The notes beneath the pieces were generated by a model. That model did no database searches and was not told the origin of the DNA. It saw only the letters and a program-made list of their open reading frames with translations. Position numbers and translations under genes: made by a program. From a virus: a stretch of 64,000 nucleotides of DNA. Each line of letters begins with the position of its first letter. Positions within the stretch are counted from its first letter, which is position 1. The stretch spans positions 1-64,000 of the IMG/VR virus record IMGVR_UViG_3300036790_000425. One strand, 5' to 3'. Positions 1-64,000 of this stretch are shown here, one piece after another.

Positions 1-56
1 CCGCCTCCGCCTCCGCCTCCGCCTCCGCCTCCGCCTCCGCCTCCGCCTCCGCCTCC
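1..56. repeat. (GCCTCC)n hexamer tandem repeat, about 9 units, encoding poly-Gly on the minus strand
   Basis: Seen directly. Confidence 0.9.
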
Positions 57-395
57 GGAGCCGCCGGAACCCCCCGGAGTGCCTCCGGAAGCACTGCCAC
101 CCTGACCCGGGGAAACGCTGATACCCGGCTGTCCGGTGGCTCCGGGGAGCGGCCGTCCGGTGTCCGGAGGTGAAGGCCGGGCAGGCGGCGGCAGCTGCCG
201 GGACGTGACCGGGGGCACCAGGCGGGCCGTGGTCGGGGTCAGCCCCGGCAGCAGCGCGCCCAGCAGGGCGACCACCATCAGCCCGACCGCCAGCAGGACC
301 ACGGCCGCGCCGCCTGCCAGCGCGCCGCCGAGGACCACGCGCATCCGCTGGGCATGATCGAGCGCCAGCGGCCGGACCCGCTTATGGAGAGCCAT
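1..395 (-). CDS. Partial membrane protein with Pro-rich and poly-Gly tail (runs off left edge)
   Basis: Manually translated from ATG 395: MALHKRVRPLALDHAQRMRVVLGGALAGGAAVVLLAVGLMVVALLGALLPG (TM), Pro-rich stretch, then (GGA GGC)n. Confidence 0.6.
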   Translation of the reverse strand, partial: MALHKRVRPLALDHAQRMRVVLGGALAGGAAVVLLAVGLMVVALLGALLPGLTPTTARLVPPVTSRQLPPPARPSPPDTGRPLPGATGQPGISVSPGQGGSASGGTPGGSGGSGGGGGGGGGGGGGGGGGG

Positions 396-633
396 CCTGG
401 CTCTCCCGCCAGCGCCGCGCCGCGTCCGGCATCTCCCCGGTGTCCACCCAGGCGCCCCGGATGCCGTCCTGCGCCCAGGCCAGGGCGGCGACCGGCCGGC
501 CGAGGCGCAGGTTCATGATGCGCAGGATGTCCAGCGGGTCCGGGCTGTCGCAGGCCAGGAAGACGCCGCGTCCCTCGAAGGGGTCAGTCGCGGCGATCTC
601 CTCGGGGGTAGCCATCTCGAACAGGTGCGGCAC
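382..633 (-). CDS. Hypothetical protein
   Basis: Follows the 1495-aa gene co-directionally; plausible composition. Confidence 0.55.
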   Translation of the reverse strand: MPHLFEMATPEEIAATDPFEGRGVFLACDSPDPLDILRIMNLRLGRPVAALAWAQDGIRGAWVDTGEMPDAARRWRESQDGSP

Positions 634-641
634 CGGGGCTC

Positions 642-3600
642 CTAGACGCTGATCACGTCATCGTCGTAGTCATCGAGGCTGAGGCCCCGGCGGGCCAGGT
701 CCTCGTCCTCGCCCTCGTAATGCGTGCCCTTGAGGTGCAGCAGGCCGAGATTCCGGGCCCGGGTACCCCGGCCCTCCCCGATCAGCTCCGCGGCCTCCGT
801 CTCGGGCAGCACGTCGGCGGTCTTGGCCAGGTAGGCCCTCGCGGCCCCGGCGATATCCGTCTCGCCGCCCGCCGGCCCGCCGCTGCCGAGCTGCTGCCCG
901 GCGGCCGAGCGCTGGAAGCTGGCCACGATGTCATCCACCGAGCCCTGCGGCTGGCCCGCCGGGACGTCCACCTCGCCGGAGTCAGTGCCGCCGCCAGACC
1001 ACTGCTGGTTGCCGATCGTCTGGATCGAGGGGTCTTCCGGGCCCAGCGCGTCGTCCATCGAGCCCATGCCGGGCTCCCCGGTCGCCAGCTGGGTGCCCTC
1101 GGACGGGTCACCCTGGGCAGCCGCCGCCATGTGCACGCTCGCGCCGTCGTTCATCCCGCAGGCCGGGCAGGTGCCATCCGGCGGGCCGCCGTAAGGGTGC
1201 GGCACGTCCTGAGCGTCCCCGGCGGTACCGTCGATCCCGGCCGCCTGGCGCTGGTCCTCGCCGTCGTCCTCCTCGCCCGTGGTGGACGGAAGCGCGGGCT
1301 CGGGCTCGTCATGCAGCTCCGCGACGAAGCCGTGCGACTGGCCTGCATCCGGCCAGCTGCCCCGGCCGTGGCGCTGCTCGTGGTCGGTCTCGTGGTAGGG
1401 GTGCGGGGTATAGCCCGGCGGCGCCGGGTCGCCCGCCGCCATGCCGCGCTCCACGTTCTCGTGATCGCGGGCATGGCCCTCGTGGTAGAGGGGCAGGCCT
1501 GGCTCGTCAGCCGGGTAGCCGTGGTGCTCGACCATGTGCCGCCGGTAGCTCTCGGCGTCATCAGCCGGGCTCAGCGACCCGTCCATGCGGATGCCCTGCG
1601 GGTCGGCCGGGCTCATCCCGGTCGCAGGACCGGCGGTGCCGGACCGGTCGGTCCAGGCGAAGGTGCCCTGGTTCTCCTGGTCCGCGATCGAGGGAACGTT
1701 CAGGCCGGGCGGCAGCGGATCCGGGGCCCCGGGGGCGAGCACCTCATGGGCCGCCAGCGCGGCAGCGTTGGACAGCGGCATCTGGATGAAGCTGGAGTCG
1801 TCGATCGCGCCCCAGTTGTCGGGGTCCGGCCCGGCCAGCGGGCCGTAGCTGCCGGGGTCGGTGTCCGGGTTGGGCGGCTCGGTGGCGCCGTAAGGCTGCG
1901 CGGGCGGGTGCCTGGTGACGTTCTCGCTGCCCCAGGGACCGTTTGCCTGGTCGGCGGTGACGCAGATGCTGGCCAGGGCGGCCAGGGCCAGCACGTCCCC
2001 GAGATCCTCCCCGGCGGCGATCAGGGCAGCGACCGCGCGCTTCACCGGGGGCTCCGCCGTGCCGCTCGCCCGGGTCCACATCTCCGGGTGGCTGTCGTGC
2101 GGGTAGGCCATCGGGTTCCACTTCACCGGGGTATGCGCGCCCCGGCCCTTCGAGCCCTCCAGGTTCTCCTCCGCGTGCATCGCCTCGTCGAACGGCGCGA
2201 AGTACTTGTGCCAGCCCTTGTCCGGGTGCATGTGGTGCGTGTTTACCTCGGGGTGCGGCTCCTCGTAGGCCGACCACCAGGAGTTGCCCTGGTCGGTCCG
2301 GATGCCATGGCTGATCCAGCCGTCCGCCGCCTTCGCCTTCGAGTACAGGTGGTCCATCAGGGCGGAGGCCACGCCCTTGCCGGAGACGCGGCTGTGCAGC
2401 ATGCCCACGGCGTGCGCCCGGCCGTCGTCGCTCTGCGAGTAGTGCAGCCGCCCGGCGGTCTTCCCGTCCAGGTGCGCGGTGATGACGTGACTGGCCAGGT
2501 ACTTAGGCGCCAGCGGGTGATCGCGGGGGAAGTCCGGGTCATGGTCGGGGTTCCCGGTGTCGGTGATCTCCAGCCCCGACGGCCGCGGGTGGTGCAGCGA
2601 CCGGCCGGTAACCTCCAGCTCCCCGGACGGGCAGTCACCGTCATGCTCGTAGTAGCACTCGACCGGGCGGTGCTGGAGCGCCGACAGCATGTGATGATGC
2701 GGCCTGCCGGGGGTGAACTGACCGCCCAGCGGATGCTCACCGAAGAACTCGTCCCGCGACGGGCCGCCCCAGCCGATTCCCTCGCCCGGCCGGTCGTAGC
2801 CGCCGTGATCATCCACGGAATGCGGCACGAACTTGTCCGGATAGGCCCGGTCCACGGCGCTCGGGCCGTGGTGCTGGTGACCCTGCTCGCCGCTGTGGTC
2901 GTGGTGCTCGGCCTCATGGAAGACGGCCATCTCGGTCTCGCCCGCGGTGTCCAGGTGGCCGGCCAGCCCGTGGTGGCTCTCCAGGTGCCTGCGCAGCTCG
3001 TAGTCCTCGGGCTCGCGGGCATAGGGCAGCGCCCCGGCGCGCTTCGAGGCCAGCGGGGCGGTCCAGGTCTGCGCCCAGCCGCCGGGGGTCCAGGGCGGCA
3101 TCGACTTGACCACGACCTGGTGCGCGCCCGCCGGGTCGTCCTCGCTGACCCCCTGGCCTGTGCGCGTGCGCGACAGGGACTCGAACTGGAGCGCCATGAC
3201 GTGGCTGCACGGCCGGCCGGCGTAGCGGGTGCCGATCCCCTTGTCCTGGTGGAAGCTGGCCCACGGGCAGCCGCAGGCCCAGTGCTGCATGGACTGCGGG
3301 TGGCCCGGCCGCCGCTGGATGCCGGACTCGTACACATCGTGATCGCCGCCGACCTCCCCGATCACCAGGCCGGGTGAGACATGCGTGATCCTCACCCGGC
3401 CGGACTTGCGGATCCGGGTGGCCTTGCGGCGCACGTCAGCCCAGCTGGCGGTGAACTCGAACCGGAAGCTGGCGCTGTCCTGCGCCGCGGCGAACGCCCC
3501 CAGGTGCACCTCGACGGTCTTGCCGCTATCGTCTCCGTCACTGCCGTCGCTCCCGTCCTCCTCCTGCCCGGGCGGGGCGGACGGGGCCGGCGGGGGCGGC

Positions 3601-5129
3601 GGCGGCCAGACGTTCCCGTGCTGGTCGTGGGTGCCCTGGGTGTAGGCCGTCCCGCCGGAGGTGATGGCCGCGCCGGCCAGCGGCCACTCCTCCGGCGCCT
3701 GGCCGGGCTCCCCGCCCGTGTCCTCGGGGTCCTGGCGCTCGCCCAGGGCATCATCCTCGGGCGGGTCAGCGGGCAGGCCCTCCGGCTTGCTGGACAGCCG
3801 GTGCCGGCGCGTGTAGTCGCTCCACTGCTCCGGGTCCAGGACCTGGCCGGGCCTGCTGGCGGACAGCTCGTCAGCAGAGGCCGGGCGCTCGTGCCCCGGC
3901 TGGCCCGGGTCGAACGGCACCGTCAGCGCCTGGTGCGCGTGGCTGGCCAGGCCGGCGTCGTGGATGGCGTCATGCATGTCGGAGACCCGGTCACCCCGGG
4001 CGGTAACTCGCTCGACGCCGGGCGGGGCCCAGCCGTGCTGCTGGATCAGGTGCCTCGCCCAGTACTCCTCGCTGGCGGCCTCGTGCCGCGCGGCCTCGCG
4101 GACCTGGCGCTCCGCGGACTCCAGCTCCTGCGACTCCGGCTCGTCGATCACCGGGTGCCGGTTGGTGAACTCAGTGGACGGCACGAAGTCGCCCCGGGTC
4201 GCGGCAGCGCCGTTGTCCCAGTCGTGCAGGTCTCCGCGCTGCTCCCCGGTCCACGGCACGTGCCGGGCGGTGAAGGCACCGATCTCCAGGCCGGGCCCGC
4301 CGCCGGCGGACATCCCCTCGGGGTACATGCCGACCGTGGCCGCGTTGGCCCTGTTCTTGTCCACGCCGGGCAGCGGCTGGTTCCACCGGTCGTCGCCCTC
4401 GCCCTCGGCGGACTCCTCGTCATAGCCGTCCGGGTCATCAGCGCGCGGGATGGTGCCGTGCTGCGGGGCGTCCCCGGCCTGGTCGATCTCGGTGCCGTTG
4501 ATCGTCGTGGCCCGGGTCCCGCCGATCAGTGCCGATGCCTCCTCGATCTCGGCCAGCCGCGCCATCGGCGGAGACAGCAGGTAGGCAGGCGGCGGGGCCT
4601 CCTCCTGGGGGCCCAGGTTCTGGTGCACCCAGTCCTGCTGGCCTGGCTCTGCCCAGTACAGCCCCGTATCACCCTCGCCTCCGTTGTAGTCCTCGTCCCG
4701 GGCGTCGTCAGGGCGGCCGTAGGTGTCAGCGGCGGTGCGGGAGCCGATCACCCGGATCTCCTGGCCCGGATCGGGCCGGTCGTGCAGGATGCTGCCCATC
4801 TCGGGGTAGTCCAGGTCCGCCGTGCGCAGCTCGGCCTCGATCGCGGCGGCGGTCACCCCGGCCGGGAGGTTGCTGCCCGGGGAGCCGCCCCGGAAGGACT
4901 CGGGCAGCACCCGGAGCTGGCTGGCGGTGTAGGCGCCCTGGCCCATCCCGGAGTCCAGCAGGACCTCGTACTCGCTCACGCCGGGCGCGAAGGCCTGCGA
5001 CACGAACAGGATGCGGCCGGGCAGGCCGTCGATGGTCATGACCCGGACCTGCGGGGCCAGCCCCTGGTCCGGTCCGGCGATCCCGGCGGTGATGCCCCGG
5101 GTCGCGTGCCTCACGGTGCGCCGCGCCAT
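642..5129 (-). CDS. 1495-aa probable head-associated multidomain protein: SWIM Zn finger, GNAT acetyltransferase domain, three His-motif repeats, acidic low-complexity linkers
   Basis: GGAGG before ATG 5129; WACGCPW...RPCSH (SWIM CxC..CxH); SRVSGKGVASALMDHLY (GNAT motif A); lies downstream of the portal. Confidence 0.8.
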   Translation of the reverse strand: MARRTVRHATRGITAGIAGPDQGLAPQVRVMTIDGLPGRILFVSQAFAPGVSEYEVLLDSGMGQGAYTASQLRVLPESFRGGSPGSNLPAGVTAAAIEAELRTADLDYPEMGSILHDRPDPGQEIRVIGSRTAADTYGRPDDARDEDYNGGEGDTGLYWAEPGQQDWVHQNLGPQEEAPPPAYLLSPPMARLAEIEEASALIGGTRATTINGTEIDQAGDAPQHGTIPRADDPDGYDEESAEGEGDDRWNQPLPGVDKNRANAATVGMYPEGMSAGGGPGLEIGAFTARHVPWTGEQRGDLHDWDNGAAATRGDFVPSTEFTNRHPVIDEPESQELESAERQVREAARHEAASEEYWARHLIQQHGWAPPGVERVTARGDRVSDMHDAIHDAGLASHAHQALTVPFDPGQPGHERPASADELSASRPGQVLDPEQWSDYTRRHRLSSKPEGLPADPPEDDALGERQDPEDTGGEPGQAPEEWPLAGAAITSGGTAYTQGTHDQHGNVWPPPPPPAPSAPPGQEEDGSDGSDGDDSGKTVEVHLGAFAAAQDSASFRFEFTASWADVRRKATRIRKSGRVRITHVSPGLVIGEVGGDHDVYESGIQRRPGHPQSMQHWACGCPWASFHQDKGIGTRYAGRPCSHVMALQFESLSRTRTGQGVSEDDPAGAHQVVVKSMPPWTPGGWAQTWTAPLASKRAGALPYAREPEDYELRRHLESHHGLAGHLDTAGETEMAVFHEAEHHDHSGEQGHQHHGPSAVDRAYPDKFVPHSVDDHGGYDRPGEGIGWGGPSRDEFFGEHPLGGQFTPGRPHHHMLSALQHRPVECYYEHDGDCPSGELEVTGRSLHHPRPSGLEITDTGNPDHDPDFPRDHPLAPKYLASHVITAHLDGKTAGRLHYSQSDDGRAHAVGMLHSRVSGKGVASALMDHLYSKAKAADGWISHGIRTDQGNSWWSAYEEPHPEVNTHHMHPDKGWHKYFAPFDEAMHAEENLEGSKGRGAHTPVKWNPMAYPHDSHPEMWTRASGTAEPPVKRAVAALIAAGEDLGDVLALAALASICVTADQANGPWGSENVTRHPPAQPYGATEPPNPDTDPGSYGPLAGPDPDNWGAIDDSSFIQMPLSNAAALAAHEVLAPGAPDPLPPGLNVPSIADQENQGTFAWTDRSGTAGPATGMSPADPQGIRMDGSLSPADDAESYRRHMVEHHGYPADEPGLPLYHEGHARDHENVERGMAAGDPAPPGYTPHPYHETDHEQRHGRGSWPDAGQSHGFVAELHDEPEPALPSTTGEEDDGEDQRQAAGIDGTAGDAQDVPHPYGGPPDGTCPACGMNDGASVHMAAAAQGDPSEGTQLATGEPGMGSMDDALGPEDPSIQTIGNQQWSGGGTDSGEVDVPAGQPQGSVDDIVASFQRSAAGQQLGSGGPAGGETDIAGAARAYLAKTADVLPETEAAELIGEGRGTRARNLGLLHLKGTHYEGEDEDLARRGLSLDDYDDDVISV

Positions 5130-5189
5130 GTCGCCTCCTCCCTCCTTCCGTGGCGGACAGATCGCGGCGGTGCAACGTCCGGAACTGGC

Positions 5190-5408
5190 ATGGACGACAG
5201 AGAGCAGTTCCTGAAGTACATGCACTGGATGCGCGATGCCTTCTGCGACGCTCGGGACGTGCGGGACTGGGATGACCGGGAGCGCCTGACCGGCAAGTTC
5301 TTCGGCGGCTACGCCCGGGTCAAGCGGATCTTCGGGTCCACCCTGCTGCGGGTGGAGATAACCGGGGAGCCGCAAGCCTGGCAATCCTGGCTCATCTCTC
5401 CGAACTGA
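5190..5408 (+). CDS. Hypothetical protein (72 aa)
   Basis: MDDREQFLKY... natural composition; real end of shadow ORF 3381..5408. Confidence 0.6.
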   Translation: MDDREQFLKYMHWMRDAFCDARDVRDWDDRERLTGKFFGGYARVKRIFGSTLLRVEITGEPQAWQSWLISPN

Positions 5409-5409
5409 C

Positions 5410-5438
5410 TTGCTTGATACAGGTTTTCTTGCTAACTT
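5410..5438 (+). promoter_or_regulatory. Sigma70-type promoter with 17-bp operator-like element (orientation A)
   Basis: TTGCTT-17-TAACTT; core TACAGGTTTTCTTGCTA 5418-5434. Confidence 0.8.
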
Positions 5439-5482
5439 GGGTCCCGGGCAAGGAAGCTGACTTTCCGAGGAGGACCCTGACC

Positions 5483-5914
5483 GTGACCGCGCTGATCGTG
5501 ACTATCCGGCTGAACACCGAGCCCGACGCGGTTATCCGTGGCTGGCTGCCGGGTGACGTGCTCTCGAAGGCGTGCGAGATCCGCTGGGGCCACCTGGGCC
5601 GCGACCTGCACGGCGGTGACCTCCGGCTGCATCTGCCCGGCCGGCTGACCTGGGACCTGACGGACCAGCTGCCCGAGCGGGTGGCGACCCGGGTGCTCAC
5701 GGTCATGTACTCCCCGCGCGAGGACGTCGCGGACTGGGAGTCCGGCCTGATCTGGCCCTGGCGCAACTCGGGCGGACGGCCGTTCATCACCGGGGACGTG
5801 ATGACCATCAGCTCCCCGGGGCCGTTCGAGAACGAGCACTGGGACCTGCTCCCGGTCAGCCTGGCCCGCCGGCAGGGCGGCTGGACCCGCATCGAGCTGA
5901 AGGACGAGAAATGA
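5483..5914 (+). CDS. Hypothetical protein
   Basis: GAGGAGG RBS, GTG start, ATGA overlap with next gene. Confidence 0.7.
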   Translation: MTALIVTIRLNTEPDAVIRGWLPGDVLSKACEIRWGHLGRDLHGGDLRLHLPGRLTWDLTDQLPERVATRVLTVMYSPREDVADWESGLIWPWRNSGGRPFITGDVMTISSPGPFENEHWDLLPVSLARRQGGWTRIELKDEK

Positions 5915-6207
5915 GCGAGCACGAGACCGTGGCCCTGAGCGAGATCTACGGCGAGAACGGCAAGTGGGCGAACCTGCTGGAGTCTCTCGGCTTCAAGGGC
6001 ATCCGGGTCCTGAGTGTCACGGAGAACCCATCGGGGCGCTGGGTGCACCTGGACCTGCCGAGGGACGGCACCGTCACCCTGGAGGACCTGCACCCTGCTA
6101 CCCGGCGCATCGAGGTCATGCTGCGGATGCGCCCGGGCGGGGCACGGTTCCGGACCCTGACTCACGCCGCCGACGTCCAGCTGGAGCTGAATGAGAGGCA
6201 GCGATGA
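5911..6207 (+). CDS. Hypothetical protein
   Basis: ATGA-coupled operon. Confidence 0.7.
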   Translation: MSEHETVALSEIYGENGKWANLLESLGFKGIRVLSVTENPSGRWVHLDLPRDGTVTLEDLHPATRRIEVMLRMRPGGARFRTLTHAADVQLELNERQR

Positions 6208-6407
6208 TCCGCCTGCGGGTCGGGCCCGAGATGACCCGGGCGCACGCCTGGGCTGCCGTCTCGGTCCTCGGGTTCTTCCTGGTCGGCTTCATCTTCACGG
6301 TGGGGTTCGGGGCGATCCTGGACAGCCGCCTGATGCCGCTGGCCGGGCTGGGCGGCGGCGTCATGGCCGGCACCCTGCGCGGCCTGTGCCTGAGGCGGCA
6401 GCCATGA
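6204..6407 (+). CDS. Small 2-TM membrane protein
   Basis: Two hydrophobic stretches; ATGA-coupled. Confidence 0.65.
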   Translation: MIRLRVGPEMTRAHAWAAVSVLGFFLVGFIFTVGFGAILDSRLMPLAGLGGGVMAGTLRGLCLRRQP

Positions 6408-6758
6408 TTGACACCCTGTTCCTGACCGTGAGCAAGTACGCCATCGAGAAGATCCACAAGCGCGAGCCATCGTCCTGGCCGAAGGGCTGCGCCGTGGTCC
6501 GGGTGAACTTCGAGATCGAGCCGGGCGCGATCCGGATGCCGACCCCTGATGCAGAACGTGCGCGTGCGCGACTGGCGCGACGGGCTCAGCACGGACGGCA
6601 TGGACATCCCGGTCCGGTTCATCACCGAGGACAAGGCCGCCGATGCGATCACCGCGGTGCTGGTCCGGATGCACCAGATGCTGGAGCGTGCCGGCTACAC
6701 GGTCACCCCGCCGCCCGGCGGCGTGCTGGCGCTGACGGCAGGTGACCCCGGTGACTGA
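6404..6758 (+). pseudogene. Hypothetical gene apparently split by a +1 frameshift at CCCC 6543-6546
   Basis: MIDTLF...IRMPT continues as LMQNVRVRDW... in the +1 frame; both ends are coupled to neighbours. Confidence 0.5.
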
Positions 6759-7032
6759 CCACGAGGCCCCGCCGCTGCCCTGGCAGCTGGCCATGCACCT
6801 GATCAGCGCGCACTGCGACGGGATAGCGATCGGGCGCGACTGGGCCGGTAACGCCGACCAGCACAAGCACGAGCACGACGGCCCGGGCACCATCCGGGAT
6901 CACCCGCGCGGCTCGCTGCACTTCGACGCGGACGAGATCGAGGATGTCCTGGCCGGGATCGAGGAAGACCTGGCAGTCACCGGCCCCGGCCAGGCGATCA
7001 GCGGAGGGAAGCGGATCCTGTGCGGAACCTGA
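6751..7032 (+). CDS. Small His-rich protein
   Basis: HLISAH...HKHEH...H motif. Confidence 0.6.
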   Translation: MTDHEAPPLPWQLAMHLISAHCDGIAIGRDWAGNADQHKHEHDGPGTIRDHPRGSLHFDADEIEDVLAGIEEDLAVTGPGQAISGGKRILCGT

Positions 7033-7619
7033 GTGACGAGCGGCTGACGGAGATCTGCCGGAGCGCGGCTGAGCTGATCGAGCGGCACGGCTTCACCCAG
7101 CACGACCGCGAGCGCACCGCGGGGCTGACCCTGGACAGCGCGCTGTGCGAGGCCACCCACCCGCTGGCAGCCAACCGGGACCCGGGCCAGCACCCGCCGG
7201 ACTGCGACGAGGCCACCGAGCGGCTGATGGGCTGGATGCTCGCGACCGGGGTGACGTACCTGCCCTACCGGGTGGACGCGGGCAACGTCGTGGCCGCCTG
7301 GAATGACGAGCGCCGCCGGACCGCCGATGAGGTCACCGCGCTGCTGCGCGGCTTCGCGGCCGTCCTGGGCGACCAGCTCGGGACCCTGATCCGCGAGTGC
7401 TGGAGCCAGTCGCAGCGTGACGTCGCGCAGTGCCGGGAGCGGCACAACCGCAAGGGCATCGACCTGATCTGCCAGCGGCTCCTGGGCCTGGCGCTCGCGC
7501 ACATGATGACCGCCGGGGTCCGGGGCCCGACGCACCTCACCGTGGTCATGCACGATGTCCACGACTACGCCAGGGACGTGCTCGGCATGGACCTGGACGG
7601 CCTGTGGCGAGGCCTGTGA
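7020..7619 (+). CDS. Actinophage hypothetical protein (DUF6197-like)
   Basis: AAELIERHGFTQ...AWNDERRRTADEVTALLR resembles the recalled family pattern. Confidence 0.6.
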   Translation: MRNLSDERLTEICRSAAELIERHGFTQHDRERTAGLTLDSALCEATHPLAANRDPGQHPPDCDEATERLMGWMLATGVTYLPYRVDAGNVVAAWNDERRRTADEVTALLRGFAAVLGDQLGTLIRECWSQSQRDVAQCRERHNRKGIDLICQRLLGLALAHMMTAGVRGPTHLTVVMHDVHDYARDVLGMDLDGLWRGL

Positions 7620-7951
7620 TGACACGGCGGCACGACAACCCCGAGCCGTTCAGCAGGCTGCTGCTGGCCGGCAGCAGGCGGCACCTGACGCCGGAGGAGC
7701 GCACCGGTACCGAGTACGCCGTGACCACGATCCAGCGGAACCTGGACCGGCTGATGACCCAGCTGAGGTCCGGGCGGCCCCTGAAGCGCGGGACGGTCGC
7801 CTCGGTGCTGGACGTGACCCAGGGCGACGTCGAGCGGGCGCACGCCCGGCTGATGACAGCCGAGGTATCCGAGCGGCAGGCCGAGGCAGACGCTGCCCGG
7901 GCTGAGGACGAGCGGCGGCGGCGCGAGTGGCAGGAGAGGCACGGGTCATGA
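7619..7951 (+). CDS. Hypothetical helical protein
   Basis: TGATG coupling. Confidence 0.6.
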   Translation: MTRRHDNPEPFSRLLLAGSRRHLTPEERTGTEYAVTTIQRNLDRLMTQLRSGRPLKRGTVASVLDVTQGDVERAHARLMTAEVSERQAEADAARAEDERRRREWQERHGS

Positions 7952-8367
7952 TCATTCTTTTCTTCTCCGGCGGGCTGCTGGCGGTGGCATTCATCACCAC
8001 GCTGGTGATCATCGCGCACCACGGCCAGCGGAAGACCTGGTCCCCGGCGGCGATCGAGCCCCCGCGCCGGATCGCGCTGCCCGCCCCCGCGCCGTCCGGC
8101 GAGACCTGGTCCGACCACGTCCGGTTCGACCTGCCGGCAGCCGGCGAGCCTGCGGATGAGATCGCTGACGCGGATGTCATCGAGGACGCCGGCGCGCCGT
8201 GCGAGGGCCCGGAGTGCTCCCGGGAGCTGCCCGAGTACCCCTGGCGGGCGGGCTCGGATCTCGATTCCGGGCCGGACGCCGGACACAAGTTCTGCTCGGA
8301 GGCCTGCCAGCTGGGGTGGCTCAGCGCTGAGCGAGAGCTGGCCGGCCGCGGGCGGAGGGACCGCTGA
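7948..8367 (+). CDS. N-terminally anchored protein with Cys cluster (C..C...FCSxxC)
   Basis: N-terminal TM; ATGA coupling. Confidence 0.6.
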   Translation: MIILFFSGGLLAVAFITTLVIIAHHGQRKTWSPAAIEPPRRIALPAPAPSGETWSDHVRFDLPAAGEPADEIADADVIEDAGAPCEGPECSRELPEYPWRAGSDLDSGPDAGHKFCSEACQLGWLSAERELAGRGRRDR

Positions 8368-8645
8368 TGAGTGACTACCAGACCCCGGGACAGGCCCTGG
8401 CCGGCGCGATCACCGAGGCCGACGTGCACCTGAGCAGGCCGGGGCCGGCGTCCATGCGCCTGACGGGGGCTGAGTTCGGCCGGCGGCACAGCGGTGACTG
8501 CCGCTTCTATTACGTGCTGACGTTCGGCATGACGATCACCAGCGGCCCGCCGGACATGCACCCGGACAGCACCTGGAAGGACCAGATCATGCGGGCCTGG
8601 GAGTGCCAGTACAAGGTGATCCCGCGGCCGGACACGACAGCCTGA
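8367..8645 (+). CDS. Hypothetical protein
   Basis: TGATG coupling. Confidence 0.6.
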   Translation: MSDYQTPGQALAGAITEADVHLSRPGPASMRLTGAEFGRRHSGDCRFYYVLTFGMTITSGPPDMHPDSTWKDQIMRAWECQYKVIPRPDTTA

Positions 8646-8652
8646 CAGACTC

Positions 8653-8672
8653 CCCCGGCTAGACGGCCGGGG
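8653..8672 (+). terminator. GC hairpin, possible terminator
   Basis: CCCCGGC-tagacg-GCCGGGG right after the stop; no U tract. Confidence 0.4.
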
Positions 8673-8778
8673 TCAGCCGCCACGGTCTCCTATCAGCCAT
8701 TCAGGCGGCCATTACGGCGGTATGGTGCGGCGGGGCCTTCCCGCCCGCTCCTCACTCCCCGTGATCTCAGGAGGGATC

Positions 8779-9567
8779 TTGCGTACTCAATTCACGTCCG
8801 TTATCCGGCGGACCGCCGTCATCGCGGCAGCCGTCGCGGTCGTCGGCGGCACTGCCGCAGCAGCACTGGCTGCCCCGGCGGGCAGCACCGGCATCGCGAC
8901 TGCTGCGGCCCCGGCAGCTTCCGCCGGCCAGATCGTCGGCTGCGTCAAGACGTCCGGCGGCGCCGACCGCATCATGGAGCACGTCTTCACCGGCATCGCC
9001 AACTTCACCGGCTGCCCGGCGGGCACCTTCCAGGCCGGCCCGTGGAATGTCACCGGGCCTGCCGGCCCCGCCGGCGCGAAGGGTGCCACCGGGGCTGCCG
9101 GCGCCGCCGGCCCGCAGGGACCGTCCGGCGTCGTGAGCACCGGGGACACGTCCCTGGTGTCCAGCGATACCAACATCATCACGGGCGGCAGCTTCCTGGC
9201 CAGCGCCACCGAGATCGGCGCCGGCAAGGTCACCCTGACCCCGGGCACCTACCTGCTGACCTTCAACGCGAAGGCCGCGCCCAACGCCAGCGGGACCGCG
9301 CAGATCTTCCCGCAGTTCTTCATCTACGACCAGGCGAAGAACGCCGACTTCTCGGGTGACGTCTGCAACATCGGCACCGGGGCCCTGGAGCCGCTGTTCT
9401 CCTCGGGCAACCAGCACGACTCGTACTTCAGCGGGACGTGCCAGGTCACGGTGACCGCCACCATCACGGTGCACTCCTACGCCTTCGGGTACGACAGCGA
9501 CCAGGGCGCGAGCACCTACAACCTGGAAGATGCCGACCTGACGGCGACCCGGCTGAACGCCGGCTAG
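8779..9567 (+). CDS. Secreted protein with collagen-like Gly-X-Y repeat and beta-rich C-terminal domain
   Basis: GGAGG + TTG; signal peptide; GPAGPAGAKGATGAAGAAGPQGPSG. Confidence 0.75.
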   Translation: MRTQFTSVIRRTAVIAAAVAVVGGTAAAALAAPAGSTGIATAAAPAASAGQIVGCVKTSGGADRIMEHVFTGIANFTGCPAGTFQAGPWNVTGPAGPAGAKGATGAAGAAGPQGPSGVVSTGDTSLVSSDTNIITGGSFLASATEIGAGKVTLTPGTYLLTFNAKAAPNASGTAQIFPQFFIYDQAKNADFSGDVCNIGTGALEPLFSSGNQHDSYFSGTCQVTVTATITVHSYAFGYDSDQGASTYNLEDADLTATRLNAG

Positions 9568-9618
9568 CCTGGCGGGGCGAGTCTCAGGGAAGCCCGGCTT
9601 CCTGCCAGCACGTGAGAG

Positions 9619-9658
9619 CGGCCTGACCGGCCCATTCCATATCCGGTCAGGCCGTTTT
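9619..9658 (+). terminator. Intrinsic terminator
   Basis: 12-bp stem CGGCCTGACCGG/CCGGTCAGGCCG followed by TTTT. Confidence 0.8.
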
Positions 9659-9684
9659 CATGCCCGCCGTGCGAGGATCAGGCC

Positions 9685-9822
9685 ATGAGATTTGATCGTG
9701 CTGAGCTTGACCGCTATGAGGAGCTGGCAGTTCACGGCAGCTTCCGGGAGCGCCTCCGGGCCGCCGCCTGGGTATACGCATTCGTGTGGGTGACCATCGG
9801 CCGGAAGCTCGCCGGGCTCTAG
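9685..9822 (+). CDS. 45-aa hypothetical protein
   Basis: GAGG RBS; MRFDRAELDRYEELAVHG...; below the ORF-track cutoff. Confidence 0.45.
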   Translation: MRFDRAELDRYEELAVHGSFRERLRAAAWVYAFVWVTIGRKLAGL

Positions 9823-9823
9823 C

Positions 9824-10030
9824 TCAGCGGACAGCTGAGGGGAACGCGACCGACAGCCACACCCGGTAGGCCGCGTCGGCCTGCTCCTGGACCGCGTAGG
9901 CCTTCCCGTACAGCAGCCCGGCGGTGCCGTCGGTGCGGGCCACCCCGTTCTGCATCCGGAACTGCCGCCACAGCTCCCCGGCCTCCTGGGCCAGCGCGAA
10001 GTAGGCCTCCCAGGCGGCCTCAGCGTCCAC
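9824..10030 (-). CDS. Small helical protein
   Basis: GTG start overlapping the portal end. Confidence 0.55.
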   Translation of the reverse strand: MDAEAAWEAYFALAQEAGELWRQFRMQNGVARTDGTAGLLYGKAYAVQEQADAAYRVWLSVAFPSAVR

Positions 10031-12299
10031 CGGGGGCGACCTCGTAGTCCAGCAGCTCGGTGCTGTCGGCGGTGACGCCCAGGTGCCGCCGGATGCCGAC
10101 ATGCGCCGGGGTGTCGTAGGCGCGGATGACCGGGCCGGAGAACCAGGTGTTCTTGGTGTCAGCAGCCAGCCGCTGGGTCTCCGGCGCGTGGGCCTCGATC
10201 ACGAAGCCCTCGACGACGTCGGCGCTCTCGGCGGCGGCAGCGGCCTCCAGCCGGGCGGTGCGGTCGCCCTCCTCGCGGGCCTCGTCCACGGCGCGGGCCA
10301 GGCGGGCCTCGGACCGCACCCGGGCCGAGCGCCGGTACAGCGCGCCCTGGCGGGACATCAGCGGCTCGCGCCGGGCGGCGGCCACCGGCATGCCGTCGCG
10401 CTCCTCGTCGCTCTCCGGCGGCCTGCTCGCCATCTCGGCCTCCATGTCTCCCTCGGGATCGCCCTCAGGCGGCGCGTCGGGATCAGCCTCCGGGTCCTCG
10501 CCCGCCATCATGTCCTCAGGCGTGGGAGCCAGGTCCGGGAGGCTCGGCGGAACGACCCCGGCGCGCTCGATCATCACCTGCTCCTGGGCGATCGCGGGCG
10601 GCACGCCCTCCTGCTGGGCGAACGCGGCGAAGTCGGCCTGGAGGTCCTGCGGGACGGGCAGGCCCTCGGTCATCAGCTTCAGGTAGGCCATCCGGCGGGT
10701 CCGGGACTGGGCCAGGATGTCCTCCACGGCCTCGGCCTGGCTGCGCTCGCGCTCCTCGTCCAGGTCGAAGCCCAGCCCGCGGGTCCGGGTCCGGGCCGAG
10801 ATCGGGATGCCGCTGGCCCGCAGCGCCTCGGTGAACTGCCGGGTGGTGTCCTCGTCCCGGAAGTTGAGCACCGAGAACCGGAGGTCGGGGACCAGCAGCG
10901 CGGGCTGCTCGGTGATCCGCCGCTCGCCGGTCTCCTCGTCGATCTCCAGGACCTCCTCCATCTTCACGAACCGGCGGCCGTCGCGCTCCTCGTAGTCGTA
11001 GTGCTCCTGGGCCTCGGCCACGATCAGGGCGCGCTGCCGGAAGTGCCGCATCAGGTACTTCTGGTAGCGGGTCATGAGCTGCTCGACCAGCTGCTTGTTC
11101 AGCGCGTCGGCGGCGTAGGTCTGGCCTTCCTGGGCGCCCATCAGGAACGTCCGGGACAGCCCGAAGACCTGGAGCACCCGGTCCTCGATCCGCTCGAAGT
11201 CGGGAGTCAGGTCGGGCATGTTCTCGCGGCCGAAGACCGGCTGGATGTCCACCGCGAAGTTGTGGATCAGCGCCCGGAAGTCGCCCGCCAGCGCGGCATC
11301 GAGCGCCAGCTCGAAGTTCTCCAGGTCGTCATCGGTGGGGATCCACGGGACGCTGGTGCCCAGGTCGGTGGCGGAGGCGCCGAGCTTGCACAGGATCAGC
11401 GGCGTGTAGAGCCGGTCCGCGATCGAGTCCAGGGCGGTGTTCAGCATCTCCTGCTGGAGCATCGAGCGCATGGCCCGGGTAAGCAGCGGCAGGCCGCGGA
11501 GGCTGAAGGTGTCGCCCTTGAAGCGCAGCTGCTTCAGCAGCACGTTGCTGACGGGCATGTAGGCATTCTCGGCCGTGTAGGCGGCCAGCTCGGGATACTC
11601 CTGGACCAGCTTGGCGTACTCCCAGGCCGGCTGGCGGGTGGTCAGGATCTGCCGGATCGTCCAGGGCAGCCGGATGAAGTACCGGGGCTCCTTCAGGAAC
11701 GGGCTGCGCTCGACCTTGATGTCATCGGGGTTGAGCAGCTCCTCGTCATCCCAGACGCCCAGGTCCTCGTTGAACGTGGCGAACGGCCACGCCTCCCCGG
11801 CCGTGTAGTACTCCCGGCCGATGTCGATCATGAACTCCTCGTAGTCCAGGCCGTCCTCGTCGAAGAACAGCCCGGTGTAGAACTCCTCCAGCCGGGCGTC
11901 CTTGCATTCGAGGTGCGCGCCGACCACGGGAAACTTCGAGAAGATGTCCACGCACGAGCCCACGATGGGGTCGGTCTGGTAGAGCAGCCGGCAGAACGCC
12001 CGGACCTTGGCCAGCTCCTCGTTCTCGGAGAAGTCATAGGGCAGGTTGTTCTGCCGCCAGTAGAACAGCGGGTCCCGGGGGCGGCCGGTGGCGAACTGGA
12101 TGTCGGAGAAGCCGCCCCCGGCGCCGCCGTAGCCCGAGCCCGCGGTCCGCGACATCCGGGCCTGGCGGGCGTTCACCCGGCGGTTCTTGCGAGCCTCGGT
12201 GACCTCGGGGCTCATCTGGTCCTCGCGCAGCCCGCGGGCCCCGAGGCCGCGGGCGAGCATGGCGCGCTCCTGCCCGGCAGGCTTGTAGACAACCCTCAT
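10020..12299 (-). CDS. Portal protein (759 aa)
   Basis: RDPLFYWRQNNLPYD...CRLLYQTDPIVGSCVDIFSKFP, LRGLPLLTRAMR, LILCKLG resemble large-actinophage portals; same module as TerL. Confidence 0.8.
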   Translation of the reverse strand: MRVVYKPAGQERAMLARGLGARGLREDQMSPEVTEARKNRRVNARQARMSRTAGSGYGGAGGGFSDIQFATGRPRDPLFYWRQNNLPYDFSENEELAKVRAFCRLLYQTDPIVGSCVDIFSKFPVVGAHLECKDARLEEFYTGLFFDEDGLDYEEFMIDIGREYYTAGEAWPFATFNEDLGVWDDEELLNPDDIKVERSPFLKEPRYFIRLPWTIRQILTTRQPAWEYAKLVQEYPELAAYTAENAYMPVSNVLLKQLRFKGDTFSLRGLPLLTRAMRSMLQQEMLNTALDSIADRLYTPLILCKLGASATDLGTSVPWIPTDDDLENFELALDAALAGDFRALIHNFAVDIQPVFGRENMPDLTPDFERIEDRVLQVFGLSRTFLMGAQEGQTYAADALNKQLVEQLMTRYQKYLMRHFRQRALIVAEAQEHYDYEERDGRRFVKMEEVLEIDEETGERRITEQPALLVPDLRFSVLNFRDEDTTRQFTEALRASGIPISARTRTRGLGFDLDEERERSQAEAVEDILAQSRTRRMAYLKLMTEGLPVPQDLQADFAAFAQQEGVPPAIAQEQVMIERAGVVPPSLPDLAPTPEDMMAGEDPEADPDAPPEGDPEGDMEAEMASRPPESDEERDGMPVAAARREPLMSRQGALYRRSARVRSEARLARAVDEAREEGDRTARLEAAAAAESADVVEGFVIEAHAPETQRLAADTKNTWFSGPVIRAYDTPAHVGIRRHLGVTADSTELLDYEVAPGGR

Positions 12300-12538
12300 C
12301 CGGCGGCCTCCTGGCCGGCCTGGCGGTCCGCCAGCCACTGCTGCGGGTCGTTCACCAGGGCGATGGTCGCGCGGTTGCGGTTACCGGCGGGCACCAGCGC
12401 AGACCACTGCGTCATGAACTCCTGAACCGGGCCCAGGTGCTCCTCTCCGCTCTCGCCCCGGTCCCAGGGCCCGAACACCTCAGCGCGTGGCAGCCCGTTC
12501 TCGGTCCAGTGCAGCTCGACGATGACCAGGCCGCTCAC
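12296..12538 (-). CDS. Hypothetical protein
   Basis: Coupled on both sides. Confidence 0.6.
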   Translation of the reverse strand: MSGLVIVELHWTENGLPRAEVFGPWDRGESGEEHLGPVQEFMTQWSALVPAGNRNRATIALVNDPQQWLADRQAGQEAAG

Positions 12539-13200
12539 CGGCTGTCACCCGGGGCCTCGCTGTCCCAGAAGGCCCGGCGGGCGCCCTCGTCCAGCACGGC
12601 GGTCACCCGGTCGCCTGCCCGCAGCGCCGGGGCGTCCTCCCGGACGGCGGCGAGCACCTGCGGGTCATGGCCGGACAGCTGCACGGCGACATGCCGGGTG
12701 AACTGGTCCTCGTCCATCTCGGCGGTGCCGTCCAGGGAGCGGTAGGAGCCCTTCTTCTTGCTCTTGCCCTTCGGCGGCGGGGGCGGCCCCTCGTCCTCCT
12801 CCTCGTCCTCAGGAGGCCCTGAGCCGTCATCAGGAGGCAGCTCCTCATCGTCACCCCCGAACGGGTTCCCGCCGTCCTCAGCGTCCTCCTCAGCGCCGTC
12901 CGCAGGCGGGATCCCGGCCTCGGGAGGCAGCGCGCCGGGCGGCATGACGCCGCCGTCCGGGCCGATGTCGGAGGGAGCCCCGGGACCGGCCGGCGCCTGC
13001 GGCATGCCGGGGAAGGCGGGCTGCACCCGGACGATGTAATTCTGGCCGCAGAAGTCGCATTCGATAGTGCCGTCCGAGCGGCCGATGACCTGGCCGCTGC
13101 CGCAGAACGGGCAGTGACTGGTGATCAGCGGGTCACCGGGATCGTGGGCCAGGCGGATGCCGAGCCCGGGCTCCTGGGCCGCCGGGAACAGGTGCGTCAT
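12535..13200 (-). CDS. Zn-ribbon protein upstream of the portal
   Basis: CPFCGSG...CDFCG; GGAGG RBS. Confidence 0.75.
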   Translation of the reverse strand: MTHLFPAAQEPGLGIRLAHDPGDPLITSHCPFCGSGQVIGRSDGTIECDFCGQNYIVRVQPAFPGMPQAPAGPGAPSDIGPDGGVMPPGALPPEAGIPPADGAEEDAEDGGNPFGGDDEELPPDDGSGPPEDEEEDEGPPPPPKGKSKKKGSYRSLDGTAEMDEDQFTRHVAVQLSGHDPQVLAAVREDAPALRAGDRVTAVLDEGARRAFWDSEAPGDSR

Positions 13201-13212
13201 CGGTTTGCCTCC

Positions 13213-13437
13213 CTAACCCTTCCCCGGCCGGGGACCGAGCTGGTACCGGCCCGTGCCGTAGTGGCCGGCCCACTGCCAGGTCCGGATCTCGCCGCGGCGC
13301 TCCAGCCGGGCCAGGGCGGTTACCACGTGATCGCGGGACAGCCCGAGGGCATCCTGTACCTGGCGCCGGGTGAACTCGCCGCTGCCCAGCTCGCGCAGCC
13401 AGGCCAGCACGCTGGTCTCGCGGTCCTGTTCAGTCAC
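13213..13437 (-). CDS. Winged helix-turn-helix DNA-binding protein
   Basis: FTRRQVQDALGLSRDHVVTALARLERRGEI. Confidence 0.75.
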   Translation of the reverse strand: MTEQDRETSVLAWLRELGSGEFTRRQVQDALGLSRDHVVTALARLERRGEIRTWQWAGHYGTGRYQLGPRPGKG

Positions 13438-13464
13438 CGGGCCTCCATCCCTTCGGGGGCGCGC

Positions 13465-13493
13465 TGGGTAGATACAGGTTTTCTTGCTATCGT
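13465..13493 (+). promoter_or_regulatory. Promoter with 17-bp element (orientation A); leaderless start at GTG 13500
   Basis: Core 13473-13489; -10 TATCGT ends 6 nt before GTG. Confidence 0.75.
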
Positions 13494-13499
13494 TGACAG

Positions 13500-13736
13500 G
13501 TGGACATCTTCTTCACCCGCGAGGGATCGAAGCTCTACGCGGCCACGCCGCACGGCGAGCTGGCCTTCGGGGAGCAGAGCGGGCTGTATGAATGGCGGGA
13601 CCGCCAGCGGACCGACTACTGCGGCGGCGACCGCCAGCACTCCGGCGGCGGCGTGATGTGGCAGGCCGACGGGGGCGACGGCGGCCCGGCCCTGCGGGGC
13701 TTCGGGGCCGCGGTGTCCCGGGCGAGACTGAACTGA
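13500..13736 (+). CDS. Hypothetical protein (leaderless)
   Basis: Start 6 nt after the -10. Confidence 0.65.
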   Translation: MDIFFTREGSKLYAATPHGELAFGEQSGLYEWRDRQRTDYCGGDRQHSGGGVMWQADGGDGGPALRGFGAAVSRARLN

Positions 13737-13744
13737 GGAGCGAC

Positions 13745-14326
13745 ATGAGCACTGACAGCAGCAGGCCGCGCCGGCGGCGTGAGCACGAGCTGATGAGGGC
13801 CAGCGGGCACTACCCGGCCCAGGGCATGACCATCCTGGTGATCGCGAGCATCGCCGGCGGGAACATTACCTGGCACAAGGGCCTTCCCGGGCTGGCCGCC
13901 TCGGTCGGATTCGGTCTCGGGATCGCCTGGTTCATGATCTCGTCCTTCTCGCATGACCGGGGGCTGTGCGAGCGGTGCATCCGGGAGGCGCCCGGCGACC
14001 CGCAGCGCGCGGTCAGCCGGAGCATGCTCGTGCTGCGCTGGTGGCACCGCAACCGGGTACGCGCCGGGATCATCCTGGCCGGAGTCTCCTGGTTCGTGGT
14101 CGCCGGGCACCTGTGGACCCGGTCGCAGCCGGCCGGGTTCCTGGCCGGCGAGGCGCCCTGGGCCTGGTGGGTCGGCAATGCCGTGATGACCTGGATCGCC
14201 GTGGACGCCTGGGTCGCGCAGCGGCACCGCGCGCTGTCGCCCTGGTGCCCGCTGTGCCGCTGGGGCGGCCGGGGCGATGACGAGGAGGTCGCCGCTCCCA
14301 AGCCTGATCCCGCGATGTCGCGGTGA
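13745..14326 (+). CDS. 4-TM membrane protein with Cys pairs
   Basis: GAGGAG RBS; hydrophobic segments; LCERC, WCPLC. Confidence 0.7.
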   Translation: MSTDSSRPRRRREHELMRASGHYPAQGMTILVIASIAGGNITWHKGLPGLAASVGFGLGIAWFMISSFSHDRGLCERCIREAPGDPQRAVSRSMLVLRWWHRNRVRAGIILAGVSWFVVAGHLWTRSQPAGFLAGEAPWAWWVGNAVMTWIAVDAWVAQRHRALSPWCPLCRWGGRGDDEEVAAPKPDPAMSR

Positions 14327-14592
14327 GCGAGCGGCTGGGCACCCTGGTGGTCGGCGGCCGGGCCTACCCGATCACGTCCCTGGCCCTGGCACGCGGCCGG
14401 CTGGAGATGCGCGGCGAGCTGCCCGGCCCCTCGGAGGCGATCGAGGCCAGCCCGGTCGCGGTGTTCGGAGCCGACGGCCAGGGCGTGTGCCAGGGCGGCT
14501 CGCTGACGCTGCCGGCAGCCAGCAGGGACGAGACGGCGGAGGTAACGGTCTACCTCCAGGTGGACGCCATCCGGGACGGCGGCCCGGGCTAG
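14323..14592 (+). CDS. Hypothetical protein
   Basis: GTGA coupling. Confidence 0.6.
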   Translation: MSERLGTLVVGGRAYPITSLALARGRLEMRGELPGPSEAIEASPVAVFGADGQGVCQGGSLTLPAASRDETAEVTVYLQVDAIRDGGPG

Positions 14593-15002
14593 GACGGCAG
14601 GGTGACCGCCGGGATGTCAGCGGCGCTGATGATGATCAGCGGCTCGCCGGGGGCGGCACCGGACCAGGACACGCCCGTGACAGACGGGGGCAGGACCAGC
14701 CGGATCCGGGCGCCGTCGGCCAGGGCGGTGACCCACTCCGGCGGGGTCTCGCGGTACCAGCTGATGGCCTTGCAGCGGATGCCCGGCGTGCCGTCTGCCT
14801 TGCGGACCGGCCCGCTCACGGTGAGGTCCGGGACAGTAGTGCCGTCGCCCTCAGGCCGTCGCAGCGCGACCGTGATGGCCATAGGCCGGACCGTGACCTT
14901 AGTCCGGTAGCCGGTGATCATGTCCGGCCAGTCGTCTCCGGGCCCCCGGGCGATGATGAACGACCAGCGCTCGGTGTGCTGGAGGTCGGTGATCTCAGGC
15001 AT
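14589..15002 (-). CDS. Hypothetical protein
   Basis: GGGAGGG RBS, ATG 15002. Confidence 0.6.
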   Translation of the reverse strand: MPEITDLQHTERWSFIIARGPGDDWPDMITGYRTKVTVRPMAITVALRRPEGDGTTVPDLTVSGPVRKADGTPGIRCKAISWYRETPPEWVTALADGARIRLVLPPSVTGVSWSGAAPGEPLIIISAADIPAVTLPS

Positions 15003-15582
15003 CGGGCATTCCCTCCCAGGACTCATCCTCGATATAGCGGCGCACGTCATCCAGGTCCGGGCCGGCGTCCTGGCAGCCGGGCTCGGCAGCGCGCAGCAGC
15101 GCGTCAGCCATGCCGATGGCCAGCAGCGGGTCATGATCGTCGCGAAGCTGGCCCAGGGCGACGGTCAGCAGCTGCACGGCCAGCTTCCTGATCTCCGGGT
15201 CAGGCCCCGGCGGGCTGACGGGACGCAGGGCGGAGTCGTAGATGCGGGTCAGCCGGCCGGTGATGGCCGCCCGGTACTGCGGCCTGATCCAGCGGGTCAC
15301 GGCCTGGTCGATCCAGGCCTCGTCCTTCAGCATCACGGCGCGGGCCAGGTCCTCGCGCAGGGCATAGCGGGCATGCCCGTTGCCCAGCTTCATCTGCGGC
15401 GCCTCGGCATCGAACAGGCTCATGGCCAGGGTGACGCGGGGCAGCGTGACCGGCGGCATGGCGGCCCCTGCCCTGATGCTGGCCGGGGCGGAGTCCGGGA
15501 CCGGCTCGGGGCCTTCCGGGTCGGGGGTCACGGCCGTGCCCTGGCCGTAGGGCGTGGTGTCGTCAGGCGTCCAGGCGCTCAC
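14995..15582 (-). CDS. Hypothetical protein
   Basis: GAGG RBS, GTG 15582. Confidence 0.6.
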   Translation of the reverse strand: MSAWTPDDTTPYGQGTAVTPDPEGPEPVPDSAPASIRAGAAMPPVTLPRVTLAMSLFDAEAPQMKLGNGHARYALREDLARAVMLKDEAWIDQAVTRWIRPQYRAAITGRLTRIYDSALRPVSPPGPDPEIRKLAVQLLTVALGQLRDDHDPLLAIGMADALLRAAEPGCQDAGPDLDDVRRYIEDESWEGMPDA

Positions 15583-15598
15583 AGGCGGCCTCGCTCTC

Positions 15599-15859
15599 TC
15601 AGGTCGGGAACATGCCGGGGTGCTCGCGGGCAAGGGCCTGGACCATGACGGGACCGCCTGCCTGGTAGCCGCGCGATCCCATCTGCGGGATCACCCACTG
15701 GCCGGGCGAGGTGATCTCCCAGGCCGTCGTGCCCACGATCACCAGGGTGCCGGGCGCCGGCGGGGCGGGCACGGAGATCATGGATACGATTCTGCTGGTG
15801 CCCTCCTCGTAGATGGTCAGCTCGAACATGCAGCGCTGGCCGTAGTCGGGTGATCTCAT
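15599..15859 (-). CDS. Hypothetical protein
   Basis: TGATG coupling. Confidence 0.6.
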   Translation of the reverse strand: MRSPDYGQRCMFELTIYEEGTSRIVSMISVPAPPAPGTLVIVGTTAWEITSPGQWVIPQMGSRGYQAGGPVMVQALAREHPGMFPT

Positions 15860-16023
15860 CAGTGCGTCCTCGCCTGGTAGCGGTCCTGGGTCATGATCAC
15901 GCGGTGCACCTGGTCCAGGTGCTGGCGGCGCAGCCGGTCCAGGACCGCGAAGTTCTCCTCGGACGGGTCAGCCTGCACCGCGCGCACCGCCGCGTTCCAC
16001 TCGCGGGTCTCTTCGTCGGTCAT
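15859..16023 (-). CDS. 54-aa hypothetical protein
   Basis: MTDEETREWNAAVRAV...; coupled on both sides. Confidence 0.55.
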   Translation of the reverse strand: MTDEETREWNAAVRAVQADPSEENFAVLDRLRRQHLDQVHRVIMTQDRYQARTH

Positions 16024-16220
16024 CGCCTGGTCCTCCCCTGCTCGCCCCGGCGGCCGTTCGCCCGGCCGATGTGGTGCTTACGGCAGATCGCGCACTTATA
16101 GGGCCGGGGGTGCCCCTCCACCTTGAAGTCATCGCTTGCGTACCACGCCCGGATGCGCTTCGCTGCCGCTTCCTTCGAGGGGAACGCCTCCTTGCGGGCG
16201 CAGTTGGTGAACGGGTCCAT
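16020..16220 (-). CDS. Small Zn-finger protein
   Basis: CARKEAF...RPYKCAICRKHHIG. Confidence 0.65.
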   Translation of the reverse strand: MDPFTNCARKEAFPSKEAAAKRIRAWYASDDFKVEGHPRPYKCAICRKHHIGRANGRRGEQGRTRR

Positions 16221-16498
16221 CACAGGTCTCTCATCCTGCGAAAGGCGCGGGTGCGCAGGCGCCGTCGCAGCCGCGGCGGCTGCCACCACTCGCGACGGCA
16301 GGAGGCAGTGCAGAACCAGCGGCGCGGCCGGTCCAGGGTCTCGATCCCGGCGGCCCGGATCCGGGCGTAGGAGGCCCGGCAGGCCGCCATGTCGTCGTAG
16401 CAGGACCGGCAGTGCCCCCGGCAGCGGCACGAGGCGTCGTGCATCCCGTGCTCGCCGGGCCGGATGCCCCGGGCCCAGATGGTCTGCGGCGCGGCCAT
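16220..16498 (-). CDS. Cys-rich protein, paralog of 16927..17208
   Basis: HDASCRCRGHCRSC...FCTASC. Confidence 0.6.
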   Translation of the reverse strand: MAAPQTIWARGIRPGEHGMHDASCRCRGHCRSCYDDMAACRASYARIRAAGIETLDRPRRWFCTASCRREWWQPPRLRRRLRTRAFRRMRDL

Positions 16499-16779
16499 CA
16501 GATGCTCCGCAGGCGGATCTCGGCGATGACCTGGTCCCGGCGGGTGAAGTGCTTCTCGCCGTGGCGCGGGCGGCCGTACAGCAGCCAGGTGACCGAGGAG
16601 ACCTCGCCGGCGATGTTCATGAACATCCCGGCGCCGGCGCAGGCAGCGTCCTCAGCCGGGTCGCGCGGCGGGTGGAACAGGCTGTCGCCCCTGCCCGGCA
16701 GCGGCCCCTCGAAGTCCTCGATGCGGGCGATCAGGATGTCCCCCTCGCCGCTGACGTGCTGGCGTACCTCGACGATCAT
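16498..16779 (-). CDS. Hypothetical protein
   Basis: GAGGAG RBS, ATG 16779. Confidence 0.6.
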   Translation of the reverse strand: MIVEVRQHVSGEGDILIARIEDFEGPLPGRGDSLFHPPRDPAEDAACAGAGMFMNIAGEVSSVTWLLYGRPRHGEKHFTRRDQVIAEIRLRSI

Positions 16780-16792
16780 GACTGCTCCTCGG

Positions 16793-16930
16793 CTAGTGGC
16801 CGGTGACGCGGGCGACGGACGGGGTGAAGTGGGCCGGGGGCGGGGCACCGACGCTGACCCCGAGTGACATCCCCAGGGCGGCGCTGATGACGGCGGTCAG
16901 GGCGTACTGGCAGATGCGGCGGCGGATCAT
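16793..16930 (-). CDS. 45-aa signal-peptide-like protein
   Basis: MIRRRICQYALTAVISAALGMSLG...; ATGA coupling. Confidence 0.45.
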   Translation of the reverse strand: MIRRRICQYALTAVISAALGMSLGVSVGAPPPAHFTPSVARVTGH

Positions 16931-17208
16931 GGCTGGCTCCTTGTCGCGGCGGTGCAGTTAGCGGCCATGCGGCGGTCCAGCGCGCGGTCGCGCCTGGCCA
17001 CGCCCTTGCAGAACGGCGAGCAGTAGCGGGCCAGCGGGTGCAGGCGGGGGATGGTCAGGCGGCCGAGCGCAGCCAGCGCGTCCTGGTCAGCACGGACCGC
17101 GTCCAGGCCGGCCCGGCAGTTGCCGCAGTGGTGCTCGCAGCGGCAGGCCCCGGAGTGATAGCCGGCGGACGGATCGTCGAGCAGGAAGATCGCCGGGGGC
17201 TCACTCAT
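16927..17208 (-). CDS. Cys-rich protein, paralog of 16220..16498
   Basis: HSGACRCEHHCGNC...YCSPFC. Confidence 0.6.
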   Translation of the reverse strand: MSEPPAIFLLDDPSAGYHSGACRCEHHCGNCRAGLDAVRADQDALAALGRLTIPRLHPLARYCSPFCKGVARRDRALDRRMAANCTAATRSQP

Positions 17209-17410
17209 CGTCGTCAGCCCCGATCTCGGAGGCGCCCCAGGAGCAGACGTCGTTCACGGTGTCCTCGGCAATGTCGATGATCTTCTGGGCGCGCTCGGCC
17301 GGGGACAGCCCCTCCAGCTCGGCAGCGTCGATCTCGATCACCTCGTCGTAGTGGTCAATCGTCCAGGACGGCTCGATGGTGAGGCGGACCCGCACGGTGG
17401 CCTCGCTCAT
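17201..17410 (-). CDS. Small acidic protein
   Basis: Operon position and composition. Confidence 0.6.
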   Translation of the reverse strand: MSEATVRVRLTIEPSWTIDHYDEVIEIDAAELEGLSPAERAQKIIDIAEDTVNDVCSWGASEIGADDDE

Positions 17411-17413
17411 CAC

Positions 17414-17647
17414 TCAGCCCTCCCACATCAGGTCGCAGGCGGCCTGCGGGTCGTCATGGATCAGGCGGGCCAGCTCCTGGCTGGTGAGGCCCTTCGCCAT
17501 CGCGCCCTTCCACATCAGGCGAGGGCTGACGGCGCCGAGCAGGATCTGGGCGTTCCCGTCCAGAAGCCCGGCCATCAGCTCGGCATCGGTGCAGCGGCTG
17601 GCGCCGGTCTTGCGGCCGGAGGCCAGGGCCTCCTGATAGGCGCTCAT
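17414..17647 (-). CDS. Hypothetical protein
   Basis: ATGA coupling. Confidence 0.6.
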   Translation of the reverse strand: MSAYQEALASGRKTGASRCTDAELMAGLLDGNAQILLGAVSPRLMWKGAMAKGLTSQELARLIHDDPQAACDLMWEG

Positions 17648-18108
17648 GACGAGGCCACGGGCGGGTAGCAGGCTGAGCCGTGGATGTGCGACCCGGCGGC
17701 GGTGCACTCTGTCGGCTCCCGCTGGCCGGTCACAGGGGTAACCGGCACCTCGGTCAGCGAGTAGACCGCGTAGGTGGCGCGGCCGGGCAGCACGTCAGCA
17801 TCGGCGTTGCGGCGAGCCGCGACCTCGCGGGCGGTCTCCTCAGTAAGCGGGCGGCCCTCGTGATCGTAGGCACAGACATAGCCGTCGCGGGCATTCACGA
17901 CCATGTGAGTCGGCACGACCACGGGCGGGCGGGGCTGCCAGGTGCGGGCCCAGGCGCCCATGTCCTTCGAGCCCGAGGCGTAGAAGTCCTCCAGGAACTC
18001 ACCGACCAGGACCGAGGCCGCCTTGCTCTCCATCTGGCCGAAGCCGGGCCGCAGCTCCAGCAGCGCGGTGAACGCCACCGAGCGGTCGAGCGGGTTGCGC
18101 TGGGTCAT
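17644..18108 (-). CDS. Hypothetical protein
   Basis: GAGGAG RBS after the promoter. Confidence 0.65.
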   Translation of the reverse strand: MTQRNPLDRSVAFTALLELRPGFGQMESKAASVLVGEFLEDFYASGSKDMGAWARTWQPRPPVVVPTHMVVNARDGYVCAYDHEGRPLTEETAREVAARRNADADVLPGRATYAVYSLTEVPVTPVTGQREPTECTAAGSHIHGSACYPPVASS

Positions 18109-18143
18109 CGGGCTCTCCTCACGTCGCGTCCCTTGTAAGGTCC

Positions 18144-18172
18144 ACGATACAGGTTTTCTTGCTAATGTGCAA
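18144..18172 (-). promoter_or_regulatory. Promoter with 17-bp element (orientation B)
   Basis: TTGCAC-ATTAGCAAGAAAACCTG-TATCGT. Confidence 0.85.
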
Positions 18173-18577
18173 CTAGACGGCCGTGGCGTCATCCCGGCCG
18201 CAGCGGGCGCAGACCCGGACCGCGCTCAGCGCGAGGCAGCCGGAGAACTGGTGGCGCATGTCCAGGCCCGCGTCCAGCCACTGGTGCCGCCGCTGCTTCC
18301 TGGGCAGGTGCGTCAGCAGGCCGCAGGAGACCGTGTCACCGGGCGGCGGGATGAAGGCGCCCGGGTCCAGCCAGGGCACCAGTGCCTTAGCCAGCTGGCC
18401 GTCGAAGCGCGGCCCGGCCGCAGGGTCGAGCGCGTGATCGGCCATCCACCGCTGGTGCCGCCGGACAGCGTCCATGTCGCGCTCGGTGAAGCCCGAGTCC
18501 ACGTAGGCCCGGTAGGCCGCGCAGTCGTGCTGCTGCTGCCGCGTCCGCGGTCTCGCGGCTGGTTCCCTGACGGCCAC
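18173..18577 (-). CDS. Hypothetical protein
   Basis: Single gene between two motif promoters; GAGGAG RBS. Confidence 0.65.
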   Translation of the reverse strand: MAVREPAARPRTRQQQHDCAAYRAYVDSGFTERDMDAVRRHQRWMADHALDPAAGPRFDGQLAKALVPWLDPGAFIPPPGDTVSCGLLTHLPRKQRRHQWLDAGLDMRHQFSGCLALSAVRVCARCGRDDATAV

Positions 18578-18601
18578 GGGGTGCTCCTCTCCCTCGCGGT
18601 C

Positions 18602-18630
18602 AGAATACAGGGTTTCTTGCTAAGGTGCAA
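18602..18630 (-). promoter_or_regulatory. Promoter with 17-bp element (orientation B)
   Basis: TTGCAC-CTTAGCAAGAAACCCTG-TATTCT. Confidence 0.85.
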
Positions 18631-19203
18631 CTAGCCGGGGCCGCCGGCCTCCTGCCAGGCGCGGGACTGCCAGAGCATGGTGATCAGCGCCTCGCCGTAG
18701 CGGTGAGCCAGCTCGACGGCCTCGTCCACGGCCTCCGCGGGCATCAGGTCAGCGAGTGCGTCAGCCAGGTCCTCGCGGGTCTGGATGGTGCCCTCCGCGG
18801 TCGCCCGGGGAGTCTGCCCGGCGCCCGCGCAGGGCTCAGTCCGGCCGGGGGCGACCTTATGGGCGGAGAGCGTGCCGTCGCCGCGGACGACGGGCGACCG
18901 GCCGCAGATGTGGCAGCGGCGGCGGCGGTGCCCGGCCTTCATCCAGGGCAGCGGGGACCCGGCGCCGGGCTCGGGCCGGTAGCCGGCCAGCAGCGAGGAC
19001 ACCCGCAGGCGGCCGTCGGCGCGGCTGCGCGGGCCGGCCCGGCCGGTGTCCAGCACCCGGTAGCGCACGATGTCGCGGTGGTCGGGGGCCGCGGTGATCT
19101 CGATCCGCCGGCCCTGCATGGCGCCCTTGCCGGACCAGACCTGCCCGTGGCGGACGGAGTGCTCACTCACAGCTGCCGCCGCGGCGGTGATCTCGCCCGG
19201 CAT
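18631..19203 (-). CDS. Hypothetical protein with Zn ribbon (CHIC..H..C)
   Basis: ORF track and motif. Confidence 0.6.
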   Translation of the reverse strand: MPGEITAAAAAVSEHSVRHGQVWSGKGAMQGRRIEITAAPDHRDIVRYRVLDTGRAGPRSRADGRLRVSSLLAGYRPEPGAGSPLPWMKAGHRRRRCHICGRSPVVRGDGTLSAHKVAPGRTEPCAGAGQTPRATAEGTIQTREDLADALADLMPAEAVDEAVELAHRYGEALITMLWQSRAWQEAGGPG

Positions 19204-19323
19204 CGCAGTCCGGGCACGTCTTCCGCCTGCCCCGGGACGGCACCCGGGGCTGGTCCCAGGGCTTCCCCGAGCCGGGGCAGGACGGGATGTCCTCGACCCG
19301 CAGCTGGCTGGCCGGGACGCCGG

Positions 19324-19749
19324 TCATCGCAGGACCTGAACGCCGGCGTCGGTGATCCGGTAACCGTGCTCCGGGCTGCCGACGGCCAGGCCGGCCAGCC
19401 GCAGCTCCGCAGTGACGGCCAGGCTCTCCTCATCCCGGAATGCCAGCAGGTCCTCGCCGGACGCCGCCAGGAAGCCGAGGACGGCGCGCTGGGGGCCGGT
19501 CAGGACCGGAGCGCGGCGGGTCACCTCGTAGTGCGAGCCAGGGCTCAGCGTGATGCCCCAGGCCGCCCTGTAGCAGCGCTGCTGCGTGTCGGCGCAGGCG
19601 ATGGCCCAGGTAGCGCCCCTCGTCACCACGGGGTGGCTGTAGGGCTCGACCCGGGTGATCCGGTGGACGCTGCTCAGGAAGGTCAGGTCGTCGCCGGGGC
19701 GCACCCCGTCCCAGGGCACATCGACAGTGATCACTTCAGGCTGGCTCAT
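19324..19749 (-). CDS. Hypothetical protein with C-terminal wHTH-like segment
   Basis: GAGGAG RBS; LTGPQRAVL...LRLAGLA...YRITDAG. Confidence 0.6.
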   Translation of the reverse strand: MSQPEVITVDVPWDGVRPGDDLTFLSSVHRITRVEPYSHPVVTRGATWAIACADTQQRCYRAAWGITLSPGSHYEVTRRAPVLTGPQRAVLGFLAASGEDLLAFRDEESLAVTAELRLAGLAVGSPEHGYRITDAGVQVLR

Positions 19750-19787
19750 CTGGTCTCCTCTGCCTGGCTGCGGTCGCGGGGTGCCGG

Positions 19788-19958
19788 TCATCGCCGGTCC
19801 TGCCGGATGTCGTGCTCGATGAGTAGCGCGAGCGCCATGAGCCCGGCGGAGAGCACGAACTCGAAGGCGGCGAGCCAGGGGTAGCCGGCGAGCAGGCTCA
19901 GCACGGCCGTGGCGAGGATGAGCATCCCGGCCCAGGCGAGCACGAGGCACGTCTTCAT
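19788..19958 (-). CDS. Small 2-TM protein
   Basis: Hydrophobic; ATGA coupling. Confidence 0.6.
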   Translation of the reverse strand: MKTCLVLAWAGMLILATAVLSLLAGYPWLAAFEFVLSAGLMALALLIEHDIRQDRR

Positions 19959-20158
19959 GCCCGCCGCCACACCCGCAGGACGCGCGGGGCCACGATGCCC
20001 GTGCGCTTCCAGTCGTCGTACTCGGCCCGGGCCATGCCCAGGTAGTCCGGCAGCGGGATGTGCGCGATCGCCCCGGCCTCGCGGTGCCGGGCGTACTCAG
20101 CCTCGCGCCCGGCCATGAACTCCGGGTCAGTCCGGTTAGTCCCGTCGGTGCCTTCCAC
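19955..20158 (-). CDS. Hypothetical protein
   Basis: AGGAG RBS, GTG 20158. Confidence 0.6.
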   Translation of the reverse strand: MEGTDGTNRTDPEFMAGREAEYARHREAGAIAHIPLPDYLGMARAEYDDWKRTGIVAPRVLRVWRRA

Positions 20159-21162
20159 GTCAGCTCTCCTGTCCCCGGCGCTCATCGACATCAGCAGTAG
20201 ATGCTGGCGCGGCGGGCGGTGGCACCGCCGCTGGTGAAGCCGCTGCACAGCAGGCCGGCCGCAGTGGTGAGTCCCTCAGGCTCGCGGTAGGCATCGCCCG
20301 CAGCCACGTGGTCAGCCGCCCGGGCGGCAATCTTGCCGGCGGTGTCATACCAGGTGATGACCGTGTCACCAGGCGGCGGGTTCGCGGCAGTGTAGTGATC
20401 CCCGGTGAGCACCGCCGTCGTCCTGCCGGGCAGCAGTGCCCACCCCTGGTCGGTTCCGCCCGGCGGCGGCAGGCCGGTCCTGGTCACCGGCACGTAGCTC
20501 CTGGCGGTGAAGGCGGCCAGGTCGTAGGTGATCACGTGCACGGCCCCGGCTGCGTCCGCGTACCGGATGCCGATCAGGCCGTCAGCCAGGTCAAGAGACG
20601 GCGTCATGTAGTAGCTGCCGGGCACCGGGCTGAAGACCTGCACCCCGGCGGCGGACGGCGTGATAGTCGCCCCGGACCGCCACCTGAACCGGGCCACCTG
20701 AGTGCCGAACGCATCACCCGGGAACGGGGTATGCGACAGGGTTGCCCTGGCCTCGGCCCAGACCCAGAAGCCGCCGGGGTCCGGCTGGATGGCGATCGAC
20801 TCGCCGTGGCCGAACCCGTGCAGGTACATCCAGCTGACGGTCCTGCCGCCGCTGACGTGGGACAGGGTCAGGTCGCCCCGGGCGGCATGCTGAGCCCGGG
20901 TCAGGCCCCCGCGCCCGGACTGGGTCACCTGCGCGATCACCCACGTCCCGGTGGCGCTGGTACGGGCCATCGACTGCATCCCCGAGGTGGTGTCGTGCAT
21001 CGTGATGCCGGTGACCGCGGCAGTGCCGGGCACCTGGCCGGGGACGGCCGGGGCAGCCGAGGCAGCCTGCCCGGTGGTGATCATGAGAGCAGCGGCTGCC
21101 GCGCCTGCTGCGGCCAGGTAGTGGCACGCGCCGTGATGGCTCATGTCAGCTCTCCTGTCCCC
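20159..21162. repeat. 18-bp direct repeats (GTCAGCTCTCCTGTCCCC at 20159-20176 and 21145-21162) flanking one gene
   Basis: Exact match seen directly. Confidence 0.9.
20191..21144 (-). CDS. Secreted beta-propeller protein (TagC / P68 receptor-binding-propeller-like)
   Basis: Signal peptide; MYLHGFGHG...WVW, QG and EPEG motifs recalled for this family. Confidence 0.65.
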   Translation of the reverse strand: MSHHGACHYLAAAGAAAAALMITTGQAASAAPAVPGQVPGTAAVTGITMHDTTSGMQSMARTSATGTWVIAQVTQSGRGGLTRAQHAARGDLTLSHVSGGRTVSWMYLHGFGHGESIAIQPDPGGFWVWAEARATLSHTPFPGDAFGTQVARFRWRSGATITPSAAGVQVFSPVPGSYYMTPSLDLADGLIGIRYADAAGAVHVITYDLAAFTARSYVPVTRTGLPPPGGTDQGWALLPGRTTAVLTGDHYTAANPPPGDTVITWYDTAGKIAARAADHVAAGDAYREPEGLTTAAGLLCSGFTSGGATARRASIYC

Positions 21163-21547
21163 AGCGGCGGAACAGCTCGCCGGCGGGCTTGCCCCTCAGC
21201 ACGGTGATGCCCTTGATGCGCAGCAGGTCGGGCACGGACGCGGCGGGCACCTCGTAGTAGGCACCGCGCGGCCCGCGCTTGCCCCAGACGCCGTACTCGT
21301 AACCCGGGTCATCCACGGCCCGGCACAGCTTCTCGCGGCTGCGGTGCGAGGTGGTGGAGATCCACACGGTCGGCACGACCTCGGGCTGCCAGTCGCTGAA
21401 CGCGGCCCGGTAGCGGTCACGGACCTCGGTGGCCATCTCATAGGCCTGGCTCTCGCTCCGGCCGCCGTCGCGGAACCGGACGGCCAGCTCGGCGGTCAGC
21501 TGATCAGCTTCAGCGATCCCCGTGACCTTGATGCTGCGGGTCTTCAT
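21146..21547 (-). CDS. Hypothetical protein
   Basis: AGGAGG RBS after the promoter. Confidence 0.7.
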   Translation of the reverse strand: MKTRSIKVTGIAEADQLTAELAVRFRDGGRSESQAYEMATEVRDRYRAAFSDWQPEVVPTVWISTTSHRSREKLCRAVDDPGYEYGVWGKRGPRGAYYEVPAASVPDLLRIKGITVLRGKPAGELFRRWGQES

Positions 21548-21582
21548 GCGGCCTCCTGCCGTTGCTGTCCCCTGCGGGTACC

Positions 21583-21611
21583 ACATTACAGCATTCCTTG
21601 CTAAGCTGCAA
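21583..21611. promoter_or_regulatory. Divergent promoter with 17-bp element at the strand switch
   Basis: Minus: TTGCAG-17-TAATGT; plus: -10 TAAGCT 21602-21607. Confidence 0.8.
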
Positions 21612-21647
21612 TCCACAGTCCGCATCAGCGAGCACGAGGAGAGGCAC

Positions 21648-22184
21648 GTGAGCAACATCTGTAGCTACGCCGTCGATATCAAGGGCGCCGGCAGCATGGA
21701 GGCCATCAGGGCCGAGGCCATCGAGAAGGGAGCCAGGTTCTTCGGGGACACCCCGTTCAGGATCTGGAACATCTGGGCCGGCCCGGACATCGACGCCGAC
21801 CGGGCGCAGCCGGGCCGGGCGCAGTTCTACCGGGCTCACGTCAGCATGAGGACCACCCGGCCTGAGGCCGCCACGCCGGCTGACGATGACAGCACCGGCC
21901 GCTGGCTGGGCTTCACGGGCTACGGGAGCACGCCGCAGGAGGTCGAGGACGACATCATCCGCCAGGCCCGCAAGTTCTTCGGCCCGGATGTCACGCTGAA
22001 GGTCAGCCGGGGCTACGCATTCAGCACGGCCGCCAGCGTGTCAAGGCCGCTGCGCGCCACCACGACCGTGGCGATGGTCGAGCCCGGGTCCGTCATCGTC
22101 GGGCCTGCGGCGGCAGCAGGACGGGATAAGACCTTCATCGTCGGGCCTGCGGCGCCGCCGGCCGCCGGGCGGGAGAAGGCCTGA
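21648..22184 (+). CDS. Hypothetical protein with two similar domains
   Basis: GAGGAGAGG RBS; AIEKGARFFG and IIRQARKFFG repeat. Confidence 0.7.
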   Translation: MSNICSYAVDIKGAGSMEAIRAEAIEKGARFFGDTPFRIWNIWAGPDIDADRAQPGRAQFYRAHVSMRTTRPEAATPADDDSTGRWLGFTGYGSTPQEVEDDIIRQARKFFGPDVTLKVSRGYAFSTAASVSRPLRATTTVAMVEPGSVIVGPAAAAGRDKTFIVGPAAPPAAGREKA

Positions 22185-22187
22185 CGG

Positions 22188-22216
22188 TTGCTCATTAGCA
22201 AGAAAGCCTGTAGTCT
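22188..22216 (+). promoter_or_regulatory. Promoter with 17-bp element (orientation B)
   Basis: TTGCTC-ATTAGCAAGAAAGCCTG-TAGTCT. Confidence 0.85.
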
Positions 22217-22238
22217 GGCGCTCGTGAGAGGAACCGCC

Positions 22239-22472
22239 GTGAAGGCCTACATCCCGGCCCCGCAGTCGCGCGAGGTCATCCTGGCCGCGGTCGCGGCTGC
22301 GGGGCCGGAGGGCGCGACTGCGGGGCACATCCACGATGCGCTCGGCCGGGCCTGGATCACCAGCTGGCCCGACGTCACCGAGGGCATGATCCGCTACCTG
22401 GCCCGGGACGGGCAGCTGCGCGAGCAGCACGAGCTGAGTGAGGGTGAGCCCAGATGGGTGCTGAGCACATGA
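22239..22472 (+). CDS. Winged-helix-like small protein
   Basis: EGATAGHIHDALG...IRYLARDGQL. Confidence 0.6.
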   Translation: MKAYIPAPQSREVILAAVAAAGPEGATAGHIHDALGRAWITSWPDVTEGMIRYLARDGQLREQHELSEGEPRWVLST

Positions 22473-23056
22473 GCGAGCAGGCGCAGGCGAGAGTATCCGC
22501 TGATGAGCTGAGCGAGGCGATCCTGGAGATCATCCGCCTGAACGGCAGCGGAGACCTCGGGATTACCCCGAAACAGATCATGGAGCGCCTGGCTGGCTCC
22601 GCCCGGGACCTGCACCCGACGCGGGAGATCGTGCACCGCCGGCTGCACGACCTGCGCGGCCGTGGGCTGATCCGCCAGCCTGACTTCGGCATGTGGAAGC
22701 CCGTCCCGCAGCCCGTGCTCCGCTGGGACAAGCCCGCTCAGGCCGAGCCCTATGAGACCTGGGCGGAGTACCAGCCCGACGGCGGGCCGCCCGGTGCCTG
22801 GGTACCGAACATGAGCTACGCAGACCAGCACGCCTGGAAAGCGAAACTGTGCGGCCAGAAGTCGGGAGACCTGCGCACGGAGGTCCGAAAGTCCGTCGGC
22901 CCGGTCCAGGTCAAGATCGTGATCTACGAGACCGGCCAGGTGATCACCTCCCAGAACGGCACGGCCGAGTGGACAGCGGCCGAGTGGGAGCAGCTGCCGC
23001 TGGCCGTGGCCGAGGCCCGCGAGGCGATGGGGGCCTGGCGGCGGGAGCACCCGTGA
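22469..23056 (+). CDS. N-terminal winged-helix protein with second domain
   Basis: GITPKQIMERL...VHRRLHDLRGRGLIRQ. Confidence 0.7.
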   Translation: MSEQAQARVSADELSEAILEIIRLNGSGDLGITPKQIMERLAGSARDLHPTREIVHRRLHDLRGRGLIRQPDFGMWKPVPQPVLRWDKPAQAEPYETWAEYQPDGGPPGAWVPNMSYADQHAWKAKLCGQKSGDLRTEVRKSVGPVQVKIVIYETGQVITSQNGTAEWTAAEWEQLPLAVAEAREAMGAWRREHP

Positions 23057-23295
23057 GGTACAGCAGGAAGAACGGCTGGAGCGCGGGCCGGGAGTACGCG
23101 GTGCACGGCTACCGGACGCCCTGGGGCGCCCTGTGGGGCACCTGGCGGCTGCGCTGGATGGTGGCTGTCCGGCACCGGCTGAGCGTGTACTTCGAGCCCG
23201 CGGACCTGTGGGTCGGCATCTACCGGGGCCCGAGGGCCGTGTACGTGTGCCTGCTGCCCTGCCTGGTCATCAGGATCAGGAGGCAGCAGTCATGA
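23053..23295 (+). CDS. Hypothetical protein
   Basis: GTGA coupling; DLWVGIY...VYVCLLPCL. Confidence 0.6.
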   Translation: MRYSRKNGWSAGREYAVHGYRTPWGALWGTWRLRWMVAVRHRLSVYFEPADLWVGIYRGPRAVYVCLLPCLVIRIRRQQS

Positions 23296-23429
23296 GCGAT
23301 CGCATCCCGCCGGGTCAGTGGACAGACGAGGAGTGGCTGCGCCTGCTGCGCGAGCTGCCCCCGGCCACCCCGGCCGAGGAGGCCGAGCGGATCGTGGCCC
23401 GCTGGAGAGCTGAGGAGAAGAAGTCATGA
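23292..23429 (+). CDS. 45-aa hypothetical protein
   Basis: ATGA coupling on both sides. Confidence 0.5.
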   Translation: MSDRIPPGQWTDEEWLRLLRELPPATPAEEAERIVARWRAEEKKS

Positions 23430-23611
23430 TCGACAGCGGTACCAGGGACGTGCTCACCAGGGCAGCTGACGAGGCCGAGAGCCTGGCCATCAACGTCTCA
23501 TCCCAGACCGAGCAGCCCGGCCTGACCCAGAAGGAGGCCGCGAAGCTGCGCACCATCGCGGGCCAGCTCCTGAACGCCGTGAACGGCGCCCGCTACCTGG
23601 CTGACGGCTAA
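23426..23611 (+). CDS. Small helical protein
   Basis: ATGA coupling. Confidence 0.6.
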   Translation: MIDSGTRDVLTRAADEAESLAINVSSQTEQPGLTQKEAAKLRTIAGQLLNAVNGARYLADG

Positions 23612-23660
23612 CCGGGACGTGATCTTGAAACAAGGTGGCCGGACCCCTGGAGGAGGACGA

Positions 23661-23993
23661 GTGAAATCGCTGATCAGAGCGCTGAGCCCTAAACGGGACA
23701 CGAGGGCCGTCGCCGTCGATATGAAGGCCCGCTACCCCCGGTGGAGCCGCCAGTACCGCGCGGTCTACGCCCTGCGCTACGCCGAGAGGCCGCTGGCCGC
23801 CTGGTGGCGCCGGATGACGGCCTGCCCGGACTGCCACGGCACGGGCGTGATCATGTACCGCGAGTGCACCTGCGGCGGCACCTGGATGTCAGGGCACGAG
23901 GCGCACTGCGGCGAGGACCCCTGCCCCTGGCTGTGTGACCTGGTCAGGGACAAGAGCACTGCCGCGCGCATCTGGTCCTGGTGGCTGGCATGA
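23661..23993 (+). CDS. Cys-rich hypothetical protein
   Basis: GGAGGAGG RBS; CPDCHGTG. Confidence 0.6.
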   Translation: MKSLIRALSPKRDTRAVAVDMKARYPRWSRQYRAVYALRYAERPLAAWWRRMTACPDCHGTGVIMYRECTCGGTWMSGHEAHCGEDPCPWLCDLVRDKSTAARIWSWWLA

Positions 23994-24223
23994 GCGAGTG
24001 GGTCACTGCTTATCCCGGGACCAGCGCTGAGCTGCCGCCCTGGGATCACCAGTGCCGCGCCCAGACCAGGGGCGTAAACGACGGGGACCGGGTGTACCGC
24101 TGCCCGTGCGGGGCCATCGCCCTGTACGACACCAGCTACTGGTCGTACGTCAACAGGACCAGGACCGGGCGGGGCGAGCAGCCGCCGCGACGTCGATGGT
24201 GGCGCAGGGCTCCTGCGCGTTAG
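23990..24223 (+). CDS. Hypothetical protein
   Basis: ATGA coupling. Confidence 0.55.
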   Translation: MSEWVTAYPGTSAELPPWDHQCRAQTRGVNDGDRVYRCPCGAIALYDTSYWSYVNRTRTGRGEQPPRRRWWRRAPAR

Positions 24224-24242
24224 ACGTACCCGGCAGACTGAC

Positions 24243-24638
24243 ATGAGGGGAGAAATGGGATATATGGCACAGAACGCAGCAGGGTCGGGGGCAGGATCAG
24301 GATCAGGATCAGGGACAGGGACAGGGACAGGTCCCGGGGCAGGGACAGGGCCGGGGGCAGGGAAGGCCGGCGTCCCCCTGTGCGACCAGGTCAGCGGTCC
24401 GCTGGCAGGATCTGACGTCCCGCTCACCGCAGGCATGCTCATCGGGGCCCTCACCGACCGGGCGGATGACCTGCGCCAGGAGGCTCAGCGAGCCTATGAC
24501 CACGCTCGCGCCGCGCGGTCCCGCCGGGCCCGCCGGAAGCTGGAGGAGGCCGGCCACCGGCACATGAGGCAGTCCCTGGAGCTGACCCTGGTGGCCGAGC
24601 GCGTCCAGCTCCTCGCGCTGGAGTCCAGCGATGGCTGA
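24243..24638 (+). CDS. Hypothetical protein with Gly-Ser/Thr repeat N-terminus
   Basis: (CAGGAT)3(CAGGGA)3-type hexamers near 24290-24360; start uncertain. Confidence 0.55.
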   Translation: MRGEMGYMAQNAAGSGAGSGSGSGTGTGTGPGAGTGPGAGKAGVPLCDQVSGPLAGSDVPLTAGMLIGALTDRADDLRQEAQRAYDHARAARSRRARRKLEEAGHRHMRQSLELTLVAERVQLLALESSDG

Positions 24639-25395
24639 GCGCGAGATGCGCATCCGCGACCTGGTCCCCCGCCAGCGGGTGCGGATGTACGGCACCGTCA
24701 TCGAGGTCACCGCGCCCTGGTACGTGACCGGGGACGAGCACGCGATACCCGGCTGGGGCCGGCTGCCGATGATCTGGGACGGCCTGGCCCTCTCCCCGCC
24801 GGAGATGGGCGACGACGTGGTAGTGCTGGCGGGTGAGCAGGGGGACCATGAGGATCTTCAGCGGGCTGCGCGAGCCGGTGACGCGCCGGGAGCTGATGGC
24901 GGTGGCGGTGATGGCCTACGTCTACGCGGCGGTGGCGACCGCGCTGATCGTGCTGATGATCATCCCGGGGATACGCCGGGAGCACCGCCTGGACCGCCGG
25001 CAGCAGCGGCTGGAGCAGCAGCAGCCCTTCCCCGGCGGATACGTGGTGCCAGCACCCCGGGCATCATCCCGGATGAGGCCTCCCTCGCTCCCGGCATCCC
25101 CGGTGACGTCATCTTCGTGCCGGCCGCTGCCCGCTGCTGCGCGCCCGGGTTCACCTGCACCGCATCCTGCGCGTCAGGACCGTGCTCGCGGCTGTGCCAG
25201 TCATGCAGGCGGCTCGCCTGGTCAGGTACCGGCGTGCCGTGCCCGGCCTGCCCCGACCACGGGTGTCCTCCCCGGGTAACCGGCCGGGCTGACCCGGGCG
25301 CAGCCGGCATCGTCGATAACGACCCGGGGCCGCCGCGCATGCCGGCGGTGCTGGCCAGGGTGGCCGCCGTCCTGCGGCTCGGGCGGAAGCCATGA
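24631..25395 (+). CDS. Hypothetical ORF overlapping 24848..25279 (structure uncertain)
   Basis: Plausible N- and C-termini, shadow-like middle. Confidence 0.4.
   Translation: MAEREMRIRDLVPRQRVRMYGTVIEVTAPWYVTGDEHAIPGWGRLPMIWDGLALSPPEMGDDVVVLAGEQGDHEDLQRAARAGDAPGADGGGGDGLRLRGGGDRADRADDHPGDTPGAPPGPPAAAAGAAAALPRRIRGASTPGIIPDEASLAPGIPGDVIFVPAAARCCAPGFTCTASCASGPCSRLCQSCRRLAWSGTGVPCPACPDHGCPPRVTGRADPGAAGIVDNDPGPPRMPAVLARVAAVLRLGRKP
24848..25279 (+). CDS. Single-TM protein
   Basis: Purine-rich RBS; LMAVAVMAYVYAAVATALIVLMII. Confidence 0.5.
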   Translation: MRIFSGLREPVTRRELMAVAVMAYVYAAVATALIVLMIIPGIRREHRLDRRQQRLEQQQPFPGGYVVPAPRASSRMRPPSLPASPVTSSSCRPLPAAARPGSPAPHPARQDRARGCASHAGGSPGQVPACRARPAPTTGVLPG

Positions 25396-25583
25396 GCGCG
25401 ACCATCCGGAGGCGGCTGACCGCGGCGCTCACCGCCGGGATGGTGCCGGCGTGCATGGTCGCGAGCGTCATCGCCATCCTGTGCGGCGCGGACCTGCCGC
25501 ACGACCTGCTGATCCTGCTCATGATCCTGATCACCCGCTGGTGGGCACTGGACCTGCTGGCCCGCAACCCGAGGAGAGACTGA
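25392..25583 (+). CDS. Small 2-TM protein
   Basis: Hydrophobic; ATGA coupling. Confidence 0.6.
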   Translation: MSATIRRRLTAALTAGMVPACMVASVIAILCGADLPHDLLILLMILITRWWALDLLARNPRRD

Positions 25584-25584
25584 G

Positions 25585-26280
25585 ATGCCTGTCGATGATC
25601 ATGAGCCCGTGCCCGAGGTGAGCGTGCCGCTGGTGCACGGTGACGCCACGGCCGCCGGCGTCGTGCGCGACCTGATGGCCCAGTACGGGCTGAGCGAGAT
25701 CCCCGGCCGCAGCGCCGGAGTCCAGGAGCTGCGCGGCTGCCCGGACGGCGGTGCCTGCCACCATGCCTGCCCGGCCGTCTGCTGGCGGGTGGCCAACTGC
25801 GGCCCGCTGTCGGCCGCTCACTACCCGGATGACGAGTGGCCGGCGGAAGTGCTGCGCGAGCACGCCGGGATCGTCGGCGGCCACGGGAATGACTACCCCT
25901 GGGCCCAGGACCTGGACGGCACCTGGCACGGCCGGCCGCCGGGCGACCCCTGGATGACCATCCACGGCGGCCACGTGCCAGGCACCCTGATCCCCGGGCC
26001 GCCGGTCGCCCGCACCAGCTACGCCGGCCCGCAGTGCCGGACGCTGTGCGGCGAGGGCATCCACTCAGTGCACGTGTCGCAGTTTCACCCGGGCGAGCTG
26101 CTGACCGGCCCGGGCGAGAGCCTGTGCCCCTGCGCCGGCCTGGTGCCGGTCGTGCATGCCTGCCCGCCGGACGGCGGGCACCTCATGCCGTGCTGCGGCC
26201 GGACGCCGTTCGAGGCCCTGGCCGACCGCATCACCATCGACCCGGGCCTGGTCACGTGCCCCGGGAAGGGCTCCTCGTGA
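25585..26280 (+). CDS. Cys/His-rich hypothetical protein
   Basis: GAGGAG RBS; many C/H clusters. Confidence 0.6.
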   Translation: MPVDDHEPVPEVSVPLVHGDATAAGVVRDLMAQYGLSEIPGRSAGVQELRGCPDGGACHHACPAVCWRVANCGPLSAAHYPDDEWPAEVLREHAGIVGGHGNDYPWAQDLDGTWHGRPPGDPWMTIHGGHVPGTLIPGPPVARTSYAGPQCRTLCGEGIHSVHVSQFHPGELLTGPGESLCPCAGLVPVVHACPPDGGHLMPCCGRTPFEALADRITIDPGLVTCPGKGSS

Positions 26281-26540
26281 AGGTCCTGAGCGGGAAGTAC
26301 CGGGGCCGGGAGGCACGGCTGCACCAGTTCGCCAACGACTGGATCACCGCCGACATCGGGGCTGTTCAGTCGGTCGTGCTCAAGCCGCACATGGTCGAGC
26401 TGAACGGCGATGAGTTCGAGCGCATGCACGAGAGCTACCTGCGGTTCTGCCAGGACGGGCGTGCCGGCGGCCAGTTCTGGAAGCACTGGCGGCTGCTGGC
26501 CAGCGGGCGCCTGGCGCCGCGGCAGCAGGGAAGGTCCTGA
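26277..26540 (+). CDS. Small protein with KOW/SH3-like start
   Basis: VKVLSGKYRGREARL. Confidence 0.6.
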   Translation: MKVLSGKYRGREARLHQFANDWITADIGAVQSVVLKPHMVELNGDEFERMHESYLRFCQDGRAGGQFWKHWRLLASGRLAPRQQGRS

Positions 26541-26782
26541 TGGCGCAGGGCGGCCACTACGGGTACGTCGCGGCCGAGGACGGGAGCCTGGGGGCGTTCG
26601 AGCCCGTGCTGATCGTGCGGGCCGGCGACCCGCAGGCGCCGCTGATGGTGCGGATGCACGCCATGCTCGCGCAGTCTGCCGGGGCCGACCCGGTGACCGT
26701 GGAGATGCTGATGGACCGGGCCCGGGAGTTCGAGGACTACCAGGCGCGCTGCGGCATCACGGTGCCGCGCTGGGTCCCCTGA
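26540..26782 (+). CDS. Hypothetical protein
   Basis: TGATG coupling; EPVLIVRAGD. Confidence 0.6.
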   Translation: MAQGGHYGYVAAEDGSLGAFEPVLIVRAGDPQAPLMVRMHAMLAQSAGADPVTVEMLMDRAREFEDYQARCGITVPRWVP

Positions 26783-26853
26783 TGGGGCCCTGGACAAGCA
26801 AGCCGGCGCGCCACGGGGGCGTGCTGTAACTACCATCCCGCTGAGGGGGAGAA

Positions 26854-27216
26854 GTGAAAGCGATCATCACGGTCATCGTGGCGGTCCTGGCCATCAGCTA
26901 CACGGGCTGGATCAACTACGGGACGCACGGGGTCATGACGTTCACCGTGGCCTCGAAGGACGACCAGGCCAGCCAGGGCAACGGCCACCAGTACATGATC
27001 TTCACCACGTCCGGGCAGGCGCTGAAGGACACCGACAGCTTCTGGAACGGCAAGCACGACAGCACCCAGGTCTGGCTGGACCTGGCAGTCGGGAAGACCT
27101 ACCGCTGCCCGGTGACCGGCGTGCGGCGCTACTGGCCGACCGCCTACAAGGACATCCTGGACGGCTGCAAGCGCGTCCGCCCCGCCCGGCATGCCCTGAC
27201 GGTTCACCACGGATGA
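26854..27216 (+). CDS. Membrane-anchored phage protein (DUF1523-like)
   Basis: N-terminal TM; YMIFT...DTDSFWNGKHDS...GKTY...GVR. Confidence 0.65.
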   Translation: MKAIITVIVAVLAISYTGWINYGTHGVMTFTVASKDDQASQGNGHQYMIFTTSGQALKDTDSFWNGKHDSTQVWLDLAVGKTYRCPVTGVRRYWPTAYKDILDGCKRVRPARHALTVHHG

Positions 27217-27539
27217 GCGAGCGGCAGCACGATCCCCAGGCGCCGCCCCGGCGGCCCTCTGCCGGCCGCAGGGGGTTCCTGGAGGCACGCCTGGCGCCGT
27301 CGGCCAGGGTGTGGCTGCGGGACGCGCACAGGGCCGCTCAGGCTCGCGGGCTGCGGGCCACCGGGCTGAGCATCGGCGCGCTGCTGCTGGGCCTGATGGG
27401 CGCCGCCACCTGGGCCGGCTCGTGGGCCTGGGACGAGCCGCAGGCGGCCTGGCTGGGCGCGTTCTACATGACCATCGCGCTGGCGCTGTGGGGACTGCAC
27501 CTGCGCCGCCCGGGGACAAGGAGGCGGCGCCGTGGGTGA
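27213..27539 (+). CDS. 2-TM membrane protein
   Basis: Hydrophobic segments. Confidence 0.6.
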   Translation: MSERQHDPQAPPRRPSAGRRGFLEARLAPSARVWLRDAHRAAQARGLRATGLSIGALLLGLMGAATWAGSWAWDEPQAAWLGAFYMTIALALWGLHLRRPGTRRRRRG

Positions 27540-27774
27540 CAGCTGGGCGGTCAGCAGGATGAGCTACCGGATGGGCTACAAGCTGATCACGGGCGAGGAG
27601 ATCATCTTCGCGAAGATCATGACCGGCACCCGGGTCGAGGCCCACAAGGGAGCCCTCCTGGCAGCCGGGGGGCAGGGCTTGCCGGTGCCGACCCACCGGC
27701 TGGTGGACACCGAGGACGGGGTCGTGATGATCGAGCGCGACAAGATCCTCTACCAGTTCATGAGGCTGACGTGA
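27532..27774 (+). CDS. Hypothetical protein
   Basis: Coupled operon. Confidence 0.6.
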   Translation: MGDSWAVSRMSYRMGYKLITGEEIIFAKIMTGTRVEAHKGALLAAGGQGLPVPTHRLVDTEDGVVMIERDKILYQFMRLT

Positions 27775-28211
27775 ACCAGGCCGCGGCCGAGGCACTCACC
27801 CGGCAGCTGCTGGGCATCCACCTTCCGGCCGGGCTGGAGCCGCTGGAGTGCCCGGCCTGCGGCGGCTGGTGGCACGCCTGCCGCAACCGCGCCGGCGCGG
27901 ACCCGCGCCACGACCGGCTGGCACGCACGATGGCACGGCGCCTGGCACGCGCCGGCGCGCTGTTCCCGCGTGCCGCCGTGCTCGGGCCGGTGCTGGGCAT
28001 CCAGCCCATGTCCGCAGGCGAGGGCGCGCAGCTGGACCGCCTGGCACGGGGCGAGCCGGCCGCGAGCCACCCGTCGGCGTGCGCCAGCCAGCCAGGGTGC
28101 TGGCACGCTAAGGTGCGCCACCGGCACGCCGGCGCGGCCAGCCCCTGCGAGATGCCCGGATGCCCCTGCCTGGACTACGTGAGCCAGGCCGTGCCAGTGA
28201 GGAGCCACTGA
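27771..28211 (+). CDS. Cys-rich hypothetical protein
   Basis: GTGA coupling. Confidence 0.55.
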   Translation: MNQAAAEALTRQLLGIHLPAGLEPLECPACGGWWHACRNRAGADPRHDRLARTMARRLARAGALFPRAAVLGPVLGIQPMSAGEGAQLDRLARGEPAASHPSACASQPGCWHAKVRHRHAGAASPCEMPGCPCLDYVSQAVPVRSH

Positions 28212-28223
28212 TGGCGCGAGCAG

Positions 28224-28412
28224 ATGTCGAGCCCGCCAGGCAGGCAGGCAGGATGGAAGGTCCTGGTCATCTCATCCGTCATGATCGGCAGCAGCTGGCT
28301 GCCGATGATGCCCGCCCGGGCCGGGGAGATCGTGGTCCTGCTGGCCTTCCCCGTGATCGCCTGCGCATGGCGGCTGTTCTGGCTCGCGAGGCACCTCGGC
28401 AGGAACAGGTAG
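28224..28412 (+). CDS. Small 2-TM protein
   Basis: Hydrophobic. Confidence 0.5.
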   Translation: MSSPPGRQAGWKVLVISSVMIGSSWLPMMPARAGEIVVLLAFPVIACAWRLFWLARHLGRNR

Positions 28413-28438
28413 CGCGATACAGCTTTTCTTGCTAAGGT
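28410..28438 (+). promoter_or_regulatory. Promoter with 17-bp element (orientation A); leaderless ATG 28445
   Basis: TAGCGC-GATACAGCTTTTCTTGC-TAAGGT, ATG 6 nt later. Confidence 0.8.
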
Positions 28439-28444
28439 AACTCC

Positions 28445-28681
28445 ATGAGCGAAACGGTCCCCGCCGAGAGCCTGAAGCCCCGCGATGTCATCCTGGTCAG
28501 CCACAAGGGGCGCGACGTCCGCGTCACCATCCTGCGCGACCAGGAAGCCTGCACCGAGCAGGTCGGCCCGCTGGCGGGCGATCCCCGCATCCGGTTCTGG
28601 GCCCGCCGGGAGGACACCGGCCGGGAGGCCTGGATGATCTACGGCCCGGGCGGCGTCGTCCGGCTGGACGAGCGCGCATGA
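28445..28681 (+). CDS. Small beta-rich protein (leaderless)
   Basis: ORF after the promoter. Confidence 0.65.
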   Translation: MSETVPAESLKPRDVILVSHKGRDVRVTILRDQEACTEQVGPLAGDPRIRFWARREDTGREAWMIYGPGGVVRLDERA

Positions 28682-29838
28682 CCTGGGACGTGGTGGACCT
28701 GTTCTCGGGCGCCGGGGGCATGAGCTACGGCTTTCATGCTCACCCTGGCTTCCGGGTGACCGGTGCGGCCGACGCGCAGCTGGGCAAGCCGTCATCGGCA
28801 GCCGGCTCCCTGGGGTGCAATGCCAGCTACGAGCTGAACATGGGCATCACCCCGGTCGAGGCCAACCTCGCGGAGGCTGACCCCGCGGACGTGATAGCTG
28901 CCATGCGGCTGCCCCGGCCGGTGACCGTGCTGACTGCCTGCCCGCCGTGCACGGGCTTCACCCGCACCGTGCCCGGCAATCACCTGCGCGACGACCGGCG
29001 CAACACGCTGGTCGGGCGGGTGGCTGACTACGCGCGCATCCTGGAGCCCGAGATCATCGTGCTGGAGAACGCCCGCGAGCTGTTCCGGGGGAATTTCTCC
29101 GGGCACCTGAACGACCTCACCGCCCGCCTGGGCGGGCTGGGCTACTGGTCACGGTCAGCCGCGGTCATGCTGAGCCGCCACGGCCTGCCGCAGCGCCGCG
29201 AGCGCACCATCGTGATCGCGGTCCGGGACAGCGGAGAGGGCCCGCCCCCGGCCGGGCTGCGGCAGCTGTGGGACGGGCTGGCGCTCAGCGCCGGGGCTAT
29301 CACCGTGCGGCGCGCCCTGGGCAGCCTGGAGGGGCTGGCGGGCGATCCCCTGGACGTGGCCCCGGCCATGACGCCGGAAGTGACTGAGCGCCTGGCCGCG
29401 GTGCCGCATGACGGAGGCAGCTGGGCCAGCCTGCCCGCTGGGCTGATGACCCCGCGGATGCGGAGCCAGGCCGCGGCCGGCCGCTGGGGCAGCCACCCCG
29501 ACATCTACGGCCGGATGTGGTGGGACCGGCCGGCCCCGACGATCAAGCGCGAGTGCAGCCATGTCGGCAACGGCCGCTACGCCCACCCCGAGCTGGACCG
29601 GCTGTGCACGGTACGCGAGATGGCCGTGCTCAACGGCTTCCCGAGGGACTATCGGCTCGCCGGGTCGGTGTCGAACATGTACCGGCACATCGGGGACGCG
29701 GTGCCCCCGATGATCAGCTACCAGCTGGCCGCTGCCTGCCGGTGGATGCTGACCGGCGACCGGCCCCGCGCGGCTGAGCTGATCATGCCCGGCTGCCACC
29801 TGACGGCCGGGGACATCACCGAGGGGAGCACGTCATGA
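28678..29838 (+). CDS. DNA (cytosine-5) methyltransferase, orphan
   Basis: DLFSGAGG (I), PPC (IV), ENA (VI), PQRRER (VIII), IGDAVPP (X). Confidence 0.95.
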   Translation: MTWDVVDLFSGAGGMSYGFHAHPGFRVTGAADAQLGKPSSAAGSLGCNASYELNMGITPVEANLAEADPADVIAAMRLPRPVTVLTACPPCTGFTRTVPGNHLRDDRRNTLVGRVADYARILEPEIIVLENARELFRGNFSGHLNDLTARLGGLGYWSRSAAVMLSRHGLPQRRERTIVIAVRDSGEGPPPAGLRQLWDGLALSAGAITVRRALGSLEGLAGDPLDVAPAMTPEVTERLAAVPHDGGSWASLPAGLMTPRMRSQAAAGRWGSHPDIYGRMWWDRPAPTIKRECSHVGNGRYAHPELDRLCTVREMAVLNGFPRDYRLAGSVSNMYRHIGDAVPPMISYQLAAACRWMLTGDRPRAAELIMPGCHLTAGDITEGSTS

Positions 29839-30161
29839 CCAGGGTCATCCGGCTGGGCGAGGCCGATCAGGGGCTGCTGGACGCGCTGCTGAAGCTGCTG
29901 CTGTCCCCTGTGCTGCCCGGGGCGCCGGCGCACGCCACCACGGCCGACATCGACGCCTACCTGGACGGCGAGCCGCACCAGTGCGCCCTGTGCGGCGCCA
30001 CGGCGCGCGAGGTCTTCGCGGCCGGGGGCAGCTCGCTGGTGCCCCGGGCATGCTGGCTGGATGTGTGCCGCTCGTGCAGCTCGCGGGTGCGCCGGCTGTT
30101 CGCCTACTGGCCGGGCGACGAGGTCGCCGTGCGGCGAGCGCAGGAGCTGGGCCTGCTGTAG
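29835..30161 (+). CDS. Zn-binding hypothetical protein
   Basis: CALC...CRSC. Confidence 0.6.
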   Translation: MTRVIRLGEADQGLLDALLKLLLSPVLPGAPAHATTADIDAYLDGEPHQCALCGATAREVFAAGGSSLVPRACWLDVCRSCSSRVRRLFAYWPGDEVAVRRAQELGLL

Positions 30162-30190
30162 TTGCTCATTACAGCTTTCCTTGCTAAGAT
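30162..30190 (+). promoter_or_regulatory. Promoter with 17-bp element (orientation A)
   Basis: TTGCTC-ATTACAGCTTTCCTTGC-TAAGAT. Confidence 0.85.
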
Positions 30191-30227
30191 GGGTCTTGCA
30201 AGGGAACGACGAGCCAGGAGGCGCAAG

Positions 30228-30803
30228 ATGGGATCAGTCTTCACGCACCGCGAGCGTGGCATGAGCACCCGGGACTTCTTCCAGCGCGAGCTGAGGGATG
30301 ACATCGAGATCCTGGCCAGCGCTGTGATGGACAGCGTCTTCTACGCGGCAGTCCGGGGTGAGCGCGTCAAGGGCGAGATCACCACGTGGGCCCTGGCTTA
30401 CCCGATCTACCGCGCCAGGGGCTACCACAACTTCGGCTACAAGTGGCAGGACGAGTTCGACGGCCCGAACGCCATCACGGCCCCGGCCCGGGTGCTGGAC
30501 AGGCTAAGCCCGCTGCCCGTGTGCACGCACGGCGACGAGGTGAGCTACTGCGGCACCTGCTCCGCCCGCGACTGGCGGAAGTCCTGCCGGGCGCACGCCG
30601 GGCGCAAGGCCGCAGCTGAGAGCACGCAGGCCGGCACCGTCATCCGCCTGGCCGTCGCGGTCGAGTTCCGCAACGGCCACAAGGGCACCGACTTCGAGCT
30701 GCTCGACACCGTCAAGGGCCACGTCCGCGGCACCGACGGCCGCGTCTACAGCCTCGGCCGCGAGTGGTTCTACCGCGCCTTCGAGATCGTCCCGGCAGCC
30801 TGA
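30228..30803 (+). CDS. DUF6927-like protein
   Basis: FYAAV...NFGYKWQDEFDGP...PARVLDRLSP...DWRKSC. Confidence 0.7.
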   Translation: MGSVFTHRERGMSTRDFFQRELRDDIEILASAVMDSVFYAAVRGERVKGEITTWALAYPIYRARGYHNFGYKWQDEFDGPNAITAPARVLDRLSPLPVCTHGDEVSYCGTCSARDWRKSCRAHAGRKAAAESTQAGTVIRLAVAVEFRNGHKGTDFELLDTVKGHVRGTDGRVYSLGREWFYRAFEIVPAA

Positions 30804-30810
30804 CCGCCTG

Positions 30811-30845
30811 AGTCCGGGGAGGTTGCAGGGGCACCTCCCCGGACT
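30811..30845 (+). terminator. Hairpin terminator abutting the next promoter
   Basis: 13-bp stem AGTCCGGGGAGGT/ACCTCCCCGGACT. Confidence 0.7.
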
Positions 30846-30873
30846 TGCGCATTAGCAAGAAACCCTGTAATGT
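30845..30873 (+). promoter_or_regulatory. Promoter with 17-bp element (orientation B)
   Basis: TTGCGC-ATTAGCAAGAAACCCTG-TAATGT. Confidence 0.9.
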
Positions 30874-30908
30874 AGGTCTTGCAGGAGAACGACAGCGAGG
30901 AGGCCGGG

Positions 30909-31166
30909 ATGGACGAGCACCAGATCCGCACCGCGGACGAGCAGGACTCCCTGGACCGCGCGGTGGCCCGGTGCCCCCACGGCCGCCAGGACCGCGGTCA
31001 CCGCGTGGCCCGCGGCAGCTTCGACTGGCACTACGAGACCTGCACGGCGTGCGGCGGCGAGCGCCCCGAGCACGACGATGACGACAACTGCGGCATCTGC
31101 CAGGCCCGCGATGCGGGCACCGGCCCGGGACACGGCTGGGCCCCGGCCCCGGAGCAGGTCGCCTGA
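30909..31166 (+). CDS. Cys-rich small protein
   Basis: GAGGAGG RBS. Confidence 0.6.
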   Translation: MDEHQIRTADEQDSLDRAVARCPHGRQDRGHRVARGSFDWHYETCTACGGERPEHDDDDNCGICQARDAGTGPGHGWAPAPEQVA

Positions 31167-31426
31167 TGGGCAAGCTGCTCTGGCTGCGGCCGTCCCTGAC
31201 TGCCGACTACGAGGCAGCCCTCAAGGTGGCCTACCTGGCCTCCCTGCGGGACTACGCCGGCCGGGACACCGACGCCCTGCTGGTACTGCGGGGCCAGGCC
31301 TGCCCGCGGGACCCGGCCACCCTGGACGTCCTCCAGCGAGCCCGGGTGACCGGCATGCTGCGGGCCGTCACCGAGCTGATCGAGCAGTCCGAGCTGGCGC
31401 GGCACGCGGCCGACGCTAACCCCTGA
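31166..31426 (+). CDS. Hypothetical protein
   Basis: TGATG coupling. Confidence 0.6.
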   Translation: MGKLLWLRPSLTADYEAALKVAYLASLRDYAGRDTDALLVLRGQACPRDPATLDVLQRARVTGMLRAVTELIEQSELARHAADANP

Positions 31427-31434
31427 GGAGAGAC

Positions 31435-31806
31435 ATGAGCAGCAAGAATGAGGGCTACGGCCTGACCCTGGACGTCGTCGAGCAGATGTACCAGATCAAG
31501 CTGGAGGCCCGGCAGCGGTTCCTGCTGACCACCGGCAAGGACCTGCTGGCGCCGCTGGAGCAGCAGGCCGCCTACCTGATGCGGATGGCCCTGACTCCGT
31601 GCAAGTGCCCGGCCTGCAAGGCCGTCATCTGCCTGGCGTCGGCCGCCGATGACGGATACAACCCCGAGAGCAGTGTCGTGACCGGCGATGACTCCTACGG
31701 CTGCCCGTTCTGCCAGGCGCGGCTGCACTGGTTCCTGACCCTCAGCGGCCACCAGGGATTCGAACTCCAGGACGGCCAGACGATCACGACCGGGAAGCCT
31801 GCCTGA
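31435..31806 (+). CDS. Zn-ribbon protein
   Basis: CPAC...CPFC. Confidence 0.65.
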   Translation: MSSKNEGYGLTLDVVEQMYQIKLEARQRFLLTTGKDLLAPLEQQAAYLMRMALTPCKCPACKAVICLASAADDGYNPESSVVTGDDSYGCPFCQARLHWFLTLSGHQGFELQDGQTITTGKPA

Positions 31807-31807
31807 G

Positions 31808-32473
31808 ATGCCCTTCACGCCAGAGCAGACGCGCCGCTACATCTTCGCCAGCCCGGAGCCCGGCCTGAAGGTCACGGAGATCCTGGAGGTCATCAGCCGG
31901 GCCGGGGCGCCTGGCGACGGCCGGGTGGTCATAAGCCTGCCGAAGAACATTCCGGGCGAGGTCAGGTTCGAGATCCTGAATGCCCTGCGCCGGGCCTACC
32001 GCTACGGCCGTGAGGACCACGCCCTGGACGCGCCGCCCGAGGAGACGACCGGCAGCCAGGACCTGGGCGCTGCCTGGGACGGCGGGGCCATCATGGCCCG
32101 GGCGGTCCACGGGCATGACCCCGATCCCGGCGAGCACGTGCACGTCCAGCGGACCCGCTACGTGCACAGCCACGATGGCGGCACCGCCGAGCACTCGCAC
32201 TCGCATCCGCACGGCAGCTCTGAGGAGCCCCGGGAAGGACCATCCGGAGTGGTGAGGGTGCCGCCCCGGGCGCTGGCTCGCCGGGCGGCTGACCGCTGGG
32301 TCGGCGGCCTGGAGACCGCCCAGGCGCTCAGGCCCTCGCTGCTGGATGACGGCGTCCCGGAGTTCCTGGACGGCTACGACGACTTCCACGTCCACCAGGG
32401 GCCCGACGGAAGGCGCTGGCTGCACGCCCATGACGGCGGTCCCGCCGAGCACGAGCACAGGAGCGAGTCATGA
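31808..32473 (+). CDS. His-repeat protein
   Basis: HSHDGGTAEHSH and HAHDGGPAEHEH. Confidence 0.6.
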   Translation: MPFTPEQTRRYIFASPEPGLKVTEILEVISRAGAPGDGRVVISLPKNIPGEVRFEILNALRRAYRYGREDHALDAPPEETTGSQDLGAAWDGGAIMARAVHGHDPDPGEHVHVQRTRYVHSHDGGTAEHSHSHPHGSSEEPREGPSGVVRVPPRALARRAADRWVGGLETAQALRPSLLDDGVPEFLDGYDDFHVHQGPDGRRWLHAHDGGPAEHEHRSES

Positions 32474-32865
32474 TCCGGCAGGAGCGGTTCCTGATCAGCC
32501 AGCGGCTCTACGCGGTCCGCCTGAACCCGATGAACATGCTCAGCGAGGGCCTGCCGGGCGGGCACTTCCGGATCGTCGTGCCGGCTGTGTGGTTCCGGCG
32601 CCGGCACGGCATGACAATCGCGGTCGCCGGGGACCTGTGGGACCTCCAGGATGACCGGCCGGGCACGGTGGAGGAGGCCCTGGCCCGCCACGATGACGGC
32701 CGCTACGGCGGCGACTGGCGTGCTCGCCTGGACGACCGCGGCAGATTCTTCACGGCCGGCCCCGCGACTGCCTGGCAGCAGCAGAAGTACCTGACACTGC
32801 TGCGGCAGATGCTGGATCACTACCCCGCGGCCCCGGATGGCTGGGACGGCTGGTGGCGGTTCTGA
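32470..32865 (+). CDS. Hypothetical protein
   Basis: ATGA coupling. Confidence 0.65.
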   Translation: MIRQERFLISQRLYAVRLNPMNMLSEGLPGGHFRIVVPAVWFRRRHGMTIAVAGDLWDLQDDRPGTVEEALARHDDGRYGGDWRARLDDRGRFFTAGPATAWQQQKYLTLLRQMLDHYPAAPDGWDGWWRF

Positions 32866-33158
32866 TGGCAGTCCGGCGCGTCTCGACATCACCCCGGCTG
32901 GGCACGCCGCTCGGGCTGCGGCTGCGCGGCAGCTCGCTGGCCGTGGTGGTCGTGGTGACCGAGCCGGGGCGGACCAGGATGGCAGTCGAGGTCCACGGCC
33001 CTGAGAGCGTCCTGAGCGCCGTTACCGGGAAGATGCACGGCGATATCTGGACCCTCACCTGGCCGCACTCCGGGGGCGCCGGGGACGGCTGCACGGCCGT
33101 GTTCTGGGTGCCCGAGGGAACTGAGCTGGACGTCTCCGGCGCCCGGATCCTGCGCTGA
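32865..33158 (+). CDS. Hypothetical protein
   Basis: TGATG coupling. Confidence 0.55.
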   Translation: MAVRRVSTSPRLGTPLGLRLRGSSLAVVVVVTEPGRTRMAVEVHGPESVLSAVTGKMHGDIWTLTWPHSGGAGDGCTAVFWVPEGTELDVSGARILR

Positions 33159-33159
33159 G

Positions 33160-33188
33160 TTGCACATTAGCAAGAAACCCTGTAATGT
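33160..33188 (+). promoter_or_regulatory. Promoter with 17-bp element (orientation B)
   Basis: TTGCAC-ATTAGCAAGAAACCCTG-TAATGT. Confidence 0.9.
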
Positions 33189-33226
33189 GGTTCTTGCAAG
33201 GGAACGACGACGACAGGAGACGCGAG

Positions 33227-33556
33227 ATGGCCGCTCAGCTGCTGGACACCAGCAACGACGTATGGCGCGACTGCGATGCGCAGGAGCTGCTGGCCATGAT
33301 CGGCCACCGCAACGTGCTGGCCATCTCGGGCGGCCGGGTCCTCCGGCATCCCCGCGGCGGCGTGACGCTGCCGGTCGGCCACGGCTACTCGGTCACCATC
33401 GACCTGGCCGCCAACGACACCTGGACCGTCCGCCGGATCTTCAAGCGCGGGAGCAAGATCTTCCTGCACGGCGAGGAGGCCGAGGTCTACAGCGAGGAGC
33501 TGGGCCAGGCCGCCTACCGCGCCTCGTGCTACGTGAACGTGGCCTTCGGGGAGTGA
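33227..33556 (+). CDS. Actinophage-type hypothetical protein
   Basis: IGHRNVLAISGGR...LAANDTWTVRR...AAYRASC. Confidence 0.7.
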   Translation: MAAQLLDTSNDVWRDCDAQELLAMIGHRNVLAISGGRVLRHPRGGVTLPVGHGYSVTIDLAANDTWTVRRIFKRGSKIFLHGEEAEVYSEELGQAAYRASCYVNVAFGE

Positions 33557-33558
33557 CG

Positions 33559-33834
33559 ATGAGCGACGAGCTGGCCCGGGTCCGGGACAAGCGGAACACC
33601 TACCACGGCGTGTACGCCGCGCGGGTGCTCCGCCGCCGGGCTCAGCCCCTGCACGTCGTGCGGGCGCTGCGGTTCACCGACCACGGCCTCCGGCAGGTCT
33701 ACTTCGACCGCCAGGCCCTGTGCGGCGTAGTGGCCGCCGGGCACATCGAGTCAGGCGACCCGCGCAAGCCCGGGAACGCCACGTGCGACACCTGCCGCCG
33801 CGAGTACGCGAAGACCAGGAAGGACCCGAGATGA
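33559..33834 (+). CDS. Zn-binding hypothetical protein
   Basis: H...ALCG...TCDTC. Confidence 0.6.
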   Translation: MSDELARVRDKRNTYHGVYAARVLRRRAQPLHVVRALRFTDHGLRQVYFDRQALCGVVAAGHIESGDPRKPGNATCDTCRREYAKTRKDPR

Positions 33835-34001
33835 TCGCCAGCAAGGCCGCCAGACGCCGGGCCCGGACCCTCGTGACCCCGGGCAGCGGGCCGGTGTGGA
33901 CGGCCTACCGTAACGGGCAGCGCGCCGGCACGCACGGCCGGAACCGGGCTTCTGACCGGGCCAACAACCGCCGCAAGGCGATCCAGGAGGCCTCGCAGTA
34001 G
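33831..34001 (+). CDS. Small basic protein
   Basis: ATGA coupling. Confidence 0.5.
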   Translation: MIASKAARRRARTLVTPGSGPVWTAYRNGQRAGTHGRNRASDRANNRRKAIQEASQ

Positions 34002-34032
34002 CGGGGCCCGACCATCCACCGAGGGAGACGGC

Positions 34033-34236
34033 ATGACCATATTCCACCTGTTCCTGGCCGGGCTGTTCCACGCCGAGCAGCACCTGCACTACATGCAGCA
34101 CTCCGGCTTCCGGCTGCACGGCTGTCACTACCAGTCGTTCAGGCACGCCACCGGGCACGGCGCCTGGCGCACCATCGGCCGCCTGGTCTGCCCGTTCCAG
34201 CAGAACGTGCACATCGTCCAGCCCGCAGGCAGGTAG
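34033..34236 (+). CDS. Small His-rich protein
   Basis: GAGGGAG RBS. Confidence 0.5.
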   Translation: MTIFHLFLAGLFHAEQHLHYMQHSGFRLHGCHYQSFRHATGHGAWRTIGRLVCPFQQNVHIVQPAGR

Positions 34237-34275
34237 GACCGCACCCGGGGCCCGGGGATCTCCTCGGGCCCTGAG

Positions 34276-34304
34276 TTGCGCATTACAGGGTTTCTTGCTA
34301 ATGT
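34276..34304 (+). promoter_or_regulatory. Promoter with 17-bp element (orientation A), preceded by hairpin 34248-34271
   Basis: TTGCGC-ATTACAGGGTTTCTTGC-TAATGT. Confidence 0.9.
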
Positions 34305-34341
34305 TGGTCTTGCAGGGAAGACGACAGCTGAGGAGCCCCGG

Positions 34342-35178
34342 ATGAGCCAGCCAGACCCCCGCCAGCACGACGAGGCCACGCGCGACCTGTACGAGGCGCA
34401 GGCGAAGGCCGGCCGTCAGGTCAAGATCGAGCTGGAGCGGGTGCACCAGCACGCGGGCGACCGGCGCGACCGCTACGCCGGCGGCTGGGTCATGAAGAAC
34501 TCCGAGGCGCTGGGCGCGACCACCCCGGACGCCCTGTCCCGCTTCCAGGCCGCCGCCCGCGAGGCCGCCCGCCTGGCGGATGAGATCAACGACATGGACG
34601 CGATCTACGCCACCTACCGGTGGAGCCGATACTTCCTGGTCACCAACACGGGCGGCCACGTGCACCGCGACAGGACCTGCCCCACCTGCTTCCCGGCTAC
34701 CCAGTACCACTGGCTGCCCGAGCTGTCCGGCTGCGACGAGGCCGCCATGATCACCGAGTTCGGTGAGAAGGCCTGCACCGTCTGCTTCCCGGACGCGCCC
34801 GTCAACCCGGCCTACCACGCGCCGGGCCGCCGCGACCGCGCCGCCATCGAGGCCCGGGACGCTGAGAAGGCCGGGCGCGAGGCCAAGAAGGCCGCGAAGA
34901 ACCTGACCGAGGGCCAGCAGTTCCGGGTGGACGGCAGCCGGGTCGAGACCGTGCACGGGTGCATCGAGGTGCTGCGCAGCGAAGTCGAGTTCCGCGACTA
35001 CTACGGCAACGGCGAGCACCCGTTCCACGCCGACTACGCCCGGGGCGCGGCCGAGGCCGCCCGGGTGCTGCTGGCCCGCGAGGCCGCCGCCCCCGGCACC
35101 GGCAAGACCCAGGCCGAGATCAGCACGATCATCGAGCGCGCGATCATCCGGAACCGGAAGGACGGCGCGCGGATCTGA
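34342..35178 (+). CDS. Actinophage-type Zn-binding protein
   Basis: WSRYFLV...GHVH...CPTC...WLPELSG...CTVCFPDAP. Confidence 0.75.
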   Translation: MSQPDPRQHDEATRDLYEAQAKAGRQVKIELERVHQHAGDRRDRYAGGWVMKNSEALGATTPDALSRFQAAAREAARLADEINDMDAIYATYRWSRYFLVTNTGGHVHRDRTCPTCFPATQYHWLPELSGCDEAAMITEFGEKACTVCFPDAPVNPAYHAPGRRDRAAIEARDAEKAGREAKKAAKNLTEGQQFRVDGSRVETVHGCIEVLRSEVEFRDYYGNGEHPFHADYARGAAEAARVLLAREAAAPGTGKTQAEISTIIERAIIRNRKDGARI

Positions 35179-35702
35179 TGGACGCCAGCACGACCGCAGA
35201 CCGCGAGAGGAGCGGCATGACCGAGGTAACCGCGACCGGCGAGACGATCACCCTGACGCTGAGCGACGGGGAGACGCGCCAGGCCGGGCTGCTGCCGGAC
35301 GGCAGCTGGTGCTGCCCGTGGGACGGCACCCCGTGCGTCCCCGGCCAGGAGCACTACGACCGCCGCGGCTGGGATGCCCCGTGCCCGAGCCCGGCGTGCG
35401 TGGCCGGCGGCTGGTCCAGCCTGGAGCAGGTCACCCAGGTCAAGCTGGAGCAGCGGCGCCGCCAGGAGGCTGCCTCACAGCGCTCCTGGCTGGCTAAGGC
35501 CCAGGAGGAGCAGCGCGAGGCACGGGAGAAGTCCCGCCGCGCCGCGGTCTCCGCCTTCGTGGCCGAGGCCGGGGAGTCCGGCGCGTGCGTGCCCTGCTGG
35601 AGCAAGTCCACCAGCCACGGCATGTTCCTGGACCGGCCGCGGGTCATCCGGCACCGCCGGGCCGACACCTGCCCGCTGCGGCGCCGGGAGGGGGCGTCAT
35701 GA
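35178..35702 (+). CDS. Cys-rich hypothetical protein
   Basis: TGATG coupling. Confidence 0.6.
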   Translation: MDASTTADRERSGMTEVTATGETITLTLSDGETRQAGLLPDGSWCCPWDGTPCVPGQEHYDRRGWDAPCPSPACVAGGWSSLEQVTQVKLEQRRRQEAASQRSWLAKAQEEQREAREKSRRAAVSAFVAEAGESGACVPCWSKSTSHGMFLDRPRVIRHRRADTCPLRRREGAS

Positions 35703-35980
35703 CCGGGCGCGAGCCGGAGGTCATGCAGAGCGACGGCCGGGCCAGCCGGCGGGTGCTGCGCCGGCTGTCAGGTCACCTGGACCGCATCGACCGGCTCGGG
35801 CACGTCACCCGCCAGGCCCAGAGGTCCTTCGCCGTCCAGGCGTGCATCGCGATCATGAAGCGCGAGTGCGCGGCCGGGGTCGGCCACAAGGCCGGGTCCG
35901 AGCCGGACTCCTGCGGTGCCTGCACCCAGACCCGGGCCATCCTCCGGGTGATCCGCCAGCTGGCAGGGATGAAGCCGTGA
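35699..35980 (+). CDS. Hypothetical protein
   Basis: ATGA coupling. Confidence 0.55.
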   Translation: MTGREPEVMQSDGRASRRVLRRLSGHLDRIDRLGHVTRQAQRSFAVQACIAIMKRECAAGVGHKAGSEPDSCGACTQTRAILRVIRQLAGMKP

Positions 35981-36258
35981 GGACCTACGTCACGGCCCTG
36001 GCCAGCGCGGCCGGGCACGACCCGGAGTGCTTCTACGTCACCATCCGGCGGACCCGGCAGACCGCCTGGCTGCTGGGGCCCTACGGCACCCGGGCGGAGG
36101 CAGCCGGGCGCGTCCCCGCCGGCCGCCGGCTGGCTCACCGGGCTGATCCCCGCACCGCGTTCGACCACTTCGGCGTCACCCGCGTGGGCGTGCCGCCGGG
36201 CCAGCCCGCGCCGCCGGGCAAGCTGAACCACCTGCTGGAGGCAGAGAGCGATGACTGA
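35977..36258 (+). CDS. Hypothetical protein
   Basis: FYVTI...LLGPY...FGVT...PGKLN. Confidence 0.65.
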   Translation: MRTYVTALASAAGHDPECFYVTIRRTRQTAWLLGPYGTRAEAAGRVPAGRRLAHRADPRTAFDHFGVTRVGVPPGQPAPPGKLNHLLEAESDD

Positions 36259-36997
36259 CTACATCCTGGAGCTGAGCAGCTTCGGCGGCATCGTGGCCGG
36301 GGCCGTGCACTGGCGCGGCCGGGTCCGGGGGCCGCACCCGAAGTCCTGCCACGGCGGCACGGTCTTCAATGCTCCGGAGTCACGCGGCAAGACCACGTGC
36401 ACTGAAGGCCACGAGCTGCCCGTGCGGATCGAGTGGGAGGTGGAGCAGGCCTGGACGGCCGAGCAGTACGAGCGCTACGCCGCCCGGCACTTCGACGGGG
36501 ACTCCCCTTCCCAGTTCCGGACCGCGATGGCCGTGGTCGAGACCGCGATCGCCCGGTTCCGGGGCGATCTGCCCGTCCGCGAGTACGACGAGAAGACCTA
36601 CCCGGGTGAGCCGGCTGACCGGCTGTTCCTGGACTTCATCCCGTTCGACGACAGCGACATCGACGAGGAGTGGGGCCGCCAGCAGGGCACCCCGCCCTAT
36701 GGCAGCATCCTGACTGAGATCCCGGTCTCCCGGCTGCTGACCGTGACCGAGCGGACCATCCTGCGGCACTGGCTCCAGGTTCTGTCCGAGCAGGCGAAGA
36801 CCGTCCGGGTCGCCCTGGGCAAGCCGGACCTGAAGATCACGACCGACATCTGGCAGGGCCAGTGGACGGCCCTGAAAGGGAACCTGGACGCCATCACAGA
36901 TGACCTGTGCGGCCGTGCCGAGCCCGAGGGACCCTCAGGAGCACCCGCCGTGAGTAACGAGCCGGCGGCCGGCCCCGGGTCCGCAGAGACCGCCTGA
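36251..36997 (+). CDS. Hypothetical protein
   Basis: Coupled; natural composition. Confidence 0.65.
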   Translation: MTDYILELSSFGGIVAGAVHWRGRVRGPHPKSCHGGTVFNAPESRGKTTCTEGHELPVRIEWEVEQAWTAEQYERYAARHFDGDSPSQFRTAMAVVETAIARFRGDLPVREYDEKTYPGEPADRLFLDFIPFDDSDIDEEWGRQQGTPPYGSILTEIPVSRLLTVTERTILRHWLQVLSEQAKTVRVALGKPDLKITTDIWQGQWTALKGNLDAITDDLCGRAEPEGPSGAPAVSNEPAAGPGSAETA

Positions 36998-36999
36998 GA

Positions 37000-37028
37000 G
37001 CCGGGATTAGCAAGCAAGACTGTATCGT
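37000..37028 (+). promoter_or_regulatory. Promoter with degenerate 17-bp element (orientation B), poor -35
   Basis: ATTAGCAAGCAAGACTG-TATCGT. Confidence 0.7.
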
Positions 37029-37056
37029 TAGAGCAGCAGGAGAGAGGAGCAGCCTG

Positions 37057-37329
37057 ATGTCCCGCCAGGATCACTCGCACGAGGCCGGCCAGGTGCGCGG
37101 CGCCGTCAGCCGGGACGAGGTACGTGACCTGGCCCGGCGGCTGGGTCAGGTCGAGCGGCAGCTGGAGATCGAGAGCGAGATCGTCCGCACGATCATCGGC
37201 GCCAGCCCGCAGACCGCCGTGGCAATCCTCCAGACCCTGGCCTGGCGGGCCCGGGACCTGGACCAGGCCGGCCAGCACAACATGGCCGCGGCGATGCTCC
37301 GGGTGATCGAGGAGGCACGGCCATGCTGA
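37057..37329 (+). CDS. Hypothetical helical protein
   Basis: GAGGAG RBS. Confidence 0.65.
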   Translation: MSRQDHSHEAGQVRGAVSRDEVRDLARRLGQVERQLEIESEIVRTIIGASPQTAVAILQTLAWRARDLDQAGQHNMAAAMLRVIEEARPC

Positions 37330-37403
37330 TCCTGCTGGCCATCGACGAGTGCCTGGCCCGGCACATCAACCAGACCCTGAACTGACCCCGAAAGGACCCC
37401 CTC

Positions 37404-37541
37404 ATGATTCGCACCGCATTCGGATGGCTTGTCGCCATCGTTGTCGTCGTCTACTTCGTCAAGCACGGAGGACAAGTTGGCGGCTGGGTTCACGAGGGCT
37501 TCCAGTCGCTCTCGAACTTCGTGAGCCAGGTAAGCAGCTGA
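37404..37541 (+). CDS. 45-aa single-TM protein
   Basis: AAAGGA RBS; MIRTAFGWLVAIVVVVYFVKH. Confidence 0.55.
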   Translation: MIRTAFGWLVAIVVVVYFVKHGGQVGGWVHEGFQSLSNFVSQVSS

Positions 37542-37542
37542 G

Positions 37543-38157
37543 ATGACCAGACGGCAGCGCCGCCAGGGCGTCCTGATGTCGCCCCTGGCACTGCCCGTGA
37601 CAGGCCTCGGGGGCTGGATCTACCTTGGGGAGCCCCTGCACTGGGCCGGCATGACGGCGGTGCTCTGCCTGTGCGGGGCCATCGCCGTGGTGCTGCCCGC
37701 GCTGGTCATCTCAGCGCGCGGCGTGCCGCTGATCCTGATCCCGGTGGGGGTGCGCAAGTGGTACCGGCAGCGGGCAAAGGACGCCCGGGGCGATGACTAC
37801 CGGCCGCATATCCCGATGTACCTCCAGCGCGCCATAAAGGCGGCCGACCGGAACCGGTGCGCCTACTGCAAGACGCCCTACGCCGGGCCGCGGAGCCTCC
37901 AGCTCGATCACTTCCGGCCGTTCTCCCAGGGCGGCCTGACCGTGTTCTGGAACATGCTCACCCTGTGCGCCCGGTGCAACCGGATCAAGTGCGACTACTG
38001 GGTCAGCCGGAAGCAGCGCCGCTACGGCTACTACACCTACAACCCGTTCGCCGGGGCCGGCAACGCCGCGCTGGCCGCGCAGATCCTGGCCTTCGAGCGC
38101 TGGCACCGGTTCAGTCCCGGCCGGTGGATCCGGGCCGGGCTGTCTCTCGCGGCCTGA
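37543..38157 (+). CDS. HNH endonuclease with N-terminal TM segments
   Basis: CAYC...LQLDHFRPFSQGG...NMLTLCARCNRIK; hydrophobic N-terminus. Confidence 0.85.
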   Translation: MTRRQRRQGVLMSPLALPVTGLGGWIYLGEPLHWAGMTAVLCLCGAIAVVLPALVISARGVPLILIPVGVRKWYRQRAKDARGDDYRPHIPMYLQRAIKAADRNRCAYCKTPYAGPRSLQLDHFRPFSQGGLTVFWNMLTLCARCNRIKCDYWVSRKQRRYGYYTYNPFAGAGNAALAAQILAFERWHRFSPGRWIRAGLSLAA

Positions 38158-38166
38158 CGGAACGGG

Positions 38167-38195
38167 TTGCGCATTACAGGGTTTCTTGCTAATGT
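38167..38195 (+). promoter_or_regulatory. Promoter with 17-bp element (orientation A), identical to 34276-34304
   Basis: TTGCGC-ATTACAGGGTTTCTTGC-TAATGT. Confidence 0.9.
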
Positions 38196-38233
38196 CGTCT
38201 TAGCAAGGAAGACGACATCAAGAGGAGCCCAGG

Positions 38234-38437
38234 ATGACCACCGCTACCGCCCCCGCCATCAGCCCGGCCTACGCCGCCGCCGTGACCGAGACCGCCGGGA
38301 TGATCGGCAGCGAGGTCTCGCAGCTGGCCTACGAGGCCGTCATCGCCCGCCCGGCGCAGCCGGAGCGCGCCGCCGCCCTGTGCTCGATCGCCGCAGCCCT
38401 GCACGAGGCCCGCGTGGCCGCCGGGATCGCGTGGTGA
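38234..38437 (+). CDS. Small Ala-rich protein
   Basis: GAGGAG RBS. Confidence 0.6.
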   Translation: MTTATAPAISPAYAAAVTETAGMIGSEVSQLAYEAVIARPAQPERAAALCSIAAALHEARVAAGIAW

Positions 38438-38757
38438 CCGTGAGCAAGTACCCGCCGCTGCCGGAGGCAGGTCCCTACAAGACCTGGACTCCGTGCCCGG
38501 AAGACAAGATCGACATCCACGTCATCCTGACGCTCCAGAAGACCGTCTACGGTCCCTGCACCATCGGCAGCATCAATCTCGGTCCCGGGACGAGAGCAGA
38601 AATGAGCGAGCACCGGGCGAGCGTCTTCCGGCTGGACCGCCCCGCTAGCCGGGCAGAGATCCTCGACCGGATGCTGGAGGCTTTCCCGGAGCATCTCCGG
38701 GACGGGGTCATCCTGGCCTTCACTGCGGAGCCCGTGCTGATCGGAGACCGGTCGTGA
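38434..38757 (+). CDS. Hypothetical protein
   Basis: GTGA coupling. Confidence 0.6.
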   Translation: MTVSKYPPLPEAGPYKTWTPCPEDKIDIHVILTLQKTVYGPCTIGSINLGPGTRAEMSEHRASVFRLDRPASRAEILDRMLEAFPEHLRDGVILAFTAEPVLIGDRS

Positions 38758-39044
38758 GCCAGTTCAGCGAGGGCGACCTGGTGGAGGCCGGCGGCGACCG
38801 CTGGACTGTCATCAGCTACCGGCCGGCGACCCCGTACAAAGACGCTTGCGTCACCGTCGGCCGCACCACGGCGGGGGACGCCTCGGTGTGCTCGGTCGTC
38901 CGTGACTTCCCGGAGGCCGAGGTCACCCTGGTCACCCGGATGCTGGACCGCACCATGATCATGCAGCGCCACTGGGGCGGCCTGGTCATCTGCCGCGATA
39001 AGGCCGGCGATGTCATCCTCACCTACATCGAGGGGGAGAAGTGA
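38754..39044 (+). CDS. Hypothetical protein
   Basis: GTGA coupling. Confidence 0.6.
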   Translation: MSQFSEGDLVEAGGDRWTVISYRPATPYKDACVTVGRTTAGDASVCSVVRDFPEAEVTLVTRMLDRTMIMQRHWGGLVICRDKAGDVILTYIEGEK

Positions 39045-39715
39045 GCACTGCGATATCGGCTGCGCTAGACGCCTGGCGCGACTCGATGGACGAGCACGGC
39101 CACATCAAGGGCGAACCGCACTGCCTGGGCTGCGGCCGGAAGCTGAACGCCGACGGGTACCACCCGGCCGAGACCTACGGGGGCACCTACAACGGGCTGT
39201 GCTACGGCTGCACGAAGAAGGGCTCGTTCGTGCTGGCGGTCGCCGTCCTGGACGGCTGCCGCAAGATCAGCTACCCGCCGCACTGCCCGTCCTGGCGCCG
39301 CGACCGCGAGGTGTTCTACGGCTACCCGGGGTGCGAGACGTGCTCGGGTCAGGGCGTCAGCAGCATCGGCCGGGAAGGCTACCGGACCCAGTGCAAGGCC
39401 TGCCTGGACCAGTGCATGCAGCACCCGCTGCGCGCCCGGGACCAGGACTGGCGCTGGAGGCTGGAGTCATCCATCCGGCGATCCAGCCGGTATGCCCTGC
39501 TGCGCGCCCTGGGCGTGCCTAAGCGTGCCTCCGGCAAGGCCGAGAACGCTGCCCTGGAGCAGCTGTCCGAGGAGATCAAGGATCAGGTCCGCCGGGAGAT
39601 GGGACCGCGCGTGATGCGGCTCAGGGCCCTGGCCCGGGCCAGGGCCGAGCGGACCCAGGTGAACGTCTGGCTGCCGCCCGCGCTGTGGACCACCGCAGCG
39701 GACCGGGCAGCGTGA
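39041..39715 (+). CDS. Multi-CxxC Zn-binding protein
   Basis: CLGC, CYGC, CETC, CKAC. Confidence 0.65.
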   Translation: MSTAISAALDAWRDSMDEHGHIKGEPHCLGCGRKLNADGYHPAETYGGTYNGLCYGCTKKGSFVLAVAVLDGCRKISYPPHCPSWRRDREVFYGYPGCETCSGQGVSSIGREGYRTQCKACLDQCMQHPLRARDQDWRWRLESSIRRSSRYALLRALGVPKRASGKAENAALEQLSEEIKDQVRREMGPRVMRLRALARARAERTQVNVWLPPALWTTAADRAA

Positions 39716-39903
39716 GCTACGGCGAGCCCGAGCCGTGCCTGAAGCCGCGGTGCCCGAGGACGGCCGGCCGCAGCAAGTACGAGCGCATCCGGGCGGGGGC
39801 GGAGGGCTGGTTCTTCCCCCGGGACGGCGGCGCCTGGTGCCCGGATCACCTGCCGTCGTGGGTGCCCGCCTGGCGGGCCCGGAACAAGGAGGACCAGAAA
39901 TGA
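39712..39903 (+). CDS. Small hypothetical protein
   Basis: AEGWFF...AWCPDH. Confidence 0.55.
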   Translation: MSYGEPEPCLKPRCPRTAGRSKYERIRAGAEGWFFPRDGGAWCPDHLPSWVPAWRARNKEDQK

Positions 39904-40835
39904 GCACGCTGTCCTGCCTGGAGATCTGCGCCGGGGCCGGGGGCCAGCTCCTCGGGCTGGAGCAGGCCGGCTTCGGGCACGTGGCCGCCGCCGAGATCGA
40001 CCCCGACGCCTGCACCACGCTGCGCGTCAACCGGCCCGGCCTGAAGGTGATCGAGGGCGACATCCGGGAGCTGGACGGGCGGCAGTTCGCCGGCATCGAC
40101 CTGCTGGCCGGCGGGGTACCCTGCCCGCCGTTCTCGGTCGGCGGAAAGCAGCTGGGCGAGCAGGACGAGCGGAACCTGTTCCCCGAGGCCCTGCGGCTGA
40201 TCAGGGAGGCCCGGCCGCGTGCCGTCATGCTGGAGAACGTGCCCGGCCTGGCCCAGAAGCAGTTCGCCGGCTACTGCTGGGAAGTGATAACCGGCCTGAC
40301 CGCGATGGGCTACCGGCACACCACCTGGGAGATCATCCAGGCTAGTGACCACGGCGTGCCGCAGCTGCGGCCCCGCTACGTCCTGGTGGCCTGCCGGGAC
40401 CAGTTCGCCTGCCGTCCCCGGCCGCAGGAGGGCCCGCCCCTGACGGTGGGCGAGACCCTGCTGGACCTGATGGCGGCAGGCGGCTGGGAAGGCGCGCATG
40501 AGTGGGCCGGGGTTGCTCACGGGATAGCCCCTACGATCGTCGGCGGCAGCAAGAAGCACGGCGGGCCCGATCTCGGGCCGACGCGCGCTCGCGCCGCCTG
40601 GGCAAAGCTGGGAGTAGACGGCCGCAGCGTGGCTGATGCTCCCCCGCCGCCTGGATACGCAGGCCTGCCGCGACTGACTGTCCCGATGGTAGCGCGCATC
40701 CAGGGCGTCCCGGATGACTGGGTCATCACCGGCCGCAAGACCACTGCCTACCGGCAGGTAGGAAATATGTTCCCGCCGCCCGTCGCCCGGGCCGTGGGCC
40801 TGAGCATCCGGGCTGCCCTCACGAGCGGAGACTGA
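39900..40835 (+). CDS. DNA (cytosine-5) methyltransferase, M.NaeI/M.NgoMIV-like (predicted GCCGGC), orphan
   Basis: EICAGAGG, GGVPCPPFS, ENV, PQLRPR; APTIVGGSKKHGGPDLGPTRA matches the recalled M.NaeI target-recognition region. Confidence 0.9.
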   Translation: MSTLSCLEICAGAGGQLLGLEQAGFGHVAAAEIDPDACTTLRVNRPGLKVIEGDIRELDGRQFAGIDLLAGGVPCPPFSVGGKQLGEQDERNLFPEALRLIREARPRAVMLENVPGLAQKQFAGYCWEVITGLTAMGYRHTTWEIIQASDHGVPQLRPRYVLVACRDQFACRPRPQEGPPLTVGETLLDLMAAGGWEGAHEWAGVAHGIAPTIVGGSKKHGGPDLGPTRARAAWAKLGVDGRSVADAPPPPGYAGLPRLTVPMVARIQGVPDDWVITGRKTTAYRQVGNMFPPPVARAVGLSIRAALTSGD

Positions 40836-40838
40836 CTC

Positions 40839-41087
40839 ATGGCACGACTGCCCAGCATGATGTACCTCATCCAGCAGATCGGCGGGCAGGTGATCCTGTT
40901 CGAGGAAAGCACCGAGCGCGAGATCGCCCGCTTCGACCCGCAGGATTCCGACGCTGCCGCTAAGGCCCAGCTGACTATCCACGTCAGTCCGGTCCTGAGC
41001 GACGAGGACAAGGCGTTCGCCCACTTCTGGTCCGGATACTTCTACGCCCTCTCAGGTGCCGGGGCTGCCCGGGAGGCAGACGAATGA
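40839..41087 (+). CDS. Hypothetical protein
   Basis: ORF; FAHFWSGYFY. Confidence 0.65.
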   Translation: MARLPSMMYLIQQIGGQVILFEESTEREIARFDPQDSDAAAKAQLTIHVSPVLSDEDKAFAHFWSGYFYALSGAGAAREADE

Positions 41088-41449
41088 CCCGCAAGCCTGT
41101 CCTGCCGTGCCGGGTCCGGCTGGAGACCGCGCCCCGGGTGCGCTGCGAGACCAGCTGGGACCCGGCCAGCAGCGGGAAGACCACCCTGCGCATCCGGGTC
41201 GGCGGAGAGTGCCTGGTAACAGCGGTGCACTTCTTCGACAGCTCGGAGCCTGAGGCCGTCTGGCTGGGCGTCTGGAGCCTGAGCGTGCCGGCGGCGGCCG
41301 GGGCCGAGGTCGCCATCGAGATGACGGCGCAGGACCTGATGCCCGTGCTGAGCCAGTTCGACTGGTCGCTGCCGGGCGAGCCGCCGGACGACATCGAGGT
41401 GCCGGAGGGGCCTCCGCCCCGGGCAGGCGAGGACCCCTCTCCCAACTGA
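41084..41449 (+). CDS. Hypothetical protein
   Basis: ATGA coupling; last gene of the plus block. Confidence 0.6.
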   Translation: MTRKPVLPCRVRLETAPRVRCETSWDPASSGKTTLRIRVGGECLVTAVHFFDSSEPEAVWLGVWSLSVPAAAGAEVAIEMTAQDLMPVLSQFDWSLPGEPPDDIEVPEGPPPRAGEDPSPN

Positions 41450-41465
41450 AGTACGGGCTCCCGCA

Positions 41466-42365
41466 CTAAAGTGCGGCCAGCATCTCCGGCGCAGCGCTGA
41501 TCAGGCCGCGGGCCACGCCCGCCTCCTCCAGGCCGGACATGCCGCCCTTGCCGTCCCCGCCGTGGCCCTCCGGGCCCGTGCCGCCGTCCGGGTCATCGTC
41601 GATCACCGAGCTGGACAGGTCGGCCATCAGGTAGCGGCCGACCACCACCCGGGCCACCCGCTCGCACTCGGCCGACGGCAGCTGGGGGTTGGCGCTCGCG
41701 ATCGCGGCCGTGGCCAGCCGCACCCGGCCGTGCACCGGGTCAAGCCGGGAGGTCACCTGCCCGGCTGGGGATGGCTGCGGCACGGTGGTCGGGTCCGGGG
41801 TCGCGCCCGCCGGGATGTTGGCCGGGGCCGGTCCCGCGCTCCCGCCGGCCGGCTGCGGCGGGGTCGGGGCCGGCGGGGGCAGCGCAGAGGCATCCGCCTG
41901 CCGGCTCATCCCGGTGGCCTCCTGGACCGGTCCCTGGGCCGGCGGCCGGACCTGGGTCACCTGCGGGTCCGGTCCGCCGGGCGGCCCCTGGGGCACCTCG
42001 GAGTAGCCGTGCGAGAAGTCCGGGCCCTCGCTGTGCTCGTCCGGCTCCTCAGGGCCGGAGCCGTAGCCGCCGCCGTCCGGGACCCAGGCCAGCGGGTCCT
42101 GGCCCTCCGCCAGCGCCTCGGTCATCAGGACCCAGCGCCGGGCGGCGAGCGCGGCCAGCTCCTCCACCGGCAGCCCGTTGCGGTCGGCAATGGACTCCAG
42201 CCGCTCGCCGGCGATCGCCAGCCGGTGCGCGAACTCGGCCGCGGTCCGGGCCGGGGCCAGGAACGGGAAGATCCCCTCGAAGTCCGCCTCCGCCCGGGCC
42301 AGCGCGGCCTCGCGCTCGATCCCCTCGTGACTGGCCGATGCCTCGGCCCACAGGTCGTCAGTCAT
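41466..42365 (-). CDS. Probable head-associated protein (299 aa)
   Basis: ATGA-coupled to the 1139-aa gene and shares a repeat with it. Confidence 0.7.
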   Translation of the reverse strand: MTDDLWAEASASHEGIEREAALARAEADFEGIFPFLAPARTAAEFAHRLAIAGERLESIADRNGLPVEELAALAARRWVLMTEALAEGQDPLAWVPDGGGYGSGPEEPDEHSEGPDFSHGYSEVPQGPPGGPDPQVTQVRPPAQGPVQEATGMSRQADASALPPPAPTPPQPAGGSAGPAPANIPAGATPDPTTVPQPSPAGQVTSRLDPVHGRVRLATAAIASANPQLPSAECERVARVVVGRYLMADLSSSVIDDDPDGGTGPEGHGGDGKGGMSGLEEAGVARGLISAAPEMLAAL

Positions 42366-45300
42366 GATCCTGCCTCTCCGCTGATGAGACCGGCTCCCAG
42401 GCCGCTGCTCAGGGACGCCTGAACGCGGGCCCGGAACACCGCCATCCGGTCGCTGCCGTGCGGGTCGCCGGCGTAGGCATCCGGGTTGGAGTACCCCTCC
42501 TGGTTCGCCGTGTTCGGCGCGACCGGGGCCAGCGTGGCGTTCTCCGGGTGGTCCCCGCTGAAGGTGTTGGTGAACGGGCCGTCCTTCTGCTCCGGCCGCT
42601 GCGGCTTCCCCAGCACGTCGTCGGGCACCACCGGGCCGCCGGGCAGCGGCGGCGCGCCCTGGTACGGGCCGGGGCCGCCCGGGGTGGCTGCCTCGTCCAG
42701 GCCGCCCATCGGCGGCGGCTGGCCCGGGCCGTTCAGCGGCGTGGCGCCCATCGGGTCCGGCGACGTGCCCGGCCCGTCGGTGATCAGGTCGGTGCTGGTG
42801 CCCGCCCTGCGGACCAGGTAGGCACCCTGAGCGCGCAGGCCCTCGTTCCGGTAGCCGGTCTTGCGGCTGAACGAGCGGTGCAGGGCGACCCGGCGGCCCA
42901 GCTCGGGATGCTCGTCAGCGCGGATGGCGTGCCAGGCCAGCCACCGGTCCTGGATCTCCGGGCGGTCGGTGATCCCGGCGTACAGCCCGGCCTCGAAAGC
43001 GGCCGAGCCGGTGGTCACCAGGGCGACCCGGGGGACCCAGGCAGAGGCGAATCCGTAGCCCTTCCGGAAGTCCGGGTCATCGTGCAGCTGCGCCGGCACG
43101 AACGCATCCGACACCCGGCTGGCCTTCGCCACCTGGAAGGCCCGCTGAGCCTCGGTGTCGTTCATTGCCTGGCCGCTGTCGCCGCCGATCGAGGCCGGGA
43201 CATCCTGCGGCCCTGAGGGAGCCTGTGCGGCCCCGTACTCGGCGGCGTAGCCCTTGACGTAGGGCGAGACCCCGGAGGAGTTGTCAGCGAACGCAGGGCG
43301 CTCCCCGGCGGCCTTGTCGGCCCGGCCCGCTGCGGCGCCGGCGGCATAGTCGGCGTCCTGCGGCATGGCGTTCGAGCTGGCCGGGTCCGGTGCCGTGGCC
43401 GGGGTATTGAACGGCGGCGCGGCGTCGTCGGTGGTGGCGTGCGGCGCGGTCATCGTGTCGGCCCGCACCACCCGCGCGGTCCGCTGGCCGTGCAAATCCG
43501 TTCGCTCACCGTAAACGCACTTGTGCGGGCAGTCGCAGCCGGGCTTATGGCCGCAGTCGGTGCAGTGCGGCTCCTCCGGACTGCCGCCCGTGCCGGAGTC
43601 GGCCGCCGTGCGGGCGCTGGCCGTGGCACGCACGCTCCGGGCCTTCTGGGCCTGATCCCGGGCGTCCTGCCAGTGCGGGAACAGGTCCGGGCGGCCGGTC
43701 ATCTCGCCGTAGCTCTCGCGCGTCATCGGCGTGCCGCTGTAGGTAGCCGCGTGCACCCCGTTGTAGGACCGCAGGTAGGCCCCGTGCGACCGGGCCGACC
43801 ACGGGTAGTCGTCCTTGTGGTAGGGCTTCTTGCCGTCCAGGGCGTCCATGTTCCCGAAGATCCGGGCGTGCGCCTCGGGCAGCCCGGTCAGCCCGGCTGC
43901 CTGGACCTGCTGCTTCCCGCCGGCCGGGACGGCGCCCTGCGGGCCGGTGGTCCACTGCTGAGTCCAGGCCTCGCTCAGCGGGAAGGCCACGCCCTCGGGC
44001 AGGTCATCATCCTGCGGGGCGGGCGCGTTATTCGGGTCGGTCACCTGCTGGACCTGGTCCAGGCCGGACGCGCCGTGGTGGTGCATGATCTCGGCCGGCT
44101 GGCCGTAGGCCTGGTCGTTTCCGCAGTCGTTGCAGTGGATCTGGTTCTTGCCGTCCCCGCGGGACAGCTTGACGTTCTTGCTGTGGCACTTCGGGCAGGC
44201 CGGGGACGGCACGGCGGCCTCGCGGCTGGCACCCTCGGCCTGGTGCCTGATAGCCCCGCAGTAGGCATCCGGGTCGTCTTTGTCCTGATTCACCCTGATA
44301 CATGACTGAAAGTCAGCATATCCCGCGAACGGGGCACCCTTGGTGAGTGCCGCCTCAGCGGCCCGGGAAAAATCCAGGCGGCGCCCGGACTTGCCGAACT
44401 CATGCTCCTTGCGGTCCACGTAGGAGTCCACCTCGGACCGCGGAACGCCCTTGACCTTCCCCTTCAGCCGCTCAGCGTTCTCCAGGTCGCCCTTGTTCTC
44501 GATCGGCAGCTTGCCGCCGGGCAGCGCATCGCCCTTCTTCTCGGCTGCGGCCCGCTCGTCCCTGGTGAAGTCCCGGGCCAGCACCGGCCGCACGACCGCC
44601 ATGAAGCCGTGCAGGACAGCGGTGTCCTCGGCAGTACGGTCACTGGCGCCCCAGCCGGCCGTCACGCGATTGTGCCGCGCGCCCAGCTCATCCAGGGATC
44701 GAACGCCCTGAACGGCCCGGCGGCCCTCCCGGGCCCCCAGCTCCTCCAGCCCGGCCAGCCGGCGAGCGGTGTCCAGGTCCATCGCGTAGCCGATCGCCAC
44801 TGACGCGGTGTGCTCGCTGCCGCCCGTGCAGCCCTCCTCCGGCCAGTGCGCGCTGGCGCACTTCTCGTGGAATGGGTGCATCACCTCGCCCGTGGTCAGC
44901 CACCGGTAGCCGAACGGGTCCGGGGCGCTGTAGCCCTCGATCCTGGCAGCCTGGCGGCGGTCAGCGCCGGCGTCCTGCGGCTGGCCGGCCACGGGGTTCG
45001 GTGCAGACGAGCCGGCGGAGTCGGTCGCGGCCGGGGCGGTCGGCAGCGTGCCGGGCTGGCCCAGCGGTACCTCGGCGTAGCTGTTCGAGGTGTCGAATCC
45101 GGTGCTGTGCTCGTCAGGCTTCTCCGGGCCCGAGCCGAATCCCGAGCCGCCGCCGTTCTGCTGCTCGACCTGCTGGATCAGCGGCGCGCCGTCACTGGAG
45201 ATCTGCGAGCCGTGGTTGTTGTCCTCGACCTGGTTGAACTGGTCCTGCTCCTCCCCGAACGTCGGGAAGACCTCGGTCGGGTAGGGGGTCTGGGACGGCG

Positions 45301-45781
45301 CGTTGTTCGGGTCCACCGTCTGGTCGATCTGCGGCAGCCCGCTGGCGCCCTGGTGCAGGTAGCCGACGTAGCCCAGGAACTCGCGCTCGGCGGCCGGGGC
45401 CTTCGAGCCGTAGGCCGACGCCAGGGTGTGCGCCCGGCCGCGGGCCTGGAGGCCCAGCTCCTCGCCGTCCTGCCGCACGGCCGGGTCCAGGGCGCGGTAC
45501 CAGACGGCGGCCTCGGAGACCATCGCGACCCGGAAGTCACCCTCGCCGGGGTCCCGGAAGTCGGCCAGCCAGTCGGTAGCCGCGGTGTGCAGCTCGTGCG
45601 CGGTGCGGGGCTCCATCCGGTGCGCCACGATCTCGGCGCCCAGGTCGGTCTCCCGGCCGGCGGCGGCGCTGGCCGCTGCCTGCCGGTCGAAGGTCTCCAG
45701 GGCGGCCACGGCGCGGGTCAGCCGCAGGCCGTTATCGCGGGACTGCTGGATCTCGCGCACCAGGGCGCTGCGGTCAGTCAT
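42362..45781 (-). CDS. 1139-aa probable head-associated modular protein
   Basis: GAGGG RBS; small modules ALPGGKLPIENKGDLENA and PFAGYADFQSC..DPDAYCG recalled from phage head proteins; Zn ribbon CPKC/CNDC. Confidence 0.75.
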   Translation of the reverse strand: MTDRSALVREIQQSRDNGLRLTRAVAALETFDRQAAASAAAGRETDLGAEIVAHRMEPRTAHELHTAATDWLADFRDPGEGDFRVAMVSEAAVWYRALDPAVRQDGEELGLQARGRAHTLASAYGSKAPAAEREFLGYVGYLHQGASGLPQIDQTVDPNNAPSQTPYPTEVFPTFGEEQDQFNQVEDNNHGSQISSDGAPLIQQVEQQNGGGSGFGSGPEKPDEHSTGFDTSNSYAEVPLGQPGTLPTAPAATDSAGSSAPNPVAGQPQDAGADRRQAARIEGYSAPDPFGYRWLTTGEVMHPFHEKCASAHWPEEGCTGGSEHTASVAIGYAMDLDTARRLAGLEELGAREGRRAVQGVRSLDELGARHNRVTAGWGASDRTAEDTAVLHGFMAVVRPVLARDFTRDERAAAEKKGDALPGGKLPIENKGDLENAERLKGKVKGVPRSEVDSYVDRKEHEFGKSGRRLDFSRAAEAALTKGAPFAGYADFQSCIRVNQDKDDPDAYCGAIRHQAEGASREAAVPSPACPKCHSKNVKLSRGDGKNQIHCNDCGNDQAYGQPAEIMHHHGASGLDQVQQVTDPNNAPAPQDDDLPEGVAFPLSEAWTQQWTTGPQGAVPAGGKQQVQAAGLTGLPEAHARIFGNMDALDGKKPYHKDDYPWSARSHGAYLRSYNGVHAATYSGTPMTRESYGEMTGRPDLFPHWQDARDQAQKARSVRATASARTAADSGTGGSPEEPHCTDCGHKPGCDCPHKCVYGERTDLHGQRTARVVRADTMTAPHATTDDAAPPFNTPATAPDPASSNAMPQDADYAAGAAAGRADKAAGERPAFADNSSGVSPYVKGYAAEYGAAQAPSGPQDVPASIGGDSGQAMNDTEAQRAFQVAKASRVSDAFVPAQLHDDPDFRKGYGFASAWVPRVALVTTGSAAFEAGLYAGITDRPEIQDRWLAWHAIRADEHPELGRRVALHRSFSRKTGYRNEGLRAQGAYLVRRAGTSTDLITDGPGTSPDPMGATPLNGPGQPPPMGGLDEAATPGGPGPYQGAPPLPGGPVVPDDVLGKPQRPEQKDGPFTNTFSGDHPENATLAPVAPNTANQEGYSNPDAYAGDPHGSDRMAVFRARVQASLSSGLGAGLISGEAGS

Positions 45782-45851
45782 CGGGCCGTCCCTCTCGTCG
45801 CTGCTTCCTGTACCTTCTGCGGCCCGGTCACGAGATGGCGAACCCGGATGA

Positions 45852-46352
45852 TCACGGGGAGATAACGGTAACGTCCGGGCTGCGGATGGCCCCGAGCAGG
45901 CTCGCCACGTCCGCTGCCCGCAGCGGAGGCAGCCGGCCAGCTTCCAGGAAGTCCAGCCACAGGCCCGCGACCTCGGGAGCGGCCAGGCCTGCATGCACCC
46001 GGTCAGCATCCCAGCCGGGCATCCGGCCGTACCAGACGCGGCGGCCCTTCCCGGAGTCGGGCTTGCGCACGGGCTCGAAGCCGGGGACGGCTGCCGCCAT
46101 CCCGGTCAGCTCACGGATCTGGCGGCGGGTGAGGATCACCCGGCCCCCGGCTTCGAGCTGCCGGCCGGCCACCGCGAGCACAGGCTCGTCTTCCCCGGCG
46201 GCCGACCGCCGGCCCGCCGCATCCTGGCTCGCGCACCGCTGATGCAGCTTCCGGCCGTAGTACCAGAGGATCTCCTCGCCCAGGATGAACTCGCCGCCGC
46301 AGCCTGGTGCATCGCACGTCAGGCCGGACTCCCAGACAGTCACCGTGGACAA
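45852..46352 (-). CDS. Zn-finger hypothetical protein
   Basis: GGGAGG + TTG; CDAPGC...HQRC. Confidence 0.55.
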   Translation of the reverse strand: MSTVTVWESGLTCDAPGCGGEFILGEEILWYYGRKLHQRCASQDAAGRRSAAGEDEPVLAVAGRQLEAGGRVILTRRQIRELTGMAAAVPGFEPVRKPDSGKGRRVWYGRMPGWDADRVHAGLAAPEVAGLWLDFLEAGRLPPLRAADVASLLGAIRSPDVTVISP

Positions 46353-46461
46353 AGTCGCGCCTCCCACACCTTCCAGGGCGGCGCATGAGAATCGCGCCCG
46401 TCCCCGGCAAGAGGGGCGAGCGCGATTCAGCCGGGAGCACGGCTGGCGCTGTGGGCGCTGC

Positions 46462-46857
46462 CTACACGCTAGCGGGCGGCGGCTTCTCCTGGCCATATGC
46501 CCGGGCCCGGCCGGCGGCCTCGAACACGCTGGTGGTGCCGTCCGCGGGGATCTCCAGCTCCCAGACCGCGGCCAGCGCGGCGGTCAGCTCGATCCGGGCC
46601 TGCTTAGCGGCGGCCGTCAGCACGCTCATCACCTGCTCGTACACCGGGCCCGCCTCGAATGGGCCGATCCCGGTCAGGGCCTTCCGGATGCGCTCCGCGG
46701 CCTCGATATCGCTGACATGCCCGCGGATCCGGTCATCCGCCATCCAGGTGCGCGGGTCAGGGATCTCCCGCTCAATCTCGGTCTCCTCCGGAGCCTGGTC
46801 CTGGTCGGTTTCCCGGGGGTCCAGGGCATCCGCCTCCGGCTCATCAGCGAGCGGCAA
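46462..46857 (-). CDS. Hypothetical protein
   Basis: GGAGGAG RBS. Confidence 0.6.
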   Translation of the reverse strand: MPLADEPEADALDPRETDQDQAPEETEIEREIPDPRTWMADDRIRGHVSDIEAAERIRKALTGIGPFEAGPVYEQVMSVLTAAAKQARIELTAALAAVWELEIPADGTTSVFEAAGRARAYGQEKPPPASV

Positions 46858-47476
46858 CGCGCTCTCCTCCCAGGACCGAGGCCAGCGCCGCCGTGGTCTC
46901 GGCCTCCATCATGGCCAGGTCCGCCGGCCGCCTCTCCCGCAGCAACGCGGCTGGGTGCCAGATGCTCAGCATCATGGCCGCCGCCGCCGGGCAGCAGTCC
47001 GGAGCCCAGCGCATCCACTTCCCGCGGGCGTTCGGGAAGGTGCCGTTCCGCTGGCTGGTCAGGGCCTGGAAGGCGACCGCGCCGGCGGCGATGACCACCA
47101 CCGGGCTGATCAGGGCGACCTCCGCCTGGATCCGCGGGGCTGAGGCGACGATCTCGTAGATGTAGGGCGTCCGGTTGTGCGGCGGGCGCCAGGGCACGAC
47201 GTTGGCGACATAGCACTGGTCCCAGGCGATCCCGGCGTCCCCGGTCAGGGCCCGCAGCCGCTTCCCGGCCGCTCCGGTGAACGGCTCGCCGGCGCGCTCC
47301 TCGTCCTCGCCGGGGGCCTCTCCGACGATCACCAGCGGCGCCGTTACCGGACCGTGACCAGAGATCAGCCGCCGTCCGCTGCGGGCCAGCGGGGACATCA
47401 CGGGATGGTCGGCGTACTCCTGGTACAGGCGCGCGATCGCGGCCTGGCGCCCGTCCGGCTGGCCGGCCTCAGTCAT
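46844..47476 (-). CDS. Uracil-DNA glycosylase, family-4-like
   Basis: VGEAPG..E...GEPFTG.AG, N..WRPP.NR.P, HPAALLR. Confidence 0.9.
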   Translation of the reverse strand: MTEAGQPDGRQAAIARLYQEYADHPVMSPLARSGRRLISGHGPVTAPLVIVGEAPGEDEERAGEPFTGAAGKRLRALTGDAGIAWDQCYVANVVPWRPPHNRTPYIYEIVASAPRIQAEVALISPVVVIAAGAVAFQALTSQRNGTFPNARGKWMRWAPDCCPAAAAMMLSIWHPAALLRERRPADLAMMEAETTAALASVLGGERVAAR

Positions 47477-47500
47477 CGTGTTACCTCCCGGAGATATGAC

Positions 47501-47534
47501 GAGCCGGGCGCCTCCCGGAGGAGGCACCCGGCTC
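47501..47534 (-). other. 15-bp hairpin with cUCCGg (UNCG) tetraloop in the UDG leader
   Basis: GAGCCGGGTGCCTCC-TCCG-GGAGGCGCCCGGCTC with one G-U pair. Confidence 0.75.
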
Positions 47535-47618
47535 AGCAGGCGCCGTCTGGACTCCTGCGTGCAAAGGAAAACGACGCTAGGAGGCCCCGGCAGAGCCGGG
47601 GGGTTCCTTGCAAGGCCA

Positions 47619-47647
47619 AGACTAATACAGGTTTTCTTGCTAGTCAA
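47619..47647 (-). promoter_or_regulatory. Promoter with 17-bp element (orientation B, register shifted 3 bp)
   Basis: TTGACT-AGCAAGAAAACCTGTAT-TAGTCT. Confidence 0.8.
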
Positions 47648-47927
47648 CCCCGGAATCCCTCAGCCTTGCCTCAACCGCATCACGGACCGCCTGGCGGCCG
47701 TCCCCGTGCCGGTAGAACCGCTCGACCTCATCGCGGATCACCAGCTCCATCGCCCTGGCCGCCTCGGCCTTCACCACCGCCCGGACGTGCTCCGGGCGGC
47801 ACAGCTCGGTGATCGCGCGCTGCATCTCGGATGAGATGTCCAGCTCGTGCTGGAGGAGCGCCATCTTGATCTCGTGCGCCATGCCCTCGACGCGCATGGT
47901 GATGACGGGAATCCCGGGCTGGCTCAC
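47640..47927 (-). CDS. Hypothetical helical protein
   Basis: GTGA coupling. Confidence 0.65.
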   Translation of the reverse strand: MSQPGIPVITMRVEGMAHEIKMALLQHELDISSEMQRAITELCRPEHVRAVVKAEAARAMELVIRDEVERFYRHGDGRQAVRDAVEARLRDSGVD

Positions 47928-48226
47928 GGCCGGACGGCCTTCTCAACCTCGTCCTGCCAGCGGATGCCGACCTGGCCCGACCACTGGCGCATGGCGTCCA
48001 GGAAGAAGACGGCGGCCTCGGTGACCCGGCCCGGGTCATACTCGGCCGCCAGGCGGCCGTGATCATCCTGGTACATGGTCAGCAGCGGCTCCCCGCCGCG
48101 GGGATCCGGGATCACGATCCGGAACTCGGGGCCGGCCGGGACCGCGGACCGGGCGGACGTGTCCGGGGCGGGCGCGGGCGGGGCGCCGGGCATCCGGGCC
48201 ATCATGTGGTCGGGGTGCTGGCTCAC
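47924..48226 (-). CDS. Hypothetical protein
   Basis: GTGA coupling. Confidence 0.6.
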   Translation of the reverse strand: MSQHPDHMMARMPGAPPAPAPDTSARSAVPAGPEFRIVIPDPRGGEPLLTMYQDDHGRLAAEYDPGRVTEAAVFFLDAMRQWSGQVGIRWQDEVEKAVRP

Positions 48227-48456
48227 TTGCGCTCCTCGGGGATCTCGATGCCGGTAAACGGGTCCATATTCCCGGCCAGGCGCTCCCAGCCGGGGTTCGC
48301 GGCCTCCCAGGCGTCCCGGCGGGTGACGGCCGCCGGGAGGGCGGACGGAGCGCACGGCCCCGGGTGCAGCTCGGGCAGGTCGCACCAGTGGTCGATCAGG
48401 CCGTCCTCGGTTACCGGCTGGCGGCACCTGCGCTGCGGGTACTCGGCGGACTTCAC
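48223..48456 (-). CDS. Small Cys/His protein
   Basis: C...WCDLPELHPGPC. Confidence 0.6.
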   Translation of the reverse strand: MKSAEYPQRRCRQPVTEDGLIDHWCDLPELHPGPCAPSALPAAVTRRDAWEAANPGWERLAGNMDPFTGIEIPEERK

Positions 48457-48785
48457 GGGATCCTCTCGCGTAGATCAGAGCGCAGCGCAGGTGCCGCCAG
48501 CCGGCGCGCGGGGGGAGGCTTCCAGCCAGTGCGCGCCAGATCGCGCTTCAGGCAGAACGTATTGATCCTGGCTGCGTTACCGCCCAGGTCTATCAGCCAC
48601 ATCAATACCCGGGCCAGCTCGTAGGGCACGACCAGGACAGCGACCATCAGCAGGATCAGCGGCCGGGCAGCTACCGCCAGCCACATCCAGCGCCAGTGCC
48701 GGTACGGCAGGTCCCTAGCCGGGTTCACCAGCGGGCACCAGAGCGACCGGAGTCTCCGCAGGACCTTCGCCCGGGTGATCTGCAC
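48453..48785 (-). CDS. Membrane protein
   Basis: GGAGG RBS; hydrophobic segment. Confidence 0.6.
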   Translation of the reverse strand: MQITRAKVLRRLRSLWCPLVNPARDLPYRHWRWMWLAVAARPLILLMVAVLVVPYELARVLMWLIDLGGNAARINTFCLKRDLARTGWKPPPARRLAAPALRSDLRERIP

Positions 48786-48822
48786 ACTGCCTCCGCTGTC
48801 AGGTTCCTAGCTATCCGCCAGG

Positions 48823-48844
48823 ATAGTACAGGAACCCGGAGCTA
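48823..48844 (-). promoter_or_regulatory. Possible degenerate 16th copy of the element (18 bp) with -10 TACTAT
   Basis: TAGCTCCGGGTTCCTG-TACTAT. Confidence 0.35.
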
Positions 48845-51800
48845 TTCGAGCGTGTCCTGACCGCCGCGCCGCAGGAACTCCATCGTGGCCGACACCTTCG
48901 CCGCCGGCAGGCCGCACCGCTCACAGGAGTCCGCGGCTGCCACCTTGTCCAGGCCGCCCGTCCCGCCGGTCGGGATCTCCTGCTTGTTCTTCAGGTCCCA
49001 GATCGCGATCTGATTATGGTGCTGCGCCATCCTGGTCGCCCCCTCCAGGCCGTGAACGTTGTGAGAGATGTCCAGGAACACATTCCCCGACTCATGATCA
49101 TGCCACGTCCCGAGATGCGCCCCGGGCTGCGCGAAGTGGCTGGCATGTCCCTGGATATAACTGCGCAGGACGTGATGTCCCTGCGGTCCGAAGAACTCGT
49201 GCGCCGGCAGGAAGTGGCTGCCCTCCTGCTGAGCCACCATGTAGCCGCCCGACGGGGACCGGCCCGAGGTCAGGCTTACAGAATGACCGCCGTTGCGGTG
49301 CGTCCGGTCGATGATCCGGTGCATATCCCGGAAGGAGCTGGTCGGCTCCCTGCTGCGCGCCTCAGTCCTGATCCCGGCGCCCAGCGGGAAGCGCACCACC
49401 TGGTCGCCGCGCTTCACGTGCAGGTGCGTGAACGACACCTGGCGGGCCGGGTGCGACGGCGGGACCGGGTCGCCGTCCTCCAGGTAGGCCAGGGTGACGT
49501 GCGGCCGGTAGTCCTGGTGCTCGCTCGCGCTCAGGTCCTCCAGCTCGCGGCGCAGCTGGCTGATGCCGGGCACGTAGGCCGGGACGAAGACCGGGGTCTT
49601 CCCGTCACTGGCCTCGCTCGGCGGGAAGGTGCCCGTGCCGCGCAGCACGCCGTGCAGCGGCTTCGAGCGGGCCCCTGCCTCGGCCGCCCGCTGCATGGCG
49701 GTGCCGAACGCCTCGTCGCTCAGCCCCTTGCCCAGGTAGACCACCGTGATGTGGGGCTCGTCGTCCACCCCGCCCGGGACCCGCTCGATCAGGCCCTCCG
49801 GGATCGGCAGGTAGATCATCCCGCTGCGGGGCGCTACGTCGTAGCCGGCTACGCCCTCGCGAGGCTCAAGTTTCGTTGACTCTTGCTCTTGAACATCCAA
49901 GGAAACCCCGCCTGCACTTGAATGATCGCGCCGGACTGATGCCGACTTGCGAACGTTGTCCCAGGACTTGGCGAAGGCCGGGTGCAGGTCCAGGTGCTTC
50001 ACCTCTCGCGGCGCGAACCAGCCGGCCCCGGCGATCTCGTGATCGGTCTCGCCCCGGCCGCGCGGGGTGAACAGCTCCGGCGAGTCGTAAGAGACGGTGT
50101 GGAACTTCCAGTCACCGCAGTCGGTGGACACGGTCGTGGACCGGTGGCTGGTGCCGCGCGGCAGCGCGCCCATCTCCTCCCGGAACTCCCGCAGCGCGCC
50201 GTCCTCGGGGCTCTCGTCCTTCCCCCTCGCGCCGGACGGGATTGACCAGGTGTCCGGGTGATCCACGGCCGGGCTGCGCTTCTGAAGCAGGTAGCGGACC
50301 TGGCCGTCCTCGCCCTTGTGGCGCATCAGCAGGCCCGCCGCGCCGTACGCGCCCCAGTGCTCATGACCCTTCGAGCAGGTGACCATCCGGTCGCCGTCCG
50401 AGCCAGAGGCCACGCGCACGGCGGACGGCCTGATCTCGTTATACCCGGTCATGCCACCAGTTCGAGGTGTTCCCGGATATAGGCCACCGTCAGCTCGAAC
50501 AGCACCGGATCGTCCCCGAGATTCCGTACTCGGAAGTTGCATCCCACGCACAGCAGCTTGCGCTTCTTGCCCGTGACGTGGTTGTGGTCCACGCACAGGC
50601 TGATCCGATCCGAAGCCCCTGCCTCGATCGGGCAGATCGCACACTTGCCGCCCTGGGCGGCCAGCATCTCCTCGTACTCCTCGATGGTGATGCCGTAGGT
50701 CCGCTTCAGGTAGACGTTGCGCACGTACCTGGCCCTGCCACCCTTGCGCTCCATCATCCGGGCCTGAGCCGCAGCCTGGTGAATCGTCGCGCACGGCGGG
50801 CAGTAGCTCCCCCTGAACGTGGCGCGGGTGCCCTCCGTCCCGCATGTGGCGCACCACCTCGGGGTCTGGTCGGTCCGGTACCGCTTCATGCGCTCGACCT
50901 GCTGAGTGCTGCGGCACTTCTTGCACACGCCCCGGAAGTAGCCCTTCGGTCCGGCCTTCTTGCCGGGCGGAGTCCAATCGAAATGATCCTGGTCCTGCGG
51001 CTTGGTCTCGTGGCAGCGAGTGCAGGTCTTGGTGTCCATAGCCACTAATGTTACCCGGAGAAACATTGCCGGGGCCGGACGCGCCGGGCTCAGAGAAGAC
51101 GAGTTTCCTGATCTTCTCCAAAATCCTATCAGGACTATAGGAAAGCCATTTCTCGATCAGGTTGCCAGCGTCCTGCCAGCCGTCGCCCTCGTCACTGAAG
51201 GCCCGGCGGCGCTCAGCGTGCAGCCGCTCCCACAGGGCCCTGGCCTGCCGGGTGCGGGCGGGCTCGGCCTGGCGCAGGATGGCCCGGGCCTCGGTGGCCA
51301 CGGCACGGGCCTGGGACAGGATCGCGGGATCGAAATCGGCGGCCGAGTGCGCCGGCAGGTGCGGCGGCCGGACCGCCCACTTCGAGTCGCTGAGATCCCA
51401 GGCCGCGTAGGGCTTGATCCGCCGGATATCCCAGGCACCCGGGTTGACGTAGCCGGTCAGGTCAAAGTGACCGCCGCAGTCCGGGTGCCAGTCCGGGTCG
51501 TTGAAGTGCCTGCGCAGGACATCATTCAGCGCCGCGTCAATCGCGGCATCACCCTTCTTCGGCCAGCCGACTGCACGGTTCCAGTTCCAGGCCTCGTAAT
51601 CCACGCCGATCAGGATGTCCAGGTCCGTGGCCGCGTCGTTGGGACGGCCGCCGGCCCACTCGCTGGCGCTGCCGCCGGCCAGGTAGACCTTCAGGTACTC
51701 TTGCCACTCCGAGCCAGTCAGGCCGCCGTCTACGCGCAGCGCCCGGTCCAGCCGCTCCATGATGTCGTGGCGCACGGCCGGGCGCAGCTCGTGACGGCTG

Positions 51801-51877
51801 TTGAACAGCACCGGGTCAAGCCCGCTGGTCGGCCCGAAAATGCCGCTGGACGGCAGGTACCGGGCTGCCTCGGTCAC
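48842..51877 (-). CDS. 1011-aa ORF: Pol-beta-type nucleotidyltransferase, linker, NUDIX hydrolase, 2H phosphoesterase, C-terminal domain; internal ATG 50452 can give a 536-aa NUDIX-2H product
   Basis: GGSAS...DLDI; Nudix box GARGKDESPEDGALREFREEMG; HIT...HVT; GTGA-coupled start. Confidence 0.8.
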   Translation of the reverse strand: MTEAARYLPSSGIFGPTSGLDPVLFNSRHELRPAVRHDIMERLDRALRVDGGLTGSEWQEYLKVYLAGGSASEWAGGRPNDAATDLDILIGVDYEAWNWNRAVGWPKKGDAAIDAALNDVLRRHFNDPDWHPDCGGHFDLTGYVNPGAWDIRRIKPYAAWDLSDSKWAVRPPHLPAHSAADFDPAILSQARAVATEARAILRQAEPARTRQARALWERLHAERRRAFSDEGDGWQDAGNLIEKWLSYSPDRILEKIRKLVFSEPGASGPGNVSPGNISGYGHQDLHSLPRDQAAGPGSFRLDSARQEGRTEGLLPGRVQEVPQHSAGRAHEAVPDRPDPEVVRHMRDGGHPRHVQGELLPAVRDDSPGCGSGPDDGAQGWQGQVRAQRLPEADLRHHHRGVRGDAGRPGRQVCDLPDRGRGFGSDQPVRGPQPRHGQEAQAAVRGMQLPSTESRGRSGAVRADGGLYPGTPRTGGMTGYNEIRPSAVRVASGSDGDRMVTCSKGHEHWGAYGAAGLLMRHKGEDGQVRYLLQKRSPAVDHPDTWSIPSGARGKDESPEDGALREFREEMGALPRGTSHRSTTVSTDCGDWKFHTVSYDSPELFTPRGRGETDHEIAGAGWFAPREVKHLDLHPAFAKSWDNVRKSASVRRDHSSAGGVSLDVQEQESTKLEPREGVAGYDVAPRSGMIYLPIPEGLIERVPGGVDDEPHITVVYLGKGLSDEAFGTAMQRAAEAGARSKPLHGVLRGTGTFPPSEASDGKTPVFVPAYVPGISQLRRELEDLSASEHQDYRPHVTLAYLEDGDPVPPSHPARQVSFTHLHVKRGDQVVRFPLGAGIRTEARSREPTSSFRDMHRIIDRTHRNGGHSVSLTSGRSPSGGYMVAQQEGSHFLPAHEFFGPQGHHVLRSYIQGHASHFAQPGAHLGTWHDHESGNVFLDISHNVHGLEGATRMAQHHNQIAIWDLKNKQEIPTGGTGGLDKVAAADSCERCGLPAAKVSATMEFLRRGGQDTLE
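50449..51039 (-). CDS. Endonuclease VII-family (homing-type) endonuclease nested out of frame in 48842..51877
   Basis: YGITIEEYEEMLAAQGGKCAIC...VDHNH.TG..RKLLC..CN; N-terminal CxxC ribbons. Confidence 0.9.
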   Translation of the reverse strand: MDTKTCTRCHETKPQDQDHFDWTPPGKKAGPKGYFRGVCKKCRSTQQVERMKRYRTDQTPRWCATCGTEGTRATFRGSYCPPCATIHQAAAQARMMERKGGRARYVRNVYLKRTYGITIEEYEEMLAAQGGKCAICPIEAGASDRISLCVDHNHVTGKKRKLLCVGCNFRVRNLGDDPVLFELTVAYIREHLELVA

Positions 51878-54800
51878 GCCGTCAGCGCCTTGCGCTCGGG
51901 TTCGGTCCACGCACCTTCCGTGCTGCGCAGGATCTCTGCTGCCTCGTCCGCGGTGCCGGCCAGGTGACCGGACATCTGCCGCAGCAGGTCCGGCATGCTC
52001 TCCGCGAGCGGCAGGTGCTCGCACCTGGCCGCCAGCGTCCCCAGGGCGGCCGACACGATCCGCAGGGCGCCGGGTACCTCGTGCAGCATGGACACGACAT
52101 CCTCGGCGCTCTGGGGCTGGTAGGACGCGATCCGCATCGGCATGTCCCGCAGCGCCCGGGCGACCGACACCGGCTGCGCCTTCTCAGGCAGACTCGCCGC
52201 GGCGGCAGCCTCGTGCACCTGGTGGATGAAGCTGGCCGGCAGGGGCTCGCGCAGCGCGTGCACGGTGCCCTCCGTGGCCTCCCGTGGCTCGCTGAGGTAG
52301 CGCGAGACCTGGTCCCGGGGCACGTGGATCTCCACGACGCGCGGGCTCGTCCAGTCCCGCTGCCCGGCGATCAGGGCGGCGCCGTCCCGGCTGGTGGTCA
52401 CCGTGGGCTGGTCCGGGGACTGGGCCGGACGCAGGCCGCCGGACTGGATGCCGGCGGTGTCGTCGTGGTGCGCGCCGTGGTAAAGCACGTAGGGATCAGC
52501 GGGCTGACCCAGTGCGGCCTCATGATCGCCCCAGCCCTCGTCCTCCTCGTCATACCGGGACTCGATGTGCTCCGGGACCGGCATCTCGCGGTGCACGCCG
52601 AACCCGGTCCGGCTGCGCACGTCGCCTGGGTTCACCCGGCGCGAGTTTCCTCCCTCGTCATGAGTCGGGTCCTTCTCGACGTCGTCGGCATGCGGGGTGA
52701 CCTCGAAAACCCTGGGCCGGCCGCCGTGCGCCTCCGCCGCGCGCTCGGCGTAGTCCCAGGCGCTGCCCGGGTCCGCCGTGGCGAAAGCGTGCGTGCCGTC
52801 GTGATCCTGCGGGAAGTTCCGCCGCCCGCTGCCCTGCGGGGTGATCTGATCCGGATCGCCGCTGTCGTTCGTGCCGTGGTAGTAGGGTCCCCGGGCCGGC
52901 TCACCGCGCTTGCCCCGGTCCAGGGCATCCATGTCCCGGCGGAAATTGCGATCATGCTCGCCCTCGCTGGCGTCGAACATGCCGTAGCAGTGCTGGCACA
53001 CAGCCGGGCTCCGGCCGCCGCCCTCGCCGTGGTCACCCGGGCCAGGCGGCCGGAACCGGCGGCTGCCGCAGTCCGGGCAGGCGGCATCCTCGTGCGGGAC
53101 GGCCGGCTCCAGCGCGGCGGTGCGCTTCTGCTTCTCCAGGGCGCGCAGGCCCTTCCGGTAGGGCTCGTAGACGGAATCCGTCTCGTCGTTCACCCAGCTG
53201 TAGCTCTCCGGGCCGTTCCGGTCGTCGCGCATGTAGCGGGCGGAGCCGTGCCAGGGCTCGTGCACGGCCAGCATCTGCCGGGGGTGCACGTCACCGCGCA
53301 TGATCACGTGGTGGTGGCCCTCGCCCCACTCCCTCAGCTTGCCCTGGTCGTAGCTGCCGTCCTTATTGCGGGCATGCCAGGGTGACTCGGCGTTGCCGGA
53401 GATCTCATCCGGGTGGGCGTGGTACTCCACGACAGCCGCATGCCCTGAGTGATCATCCAGGATGTCGTCCGGGCGCTTAGTGGAGGCCCACACGCCGGCC
53501 GACGGGTCATCCAGGTTGTGGTCCCCGGCATCGCCCCGGGCGCGGCTGCGCTGGAGTCCGTGCTGCCGGATCGAGTCCACGTTGTCCAGCGGGGTGTAGT
53601 GCCAGAGCCGGACGCGCCCGGCCGGGATCTCGGCGGTGCCGGGATCGGCCGGCAGCTCATCTCGGCTGTGCAAGGCGCCCTCCTTCGGGATGCCGACGTC
53701 GGTATAGTTCACCGTGCCGTGCTGACCTGGCCGGTGGCTGACCGGGACGTGGCGGTCCACCGGATGCCACGTCCAGCCCGGCGGGTTGTGCTCGGGGTGC
53801 AGGGGGTGCACCGTGCCCTCCTTGCCGGGCTCGCCCACCCAGGCCCCCTCCACGTGCACCGAGGAGCCGGGGTGCAGCCGGACCTCCGCCTCCGACGGCA
53901 GCGACTCGTGCCTGCCGCGCCACATCGGGTGCGAGCGGGAGATGGCCTGGGACTCCGGGTGCTCCAGCCGGGACTGCCACACCACCGGCCGGGTGCTCGG
54001 GCCGCCCCGTTCGGGGCCGGTGATAACGCCCTCCGGCTTCGCGCTCCAGTGCATGCCGAGCGAGCGGGTGCCGGAGATGTCCTCGCCGGCCGGGCGGCGC
54101 TCGCCGCGCCACAGCCGCAGGCCCGGCTCGGGCCTGCTGGCCACGTCCAGCATCTTCCTGCTGTAATCCCGGTCATCGGCAGCCGCCAGGCCCTCGCGCT
54201 GGGAGTCGATCATCGGCGGCAGGTGGCTCAGGTCCGGCGGCCGGTGCGGGCTCAGGCCGCTGCCGGGGAAGTCCCGGGACAGGCCGCGCCCGTGCCGGTC
54301 GTTGGCTACCTGGATCTTGGCATCGGTGTAGTGACGGCGGGCCAGCGCCGCGGCGTCCTCATGCCCGGCACCGTCCAGGGCCAGGGCGTAGTGCCAGGTG
54401 AAGCCCCGGCCGTGGCGCCGCTCGTCCGGGTCCTTGTCGCTCGGCCGCGGGTGCCTGTCCCAGGACTCCCGGGGCCGGGCCTCCTCCAGCGCCTGCCGCT
54501 TATCGGTCATGACGTGCGCGGCATGATGAGCCAGCTCATGGATGCTGCCGTGCTCCGGGGCCACGGCGGAGTCGATGTCCTCGCGCGGCATGAAGAAGCT
54601 GGCCTGACCGAGCATCTTCCGCAGCGTGCCGGTGCGGTCCTCCGGAGCCTGGCCCAGGTGCGGGTGCTCCTGGCTGACTTTCGCCTCGACGGCGGCGTGC
54701 ACTGCGCGGTTGGGCTCGGCAGCGACGTGATCAGCCACAGCGGTGCGGCGGACCCGGGGGAGCGGGATCTGGCTGCGCGTGGCCGCGTACCCCTCCGCTG

Positions 54801-56628
54801 AGGCGTGCCACTTGTCGTCCGGGTGATAGTCGATCTCCAGGGTGTGACCGCGCACGCCCGTCTCGCCCTGGTGGCGCCAGCGCTCATCCGGGGCAGCCGA
54901 GGCCCGGGTGTAGCCGCCGCGTGACTGGAGGTACCCGTTGTGCTGGGCGTCATCCCATTCACCCGGATCAGCAACCCGGTAGAGCTTGCTGACCGGCTTG
55001 CCGCTCAGAGTCAGGCCGCCCTCCGGATGCTGCTCGATCCGGCCGCCGTATAGCTCCCCGGGCGAGGGGAGGATGCTCCCGGGCCGGGGCAGCGCAGGCC
55101 CTGAGAGCGCCCGGGAGAGACGCTCCTCGGACTCCCTCCTCTGGCTGTCGTCAGCGGCTGCTGCGACGTGCTCACCGCTCTCGGCCTCGAAGTGCGCCAC
55201 GACGGCCGCCTGATGCTCGCCGCTGACGAAGTGCTCCGGCTTCAGGTCCGAGGCGCGGACGGTGTAGAACTTCTCCGTGCCGCCGCCGAACGAGTCGTTC
55301 TCGGTGGCCAGGTGCCGGGGCACCCGGACATGCACGGCCTCCGGACCGTAGCCGCCGCCGTAGAAGCCGTGCGGGACGTCCGAGAAGAACACCGGGCCCT
55401 GCTTGCCGTGCTGGTCGATCATCCGGCGCTGGCTGCGGATCGCGGCGGCGTTCTCCGGCGTGGTGTGGTGGTACAGGTCCACCTGATCAGCGGCACCCTC
55501 GTGGCGCGTCGGCTCATCATCGTCGTCGCGGTGCATCTCCTGGCACTCCGGGCAGTTGCGGGGCTGGTCGCTCTCGCGCGAGGTGTCGGCCACCACGCCC
55601 TCCATCGAGGACTTGCCCGTCAGCCGGGCCCGGGCATACCGGTGGTGGCCGTCAAGCAGGTAGGTCCTGCCCTCATGGCGGACGAACCGGGCCGGCTCCT
55701 CGTCGTAGGGGCGCCCCGTCTCGTGCTCGTAGCGGTCCACGAGCTGCTTATCGTGCATCGTGTCGGCGTGCACGAAGGGCTGGTGAACGTGGATCTGCTG
55801 CCTCAGCGAGACGCGCTCAGGAGCCATGTGACGCCAGTGGTCCTCCTGCTGGTCCAGGTCGTCCGGCCAGCCGTGGTGCTCCAGCCGGGGGATCTCGTGC
55901 GGCTCGACGTGCGGGCCCCAGGAGTGCGGGAAGTGCACCACGCCGTTCTCGTCAGCGCGGCGGTTCACCCAGTCGCTGATCCGGTCCTCGCGGCGCTCCC
56001 GGGCGGCAGGGGAGGCAGTCTCGTAGCCAGCCCCGAAATGGTCCATGAGACCGCCGGTCACCTCGCGGATCACCCGGAGCGGGTGCTCGCTGTAGTGGCT
56101 CCGGGGATTCCACCGGTCCGGCTTGTGCTCGCCGGTCGGCTCGACCTCGAACACCCGGGCGTGCTCCGGCGGCCTGCCCTGCTCGCGCGCCGCCTGGCTG
56201 GCAACGTCCCGGGCCCAGCCCGGGCTCTCAGTGAAGAAGGTCTCCTCGCTCGGGCCCTCCCAGCCGCGGTCCAGGGCGCGGGGCATCCCCGTGGTCACCA
56301 TGTCGTCAGGCTGGAACGGGTGCGTGGTGCCGTGATAGAAACGCGGCCCGGTACCGGCCTCGAAATGCTCCAGGACGCCGGAGCGCCAGTGCTTGCGGCG
56401 GGGCTGGGGCTGGCCGGGGCAGTGCGGGTCGCGGGCGCCCTTATCGGTGGTGCCGGTGCCGCCGCAGCGCCCGCAGGACGAGCCGTCGCCGTGCTCGCCC
56501 GTGCCGCCGCAGCAGGAGCAGGACTCCTGGCCCCGGCCGGGGCGGGCGGCGGCGCTCATGCCCCTTACATTAGCAAGGTTTCCTGTAACAGGCGAGAGCG
56601 GAGCGAAGTGCGCCAGCAGCGGGTCCAT
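51874..56628 (-). CDS. 1584-aa polyvalent protein: about 7 ADP-ribosyltransferase-like domains (two Arr-like), ParB-like domain, HExxH peptidase, Zn fingers
   Basis: FYHGT, LYHHT, LYRV, LWRGE..EAE, LWHYT, YYHGT, LYHGA; LLDGHHR; HELAH; AGGAGG RBS. Confidence 0.85.
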   Translation of the reverse strand: MDPLLAHFAPLSPVTGNLANVRGMSAAARPGRGQESCSCCGGTGEHGDGSSCGRCGGTGTTDKGARDPHCPGQPQPRRKHWRSGVLEHFEAGTGPRFYHGTTHPFQPDDMVTTGMPRALDRGWEGPSEETFFTESPGWARDVASQAAREQGRPPEHARVFEVEPTGEHKPDRWNPRSHYSEHPLRVIREVTGGLMDHFGAGYETASPAARERREDRISDWVNRRADENGVVHFPHSWGPHVEPHEIPRLEHHGWPDDLDQQEDHWRHMAPERVSLRQQIHVHQPFVHADTMHDKQLVDRYEHETGRPYDEEPARFVRHEGRTYLLDGHHRYARARLTGKSSMEGVVADTSRESDQPRNCPECQEMHRDDDDEPTRHEGAADQVDLYHHTTPENAAAIRSQRRMIDQHGKQGPVFFSDVPHGFYGGGYGPEAVHVRVPRHLATENDSFGGGTEKFYTVRASDLKPEHFVSGEHQAAVVAHFEAESGEHVAAAADDSQRRESEERLSRALSGPALPRPGSILPSPGELYGGRIEQHPEGGLTLSGKPVSKLYRVADPGEWDDAQHNGYLQSRGGYTRASAAPDERWRHQGETGVRGHTLEIDYHPDDKWHASAEGYAATRSQIPLPRVRRTAVADHVAAEPNRAVHAAVEAKVSQEHPHLGQAPEDRTGTLRKMLGQASFFMPREDIDSAVAPEHGSIHELAHHAAHVMTDKRQALEEARPRESWDRHPRPSDKDPDERRHGRGFTWHYALALDGAGHEDAAALARRHYTDAKIQVANDRHGRGLSRDFPGSGLSPHRPPDLSHLPPMIDSQREGLAAADDRDYSRKMLDVASRPEPGLRLWRGERRPAGEDISGTRSLGMHWSAKPEGVITGPERGGPSTRPVVWQSRLEHPESQAISRSHPMWRGRHESLPSEAEVRLHPGSSVHVEGAWVGEPGKEGTVHPLHPEHNPPGWTWHPVDRHVPVSHRPGQHGTVNYTDVGIPKEGALHSRDELPADPGTAEIPAGRVRLWHYTPLDNVDSIRQHGLQRSRARGDAGDHNLDDPSAGVWASTKRPDDILDDHSGHAAVVEYHAHPDEISGNAESPWHARNKDGSYDQGKLREWGEGHHHVIMRGDVHPRQMLAVHEPWHGSARYMRDDRNGPESYSWVNDETDSVYEPYRKGLRALEKQKRTAALEPAVPHEDAACPDCGSRRFRPPGPGDHGEGGGRSPAVCQHCYGMFDASEGEHDRNFRRDMDALDRGKRGEPARGPYYHGTNDSGDPDQITPQGSGRRNFPQDHDGTHAFATADPGSAWDYAERAAEAHGGRPRVFEVTPHADDVEKDPTHDEGGNSRRVNPGDVRSRTGFGVHREMPVPEHIESRYDEEDEGWGDHEAALGQPADPYVLYHGAHHDDTAGIQSGGLRPAQSPDQPTVTTSRDGAALIAGQRDWTSPRVVEIHVPRDQVSRYLSEPREATEGTVHALREPLPASFIHQVHEAAAAASLPEKAQPVSVARALRDMPMRIASYQPQSAEDVVSMLHEVPGALRIVSAALGTLAARCEHLPLAESMPDLLRQMSGHLAGTADEAAEILRSTEGAWTEPERKALTA
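56567..56595 (-). promoter_or_regulatory. Intragenic promoter with 17-bp element (orientation A); in-frame ATG 56559 lies 7 nt after the -10
   Basis: GTTACAGGAAACCTTGC-TAATGT-AAGGGGC-ATG. Confidence 0.7.
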
Positions 56629-56658
56629 GAGTTGCCTCCTGAACCTTCTGCGGGCAGC

Positions 56659-56688
56659 AAAAGGGCCGGGGAGGGCTACTCCCCGGCC
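56659..56688 (-). terminator. Intrinsic terminator
   Basis: GGCCGGGGAG-tagcc-CTCCCCGGCC-CTTTT. Confidence 0.8.
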
Positions 56689-56705
56689 TCATCCCGGTCA
56701 GGCGG

Positions 56706-56900
56706 TCAGGCGGCGGCGCGGTACTGCTGGCACGGGCCGCCGTCGGCGCCGCGGTGGCACGCGAAGGCCAGGCACTCGGTCTGGCCGTTGCTGTGCAGCG
56801 CGAAGGGGTGGCCGCAGTGGCCGCATGCACCGGATGCGTGCGGGTGCGGGCGGGCGGCGATCCGTCCCGGCAGGGTCGCCACGGCGGATTCCTGGGTCAT
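56706..56900 (-). CDS. Small Cys/His protein
   Basis: GAAAGAGG RBS; CGHCGH..H...C...C...C. Confidence 0.65.
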   Translation of the reverse strand: MTQESAVATLPGRIAARPHPHASGACGHCGHPFALHSNGQTECLAFACHRGADGGPCQQYRAAA

Positions 56901-56964
56901 CGCTGGCCTCTTTCATATATCAGCTTCATTGATAAGTGCTCTCTTATTGTCCAACCACCGTCAA

Positions 56965-59091
56965 TCATGATCTATGCCGGCGGGCCGCCGCCAGCCCGGC
57001 CCGGCCGCCGGGAGAGCGCCCGGTCATCCCTGACATACCTACCCTGGCTGCCGGTCTCACACCCCGGGCCAGGCCGCCCCGCCCGTTCATGCTGCCGAGT
57101 GAGGAGGCATAGGGATTGCCCTGGTCAGGGCTGAAGCGGTCCAGCGGGTCGGTGCCGCCCACCATGCCGCCGCGGGGCCGCTGGTTCTTCAGGTCCTTGG
57201 CCAGGTAGGCCTTCATCTGCTCGCCCAGCAGCCGGGCCGTGGTGATCGCGATGCAGTCCGCGATGTCCTTGGTCTGCACCGGGCCGGAGGTAGCCGGCAG
57301 CACCTTGGACTGGCCCTCGGGCTTCTGGAGGAACCGCAGCTCGTCCTTGGCCTCGCCGTGCGGCGGGCAGTGCACGAACTCCATGTTCAGCGCGGCCTTG
57401 AACGTCTCCCAGGTGGACCAGTTCAGCGCCGCGGTGGCGGTGCGCTCGTAGACCACGATGTTCTTCTGGAGCCGGGCGCCCCGGACGCGCTTCTGGAGTG
57501 CCTGGACGCTGGCCACGGAGTTGAACTGGTCGAAGGTCAGCTCATCCGGCTGGAACCTCTCGATCACGTTATCGAAGATCCAGTCCCCGACCTCGTCATA
57601 GTCGATGATGTGATCGGGAAAGTCCGCCGGGTCCCAGTAGTGGATCAGGTCGAACACGGCATGGTCCAGGCCGTCGGGGCCCGGCTCGGTGTGCGCGACC
57701 GCGAAGCCGAACCGGCAGTTCACCGCCGACGGGTCGCCGTGCGCGGTGTAGGTGATGTAGAGCGGCCCCCTGGTCTGCATGACCAGATCGGGCCGGCCGT
57801 ACTGCGGGTCCCGGTCCTGCCACGGCTCGAACATCCGGTCAATGCGCGAGGTGTTCAGGTAGGCGTCCATCGCGGTCGCCCAGTCCGAGCGGCGCTCTAC
57901 GGCAAAGGTGTCCGGGTTGGCCTTCTCCTCGCGCGCCATCTCCTCGTCCAGGGCCTGGATGGCGCCCTTCAGCGGGGCCAGCACCGGCAGTGCCTCGGGC
58001 TCGTACTCGCCCAGGTCACCCCGGTAGCCAGGCGGGAACAGCGGCAGCCGGCTGGCCAGCTCCCAGTCCTCGTAGATGGCCCAGGACTCCAGCTGCACCA
58101 TGAACTTGGTCGGGTAGGCCGGCATCACCTCGCCGGGCTCGGGGCCGGGCTCGGACTGGAGCGACAGCTCCCACAGCTCGTAGAACTTGCCGATCATCTC
58201 CCAGGTGCTGGAGGGCAGCACGATGAAGCCGTCGGTGCCGAACTGGTCCAGCGACGGCTTGGCCGCGCCGTAGATAACCCCGAACTCCCGGGTCACCCCG
58301 GCGTTCTTGACGTGCGCCGCCTCGTCGAAGGCCAGGATGCAGCCGGCCGGGCCGCGCGGGGCCAGCGGCGTGGACTCCCGGGGCAGCACCCGGAAGGTAG
58401 CCATGTCCCGGGTGGAAGACAGGCCGCGGGCCGCCAGCTTGTGCATCCGGACGAAATCATAGGGCGCGTACAGCGTCAGCGACTCGGCCTGCGGCTCGGA
58501 GATGAACGGCGTGAAGCAGGGCGCGGTGGTGATCACCGAGTAGAGATCGCCCCAGAGGTTCTCCTTGGCCTGCTCCTTCTTGCCGGCGAACACCGCGATC
58601 GCCAGCGGCTTCTCCTGGTCGATCCCGTAGTACTCCTGGGGATTGCCCTTGGCGATGTAGTGCCACAGCACGTAGCTCATGGCCAGCGCGGACAGGTAGC
58701 CCTTCGAGCCGCGGCGGCCGATCGCGATGATCAGCTCGGGGAACCACTTGTAGCCGCGCTTCTTCAGGTAGGCGATCCGCTCGAACAGGTCCGGCTGGAG
58801 GCCCTTGGTCCGGGCCGAGAACTTGTTGTCGCCGGCGTCGGGGTTAGTCTCGGTGAACCGGCGCTGCCACTCCGCGATGACCTTGCGGTCGTAGTCGGTG
58901 AACAGGTCATCGCGCAGGAAGATGATCTTCAGCAGAGTGGCCTGGCGCGGGTACAGATTGGGCTTTCCGCACCAGTCCTCACTTATTACGAAAGTGATGG
59001 GGTCTGGCACAGGAGGGCCGTCATACCAGGACAAAACGTCCAGCGGTCCGGCTGTGCCGGTGTCGGGGGCCTGCCAGCGGCTGATCGCCAT
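56965..59091 (-). CDS. terL: Terminase large subunit
   Basis: YPRQ adenine-binding motif, GRRGSKG Walker A, LAFDEAAH Walker B, nuclease acids GDPS / FDQFNS / KDIAD. Confidence 0.93.
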   Translation of the reverse strand: MAISRWQAPDTGTAGPLDVLSWYDGPPVPDPITFVISEDWCGKPNLYPRQATLLKIIFLRDDLFTDYDRKVIAEWQRRFTETNPDAGDNKFSARTKGLQPDLFERIAYLKKRGYKWFPELIIAIGRRGSKGYLSALAMSYVLWHYIAKGNPQEYYGIDQEKPLAIAVFAGKKEQAKENLWGDLYSVITTAPCFTPFISEPQAESLTLYAPYDFVRMHKLAARGLSSTRDMATFRVLPRESTPLAPRGPAGCILAFDEAAHVKNAGVTREFGVIYGAAKPSLDQFGTDGFIVLPSSTWEMIGKFYELWELSLQSEPGPEPGEVMPAYPTKFMVQLESWAIYEDWELASRLPLFPPGYRGDLGEYEPEALPVLAPLKGAIQALDEEMAREEKANPDTFAVERRSDWATAMDAYLNTSRIDRMFEPWQDRDPQYGRPDLVMQTRGPLYITYTAHGDPSAVNCRFGFAVAHTEPGPDGLDHAVFDLIHYWDPADFPDHIIDYDEVGDWIFDNVIERFQPDELTFDQFNSVASVQALQKRVRGARLQKNIVVYERTATAALNWSTWETFKAALNMEFVHCPPHGEAKDELRFLQKPEGQSKVLPATSGPVQTKDIADCIAITTARLLGEQMKAYLAKDLKNQRPRGGMVGGTDPLDRFSPDQGNPYASSLGSMNGRGGLARGVRPAARVGMSGMTGRSPGGRAGLAAARRHRS

Positions 59092-59112
59092 CAGGAATCA
59101 GCCCGCCCGGGG

Positions 59113-59589
59113 CTAGCCGGCATTCAGGTCGCCCCGGAAGCTCGTCCGCCGGTCTTCCCGGGTACTCAGCTCGCGCACCAGGTAGGGATCGTTCCCCGGG
59201 CCGTGGCTGGGCGCGTAAGGACGCTCCCCGCTGATCACGAAGTCCTCCATGCGCTCGTGCGTGTCCACGTCACCGAGCCGGTCGAACAGCCATCGCCGCC
59301 AGGAGCGCTCGTCATAGGTGGCCGCTGGCACCGGGAAGAAGTGGCTGACCGCTATCACCTGATCCGGGTGATAGGAATCCGGCCCGCATCGCTGCACGAT
59401 CAGCGTCATGCCGCGGGACTCGCCCGCGTGACGGCCGGGCTTATCCCGCTGACAGTCGTTGTCCAGCCAGACGCGCCAGCCCTGCTGCTCCCGGTACCTG
59501 AGGTCTCTCACCAGGGCGGCCAGGGCGGCCGGGTACGGAGCAACCTGGCGCATCACGCCATCAGCAGTGGTGTCCTCGGGAGTACTCAC
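59113..59589 (-). CDS. Actinophage-type hypothetical protein
   Basis: HFFPVPAATY...WRRWLFD...HERME. Confidence 0.7.
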   Translation of the reverse strand: MSTPEDTTADGVMRQVAPYPAALAALVRDLRYREQQGWRVWLDNDCQRDKPGRHAGESRGMTLIVQRCGPDSYHPDQVIAVSHFFPVPAATYDERSWRRWLFDRLGDVDTHERMEDFVISGERPYAPSHGPGNDPYLVRELSTREDRRTSFRGDLNAG

Positions 59590-59765
59590 ACATCTTCCGG
59601 GCCCGCGTCCAGGACCAGGACCACCCGGCCGGCCTTCAGCTCGACCGCCGCCCGGTCCAGCCGGCAGAAGCGCCCGTCGAACCGCAGGAGCACCTCCTGA
59701 ACATGCACGGGCTGGCTCAGGAAGGCCTCCCGGGCGATCACCTCGGCCAGCTCATCCGGGGCCAC
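59586..59765 (-). CDS. 59-aa hypothetical protein
   Basis: GGAGGAG RBS; GTGA coupling. Confidence 0.55.
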   Translation of the reverse strand: MAPDELAEVIAREAFLSQPVHVQEVLLRFDGRFCRLDRAAVELKAGRVVLVLDAGPEDV

Positions 59766-60423
59766 GGGTCTCCTCCCGGGGCTTCCACGGCTCGAAGTCG
59801 CCTACCGTGCCCGCGGCGGAGAAGTGCAGCCGCAGGCCGCAGGCCTCGAAGATCGCCTCCCGGGTGCTCTCATCCACGGCCGGGTCATTGAGGTGCACGC
59901 TGTAGAGCTTCGCGTGCAGGGTGCCCCTGGTGCCGAAGCCCATCCAGGAGTCCCGCTCGCCCTGCTCCAGGGCCATGCCGTCGTCAGTGACGATCGCCAG
60001 CAGCTCGGGCGTCAGGTCACGGGTCCGGTACCAGTCCATCCCCATCTCGCGCGGGACCGGCTCGCGCCCGCTGATCCGGGACAGGCAGTGCAGCATGCCC
60101 GGGTGAGCCGACCGCAGGCTCTCCACGTACATCTTGTGCGGCCAGCCGTACTTCCAGTCGGCCCAGCTCAGCCACCAGCCGCCGGGGTCGAAGTTGTGCA
60201 TCCGCTGGGCGTCGCGCTGGCCGCCCAGGCAGTCTTCCCAGTTCCGCGCGCCGCAGTCCGTGCACGACCCGGTGCCGCGCGGAGTGGCCAGCAGGTCCCG
60301 CGGGTGGATCGAGCCGCACCAGGAGCACGTCCGGAAATGCTCGCCGCGGCGTGCGCCGCTCCACGCCCAGCCGCAGGCGGCAAGCGGATCCTGGCCGTGC
60401 ACCAGGTCAGTGGCCGTGCCCAT
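59752..60423 (-). CDS. Hypothetical protein
   Basis: CSWCGSIHP, WADWKYGWPHK. Confidence 0.7.
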   Translation of the reverse strand: MGTATDLVHGQDPLAACGWAWSGARRGEHFRTCSWCGSIHPRDLLATPRGTGSCTDCGARNWEDCLGGQRDAQRMHNFDPGGWWLSWADWKYGWPHKMYVESLRSAHPGMLHCLSRISGREPVPREMGMDWYRTRDLTPELLAIVTDDGMALEQGERDSWMGFGTRGTLHAKLYSVHLNDPAVDESTREAIFEACGLRLHFSAAGTVGDFEPWKPREETRGPG

Positions 60424-60799
60424 GTCCCTGGCCGTTCCGGGAGCTGCGGAGAGTGCCCGGGTCAGTCTTGATCCAGCCGTCCTCGCCCGGCAGCCCGAGG
60501 ACGTTGTGCACGGCCTCGTGCACCTGGCGGTCCGGGTCGAAGGTGAAGCCCGGGTCGGTGCGGCCGGTGATGGTGATCTCCGGCATGGCCGCGCCCTCCT
60601 CCTCGACTGCCGTGCCGTCGGGGCGCTCGTAGCCGAACCGGTACCAGTTCACGTTCACGGTGAGGCCGATCTCCGCGAACTGGTCGCGGGCCCGGCGCTC
60701 GAAGGCGGCATAGTTGAGGCGCTTATCCTGCGCCAGGGCGTTCAGGCTGTGCGTGAGCCCGATGATCTTGTCTACCTCGGCGTCATACAGGTCAAGCAC
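60407..60799 (-). CDS. Hypothetical protein of the packaging module
   Basis: Coupled; natural composition. Confidence 0.7.
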   Translation of the reverse strand: MLDLYDAEVDKIIGLTHSLNALAQDKRLNYAAFERRARDQFAEIGLTVNVNWYRFGYERPDGTAVEEEGAAMPEITITGRTDPGFTFDPDRQVHEAVHNVLGLPGEDGWIKTDPGTLRSSRNGQGHGHGH

Positions 60800-61418
60800 T
60801 GCTCCGCTCCCCTCCGGGCAGCGCGGGCGCGGCGTCGGCCAGCACGCCCCGGATGACCGGGGAGGCGTAGACCTCGCTCACGAACTCGCTCCACTGCTCC
60901 GGCTTCATGATCCGCCGGCTGATCTCGAAGAACTCGATCATCGCGGCCTGCCACTGTGATGCCTCTACTCCTTCCGAAGCCCGGCTCCTGTCGAGCTGCA
61001 TCTGGAGCTGGATGGCCCGGGTCAGGTCGCGGGCCTGAAGGTCCAGCTCGCCGTGCACGAGGGCCTGCTGACCCTGGCGGATCAGCTCGTTCAGGGCATC
61101 GCTGGCCGTGGCGCCGGACGTGGTGGTGTCGTCGCCGCGGGCCTCGGCCGCCTCCTCGAACGTTAGCCGGGCCTTGCGGTGCGGCTCAGCGAGATGCCGG
61201 ATGTGCGAGCGCAGGATCGGCTCGTTCGGCACCGCGGGCCGCAGGCCGGCCAGGTGCTTGCGGATGGTGCGCAGCGCGTAGCCCTCAGCCAGCATGCCGT
61301 CGATCTGGGCCAGCCACGGCGACCGGCAGGCGCCGCAGTCGCGGTCCCAGGGCTTGTCGTAGGCCTGGCCGCCGATCACCACCCGGCGGGTGGCGAGGCT
61401 GTTACTCCTCAGAGTCAT
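60792..61418 (-). CDS. Probable terminase small subunit (HTH plus helical region)
   Basis: CGACRSP...IDGMLAEGY..RTIRKHL...H; upstream of TerL. Confidence 0.5.
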   Translation of the reverse strand: MTLRSNSLATRRVVIGGQAYDKPWDRDCGACRSPWLAQIDGMLAEGYALRTIRKHLAGLRPAVPNEPILRSHIRHLAEPHRKARLTFEEAAEARGDDTTTSGATASDALNELIRQGQQALVHGELDLQARDLTRAIQLQMQLDRSRASEGVEASQWQAAMIEFFEISRRIMKPEQWSEFVSEVYASPVIRGVLADAAPALPGGERSSA

Positions 61419-61737
61419 GTCCGTCGTCGCCCGTCCAGGTGTCCAGGCCGTCCTGGGCGCGGCGCACGGGATAGTGGCCGTCCCGGCTGTTCAGGTGCGG
61501 GTAGCGGCTGTTCCAGGCACGGCTGAACATGCCCCGGCGCACGGCCGGGTCCGCGGTGCCGATGCTGGAGTAGACCTCATGATCCCAGCGATCCTGCTGC
61601 TTCCAGGGAGTCAGGATGTCGGACTTGGCCTCCCTGCTGGTGACCCCGGCGAGAGACAGCCGGATCAGCTCGTCCGCCTGGGCCTCCAGCTCCGCGCACC
61701 TCCCGTGCCTCAGCCTCATCTGACCGCTCGCCGGCAT
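61402..61737 (-). CDS. Hypothetical protein
   Basis: GGAGGAGG RBS. Confidence 0.65.
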   Translation of the reverse strand: MPASGQMRLRHGRCAELEAQADELIRLSLAGVTSREAKSDILTPWKQQDRWDHEVYSSIGTADPAVRRGMFSRAWNSRYPHLNSRDGHYPVRRAQDGLDTWTGDDGHDSEE

Positions 61738-62128
61738 GAACCCTCCTCCACAGTGATGACTCCCACTCGGCCGCCAGGATCTTCAGGCCCTGGGTGGCGT
61801 AGATGGCCACGGGAGTGTCGGCGCCCAGCCCCATCTCCCGGGCGGCATCCTGCTCGCGCATGTCGCGGTACAGGAACAGCTCGATCGCCCGCGCCCGGAG
61901 CGGCGCCAGCAGCCCCAGGCGCATGTCGTAAAGGCGGCGAAGATCAAAGACCGTGTAGACCGTCCCGTCTGGCCCGGTAATAGTGTCTATGCCCTCAGTC
62001 TCGAAAAGGGCCTCGAAACTCTGGAGATGCCGGAATAGCTCTCTCAGATCACGGTGGTCTACAGCGCACCCCCAGAAACGGCCCGGGAAAAACCAGGGCG
62101 GCGGCTTTCTGTCGGGATGATAGAGCAT
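61577..62128 (-). CDS. Sigma-70 region-4-like HTH transcription factor (start uncertain)
   Basis: LAPLRARAIELFLYRDMREQDAAREMGL...YATQGLKIL. Confidence 0.7.
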   Translation of the reverse strand: MLYHPDRKPPPWFFPGRFWGCAVDHRDLRELFRHLQSFEALFETEGIDTITGPDGTVYTVFDLRRLYDMRLGLLAPLRARAIELFLYRDMREQDAAREMGLGADTPVAIYATQGLKILAAEWESSLWRRVHAGERSDEAEAREVRGAGGPGGRADPAVSRRGHQQGGQVRHPDSLEAAGSLGS

Positions 62129-62194
62129 GGAAGGGAGGGAACGGGAAGCACGCCCCGCAGCAATCTGCCGCAGGGCGTGCCAAGGAACCCGGTT

Positions 62195-62890
62195 TTACTC
62201 GGCGGATACGTCCGAGAGCAGCCGCTGGAGCCTTGTCAGGCTCCTGACCAGGGCATCTGCCTTCCGCGAGAGGATTGCCTGGAACACGGCGAAGTACCTG
62301 TTGTCGATGCTGTGGCGGTGACCTGCCTGAGTTCGGTCAGCTTCCGTGGGCTTGCCCGAGATGCTAACTCCGGGCAGGTTCAGGAACCCTGCGGCGAATT
62401 TCTCCTCCCACTGCACTTTCGCGAACATTGCCTCACCCCACAGAGTTACGGAGTGCTGCTCCCATTCATACAGGTGCGTGGTAATGGCGAACAGGAATCG
62501 GCTCCGCAGCTGAGGGGTCAGCCGCGACCAGTCGTCGTCCGGGTTCCCGTCCTCGTCACACACCCACAGCAGCCGTCCGCCGGGGCCGCGGGCAGGCATG
62601 CCGTCGTCGTCGGTGCGCGGCGTCCGGATCGTCTCGTAGAGCTGGTCCATGAGATCGAGCGCGACCTTGAACTGGTCCCGCATGAGCCGCTCGGCCTGGT
62701 ACTTGACCTCCTCCAGCCGGACAGCGTCCTCGCCCTGCCAGGTGGTGCGCATCCGGCTGAAGCTGGTCCGGGTCAGGTTCTTCGTCCGGTCCGGCGGCGG
62801 GTCCGGGGTCAGCGGGCTCTCCTCGCCGGGATCCAGCGGGTTCTCGGAATCACCCAGAGCCCGCTGGATCCGGTCCTGCACGTCTGTCAT
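62195..62890 (-). CDS. Helical protein of the recombination module
   Basis: ATGA-coupled to RuvC; natural composition. Confidence 0.7.
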   Translation of the reverse strand: MTDVQDRIQRALGDSENPLDPGEESPLTPDPPPDRTKNLTRTSFSRMRTTWQGEDAVRLEEVKYQAERLMRDQFKVALDLMDQLYETIRTPRTDDDGMPARGPGGRLLWVCDEDGNPDDDWSRLTPQLRSRFLFAITTHLYEWEQHSVTLWGEAMFAKVQWEEKFAAGFLNLPGVSISGKPTEADRTQAGHRHSIDNRYFAVFQAILSRKADALVRSLTRLQRLLSDVSAE

Positions 62891-63504
62891 GTCTGCTCCC
62901 TCGCCAGCGCCAGGCGGCGCTTCTGCTCATCGTGGAGGTAAGTGAGGCCGACCGAGGCCCCGTCCCGCTGGTGCTCATTCCAGTCCCGGCCGGCTGCCGC
63001 GGGGATCAGCCGGATGATGGCCTCCCGGATGGCCTTCTTGCGATTCTCGGACAGGATCCGGGAGTTGCCCAGCAGGACCGCGGAGACGTGCATGGCGCTC
63101 ACCGGGATCACCCGCGGCCGGGACTGGTGGATCATCAGGCCGGCGATCAGGCTCGACTCGGTCCGGCTGCCGCCGCCCGTGACGTAGGGAGCCTCGACCA
63201 CCGTCTCGTAGCCGTGCCGGGCGACCGCGCTGTAGACCCCGGTCAGGGCATCCCGCAGGTAGGTCGCCTTGTCCCAGGTCTCCAGGAAGCTGGCCCGGGT
63301 GGTCTTCGGGTTGATCGTCCCCCTGTCCAGGACGTGCACCAGGCCGTAGCGGACCTCCAGCAGCACCCAGCCGGTGTGGCTGAGCGTGGCGTCGAAGGCC
63401 AGCACCGGCTGGCAGGCCAGGAACTCGCTGACGTGCGGGAAGCGCCAGGGCTCCGGTTCCGGGCGGCGCCTGCGGCTGCGGAGCTGTTCGCGGATGTCGT
63501 TCAC
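62887..63504 (-). CDS. RuvC-like Holliday junction resolvase
   Basis: VLAFDATLSHTGW, VVEAP, EHQRDG acidic residues. Confidence 0.8.
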   Translation of the reverse strand: MNDIREQLRSRRRRPEPEPWRFPHVSEFLACQPVLAFDATLSHTGWVLLEVRYGLVHVLDRGTINPKTTRASFLETWDKATYLRDALTGVYSAVARHGYETVVEAPYVTGGGSRTESSLIAGLMIHQSRPRVIPVSAMHVSAVLLGNSRILSENRKKAIREAIIRLIPAAAGRDWNEHQRDGASVGLTYLHDEQKRRLALAREQT

Positions 63505-64000
63505 GAGACGATCTCCACCCCTCGCCGCCAGTGGTCCAGGACCTCCAGGTACTTGGCCTCGGTCTGGGCCGCGAACCCGGCGTCGTAGTCGATGTGGAAC
63601 TCCCGGGTGGTCCAGGGGTTGCCCAGGCCCATGAAGTAGACGATGTACCGGCGCAGGCCGGTCATCCGCATGCACTCCTGCATCTGGGCCCAGTAGTGCG
63701 GCCACTTCTCCCGGAAGTGCCCGGCGTCCATGTCCGTGATCCCGGACAGCCCGAACGGCCGGATCGTCTTCAGGTCGAACCCGAACACGCCCTGCGGGCC
63801 GAAGTTGAGGATCGAGTCCAGGTGGCACCGGGACATCGACTCCGGGTGCACCGCGCCGTGCTCCATGCACCATTTCGAGGCCTGCCGGGCGCGGGCCGGC
63901 TTGTAGGGCCGGCCGCAGGCCGGGCAGTCGCCCTCGGGCAGCGGCACGGTGACGCCCATCCGGTCCAGGGCGGCCTCCACGACGCCGTGCGTGACGGTGC
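63501..64000 (-). CDS. Cas4-like PD-(D/E)XK exonuclease (5'-partial)
   Basis: CHLD...FDLKT...YWAQMQ. Confidence 0.75.
   Translation of the reverse strand, partial: TVTHGVVEAALDRMGVTVPLPEGDCPACGRPYKPARARQASKWCMEHGAVHPESMSRCHLDSILNFGPQGVFGFDLKTIRPFGLSGITDMDAGHFREKWPHYWAQMQECMRMTGLRRYIVYFMGLGNPWTTREFHIDYDAGFAAQTEAKYLEVLDHWRRGVEIVS

Follow-up and report, generated by a model that had tools for sequence, protein, structure and literature searches.

Several giant proteins encoded at this locus carry the same kind of short peptide, a basic residue followed by any residue and two small ones, where one domain gives way to the next, which raises the question of whether these tags are cut sites that free the domains during head maturation. 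The window (the whole stretch of 64,000 nucleotides analysed here) derives from a complete 162-kb myovirus genome with 71% GC, that of a soil actinophage related to the Bxz1/Myrna-type actinophages. An initial annotation had proposed [HKR]-x-[AG]-[AS] as a polyprotein cleavage code, and every tetrapeptide that it listed was found in place, in the ADP-ribosyltransferase (ART) protein D, in the open reading frame at 48842-52024, in proteins A and B and in the portal protein (Table 1), one of them, portal RTAG, lying outside that very expression.

Table 1. Features of the window and of the head genes beyond it. Positions refer to the window unless marked "genome"; aa, residue number in the protein named.
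Feature	Position	Strand	Remarks
Protein A, 1495 aa	642-5129	-	Conserved core with SWIM-type zinc finger, plus variable modules
RSAA, A aa 1407	900-911	-	Gly-rich variable linker after
RTAA, A aa 131	4728-4739	-	Ahead of conserved DTYGRPDDPR
Portal protein	10020-12299	-	phrog_2833, 3e-135
Protein B, 1139 aa	42362-45781	-	Conserved modular head-region protein; 88 relatives
RTAA, B aa 724	43601-43612	-	End of predicted helix 698-728; low-confidence segment begins
HHGAS, B aa 568	44066-44080	-	Second copy of [HRK]-[QE]-G-A-S-[SG]-L-x-Q-V-Q-Q joint (border between A and S)
RQAA, B aa 276	44945-44956	-	End of long linker; 2 aa from predicted order/disorder transition
HQGA, B aa 143	45344-45355	-	Exact end of confident helix; 135-aa low-confidence linker begins
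536-aa protein	48842-50452	-	NUDIX, 2H phosphoesterase and C-terminal module
RVAS	50405-50416	-	Directly ahead of conserved NUDIX module start GSDGDR..VTCSKGHEHWG
Endonuclease VII/HNH-type gene	50449-51066	-	+1 frame, nested in long open frame; Pfam PF02945, 5.7e-19
Nucleotidyltransferase-like module	51100-51877 (lower end approximate)	-	N-terminus M-TEAA followed by RYLPSSGIFGPT
Protein D, 1584-aa polyvalent protein	51874-56628	-	One coherent reading frame
HEAA, D aa 1369	52513-52524	-	10 aa ahead of LYHGA ART-like module; HSP-end cluster aa 1370-1403
RTAA, D aa 1169	53113-53124	-	One of only 8 [HKR]TAA in proteome
KEGA, D aa 982	53674-53685	-	Module border; HSP-end cluster aa 980-990
HVAA, D aa 634	54718-54729	-	Directly ahead of EPNRAV module; HSP-end cluster aa 624-649
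Triple joint HQAA-VVAHFEA-ESGEHVAA, D aa 472-490	55159-55215	-	HSP-end cluster aa 489-504 directly after
HFGA, D aa 197	56029-56040	-	Between Arr and ParB-like modules; HSP-end cluster aa 187-193
HFEA, D aa 88	56356-56367	-	6 aa ahead of Arr-type ART; HSP-end cluster aa 58-95
D N-terminal peptide MDPLLAHFAPLS	56593-56628	-	Copy of LLxHF[E/G/A]A
Capsid gene	genome 150225-151253		2 genes from protease gene
Minor capsid homologue	genome 151293-151928		
Protease-scaffold protein, 1234 aa	genome 152975-156679 (L005:8975-12679)	-	Protease is the N-terminal domain

The broad expression occurred 40 times in the four big proteins against 28.0 expected from per-protein shuffles, a 1.43-fold excess with a nominal p of 0.012 for a motif chosen post hoc, and 217 times against 200.5 (1.08-fold) in all other proteins of the genome. 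When module borders in the family of D were defined as clusters of BLAST HSP ends, it was enriched 1.54-fold at these borders, and plain 'AA' 1.63-fold. As plain 'AA' is at least as enriched, many single hits of the broad expression are due to chance, as had been anticipated. In contrast, the narrow forms [HKR]TAA and HF[EGAT]A were enriched 2.6-fold and 2.9-fold at the same borders. The five modular head proteins hold six copies of [HKR]TAA, where 0.6 were expected, and the other 41,494 aa hold two (4.9 expected); seven of these eight sites fall in head or polyvalent proteins. HF[EG]A occurred three times against 0. For [HKR].A[AS] the counts were 39 versus 18.7 in the modular proteins and 125 versus 114 in the rest. 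When k-mers were ranked without bias in 20 relatives of D, L..HF, H.AA, TAA, KTA and HF.A came out among the top patterns; scans of these sequences and of 97 A-family proteins (including that of this phage) gave 88 versus 26 for H.AA, 63 versus 16 for TAA, and KTAA at 13x. The code as originally written was thus only weakly above chance, but it encloses a genuine signal, [KRH]-[T/Q/E/V]-A-[A/S], joined by a second peptide, LLxHF[E/G]A, and the narrow forms [HKR]TAA and HF[EGAT]A exceed chance.

One could argue that Ala/Gly/His-rich linkers in a genome of 71% GC generate such tetrapeptides at borders by chance, all the more since the tagged proteins contain 3-7% His compared with 2.1% elsewhere, and the broad expression shows only its 1.43-fold excess and no advantage over 'AA'. 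However, our shuffles preserve composition, and [HKR]TAA still stood about 10-fold and HF[EG]A more than 20-fold above them; reversed and charge-swapped control motifs showed no border enrichment; and conservation at specific sites reached 81-88% compared with 8-17% in shuffled segments. A composition artefact is largely refuted for the narrow motif and holds for many single hits of the broad expression; as an explanation of the tag we consider it very unlikely.

The gene for D immediately follows that for the large terminase, and its start at 56628 is backed by the N-terminus MDPLLAHFAP, which is common to the relative P0002. D comprises an Arr-type ART (aa 97-191; Pfam Arr-ms match of 3.5e-6, from aa 97), a ParB-like module (DGHHR), four or more additional ART-like modules of the YHGT type and a HELAH module. 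Its 19 modular relatives range from 900 to 2670 aa, and their best local alignments cover 10-26% of D at 50-88% identity; a tblastn search of D against cultured phages gave no match. Six of the eight HSP-end clusters along D have a tag at about 10 aa or less. Tag positions also include HEGA at aa 376, RTAV at aa 628 and HEAA at aa 1472, and within the triple joint HQAA and HVAA start at aa 472 and 487. Across the modular proteins, the tag at the joints has [K/R/H]-x-A-[A/S] as its core, x being preferentially T, Q, E or V. The second joint peptide, LLxHF[E/G]A, contains HF[E/G]A as an interchangeable variant of this core; the Arr/ParB-like joint, for instance, reads GVLEHFEA-GYEEASP in relatives of D (joint at the hyphen). 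In the form LLxHF[E/G/A]A, the same peptide makes up the extreme N-terminus of three relatives (P0002, P0005 and P0009) and lies near the N-terminus of a fourth (P0017) and of D-like reading frames at three further loci (L089, L090 and L093). At the N-terminus of D, MDPLLAHFAPLS is possibly a tag for both capsid targeting and cutting.

The segment at 48842-51877 had been regarded as a single polyprotein, an assignment that has to be abandoned. Codon-position GC passes along it from frame 0 to frame +1 and back to frame 0, and the Endonuclease VII gene (Pfam PF02945) lies in another frame; this nested gene is no part of a polyprotein by design. A group I intron around it was considered and discarded, as an Rfam search of the window at gathering thresholds returned no match. 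RVAS, KSAS and KVAA are all present in the reading frame at 48842-52024. The 536-aa protein matched Pfam NUDIX (3.7e-12) and 2_5_RNA_ligase2 (1.9e-9). Five relatives (P0004-P0008) have NUDIX, 2H and Arr in a single chain, and relatives overall fuse NUDIX, 2H, GNAT, ParB and Arr in one chain.

Chains of swappable modules were found in A, B, D, the NUDIX-2H protein and, outside the window, the protease-scaffold protein. Modules are exchanged among relatives and the tag is retained. Of 79 non-redundant upstream contexts, drawn from six types of module, 51 had a tag within 28 aa, compared with about 16% after shuffling; like all conservation counts given here, these rest on homologous sequences, which are not independent events. 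All nine non-redundant EPNRAV modules had a tag within this distance. About one-third of module starts have no tag, and some H.AA matches are HExxH metallopeptidase sites or conserved motifs internal to domains (LAHHAAH, HWNxLLGxHFxADH). Different versions of the tag precede one and the same downstream module in different relatives: HFEA, HEAA, RTAA or HEGA before the zinc ribbon module, KTAA, HTAA, RTAA or RAAA before the GIFGPT (nucleotidyltransferase-like) module, and HTAA, RQAS, HFAS, RTAS or HFGS before the NUDIX module (five of five contexts). A DNA-level recombination signal, comparable to VENN in CdiA, was judged unlikely, because tag positions vary and alternative forms (HFEA, RTAA and HEAA) occur before one module, so that they share no nucleotide string; with more than 90% G/C at codon third positions, a synonymous-site test would have little power.

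Proteins A and B have many relatives with variable inserts, as has the protease protein, and in the alignments of A and B the tag was retained beside indel hot spots. A matches phrog_30974 and phrog_2940, and by tblastn it matches within gp89 of the cultured mycobacteriophage ScoobyDoobyDoo, which adjoins the protease gene; A thus corresponds to the large gene that cluster C mycobacteriophages have immediately upstream of their protease gene. Some of its 96 relatives carry Arr, GNAT or GDSL lipase modules. Its tags are RTAA, HEAA, HLGA, RAGA, RQAA and HMAA. At the aa 131 joint, relatives retain [RK]-x-A-[AS] although inserts lengthen the sequence ahead of it by as much as about 220 aa. An insert of about 220 aa in P0036 lies directly upstream of a retained tag; the tag at aa 1407 is kept as [RH]-[ST]-A-[AG] in 14 of 14 aligned relatives.

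B, which carries HQGA, RQAA, HTAS, REAA, HHGA and RTAA, has a collinear alignment and was modelled with AF2. The model (mean pLDDT 64) predicted folded blocks separated by long low-confidence linkers, with six of ten sites at most 4 aa from a switch between order and disorder (p 0.02 against a background of 0.26; controls 0.2-0.38) and several tag copies inside confidently folded regions, e.g. at aa 33 and 307. Directly after HQGA at aa 143 stands the conserved SGLPQIDQTVDP, this joint reading [HRKSAT]-[QES]-[GA]-A-SGLPQI in relatives, with the border between A and S. The HHGAS copy falls within the low-pLDDT segment 560-603 and has an indel-rich variable insert upstream.

These observations bear on whether the tag is cut at all. 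Uncut, it could serve as a short linear motif or as a structural cap where modules begin. It might then be a peptide that docks to the scaffold, portal or capsid interior, or a linker element that moves with its module. LLxHF[E/G]A at the extreme N-terminus of many D-like proteins resembles a targeting peptide, HTAA 65 and HTAS 324 of B are invariant within conserved blocks, and modules that carry their own flank would yield the same association with module starts. Against this, the occurrence of different tag versions ahead of the same module indicates that the flank is not simply co-inherited, and the sites described below, after the protease domain, before the scaffold tail and at the end of the capsid leader, form a signature of processing rather than docking. 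We regard an uncut tag as unlikely.

The protease had not been recognised in the window, and its gene indeed lies outside, at the genome position given in Table 1. Its N-terminal part matched phrog_18299, annotated as 'head maturation protease' (1.1e-19), and phrog_2774 (1.4e-54) over aa 28-211; single-sequence and profile searches of Pfam and PDB gave no meaningful match. For the AF2 model (pLDDT 69.5) the top VIA match was T4 gp21 (5jbl_A; Z 7.8, rmsd 3.4, 123 aa aligned), followed by the proteases of VZV (1vzv_A; Z 6.6) and HCMV (Z 5.1), and Foldseek returned a weak list (E ~0.1) consisting mostly of herpesvirus proteases and T4 gp21. These matches, middling and all with Z below 8, are suggestive of a gp21/assemblin-type fold. 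Twelve diverse relatives all keep H79, H84, S137 (within RTSMG) and H163, which makes these the candidate catalytic residues. The candidate Ser-to-His spacing is 26, and that of the HCMV protease is 25.

Tags occur in this protein where a maturation protease would be expected to cut itself free. In 30 of 37 unique relatives [KRH]-[AST]-A-[SA] lies at most 30 aa after the protease domain (17% in shuffled segments), unrelated modules following it, and in 37 of 42 the conserved tail PSLASVG...DLF is preceded by [RK]-x-A-[AS] (8%), about 40 residues before the scaffold-like C-terminus. The site before the tail reads RTAT in this phage. Between the protease and scaffold parts lie variable modules, namely DUF7178, zinc ribbons and a nested HNH. 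In ScoobyDoobyDoo the protease domain is followed by RKTAG, RTAS stands 20 aa short of the C-terminus, and the capsid leader reads GRFA-K (presumed border at the hyphen).

The leader of the capsid protein varies in length and sequence among non-redundant relatives (79 loci) and ends in a conserved [RK]-[VI]-A-[SAKR]. In phage G, 27 N-terminal residues are removed from the homologous capsid protein (PMC5646251). Its N-terminus reads EEGRVALA-QAM, and the cut (hyphen), placed by residue count, falls two residues past RVA and not at RVA. For the portal protein, the sites proposed at both termini fared unequally: the N-terminal leader of about 70 aa contains RQAR and RTAG, and relatives have RQAS twice and RRTA there, but the C-terminal RQGA and RLAA are weakly or not conserved and were rejected as sites, the alignment showing no conserved basic-x-small-small pattern. 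Conservation of the tag does not extend to position 4 at the sites in the capsid, portal and scaffold proteins, and HFEA has E at position 3; as position 4 varies and the phage's own scaffold site is RTAT, the tag does not define the scissile bond. A T4-type Glu-specific motif was rejected too: Glu is absent ahead of the conserved core in the capsid leaders of many relatives, e.g. MSQMSLAGSGLRGRVAKKSDDY, and the scaffold tail site has none. The analogy with T4 and phiKZ drawn in the initial annotation accordingly does not extend to the cut motif.

Another protease could be responsible for cutting at the tag, either a zincin-type metallopeptidase module within the polyvalent proteins or a host protease after ejection. 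Relatives contain HExxH modules (WDYGTxAHEAAH), D has its HELAH module, and embedded metallopeptidases have been argued to process polyvalent proteins autoproteolytically (PMC5512222). However, the tag is also found on the protease-scaffold protein and the capsid leader, which are classic substrates of a maturation protease, and the HExxH module is absent from some tagged proteins and relatives. We hold this alternative to be quite unlikely.

That the tag is the cut site of the phage's own capsid-maturation protease, freeing enzymes inside the capsid, is in our judgement the probable explanation. Since the same peptide stands at the protease's expected self-cutting sites, it is probably the signal by which the enzymes are cut apart in the capsid, and its presence at the end of the protease domain, at the scaffold tail and at the capsid leader, together with a layout like that of UL26, means that cleavage is well supported by comparison. 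The proposal of modular head polyproteins with a maturation-protease site thus survives in its three canonical sites and its swapping modules, but the expression given for the motif was too loose. In the mechanism that we propose, the maturation protease would be the N-terminal gp21/assemblin-type domain of a chain that continues as a scaffold-like protein. Within the prohead this domain would recognise the tag in exposed linkers and cut at or beside Ala, thereby freeing itself and removing the leader of the capsid protein and the tail of the scaffold. Enzyme modules, among them ADP-ribosyltransferases, NUDIX and 2H phosphoesterase, would be released as separate cargo and ejected with the DNA. 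The cutting, its exact scissile bond, the role of this protease, and the packaging and ejection of the products are what we infer; a literature search on Bxz1-, Myrna- and E3-type phages found no cleavage or packaging data.

If the tag is a cut site, the mature virion proteins and the ejected proteins of a large group of actinophages can be predicted by a simple rule; this group takes in cultured mycobacteriophages that serve in teaching and therapy. Such a site would also explain how giant polyvalent proteins turn into separate enzymes, carry the parallel between herpesviruses and phages beyond fold and capsid geometry to the layout of the precursor and to Ala-Ser specificity, and provide a naturally occurring modular means of filling capsids with proteins of choice. 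A more far-reaching idea, which we put forward tentatively and with more doubt than confidence, is that a whole clade of Bxz1/Myrna-like actinophages possesses plug-in cargo: any coding segment that comes to lie between two [KRH]-x-A-[AS] tags of a head polyprotein might be packaged and cut free by a herpesvirus-like protease acting between Ala and Ser, with the N-terminal M-x-D-L-L-x-H-F-[E/G]-A as the capsid-targeting signal. If this were true, novel enzymes would count among the cargo, as would even selfish nuclease genes translated as read-through junk, and phages would have their own analogue of viral polyprotein processing for evolving arsenals of ejected effectors.

Herpesvirus precursors of the UL26 type, with protease, R site, scaffold, M site and tail in this order, are cut between Ala and Ser. 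Like the herpesvirus assemblin precursor (UL26/UL80; MEROPS S21), the phage protein combines an N-terminal domain, apparently a serine protease of the same fold class, with a scaffold-like C-terminal part, has one site right after the protease domain and another some tens of residues before the C-terminal tail, and shows Ala at the presumed cut, with Ser or Ala as the next residue. The relative Myrna has a T=16 capsid with an HSV-like minor capsid protein (PMC7150772). Unlike the herpesvirus V/L-x-A-S, cut before Ser, the phage tag has a basic P3 (K/R/H), variable cargo modules stand between protease and scaffold, the tag also extends across several other giant multi-enzyme proteins, and the virus is a bacteriophage.

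T4 gp21 processes Alt and the internal proteins. As in T4, phiKZ and SPN3US, a phage maturation protease would here act at a short motif on many head-internal substrates (Alt, IPI-III and gp53/54 in those phages), with an ADP-ribosyltransferase (Alt) in the cargo and N-terminal targeting propeptides removed. Those proteases, T4 gp21, phiKZ gp175 and SPN3US gp245, cut after Glu at L/I-x-E, S/A/G-x-E and A-x-E, the motif of gp245 being AXE (PMC10052503), whereas the tag here ends in Ala-Ala or Ala-Ser and, rather than being confined to the end of an N-terminal propeptide, separates the many modules of a single chain.

D and the NUDIX-2H protein can be classed as polyvalent proteins by their multi-domain chains and mosaic architecture and by the place of the D gene among packaging genes. 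In common with the polyvalent proteins of phages and conjugative elements described by Iyer, Burroughs, Anand, de Souza and Aravind (2017; PMC5512222), they have many effector domains per chain (ART, ParB-like, NUDIX, 2H, GNAT, zincin), a domain order that varies among relatives, and genes situated among the virion genes of a phage. That study ascribed processing mainly to embedded metallopeptidase domains and described no shared junction tag tied to a capsid-maturation protease (PMC5512222). Finally, as in the polyproteins of picornaviruses and retroviruses, units within one chain would be freed at short sites by the virus's own protease, but unlike the replicative and structural units released there, those of this double-stranded DNA tailed phage are presumed to be accessory cargo enzymes.

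The initial annotation had read a recurring pattern, [HKR]-x-[AG]-[AS], as a candidate cleavage code of polyproteins whose modules a prohead protease would release during head maturation. All the tetrapeptides that it listed were found at their positions, and in four proteins the pattern occurs 40 times versus 28.0 expected from per-protein shuffles, which for a motif chosen post hoc is barely beyond chance (1.43x, nominal p 0.012); in the remaining proteome it reaches 1.08x over shuffles. At module borders in the family of D, the polyvalent ART protein, located in 20 relatives by where BLAST HSP ends cluster, it is enriched 1.54x within 10 aa, but plain "AA" is enriched 1.63x there, and control motifs (charge-swapped, reversed, hydrophobic) 1.0-1.3x. 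Given this weak excess and a border enrichment no better than that of "AA", the pattern as written is, on these counts, mostly Ala-rich linkers plus a real core, and the observation is real but over-broad. A composition effect is the rival reading that these figures invite, to be weighed against the expectations for a narrower tag.

An unbiased gapped k-mer scan of 20 D-family proteins placed YH.T/YHG, L..HF, L.HF, HF.A, H.AA, TAA, KTA and K.AA at the top; YH.T/YHG are repeated ART modules, while H.AA and TAA were counted 88 vs 26 and 63 vs 16 times. Among 97 proteins of the family of A, another giant modular head-region protein (this phage's included), KTAA was enriched 13x, RTAA 6.8x and HTAA 5x. 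Sequence contexts yielded two joint peptides, here called the tag: [K/R/H]-[T/Q/E/V]-A-[A/S] and hydrophobic-hydrophobic-x-H-F-[E/G]-A. In this genome, [HKR]TAA occurs six times in five modular proteins (0.6 expected) versus twice in the 41,494 residues outside them (4.9 expected), head or polyvalent proteins holding 7 of the 8 sites of the proteome, and HF[EG]A three times in modular proteins versus 0. A further set of 11 long ORFs, from related IMG/VR contigs and located downstream of the terminase there, has only scattered modules in common with D and contains 16 [HKR]TAA (~1.2 expected).

The contig (162,435 bp, ~71% GC; the window is its bases 1-64000) carries terminase, portal, tail-sheath and baseplate, and replication genes, which makes it the complete or near-complete genome of a myovirus-like actinophage. 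Genes were called with a codon-usage model. The modular proteins 642-5129, 48842-50452 and 51874-56628 contain 5.5-7.2% His, versus 2.1% elsewhere in the proteome (up to 8.8% in relatives). Protein A has two copies of RRH[L/M]x[S/E]HHG (aa 713 and 1196) and a SWIM-type zinc finger (CxC...CxH), as well as several stretches of poly-His and Pro.

Features of the window and of the rest of the contig
Feature	Position	Strand	Remarks
Protein A	642-5129	-	coherent in a single reading frame
Portal	10020-12299		phrog_2833, 3e-135
Protein B	42362-45781	-	coherent in a single reading frame
Endonuclease VII/HNH-type gene	50449-51066	-	Pfam 5.7e-19; +1 frame inside open frame 48842-52024
Protein D	51874-56628	-	coherent in a single reading frame
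Large terminase	56965-59091	-	~31% identity to Gordonia, Rhodococcus E3 and cluster C (Bxz1/Myrna-type) mycobacteriophage terminases
Replication block	64-92 kb
Tail-sheath and baseplate block	93-121 kb
Major capsid gene	150225-151253		phrog_2522, 1e-97; outside the window
Protease-scaffold gene	152975-156679		1234-aa product; outside the window

The protease had escaped the initial annotation because its gene is not in the window; it stands two genes away from that of the major capsid protein. In the gene product, the N-terminal ~215 aa have matches to phrog_18299 ("head maturation protease", 1e-19) and to phrog_2774 (1e-54); Pfam and PDB sequence searches gave no match. With an AF2 model (12 relatives, pLDDT 69.5), VIA-align against 48,161 chains gave T4 gp21 as the best match (5jbl_A, Z 7.8, rmsd 3.4, 123 aa aligned), with further matches to the VZV (Z 6.6) and HCMV (Z 5.1) proteases, and Foldseek returned a weak list of mostly herpesvirus proteases and T4 gp21. 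Because the structural scores are middling, a gp21/herpesvirus-protease-like fold of the N-terminal domain is rated as probable. H79, H84, S137 and H163 are invariant. At 150225-151928, a phrog_2783 homologue precedes the capsid gene, at the position of Myrna gene 98 (a minor capsid protein gene), which by analogy suggests a capsid similar to that of Myrna, a T=16 capsid whose minor capsid protein and arrangement are HSV-like (PMC7150772).

The strongest evidence for the cleavage reading came from comparing the canonical self and substrate sites at 80 IMG/VR loci, with the capsid gene as anchor. The end of the protease domain (FFENSLLVE.PADPTA...RGL) is followed by K-A-A-[S/A], often then by [K/R]-T-A-[A/S], and then by wholly different modules; 30 of 37 unique sequences have a tag in the next 30 aa, versus 17% when shuffled (logo [K>R>H]-[A/S/T]-A-[S/A]; RSAS in this phage). 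Some 35-45 aa from the scaffold-like C-terminus, [R>K]-[A/T/S/Q]-A-[A/S] is found in 37 of 42 sequences, versus 8%, with a conserved PSLASVG...DDxDxSDLF tail downstream and often a second copy ~12 aa earlier (RTAT then HYAS in this phage). The capsid-protein leader varies in length and sequence and always ends in [R/K]-[V/I]-A-[S/A/K/R], directly ahead of a conserved KSDDYV core; homology to cluster C capsid proteins begins exactly at residue 28, immediately after RVAS. The pattern also holds in a cultured relative, mycobacteriophage ScoobyDoobyDoo: its protease domain is followed by RKTAG, RTAS stands 20 aa short of the C-terminus, and its capsid leader contains GRFA|K. A T4-type Glu-specific code was excluded for the leader, as many relatives have no Glu there. 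A published table reports, from N-terminal sequencing, that 27 residues are removed from the capsid protein of Bacillus phage G, a homologue of those of Bxz1, Myrna and E3 (PMC5646251). This protein (gp27; 3926-4144 of the phage G locus) is distantly related to ours (28.7% identity) and has GRVA in common with this clade's leader; residue counting puts the cut in its N-terminal sequence at EEGRVALA|QAM, which suggests Ala at P1, with the cut two residues past RVA.

Six recognisable modules were examined for tags at their starts (zinc ribbon RPGRG..CxCC, NUDIX DGDRxVTC, nucleotidyltransferase-like GIFGPT, 2H SGMIxL, EPNRAV and YHGT ART). A tag lies ≤28 aa upstream in 51 of 79 non-redundant contexts, versus ~16% in shuffled segments. 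Depending on the protein, the zinc ribbon is preceded by HFEA, HEAA, RTAA or HEGA, the nucleotidyltransferase-like module by KTAA, HTAA, RTAA or RAAA, and NUDIX by HTAA, RQAS, HFAS or RTAS in relatives and RVAS in this phage. That the tag ahead of one module changes from protein to protein speaks against a simply co-inherited flank and against a DNA-level signal, and suggests functional equivalence of the two types of peptide. An uncut docking or linker motif is a rival account of such joints, to be set against the protease and capsid sites.

Within single proteins, D has a tag within ~10 aa at 6 of 8 HSP-end clusters, and HFEA (88) and HFGA (197) flank its Pfam Arr domain (aa 97-191) on both sides. 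D-like proteins start with M-x-D-L-L-x-H-F-[E/G/A]-[A/P] (56593-56628, minus strand, in D), repeated at internal joints; this peptide resembles a propeptide for capsid targeting such as the T4 CTS. The protease polyprotein has RTAA (aa 445) immediately before DUF7178 and KTAA (aa 939) before the C-terminal coiled-coil part. Protein B has [H/R/K]-[Q/E]-G-A|S-[S/G]-L-x-Q-[I/V]-[D/Q]-Q twice, each after an indel-rich variable stretch; the duplicated GA|SGL(P/D)Q(I/V)(D/Q)Q(T/V)(V/T)DPNNAP (aa 143-175 and 568-600), with a tag immediately before each copy, is strongly conserved in relatives. In its AF2 model (48 relatives), 6 of 10 sites of the broad pattern lie ≤4 aa from an order/disorder transition (background 0.26, p 0.02; controls 0.2-0.38), and sites 33 and 307 lie within confident folds. 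In A, RTAA (131), HLGA (542), R-T-A-x (697) and RSAA (1407) are kept as patterns in relatives, sites 344, 415 and 1333 are not conserved, and one relative (P0036) has a ~220-aa insert immediately upstream of the kept tag preceding xTYGRP. The portal N-terminal leader has R-Q-A-S twice and R-R-T-A in relatives, degenerate RQAR and RTAG in this phage; RQGA and RLAA at the portal C-terminus, also proposed as sites, were poorly conserved in alignments.

The stretch 48842..51877, originally taken as one polyprotein, proved to be no clean single gene. Codon-position GC follows frame 0 on either side of a +1 stretch from ~51066 to 50449, this middle stretch being the Endonuclease VII gene, which sits between the nucleotidyltransferase-like and NUDIX modules. 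Since frame 0 is open throughout this nested gene and its stop overlaps the NUDIX ATG (ATGA), translation of the host chain may either continue across it, leaving a junk linker, or start anew beyond it; the RVAS that lies a short way downstream would serve to trim that linker. A like codon-frame anomaly is seen in the protease-scaffold gene (155500-156080, aa ~200-400), with RSAS (aa 226) and the RTAA before DUF7178 on either side.

Taken together, the idea of a polyprotein cleavage code survives in narrower form: its pattern was too broad and one of its polyproteins contains a nuclease gene in another frame, but the tag recurs at three canonical protease or substrate sites. Its best explanation, which we favour with some reserve, is that the capsid-maturation protease reads the tag as a cleavage code in modular cargo polyproteins. 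Reading by another protease is the remaining rival: processing of polyvalent multidomain phage proteins, including ART, ParB, GNAT and zincin domains, has been ascribed mainly to embedded metallopeptidases (PMC5512222). In giant phages, the prohead proteases act on many head and ejection proteins, cutting behind AXE-type motifs (PMC10052503). The literature searched yielded no cleavage data for this group of phages. The case is a variation on three known kinds: polyvalent proteins, processing by a prohead protease, and precursors of assemblin type. Herpesvirus UL26-type precursors are cut at Ala|Ser at their R and M sites, and the order seen here from sequence alone is like theirs: protease, site, linker and scaffold, site, tail.

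Follow-up and report, generated by a model that had tools for sequence, protein, structure and literature searches.

In the fimS (FimB-FimE), hin (Hin) and Bacteroides systems, the DNA that is inverted at a promoter is bounded by inverted repeats. The whole promoter (hundreds of bp) turns over, a recombinase is encoded nearby, the repeats are comparatively long (about 9 to 30 bp in known invertons) and both forms are found in culture. For T4-type phages, Arbiol, Comeau and Krisch are said to have described in 2010 the PeSL cassettes, repeated early promoters, some of them placed after a stem-loop, which reportedly lie on either side of small ORFans of a hyperplastic region, where they seem to bring about the gain and loss of cassettes. 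The genomes of Cluster A mycobacteriophages each contain more than 20 short asymmetric sites bound by a phage protein (L5 gp71, the TipsytheTRex repressor), a monomer with two DNA-binding domains; these stoperators are 13-mers lying mostly outside promoters, while one class of sites overlaps a promoter and blocks initiation (PMC9283540, PMC6550527). Stoperator orientation follows transcription, and a reversed site loses repression (PMC9283540). Cluster O mycobacteriophages (Corndog), which are not obviously temperate, carry a 17-bp repeat in over 30 copies, with a predicted dimeric binder; the repeats are perfect 7-3-7 palindromes, about one-third inside genes and most without promoter association (PMC4351075). 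Finally, template-switch or hairpin-loop micro-inversions can invert a few to tens of bases in place between short inverted repeats, in one replication event (PMC5453318, PMC8794818).

We analyzed a window of 64,000 nucleotides (positions 1 to 64,000 of IMG/VR record IMGVR_UViG_3300036790_000425) from a soil virus of 162 kb and 70% GC. A preliminary description had claimed an exact 13-bp inversion inside the spacers of paralogous promoters at four sites, a flip that keeps both hexamers (-35 and -10) and the 17-bp spacing between them. All four quoted sequences were confirmed to the base, and the frame was intact at each site. CATTA-GCAAGAAACCCTG-TAATG occupies window positions 30850 to 30872 and 33165 to 33187, and at 34281 to 34303 and 38172 to 38194 the core is the exact reverse complement of the GCAAGAAACCCTG core. 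Every core is set between co-oriented -35 (TTGCGC or TTGCAC) and -10 (TAATGT) hexamers, the full strings being TTGCGC/TTGCAC-AT-TAGCAAGAAACCCTGTA-ATGT in orientation A (30845 and 33160) and TTGCGC-AT-TACAGGGTTTCTTGCTA-ATGT in orientation B (34276 and 38167). This 23-mer, CATTA-N13-TAATG, was found four times, twice per orientation and with 0 mismatches, where shuffled sequences gave an expectation of 0.00; for its bare frame, 0.02 was expected by chance. Since the arms are only 5 bp, far under the word size of any assembler, and an independent assembly from a second study (X2) had the same orientations, an assembly artefact is an unlikely source of the inversion.

Table 1. Predicted promoters and related elements, in window coordinates; A and B denote the orientation of the 17-mer.
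Element	Coordinates	Strand	Sequence features	Genes and relatives
Promoter A	30845..30873	+	-35 TTGCGC 30845-30850; 17-mer TAGCAAGAAACCCTGTA 30853-30869; core 30855-30867; -10 TAATGT 30868-30873	predicted to drive gene at ATG 30909
Promoter A	33160..33188	+	-35 TTGCAC; 17-mer 33168-33184; -10 TAATGT; 6-bp arms ACATTA/TAATGT	gene at 33227; orthologs in G003 and G002 also A
Promoter B	34276..34304	+	-35 TTGCGC; 17-mer TACAGGGTTTCTTGCTA 34284-34300; -10 TAATGT	278-aa gene 34342-35178
Promoter B	38167..38195	+	17-mer 38175-38191	gene at 38234; directly 3' of HNH endonuclease gene 37543-38157; syntenic promoter B in G001, A in G002
Promoter B, variant core	30162..30190	+	TTGCTC-AT-TACAGCTTTCCTTGCTA-AGAT	gene 30228-30803; B also in G003
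Promoter B	28410..28438	+	TAGCGC ... TAAGGT	leaderless gene at 28445, ATG 6 nt past -10; B also in G003
Promoter A	22188..22216	+	TTGCTC-AT-TAGCAAGAAAGCCTGTA-GTCT	
Promoter A	21583..21611	-	TTGCAG ... TAATGT	sole element between divergent genes (starts 21547 minus, 21648 plus)
Promoter A, exact core	18602..18630	-		
Promoter A	18144..18172	-		G003 ortholog also A
Promoter B	5410..5438	+	TTGCTT ... TAACTT	G003 ortholog also B
Element between divergent genes	13465..13493	+	direction ambiguous	B for plus-strand leaderless GTG 13500
Degenerate copy, A	37000..37028	+	poor -35 GCCGGG	upstream of gene 37057; G003 also A
Shifted-register copy	47619..47647	-	TTGACT-17-TAGTCT; GCAAG end toward -35	heads UDG operon
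G+C-rich hairpin	30810..30844	+	-30.8 kcal/mol, z -4.4	abuts -35 of promoter with 17-mer at 30853
G+C-rich hairpin	34243-34276		-28.6 kcal/mol	

The flipped 13-mer is the core of a TA-N13-TA cassette that recurs throughout a whole class of predicted promoters in this phage and its clade. The cassette, a 17-mer (TAGCAAGAAAMCCTGTA), spans -27 to -11 of about 25 predicted intergenic promoters of the form TTGcnC-17-TAnnnT, and its final TA opens the -10 hexamer. The genome holds 26 sites with at most 3 mismatches, among which the four copies above are the best conserved, and 30 with at most 4, of which 27 are intergenic; most lie 11 to 50 bp upstream of a start codon. The same placement was found in at least five related IMG/VR phages, and the 17-mer was near-invariant across genomes sharing only 30 to 60% protein identity. 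Among AT-rich 10-mers, TAGCAAGAAA ranked first in both G000 and G001; in G008 it was TAGCAAGGAA that did so. In four genomes (57 sites; 27 A and 30 B) the frame consensus was TTGc.C/TAatgT with a fixed register in both orientation classes, and addition of G008 brought the count of confident promoters in five genomes to 28 A and 37 B. This genome-wide and clade-wide dimorphism, which is older than the four paralogs, had been overlooked in the preliminary description. A plain steric repressor would need no such exact register, a point that speaks against reading the element as an operator.

At the 57 sites the hexamers stood 17 bp apart, intergenic and correctly oriented, as in sigma-70/sigma-A promoters, and we infer from these frames that they function as host-type (sigma-A-like) promoters. 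In many copies an ATG or GTG follows 6 to 7 nt past TAnnnT. Leaderless mRNAs of actinobacteria are expected to show this spacing, and it supports the assigned -10 as well as the direction. A generic, strict E. coli-consensus promoter scan did not call these promoters, and no RNA run contained this phage. Megablast of window positions 28000 to 40000 against 50,697 deposited phages gave no match, and a literature search on the motif strings returned unrelated matches only. When 185,579 species genomes were scanned, only 84 singletons in unrelated taxa were found, by estimate close to the chance level, which argues against a host regulon or a prophage copy, and an origin of the motif in either was rejected. 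A polar sequence (Chi- or KOPS-like, set by absolute strand for replication or translocation) was also rejected, because in G001 and G008 orientation tracks gene direction and promoter class. In the same two genomes, absolute motif orientation followed neither genome position nor GC skew. A role of core and leader in RNA structure was dismissed as well, helices being possible in orientation A alone.

The preliminary description had proposed, as one option, a switchable micro-inversion, and exact reverse-complement cores flanked by short inverted repeats, as seen at the four paralogous promoters, are what would be expected from reversible flipping (phase variation) by a recombinase, of the phage or of its host, that uses CATTA/TAATG. 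Its remark that no recombinase is visible in the window could be extended to the complete 162-kb genome, in which Resolvase (PF00239), Phage_integrase (PF00589) and IS110/Piv (PF01548) had no match while the controls were positive. The inverted arms measured 5 to 6 bp at the four sites and were reduced to TA...TA (2 to 3 bp) at most of the 57 promoters, short of the roughly 9 bp or more that a recombinase would use; as DNA, the arm hairpins were weak (-1 to -3 kcal/mol). Assembled contigs of the source run and a second study showed one orientation per locus, at a level where minor flipped variants would not show. In X2, whose contigs come from a nearly identical strain in the second soil study, orientation was kept at all five covered sites (30853, 33168, 34284, 37008 and 38175), with 0 to 5 differences, whereas inversion of the core would have contributed 11 more; many short joints (likeness 85, sides of 20 to 24 nt) were counted as noise. 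It was also kept at 38175 in a relative about 10% diverged, and X3 contigs at the 38167 promoter differed by only 2 SNPs. One diverged X3 contig covers 34284. With orientation fixed in two independent assemblies and inherited over long divergence, phase variation is largely refuted and we give it very little credence. Of the hallmarks of the fimS, hin and Bacteroides invertons, inversion of the whole promoter, a recombinase and longer repeats do not hold here, and coexisting forms were not seen in the contigs. The best reading is that orientation is not a genetic or programmed switch and changes only rarely over evolutionary time, which removes a tempting false lead, a 13-bp phase switch.

Orientation was inherited even among genomes with 30 to 60% protein identity. 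It was kept in 25 of 32 promoter pairs preceding homologous genes, and the comparison of orthologous promoters that the preliminary description had called for showed uniform orientation in 9 of 13 syntenic families (about 5 expected if random) and flips in the other 4, each of which maps to the mosaic early region. At the 278-aa gene, this phage and G001 have a B promoter, but G003 and G002 have an A promoter. The flanks of the promoter here are alignable with those of the G003 ortholog (12/14 and 42/53 identical), and the cores match at 2 of 13 positions directly and at 12 of 13 as reverse complements, so that the pair reads as a clean in-place flip. This bears out in essence the other option of the preliminary description, a historical inversion spread by recombination. 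A template-switch mutation would be the most economical origin of the flip. Such mutations are sporadic, whereas here both products would be functional states of a selected site, at about 100 promoters in a phage clade. Orientation behaves as a slowly evolving inherited character. Its changes would come from rare micro-inversion, as replication switches template at the short palindromic arms, and from the swapping of promoter cassettes within the mosaic early region.

A possible source of the core, overlooked in the preliminary description, came from the sister phages G006 and G007, where CAAGG-WW-CCTTG, a palindrome of 12 bp, occurs (in G007 as 7 exact copies). Five copies lie at spacer positions 5 to 16 of TTGnnn-17-TAnnnT, the register of the B form, and because the palindrome occupies the same spacer position, the 17-mer core looks like a palindromic operator with broken symmetry. 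Within the 17-mer clade the half-sites have diverged, with GCAAGA on one side and CAGGG or CAGCT on the other. The symmetric combinations (TAGCAAG...CTTGCTA or TACAG...CTGTA) had zero occurrences in the motif set; the element is therefore truly bipartite and asymmetric, which rules out, for this clade, a symmetric homodimer site whose half-sites are drifting. The palindrome resembles the Cluster O repeats, whereas the 17-mer lacks symmetry and invariably sits within a predicted promoter.

Our preferred reading, to which we assign a probability of about 0.6, is that the 17-bp cassette is the putative operator of a phage regulator, usable either way and rarely inverted, with no programmed switch. 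It is repeated, conserved beyond its flanks and overlaps the core promoter including -12/-11, as an operator would, and a phage-encoded DNA-binding protein may compete with RNA polymerase for the spacer and -12/-11. The two-fold symmetric frame (TA...TA) and the descent of the core from the palindrome would let the site fit and work in either orientation, while the diverged half-sites make orientation visible and imply an asymmetric binder, for example a heterodimer or a two-module protein. An asymmetric site that implies an asymmetric binder is shared with the Cluster A phages. Unlike stoperators, the 17-mer is unrelated in sequence, has essentially every good copy in a promoter spacer rather than outside promoters at sites acting on elongation, and is oriented without correlation to transcription; no repressor was found here among the proteins scanned, and no integrase in the genome. 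The cassette marks out the principal promoter class of an uncultured clade of ~160-kb actinophages and probably its master operator. It would offer a clear natural example of an operator that, compared with sister phages, no longer has dyad symmetry, and of an asymmetric site tolerated both ways, at single-base register inside a promoter, in contrast to the orientation-dependent stoperators.

It is possible that the flip re-orients a bound regulator, and orientation could then itself be a regulatory signal, with an asymmetric regulator facing RNA polymerase differently in A and B (activation versus repression, or early versus middle timing) and rare micro-inversions rewiring cassette timing while leaving promoter strength untouched. 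The element is strictly asymmetric, orientation is conserved at 9 of 13 loci over deep divergence, and L5 stoperator orientation decides function (PMC9283540). Furthermore, the A:B ratio was lineage-specific (12:6 in G002, 4:19 in G008), and correlations within the motif set hint that orientation may not be neutral: A cores are mostly ..ACCCTG and B cores mostly ..AAGCTG (Fisher p = 5e-4, on non-independent sites), and leaderless starts follow 32 of 65 B but 9 of 40 A copies, again non-independent. However, with rare inversions inheritance by itself would be enough to explain the conservation, the associations rest on paralogs and orthologs that are not independent, the ancestral operator was palindromic, and orthologous genes tolerate either state. 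A and B promoters are also intermixed along a single run of small early genes that all read the same way (28418 B, 30170 B, 30853 A, 33168 A, 34284 B, 37008 A and 38175 B), where both share the same leader. We regard orientation as a signal as unlikely, and a full regulatory code, in which the same regulator facing the other way has a different sign or timing, as slightly less likely still. Were such a code real, rare 13-bp micro-inversions would move gene cassettes between temporal classes, and the broken symmetry of the ancestral palindrome would have created an extra bit of information.

The cassette would provide a direct handle for finding the regulator of the clade and its temporal programme. 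Of about 50 proteins scanned against Pfam and PHROG, none was recognised as a repressor, a sigma factor or a WhiB-like protein, and most early proteins matched no family. No phage sigma factor was found, nor a T7-type RNA polymerase in a weak search in which no control genome was positive, in keeping with host-type promoters. That neither a regulator nor a phage sigma factor was found, and the constant location in the spacer at a fixed register, would suit an intrinsic promoter element without a dedicated protein, an AT-rich cassette strengthening promoters in a 70% GC genome through spacer shape or curvature, or by giving host RNA polymerase, or partners of it, a point of contact. We hold this to be distinctly improbable, as near-identity over 17 bp at 30 to 60% protein identity goes far beyond the specificity that shape would demand, both orientations are present although the spacer is read directionally by RNA polymerase, a flip displaces the A-tract by 3 bp, the sister-phage palindrome is the signature of a dimeric binder, and the motif is missing from host genomes. 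Returning to the operator reading, phylogenetic profiling (present in G001 and G008, absent from G006) gave 26 proteins, with a 67-aa HTH_17 protein (G000:141703-141906) as the only recognisable DNA binder and the only Pfam-recognisable small DNA-binding protein conserved among motif-bearing phages. It is absent from G006 but also present in G007, which breaks the pattern and makes the link to the 17-mer weak; it is a weak candidate for the cognate regulator.

An upstream hairpin plus promoter was considered as a general cassette and rejected, as it holds at only 2 of the 4 initial promoters, the other two being without a hairpin. The promoters here differ in type from those of PeSL cassettes, which are not known to have a conserved invertible spacer element. 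A parallel to them is nevertheless seen at gene 30228-30803, which is missing from G003 together with its second promoter.

The source IMG/VR virus record (G000), of which the window makes up the first 64 kb, was 162,435 bp long at 70% G+C, was complete according to CheckV, and had overlapping CCGCCT-repeat ends; the hexamer repeats and the sequence following them were identical at the two ends, a sign that the assembly is circularly closed or has terminal redundancy. The 17-mer TAGCAAGAAAMCCTGTA, a TA-N13-TA cassette, was present in this genome in 26 copies at up to 3 mismatches and in 30 at up to 4, with 27 of these 30 being intergenic and most lying 11 to 50 bp upstream of a start codon. 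Every good copy kept the same register (TTGcnC, 2 bases, the 17-mer, 3 bases, T), so that a TAnnnT −10 hexamer begins with the last TA of the 17-mer, at a spacing of 17 bp from the −35 hexamer. Copies were called orientation A when GCAAG comes first relative to transcription and B when opposite.

For four promoters in the early block of the window, the preliminary description had reported an exact inversion of the 13-bp core between paralogs, and their sequences matched it to the base: those at 30845 and 33160 read TTGCGC or TTGCAC, AT, TAGCAAGAAACCCTGTA, ATGT, and those at 34276 and 38167 read TTGCGC, AT, TACAGGGTTTCTTGCTA, ATGT. As also described, the flip affects neither hexamer (−35 or −10) nor the 17 bp between them. 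The CATTA-N13-TAATG 23-mer occurred four times with 0 mismatches, twice each way, compared to 0.00 in shuffles and 0.02 for the bare frame. One strongly selected sequence is used both ways here, hence the exact reverse-complement relation between the paralogs, and that relation alone gives no date for an inversion. The early promoters of both orientations were followed by a shared leader, GGTCTTGCAAGGGAACGAC. Within it, CTTGCAAG is a perfect palindrome and carries the GCAAG half-site on both strands.

Leaderless mRNAs of actinobacteria have their start codon 6 to 7 nt past the −10 hexamer. ATG or GTG was found at this distance from TAnnnT in many copies, in G000 and above all in the related phage G008, and this spacing is independent evidence for placing the −10 hexamer there and for the direction in which transcription runs. 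With ATG 6 nt past the −10 in most G008 copies, the gene class behind them is probably largely leaderless in that phage. Neither a sigma-70 region 2 nor a region 4 domain was found in the phage genome, and no T7-type polymerase was found there either, a weak negative because that search had no match in any control genome. On these grounds, the predicted promoters bearing the element are taken to be read by the host polymerase. A strict scan for the E. coli consensus did not call them.

In G000 and three relatives found via the motif (G001, 165 kb; G002, 82 kb; and G003, 68 kb), the confident predicted promoters numbered 27 in orientation A and 30 in B; adding G008 gave 28 A to 37 B over five genomes. 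Counting copies in G008, 19 of 23 were in orientation B. The symmetric forms TAGCAAG...CTTGCTA and TACAG...CTGTA occurred zero times in the first four genomes. With its two ends always unlike and such forms absent, the element is truly bipartite and asymmetric. The core variant tracked orientation, being mostly ..ACCCTG in A and mostly ..AAGCTG in B (Fisher p = 5e-4), and leaderless starts followed 32 of 65 B copies and 9 of 40 A copies, both comparisons overstating the evidence since the sites are mutually related. These correlations would accommodate a different regulation of A and B, which we consider improbable. A lone copy between divergent genes had TAnnnT on both strands at two places in the window, and one cassette may thus serve both genes, as A for one and as B for the other.

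A micro-inversion that still switches had been one proposed explanation, with the remark that no recombinase was visible in the window. That remark held for the complete genome, in which no Resolvase, Phage_integrase, or IS110/Piv domain was found by searches that did match control genomes. The inverted arms were 5 to 6 bp long at the four promoters and reduced to TA...TA at most other copies, with a folding energy of −1 to −3 kcal/mol for the single-stranded DNA. Three soil runs contained the sequence, all as contigs, in which a rare flipped subpopulation would be invisible. The source run gave one identical 28-kb contig, and contigs of a run from a second soil study, covering 30853, 33168, 34284, 37008, and 38175, showed 0 to 5 differences each, against the 11 more that an inverted core would bring. 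In the third run, about 10% diverged, there were just two SNPs over 38172-38194, leaving 38175 unflipped. With recombinase domains missing, short arms, and constant orientation, a switch was unsupported, and the contig-level evidence says that the element is not one.

Orientation is passed on by descent and seldom flips. At promoters ahead of homologous genes in different genomes, it was kept in 25 of 32 pairs, and 9 of 13 families were uniform (about 5 expected if random), some over four genomes at 27 to 50% protein identity. All four changing families lie in the mosaic early region: the 278-aa gene, the promoter after the HNH gene, and two others. Between 34284 and position 65249 of G003, the flanks could be aligned up to and including the start codon, with 12/14 matches to the left of the core and 42/53 to the right, while the cores matched at 2/13 positions directly and at 12/13 as reverse complement. 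This reads as a clean in-place flip of at least 13 and at most 23 bp. The proposal of a historical inversion was supported and could be put in more general terms. Flips may plausibly have come from template-switch micro-inversion (PMC5453318, PMC8794818) or from exchange between paralogous promoters, two sources not separable here. In the same region, an ORFan gene (30228-30803, 191 aa), a hairpin, and a second promoter are missing from G003, where the ortholog of the 30909 gene is under a single B promoter; the difference resembles the gain or loss, between promoter repeats, of a cassette holding one gene.

Relatives of the 278-aa protein behind the 34284 promoter were found in 71 viral contigs, and among these loci the 17-mer was confined to a narrow clade (G000 to G003 and G008); G005, found via the motif, also has it. 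The complete sister phages G006 and G007, whose versions of the 278-aa protein were 49 to 57% identical, had no 17-mer; its place was taken by CAAGG-WW-CCTTG, a perfect palindrome of 12 bp present without mismatch 7 times in G007. Five palindrome copies occupied spacer positions 5 to 16 of TTGnnn-17-TAnnnT frames, in register with the B form of G000. Since the corresponding 12-mer of our clade, CAAGA-AA-CCCTG, departs from the palindrome by one base per half-site, the element is best read as a putative dyad operator with broken symmetry. TA-12mer-N-TA and TA-N-12mer-TA frames were both present in the sister phages, so the ability to fit the TA...TA axis in either direction arose before the asymmetry did. 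G007 also has a few asymmetric copies and looks intermediate.

The element covers −27 to −11, taking in the −12/−11 TA, and a protein occupying these positions, in either direction, would keep RNA polymerase off, which would fit both a two-way operator and descent from a dyad. The strict asymmetry of the site would call for an asymmetric binder; the repressor of Cluster A phages, a monomer with two domains, comes closest to this. However, the Cluster A sites are oriented along transcription, their function depends on that orientation, and they lie mostly outside promoters (PMC9283540), whereas here both orientations occur, in promoter spacers. Phages of Cluster O carry >30 17-mers with dyad symmetry, most of which lie apart from promoters (PMC4351075). 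Most likely, the element represents a family of predicted phage operators that lie within promoter spacers and, despite their asymmetry, serve in both directions.

A scan of 185,579 prokaryote species, one genome each, returned 84 singletons in unrelated, mostly low-GC taxa, an estimated chance level, and revealed no host regulon or prophage copy; the reader of the site is therefore most likely phage-encoded. Among about 50 proteins scanned for a candidate regulator, the sole recognisable small DNA binder common to the motif-bearing phages was an HTH_17 protein, 71 to 78% identical in G001, G003, G005, G007, and G008. G007 thus encodes it as well, G006 does not, and the lead is accordingly weak.

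Positions and orientations of predicted promoter elements and neighbouring features
Feature	Location	Remark
Early-block 17-mers, co-directional	window 28418, 30170, 30853, 33168, 34284, 37008, 38175	B, B, A, A, B, A, B
Shared leader	window 30874-30895, 33189-33212, 34305-34328, 38196-38218	
Single copies between divergent genes	window 21583-21611, 13465-13493	
G008 copies (examples)	G008:22689, 37169, 102775, 149061	mostly weak −35
Palindromes in promoter spacers (examples)	G007:46441-46469, 94275-94303; G006:140003, 1869	sister phages
Promoter of 278-aa gene		G000 B, G001 B, G002 A, G003 A
Promoter after HNH gene		G000 B, G001 B, G002 A
HNH endonuclease gene (PF01844)	window 37543-38157	directly 5' of 38175 promoter; place kept in G001, G002, G003
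Gene, hairpin, and second promoter	window 30162-30873	missing from G003:61415-61530
HTH_17/MerR-like DNA-binding protein, 67 aa	G000:141703-141906	minus strand
C5 cytosine DNA methyltransferase genes (PF00145)	window 28678-29838, 39900-40835	E 2.5e-31, 1.6e-60
284-aa protein	G000:150225-151079	
CCGCCT-repeat ends	window 1-60; G000:162300-162435	

Two methyltransferase genes also lie in the early block. Elsewhere in the genome, a 284-aa protein showed 98 to 99% identity in G001 and G003, compared to 40 to 80% for other shared proteins, and is either extremely constrained or recently exchanged.
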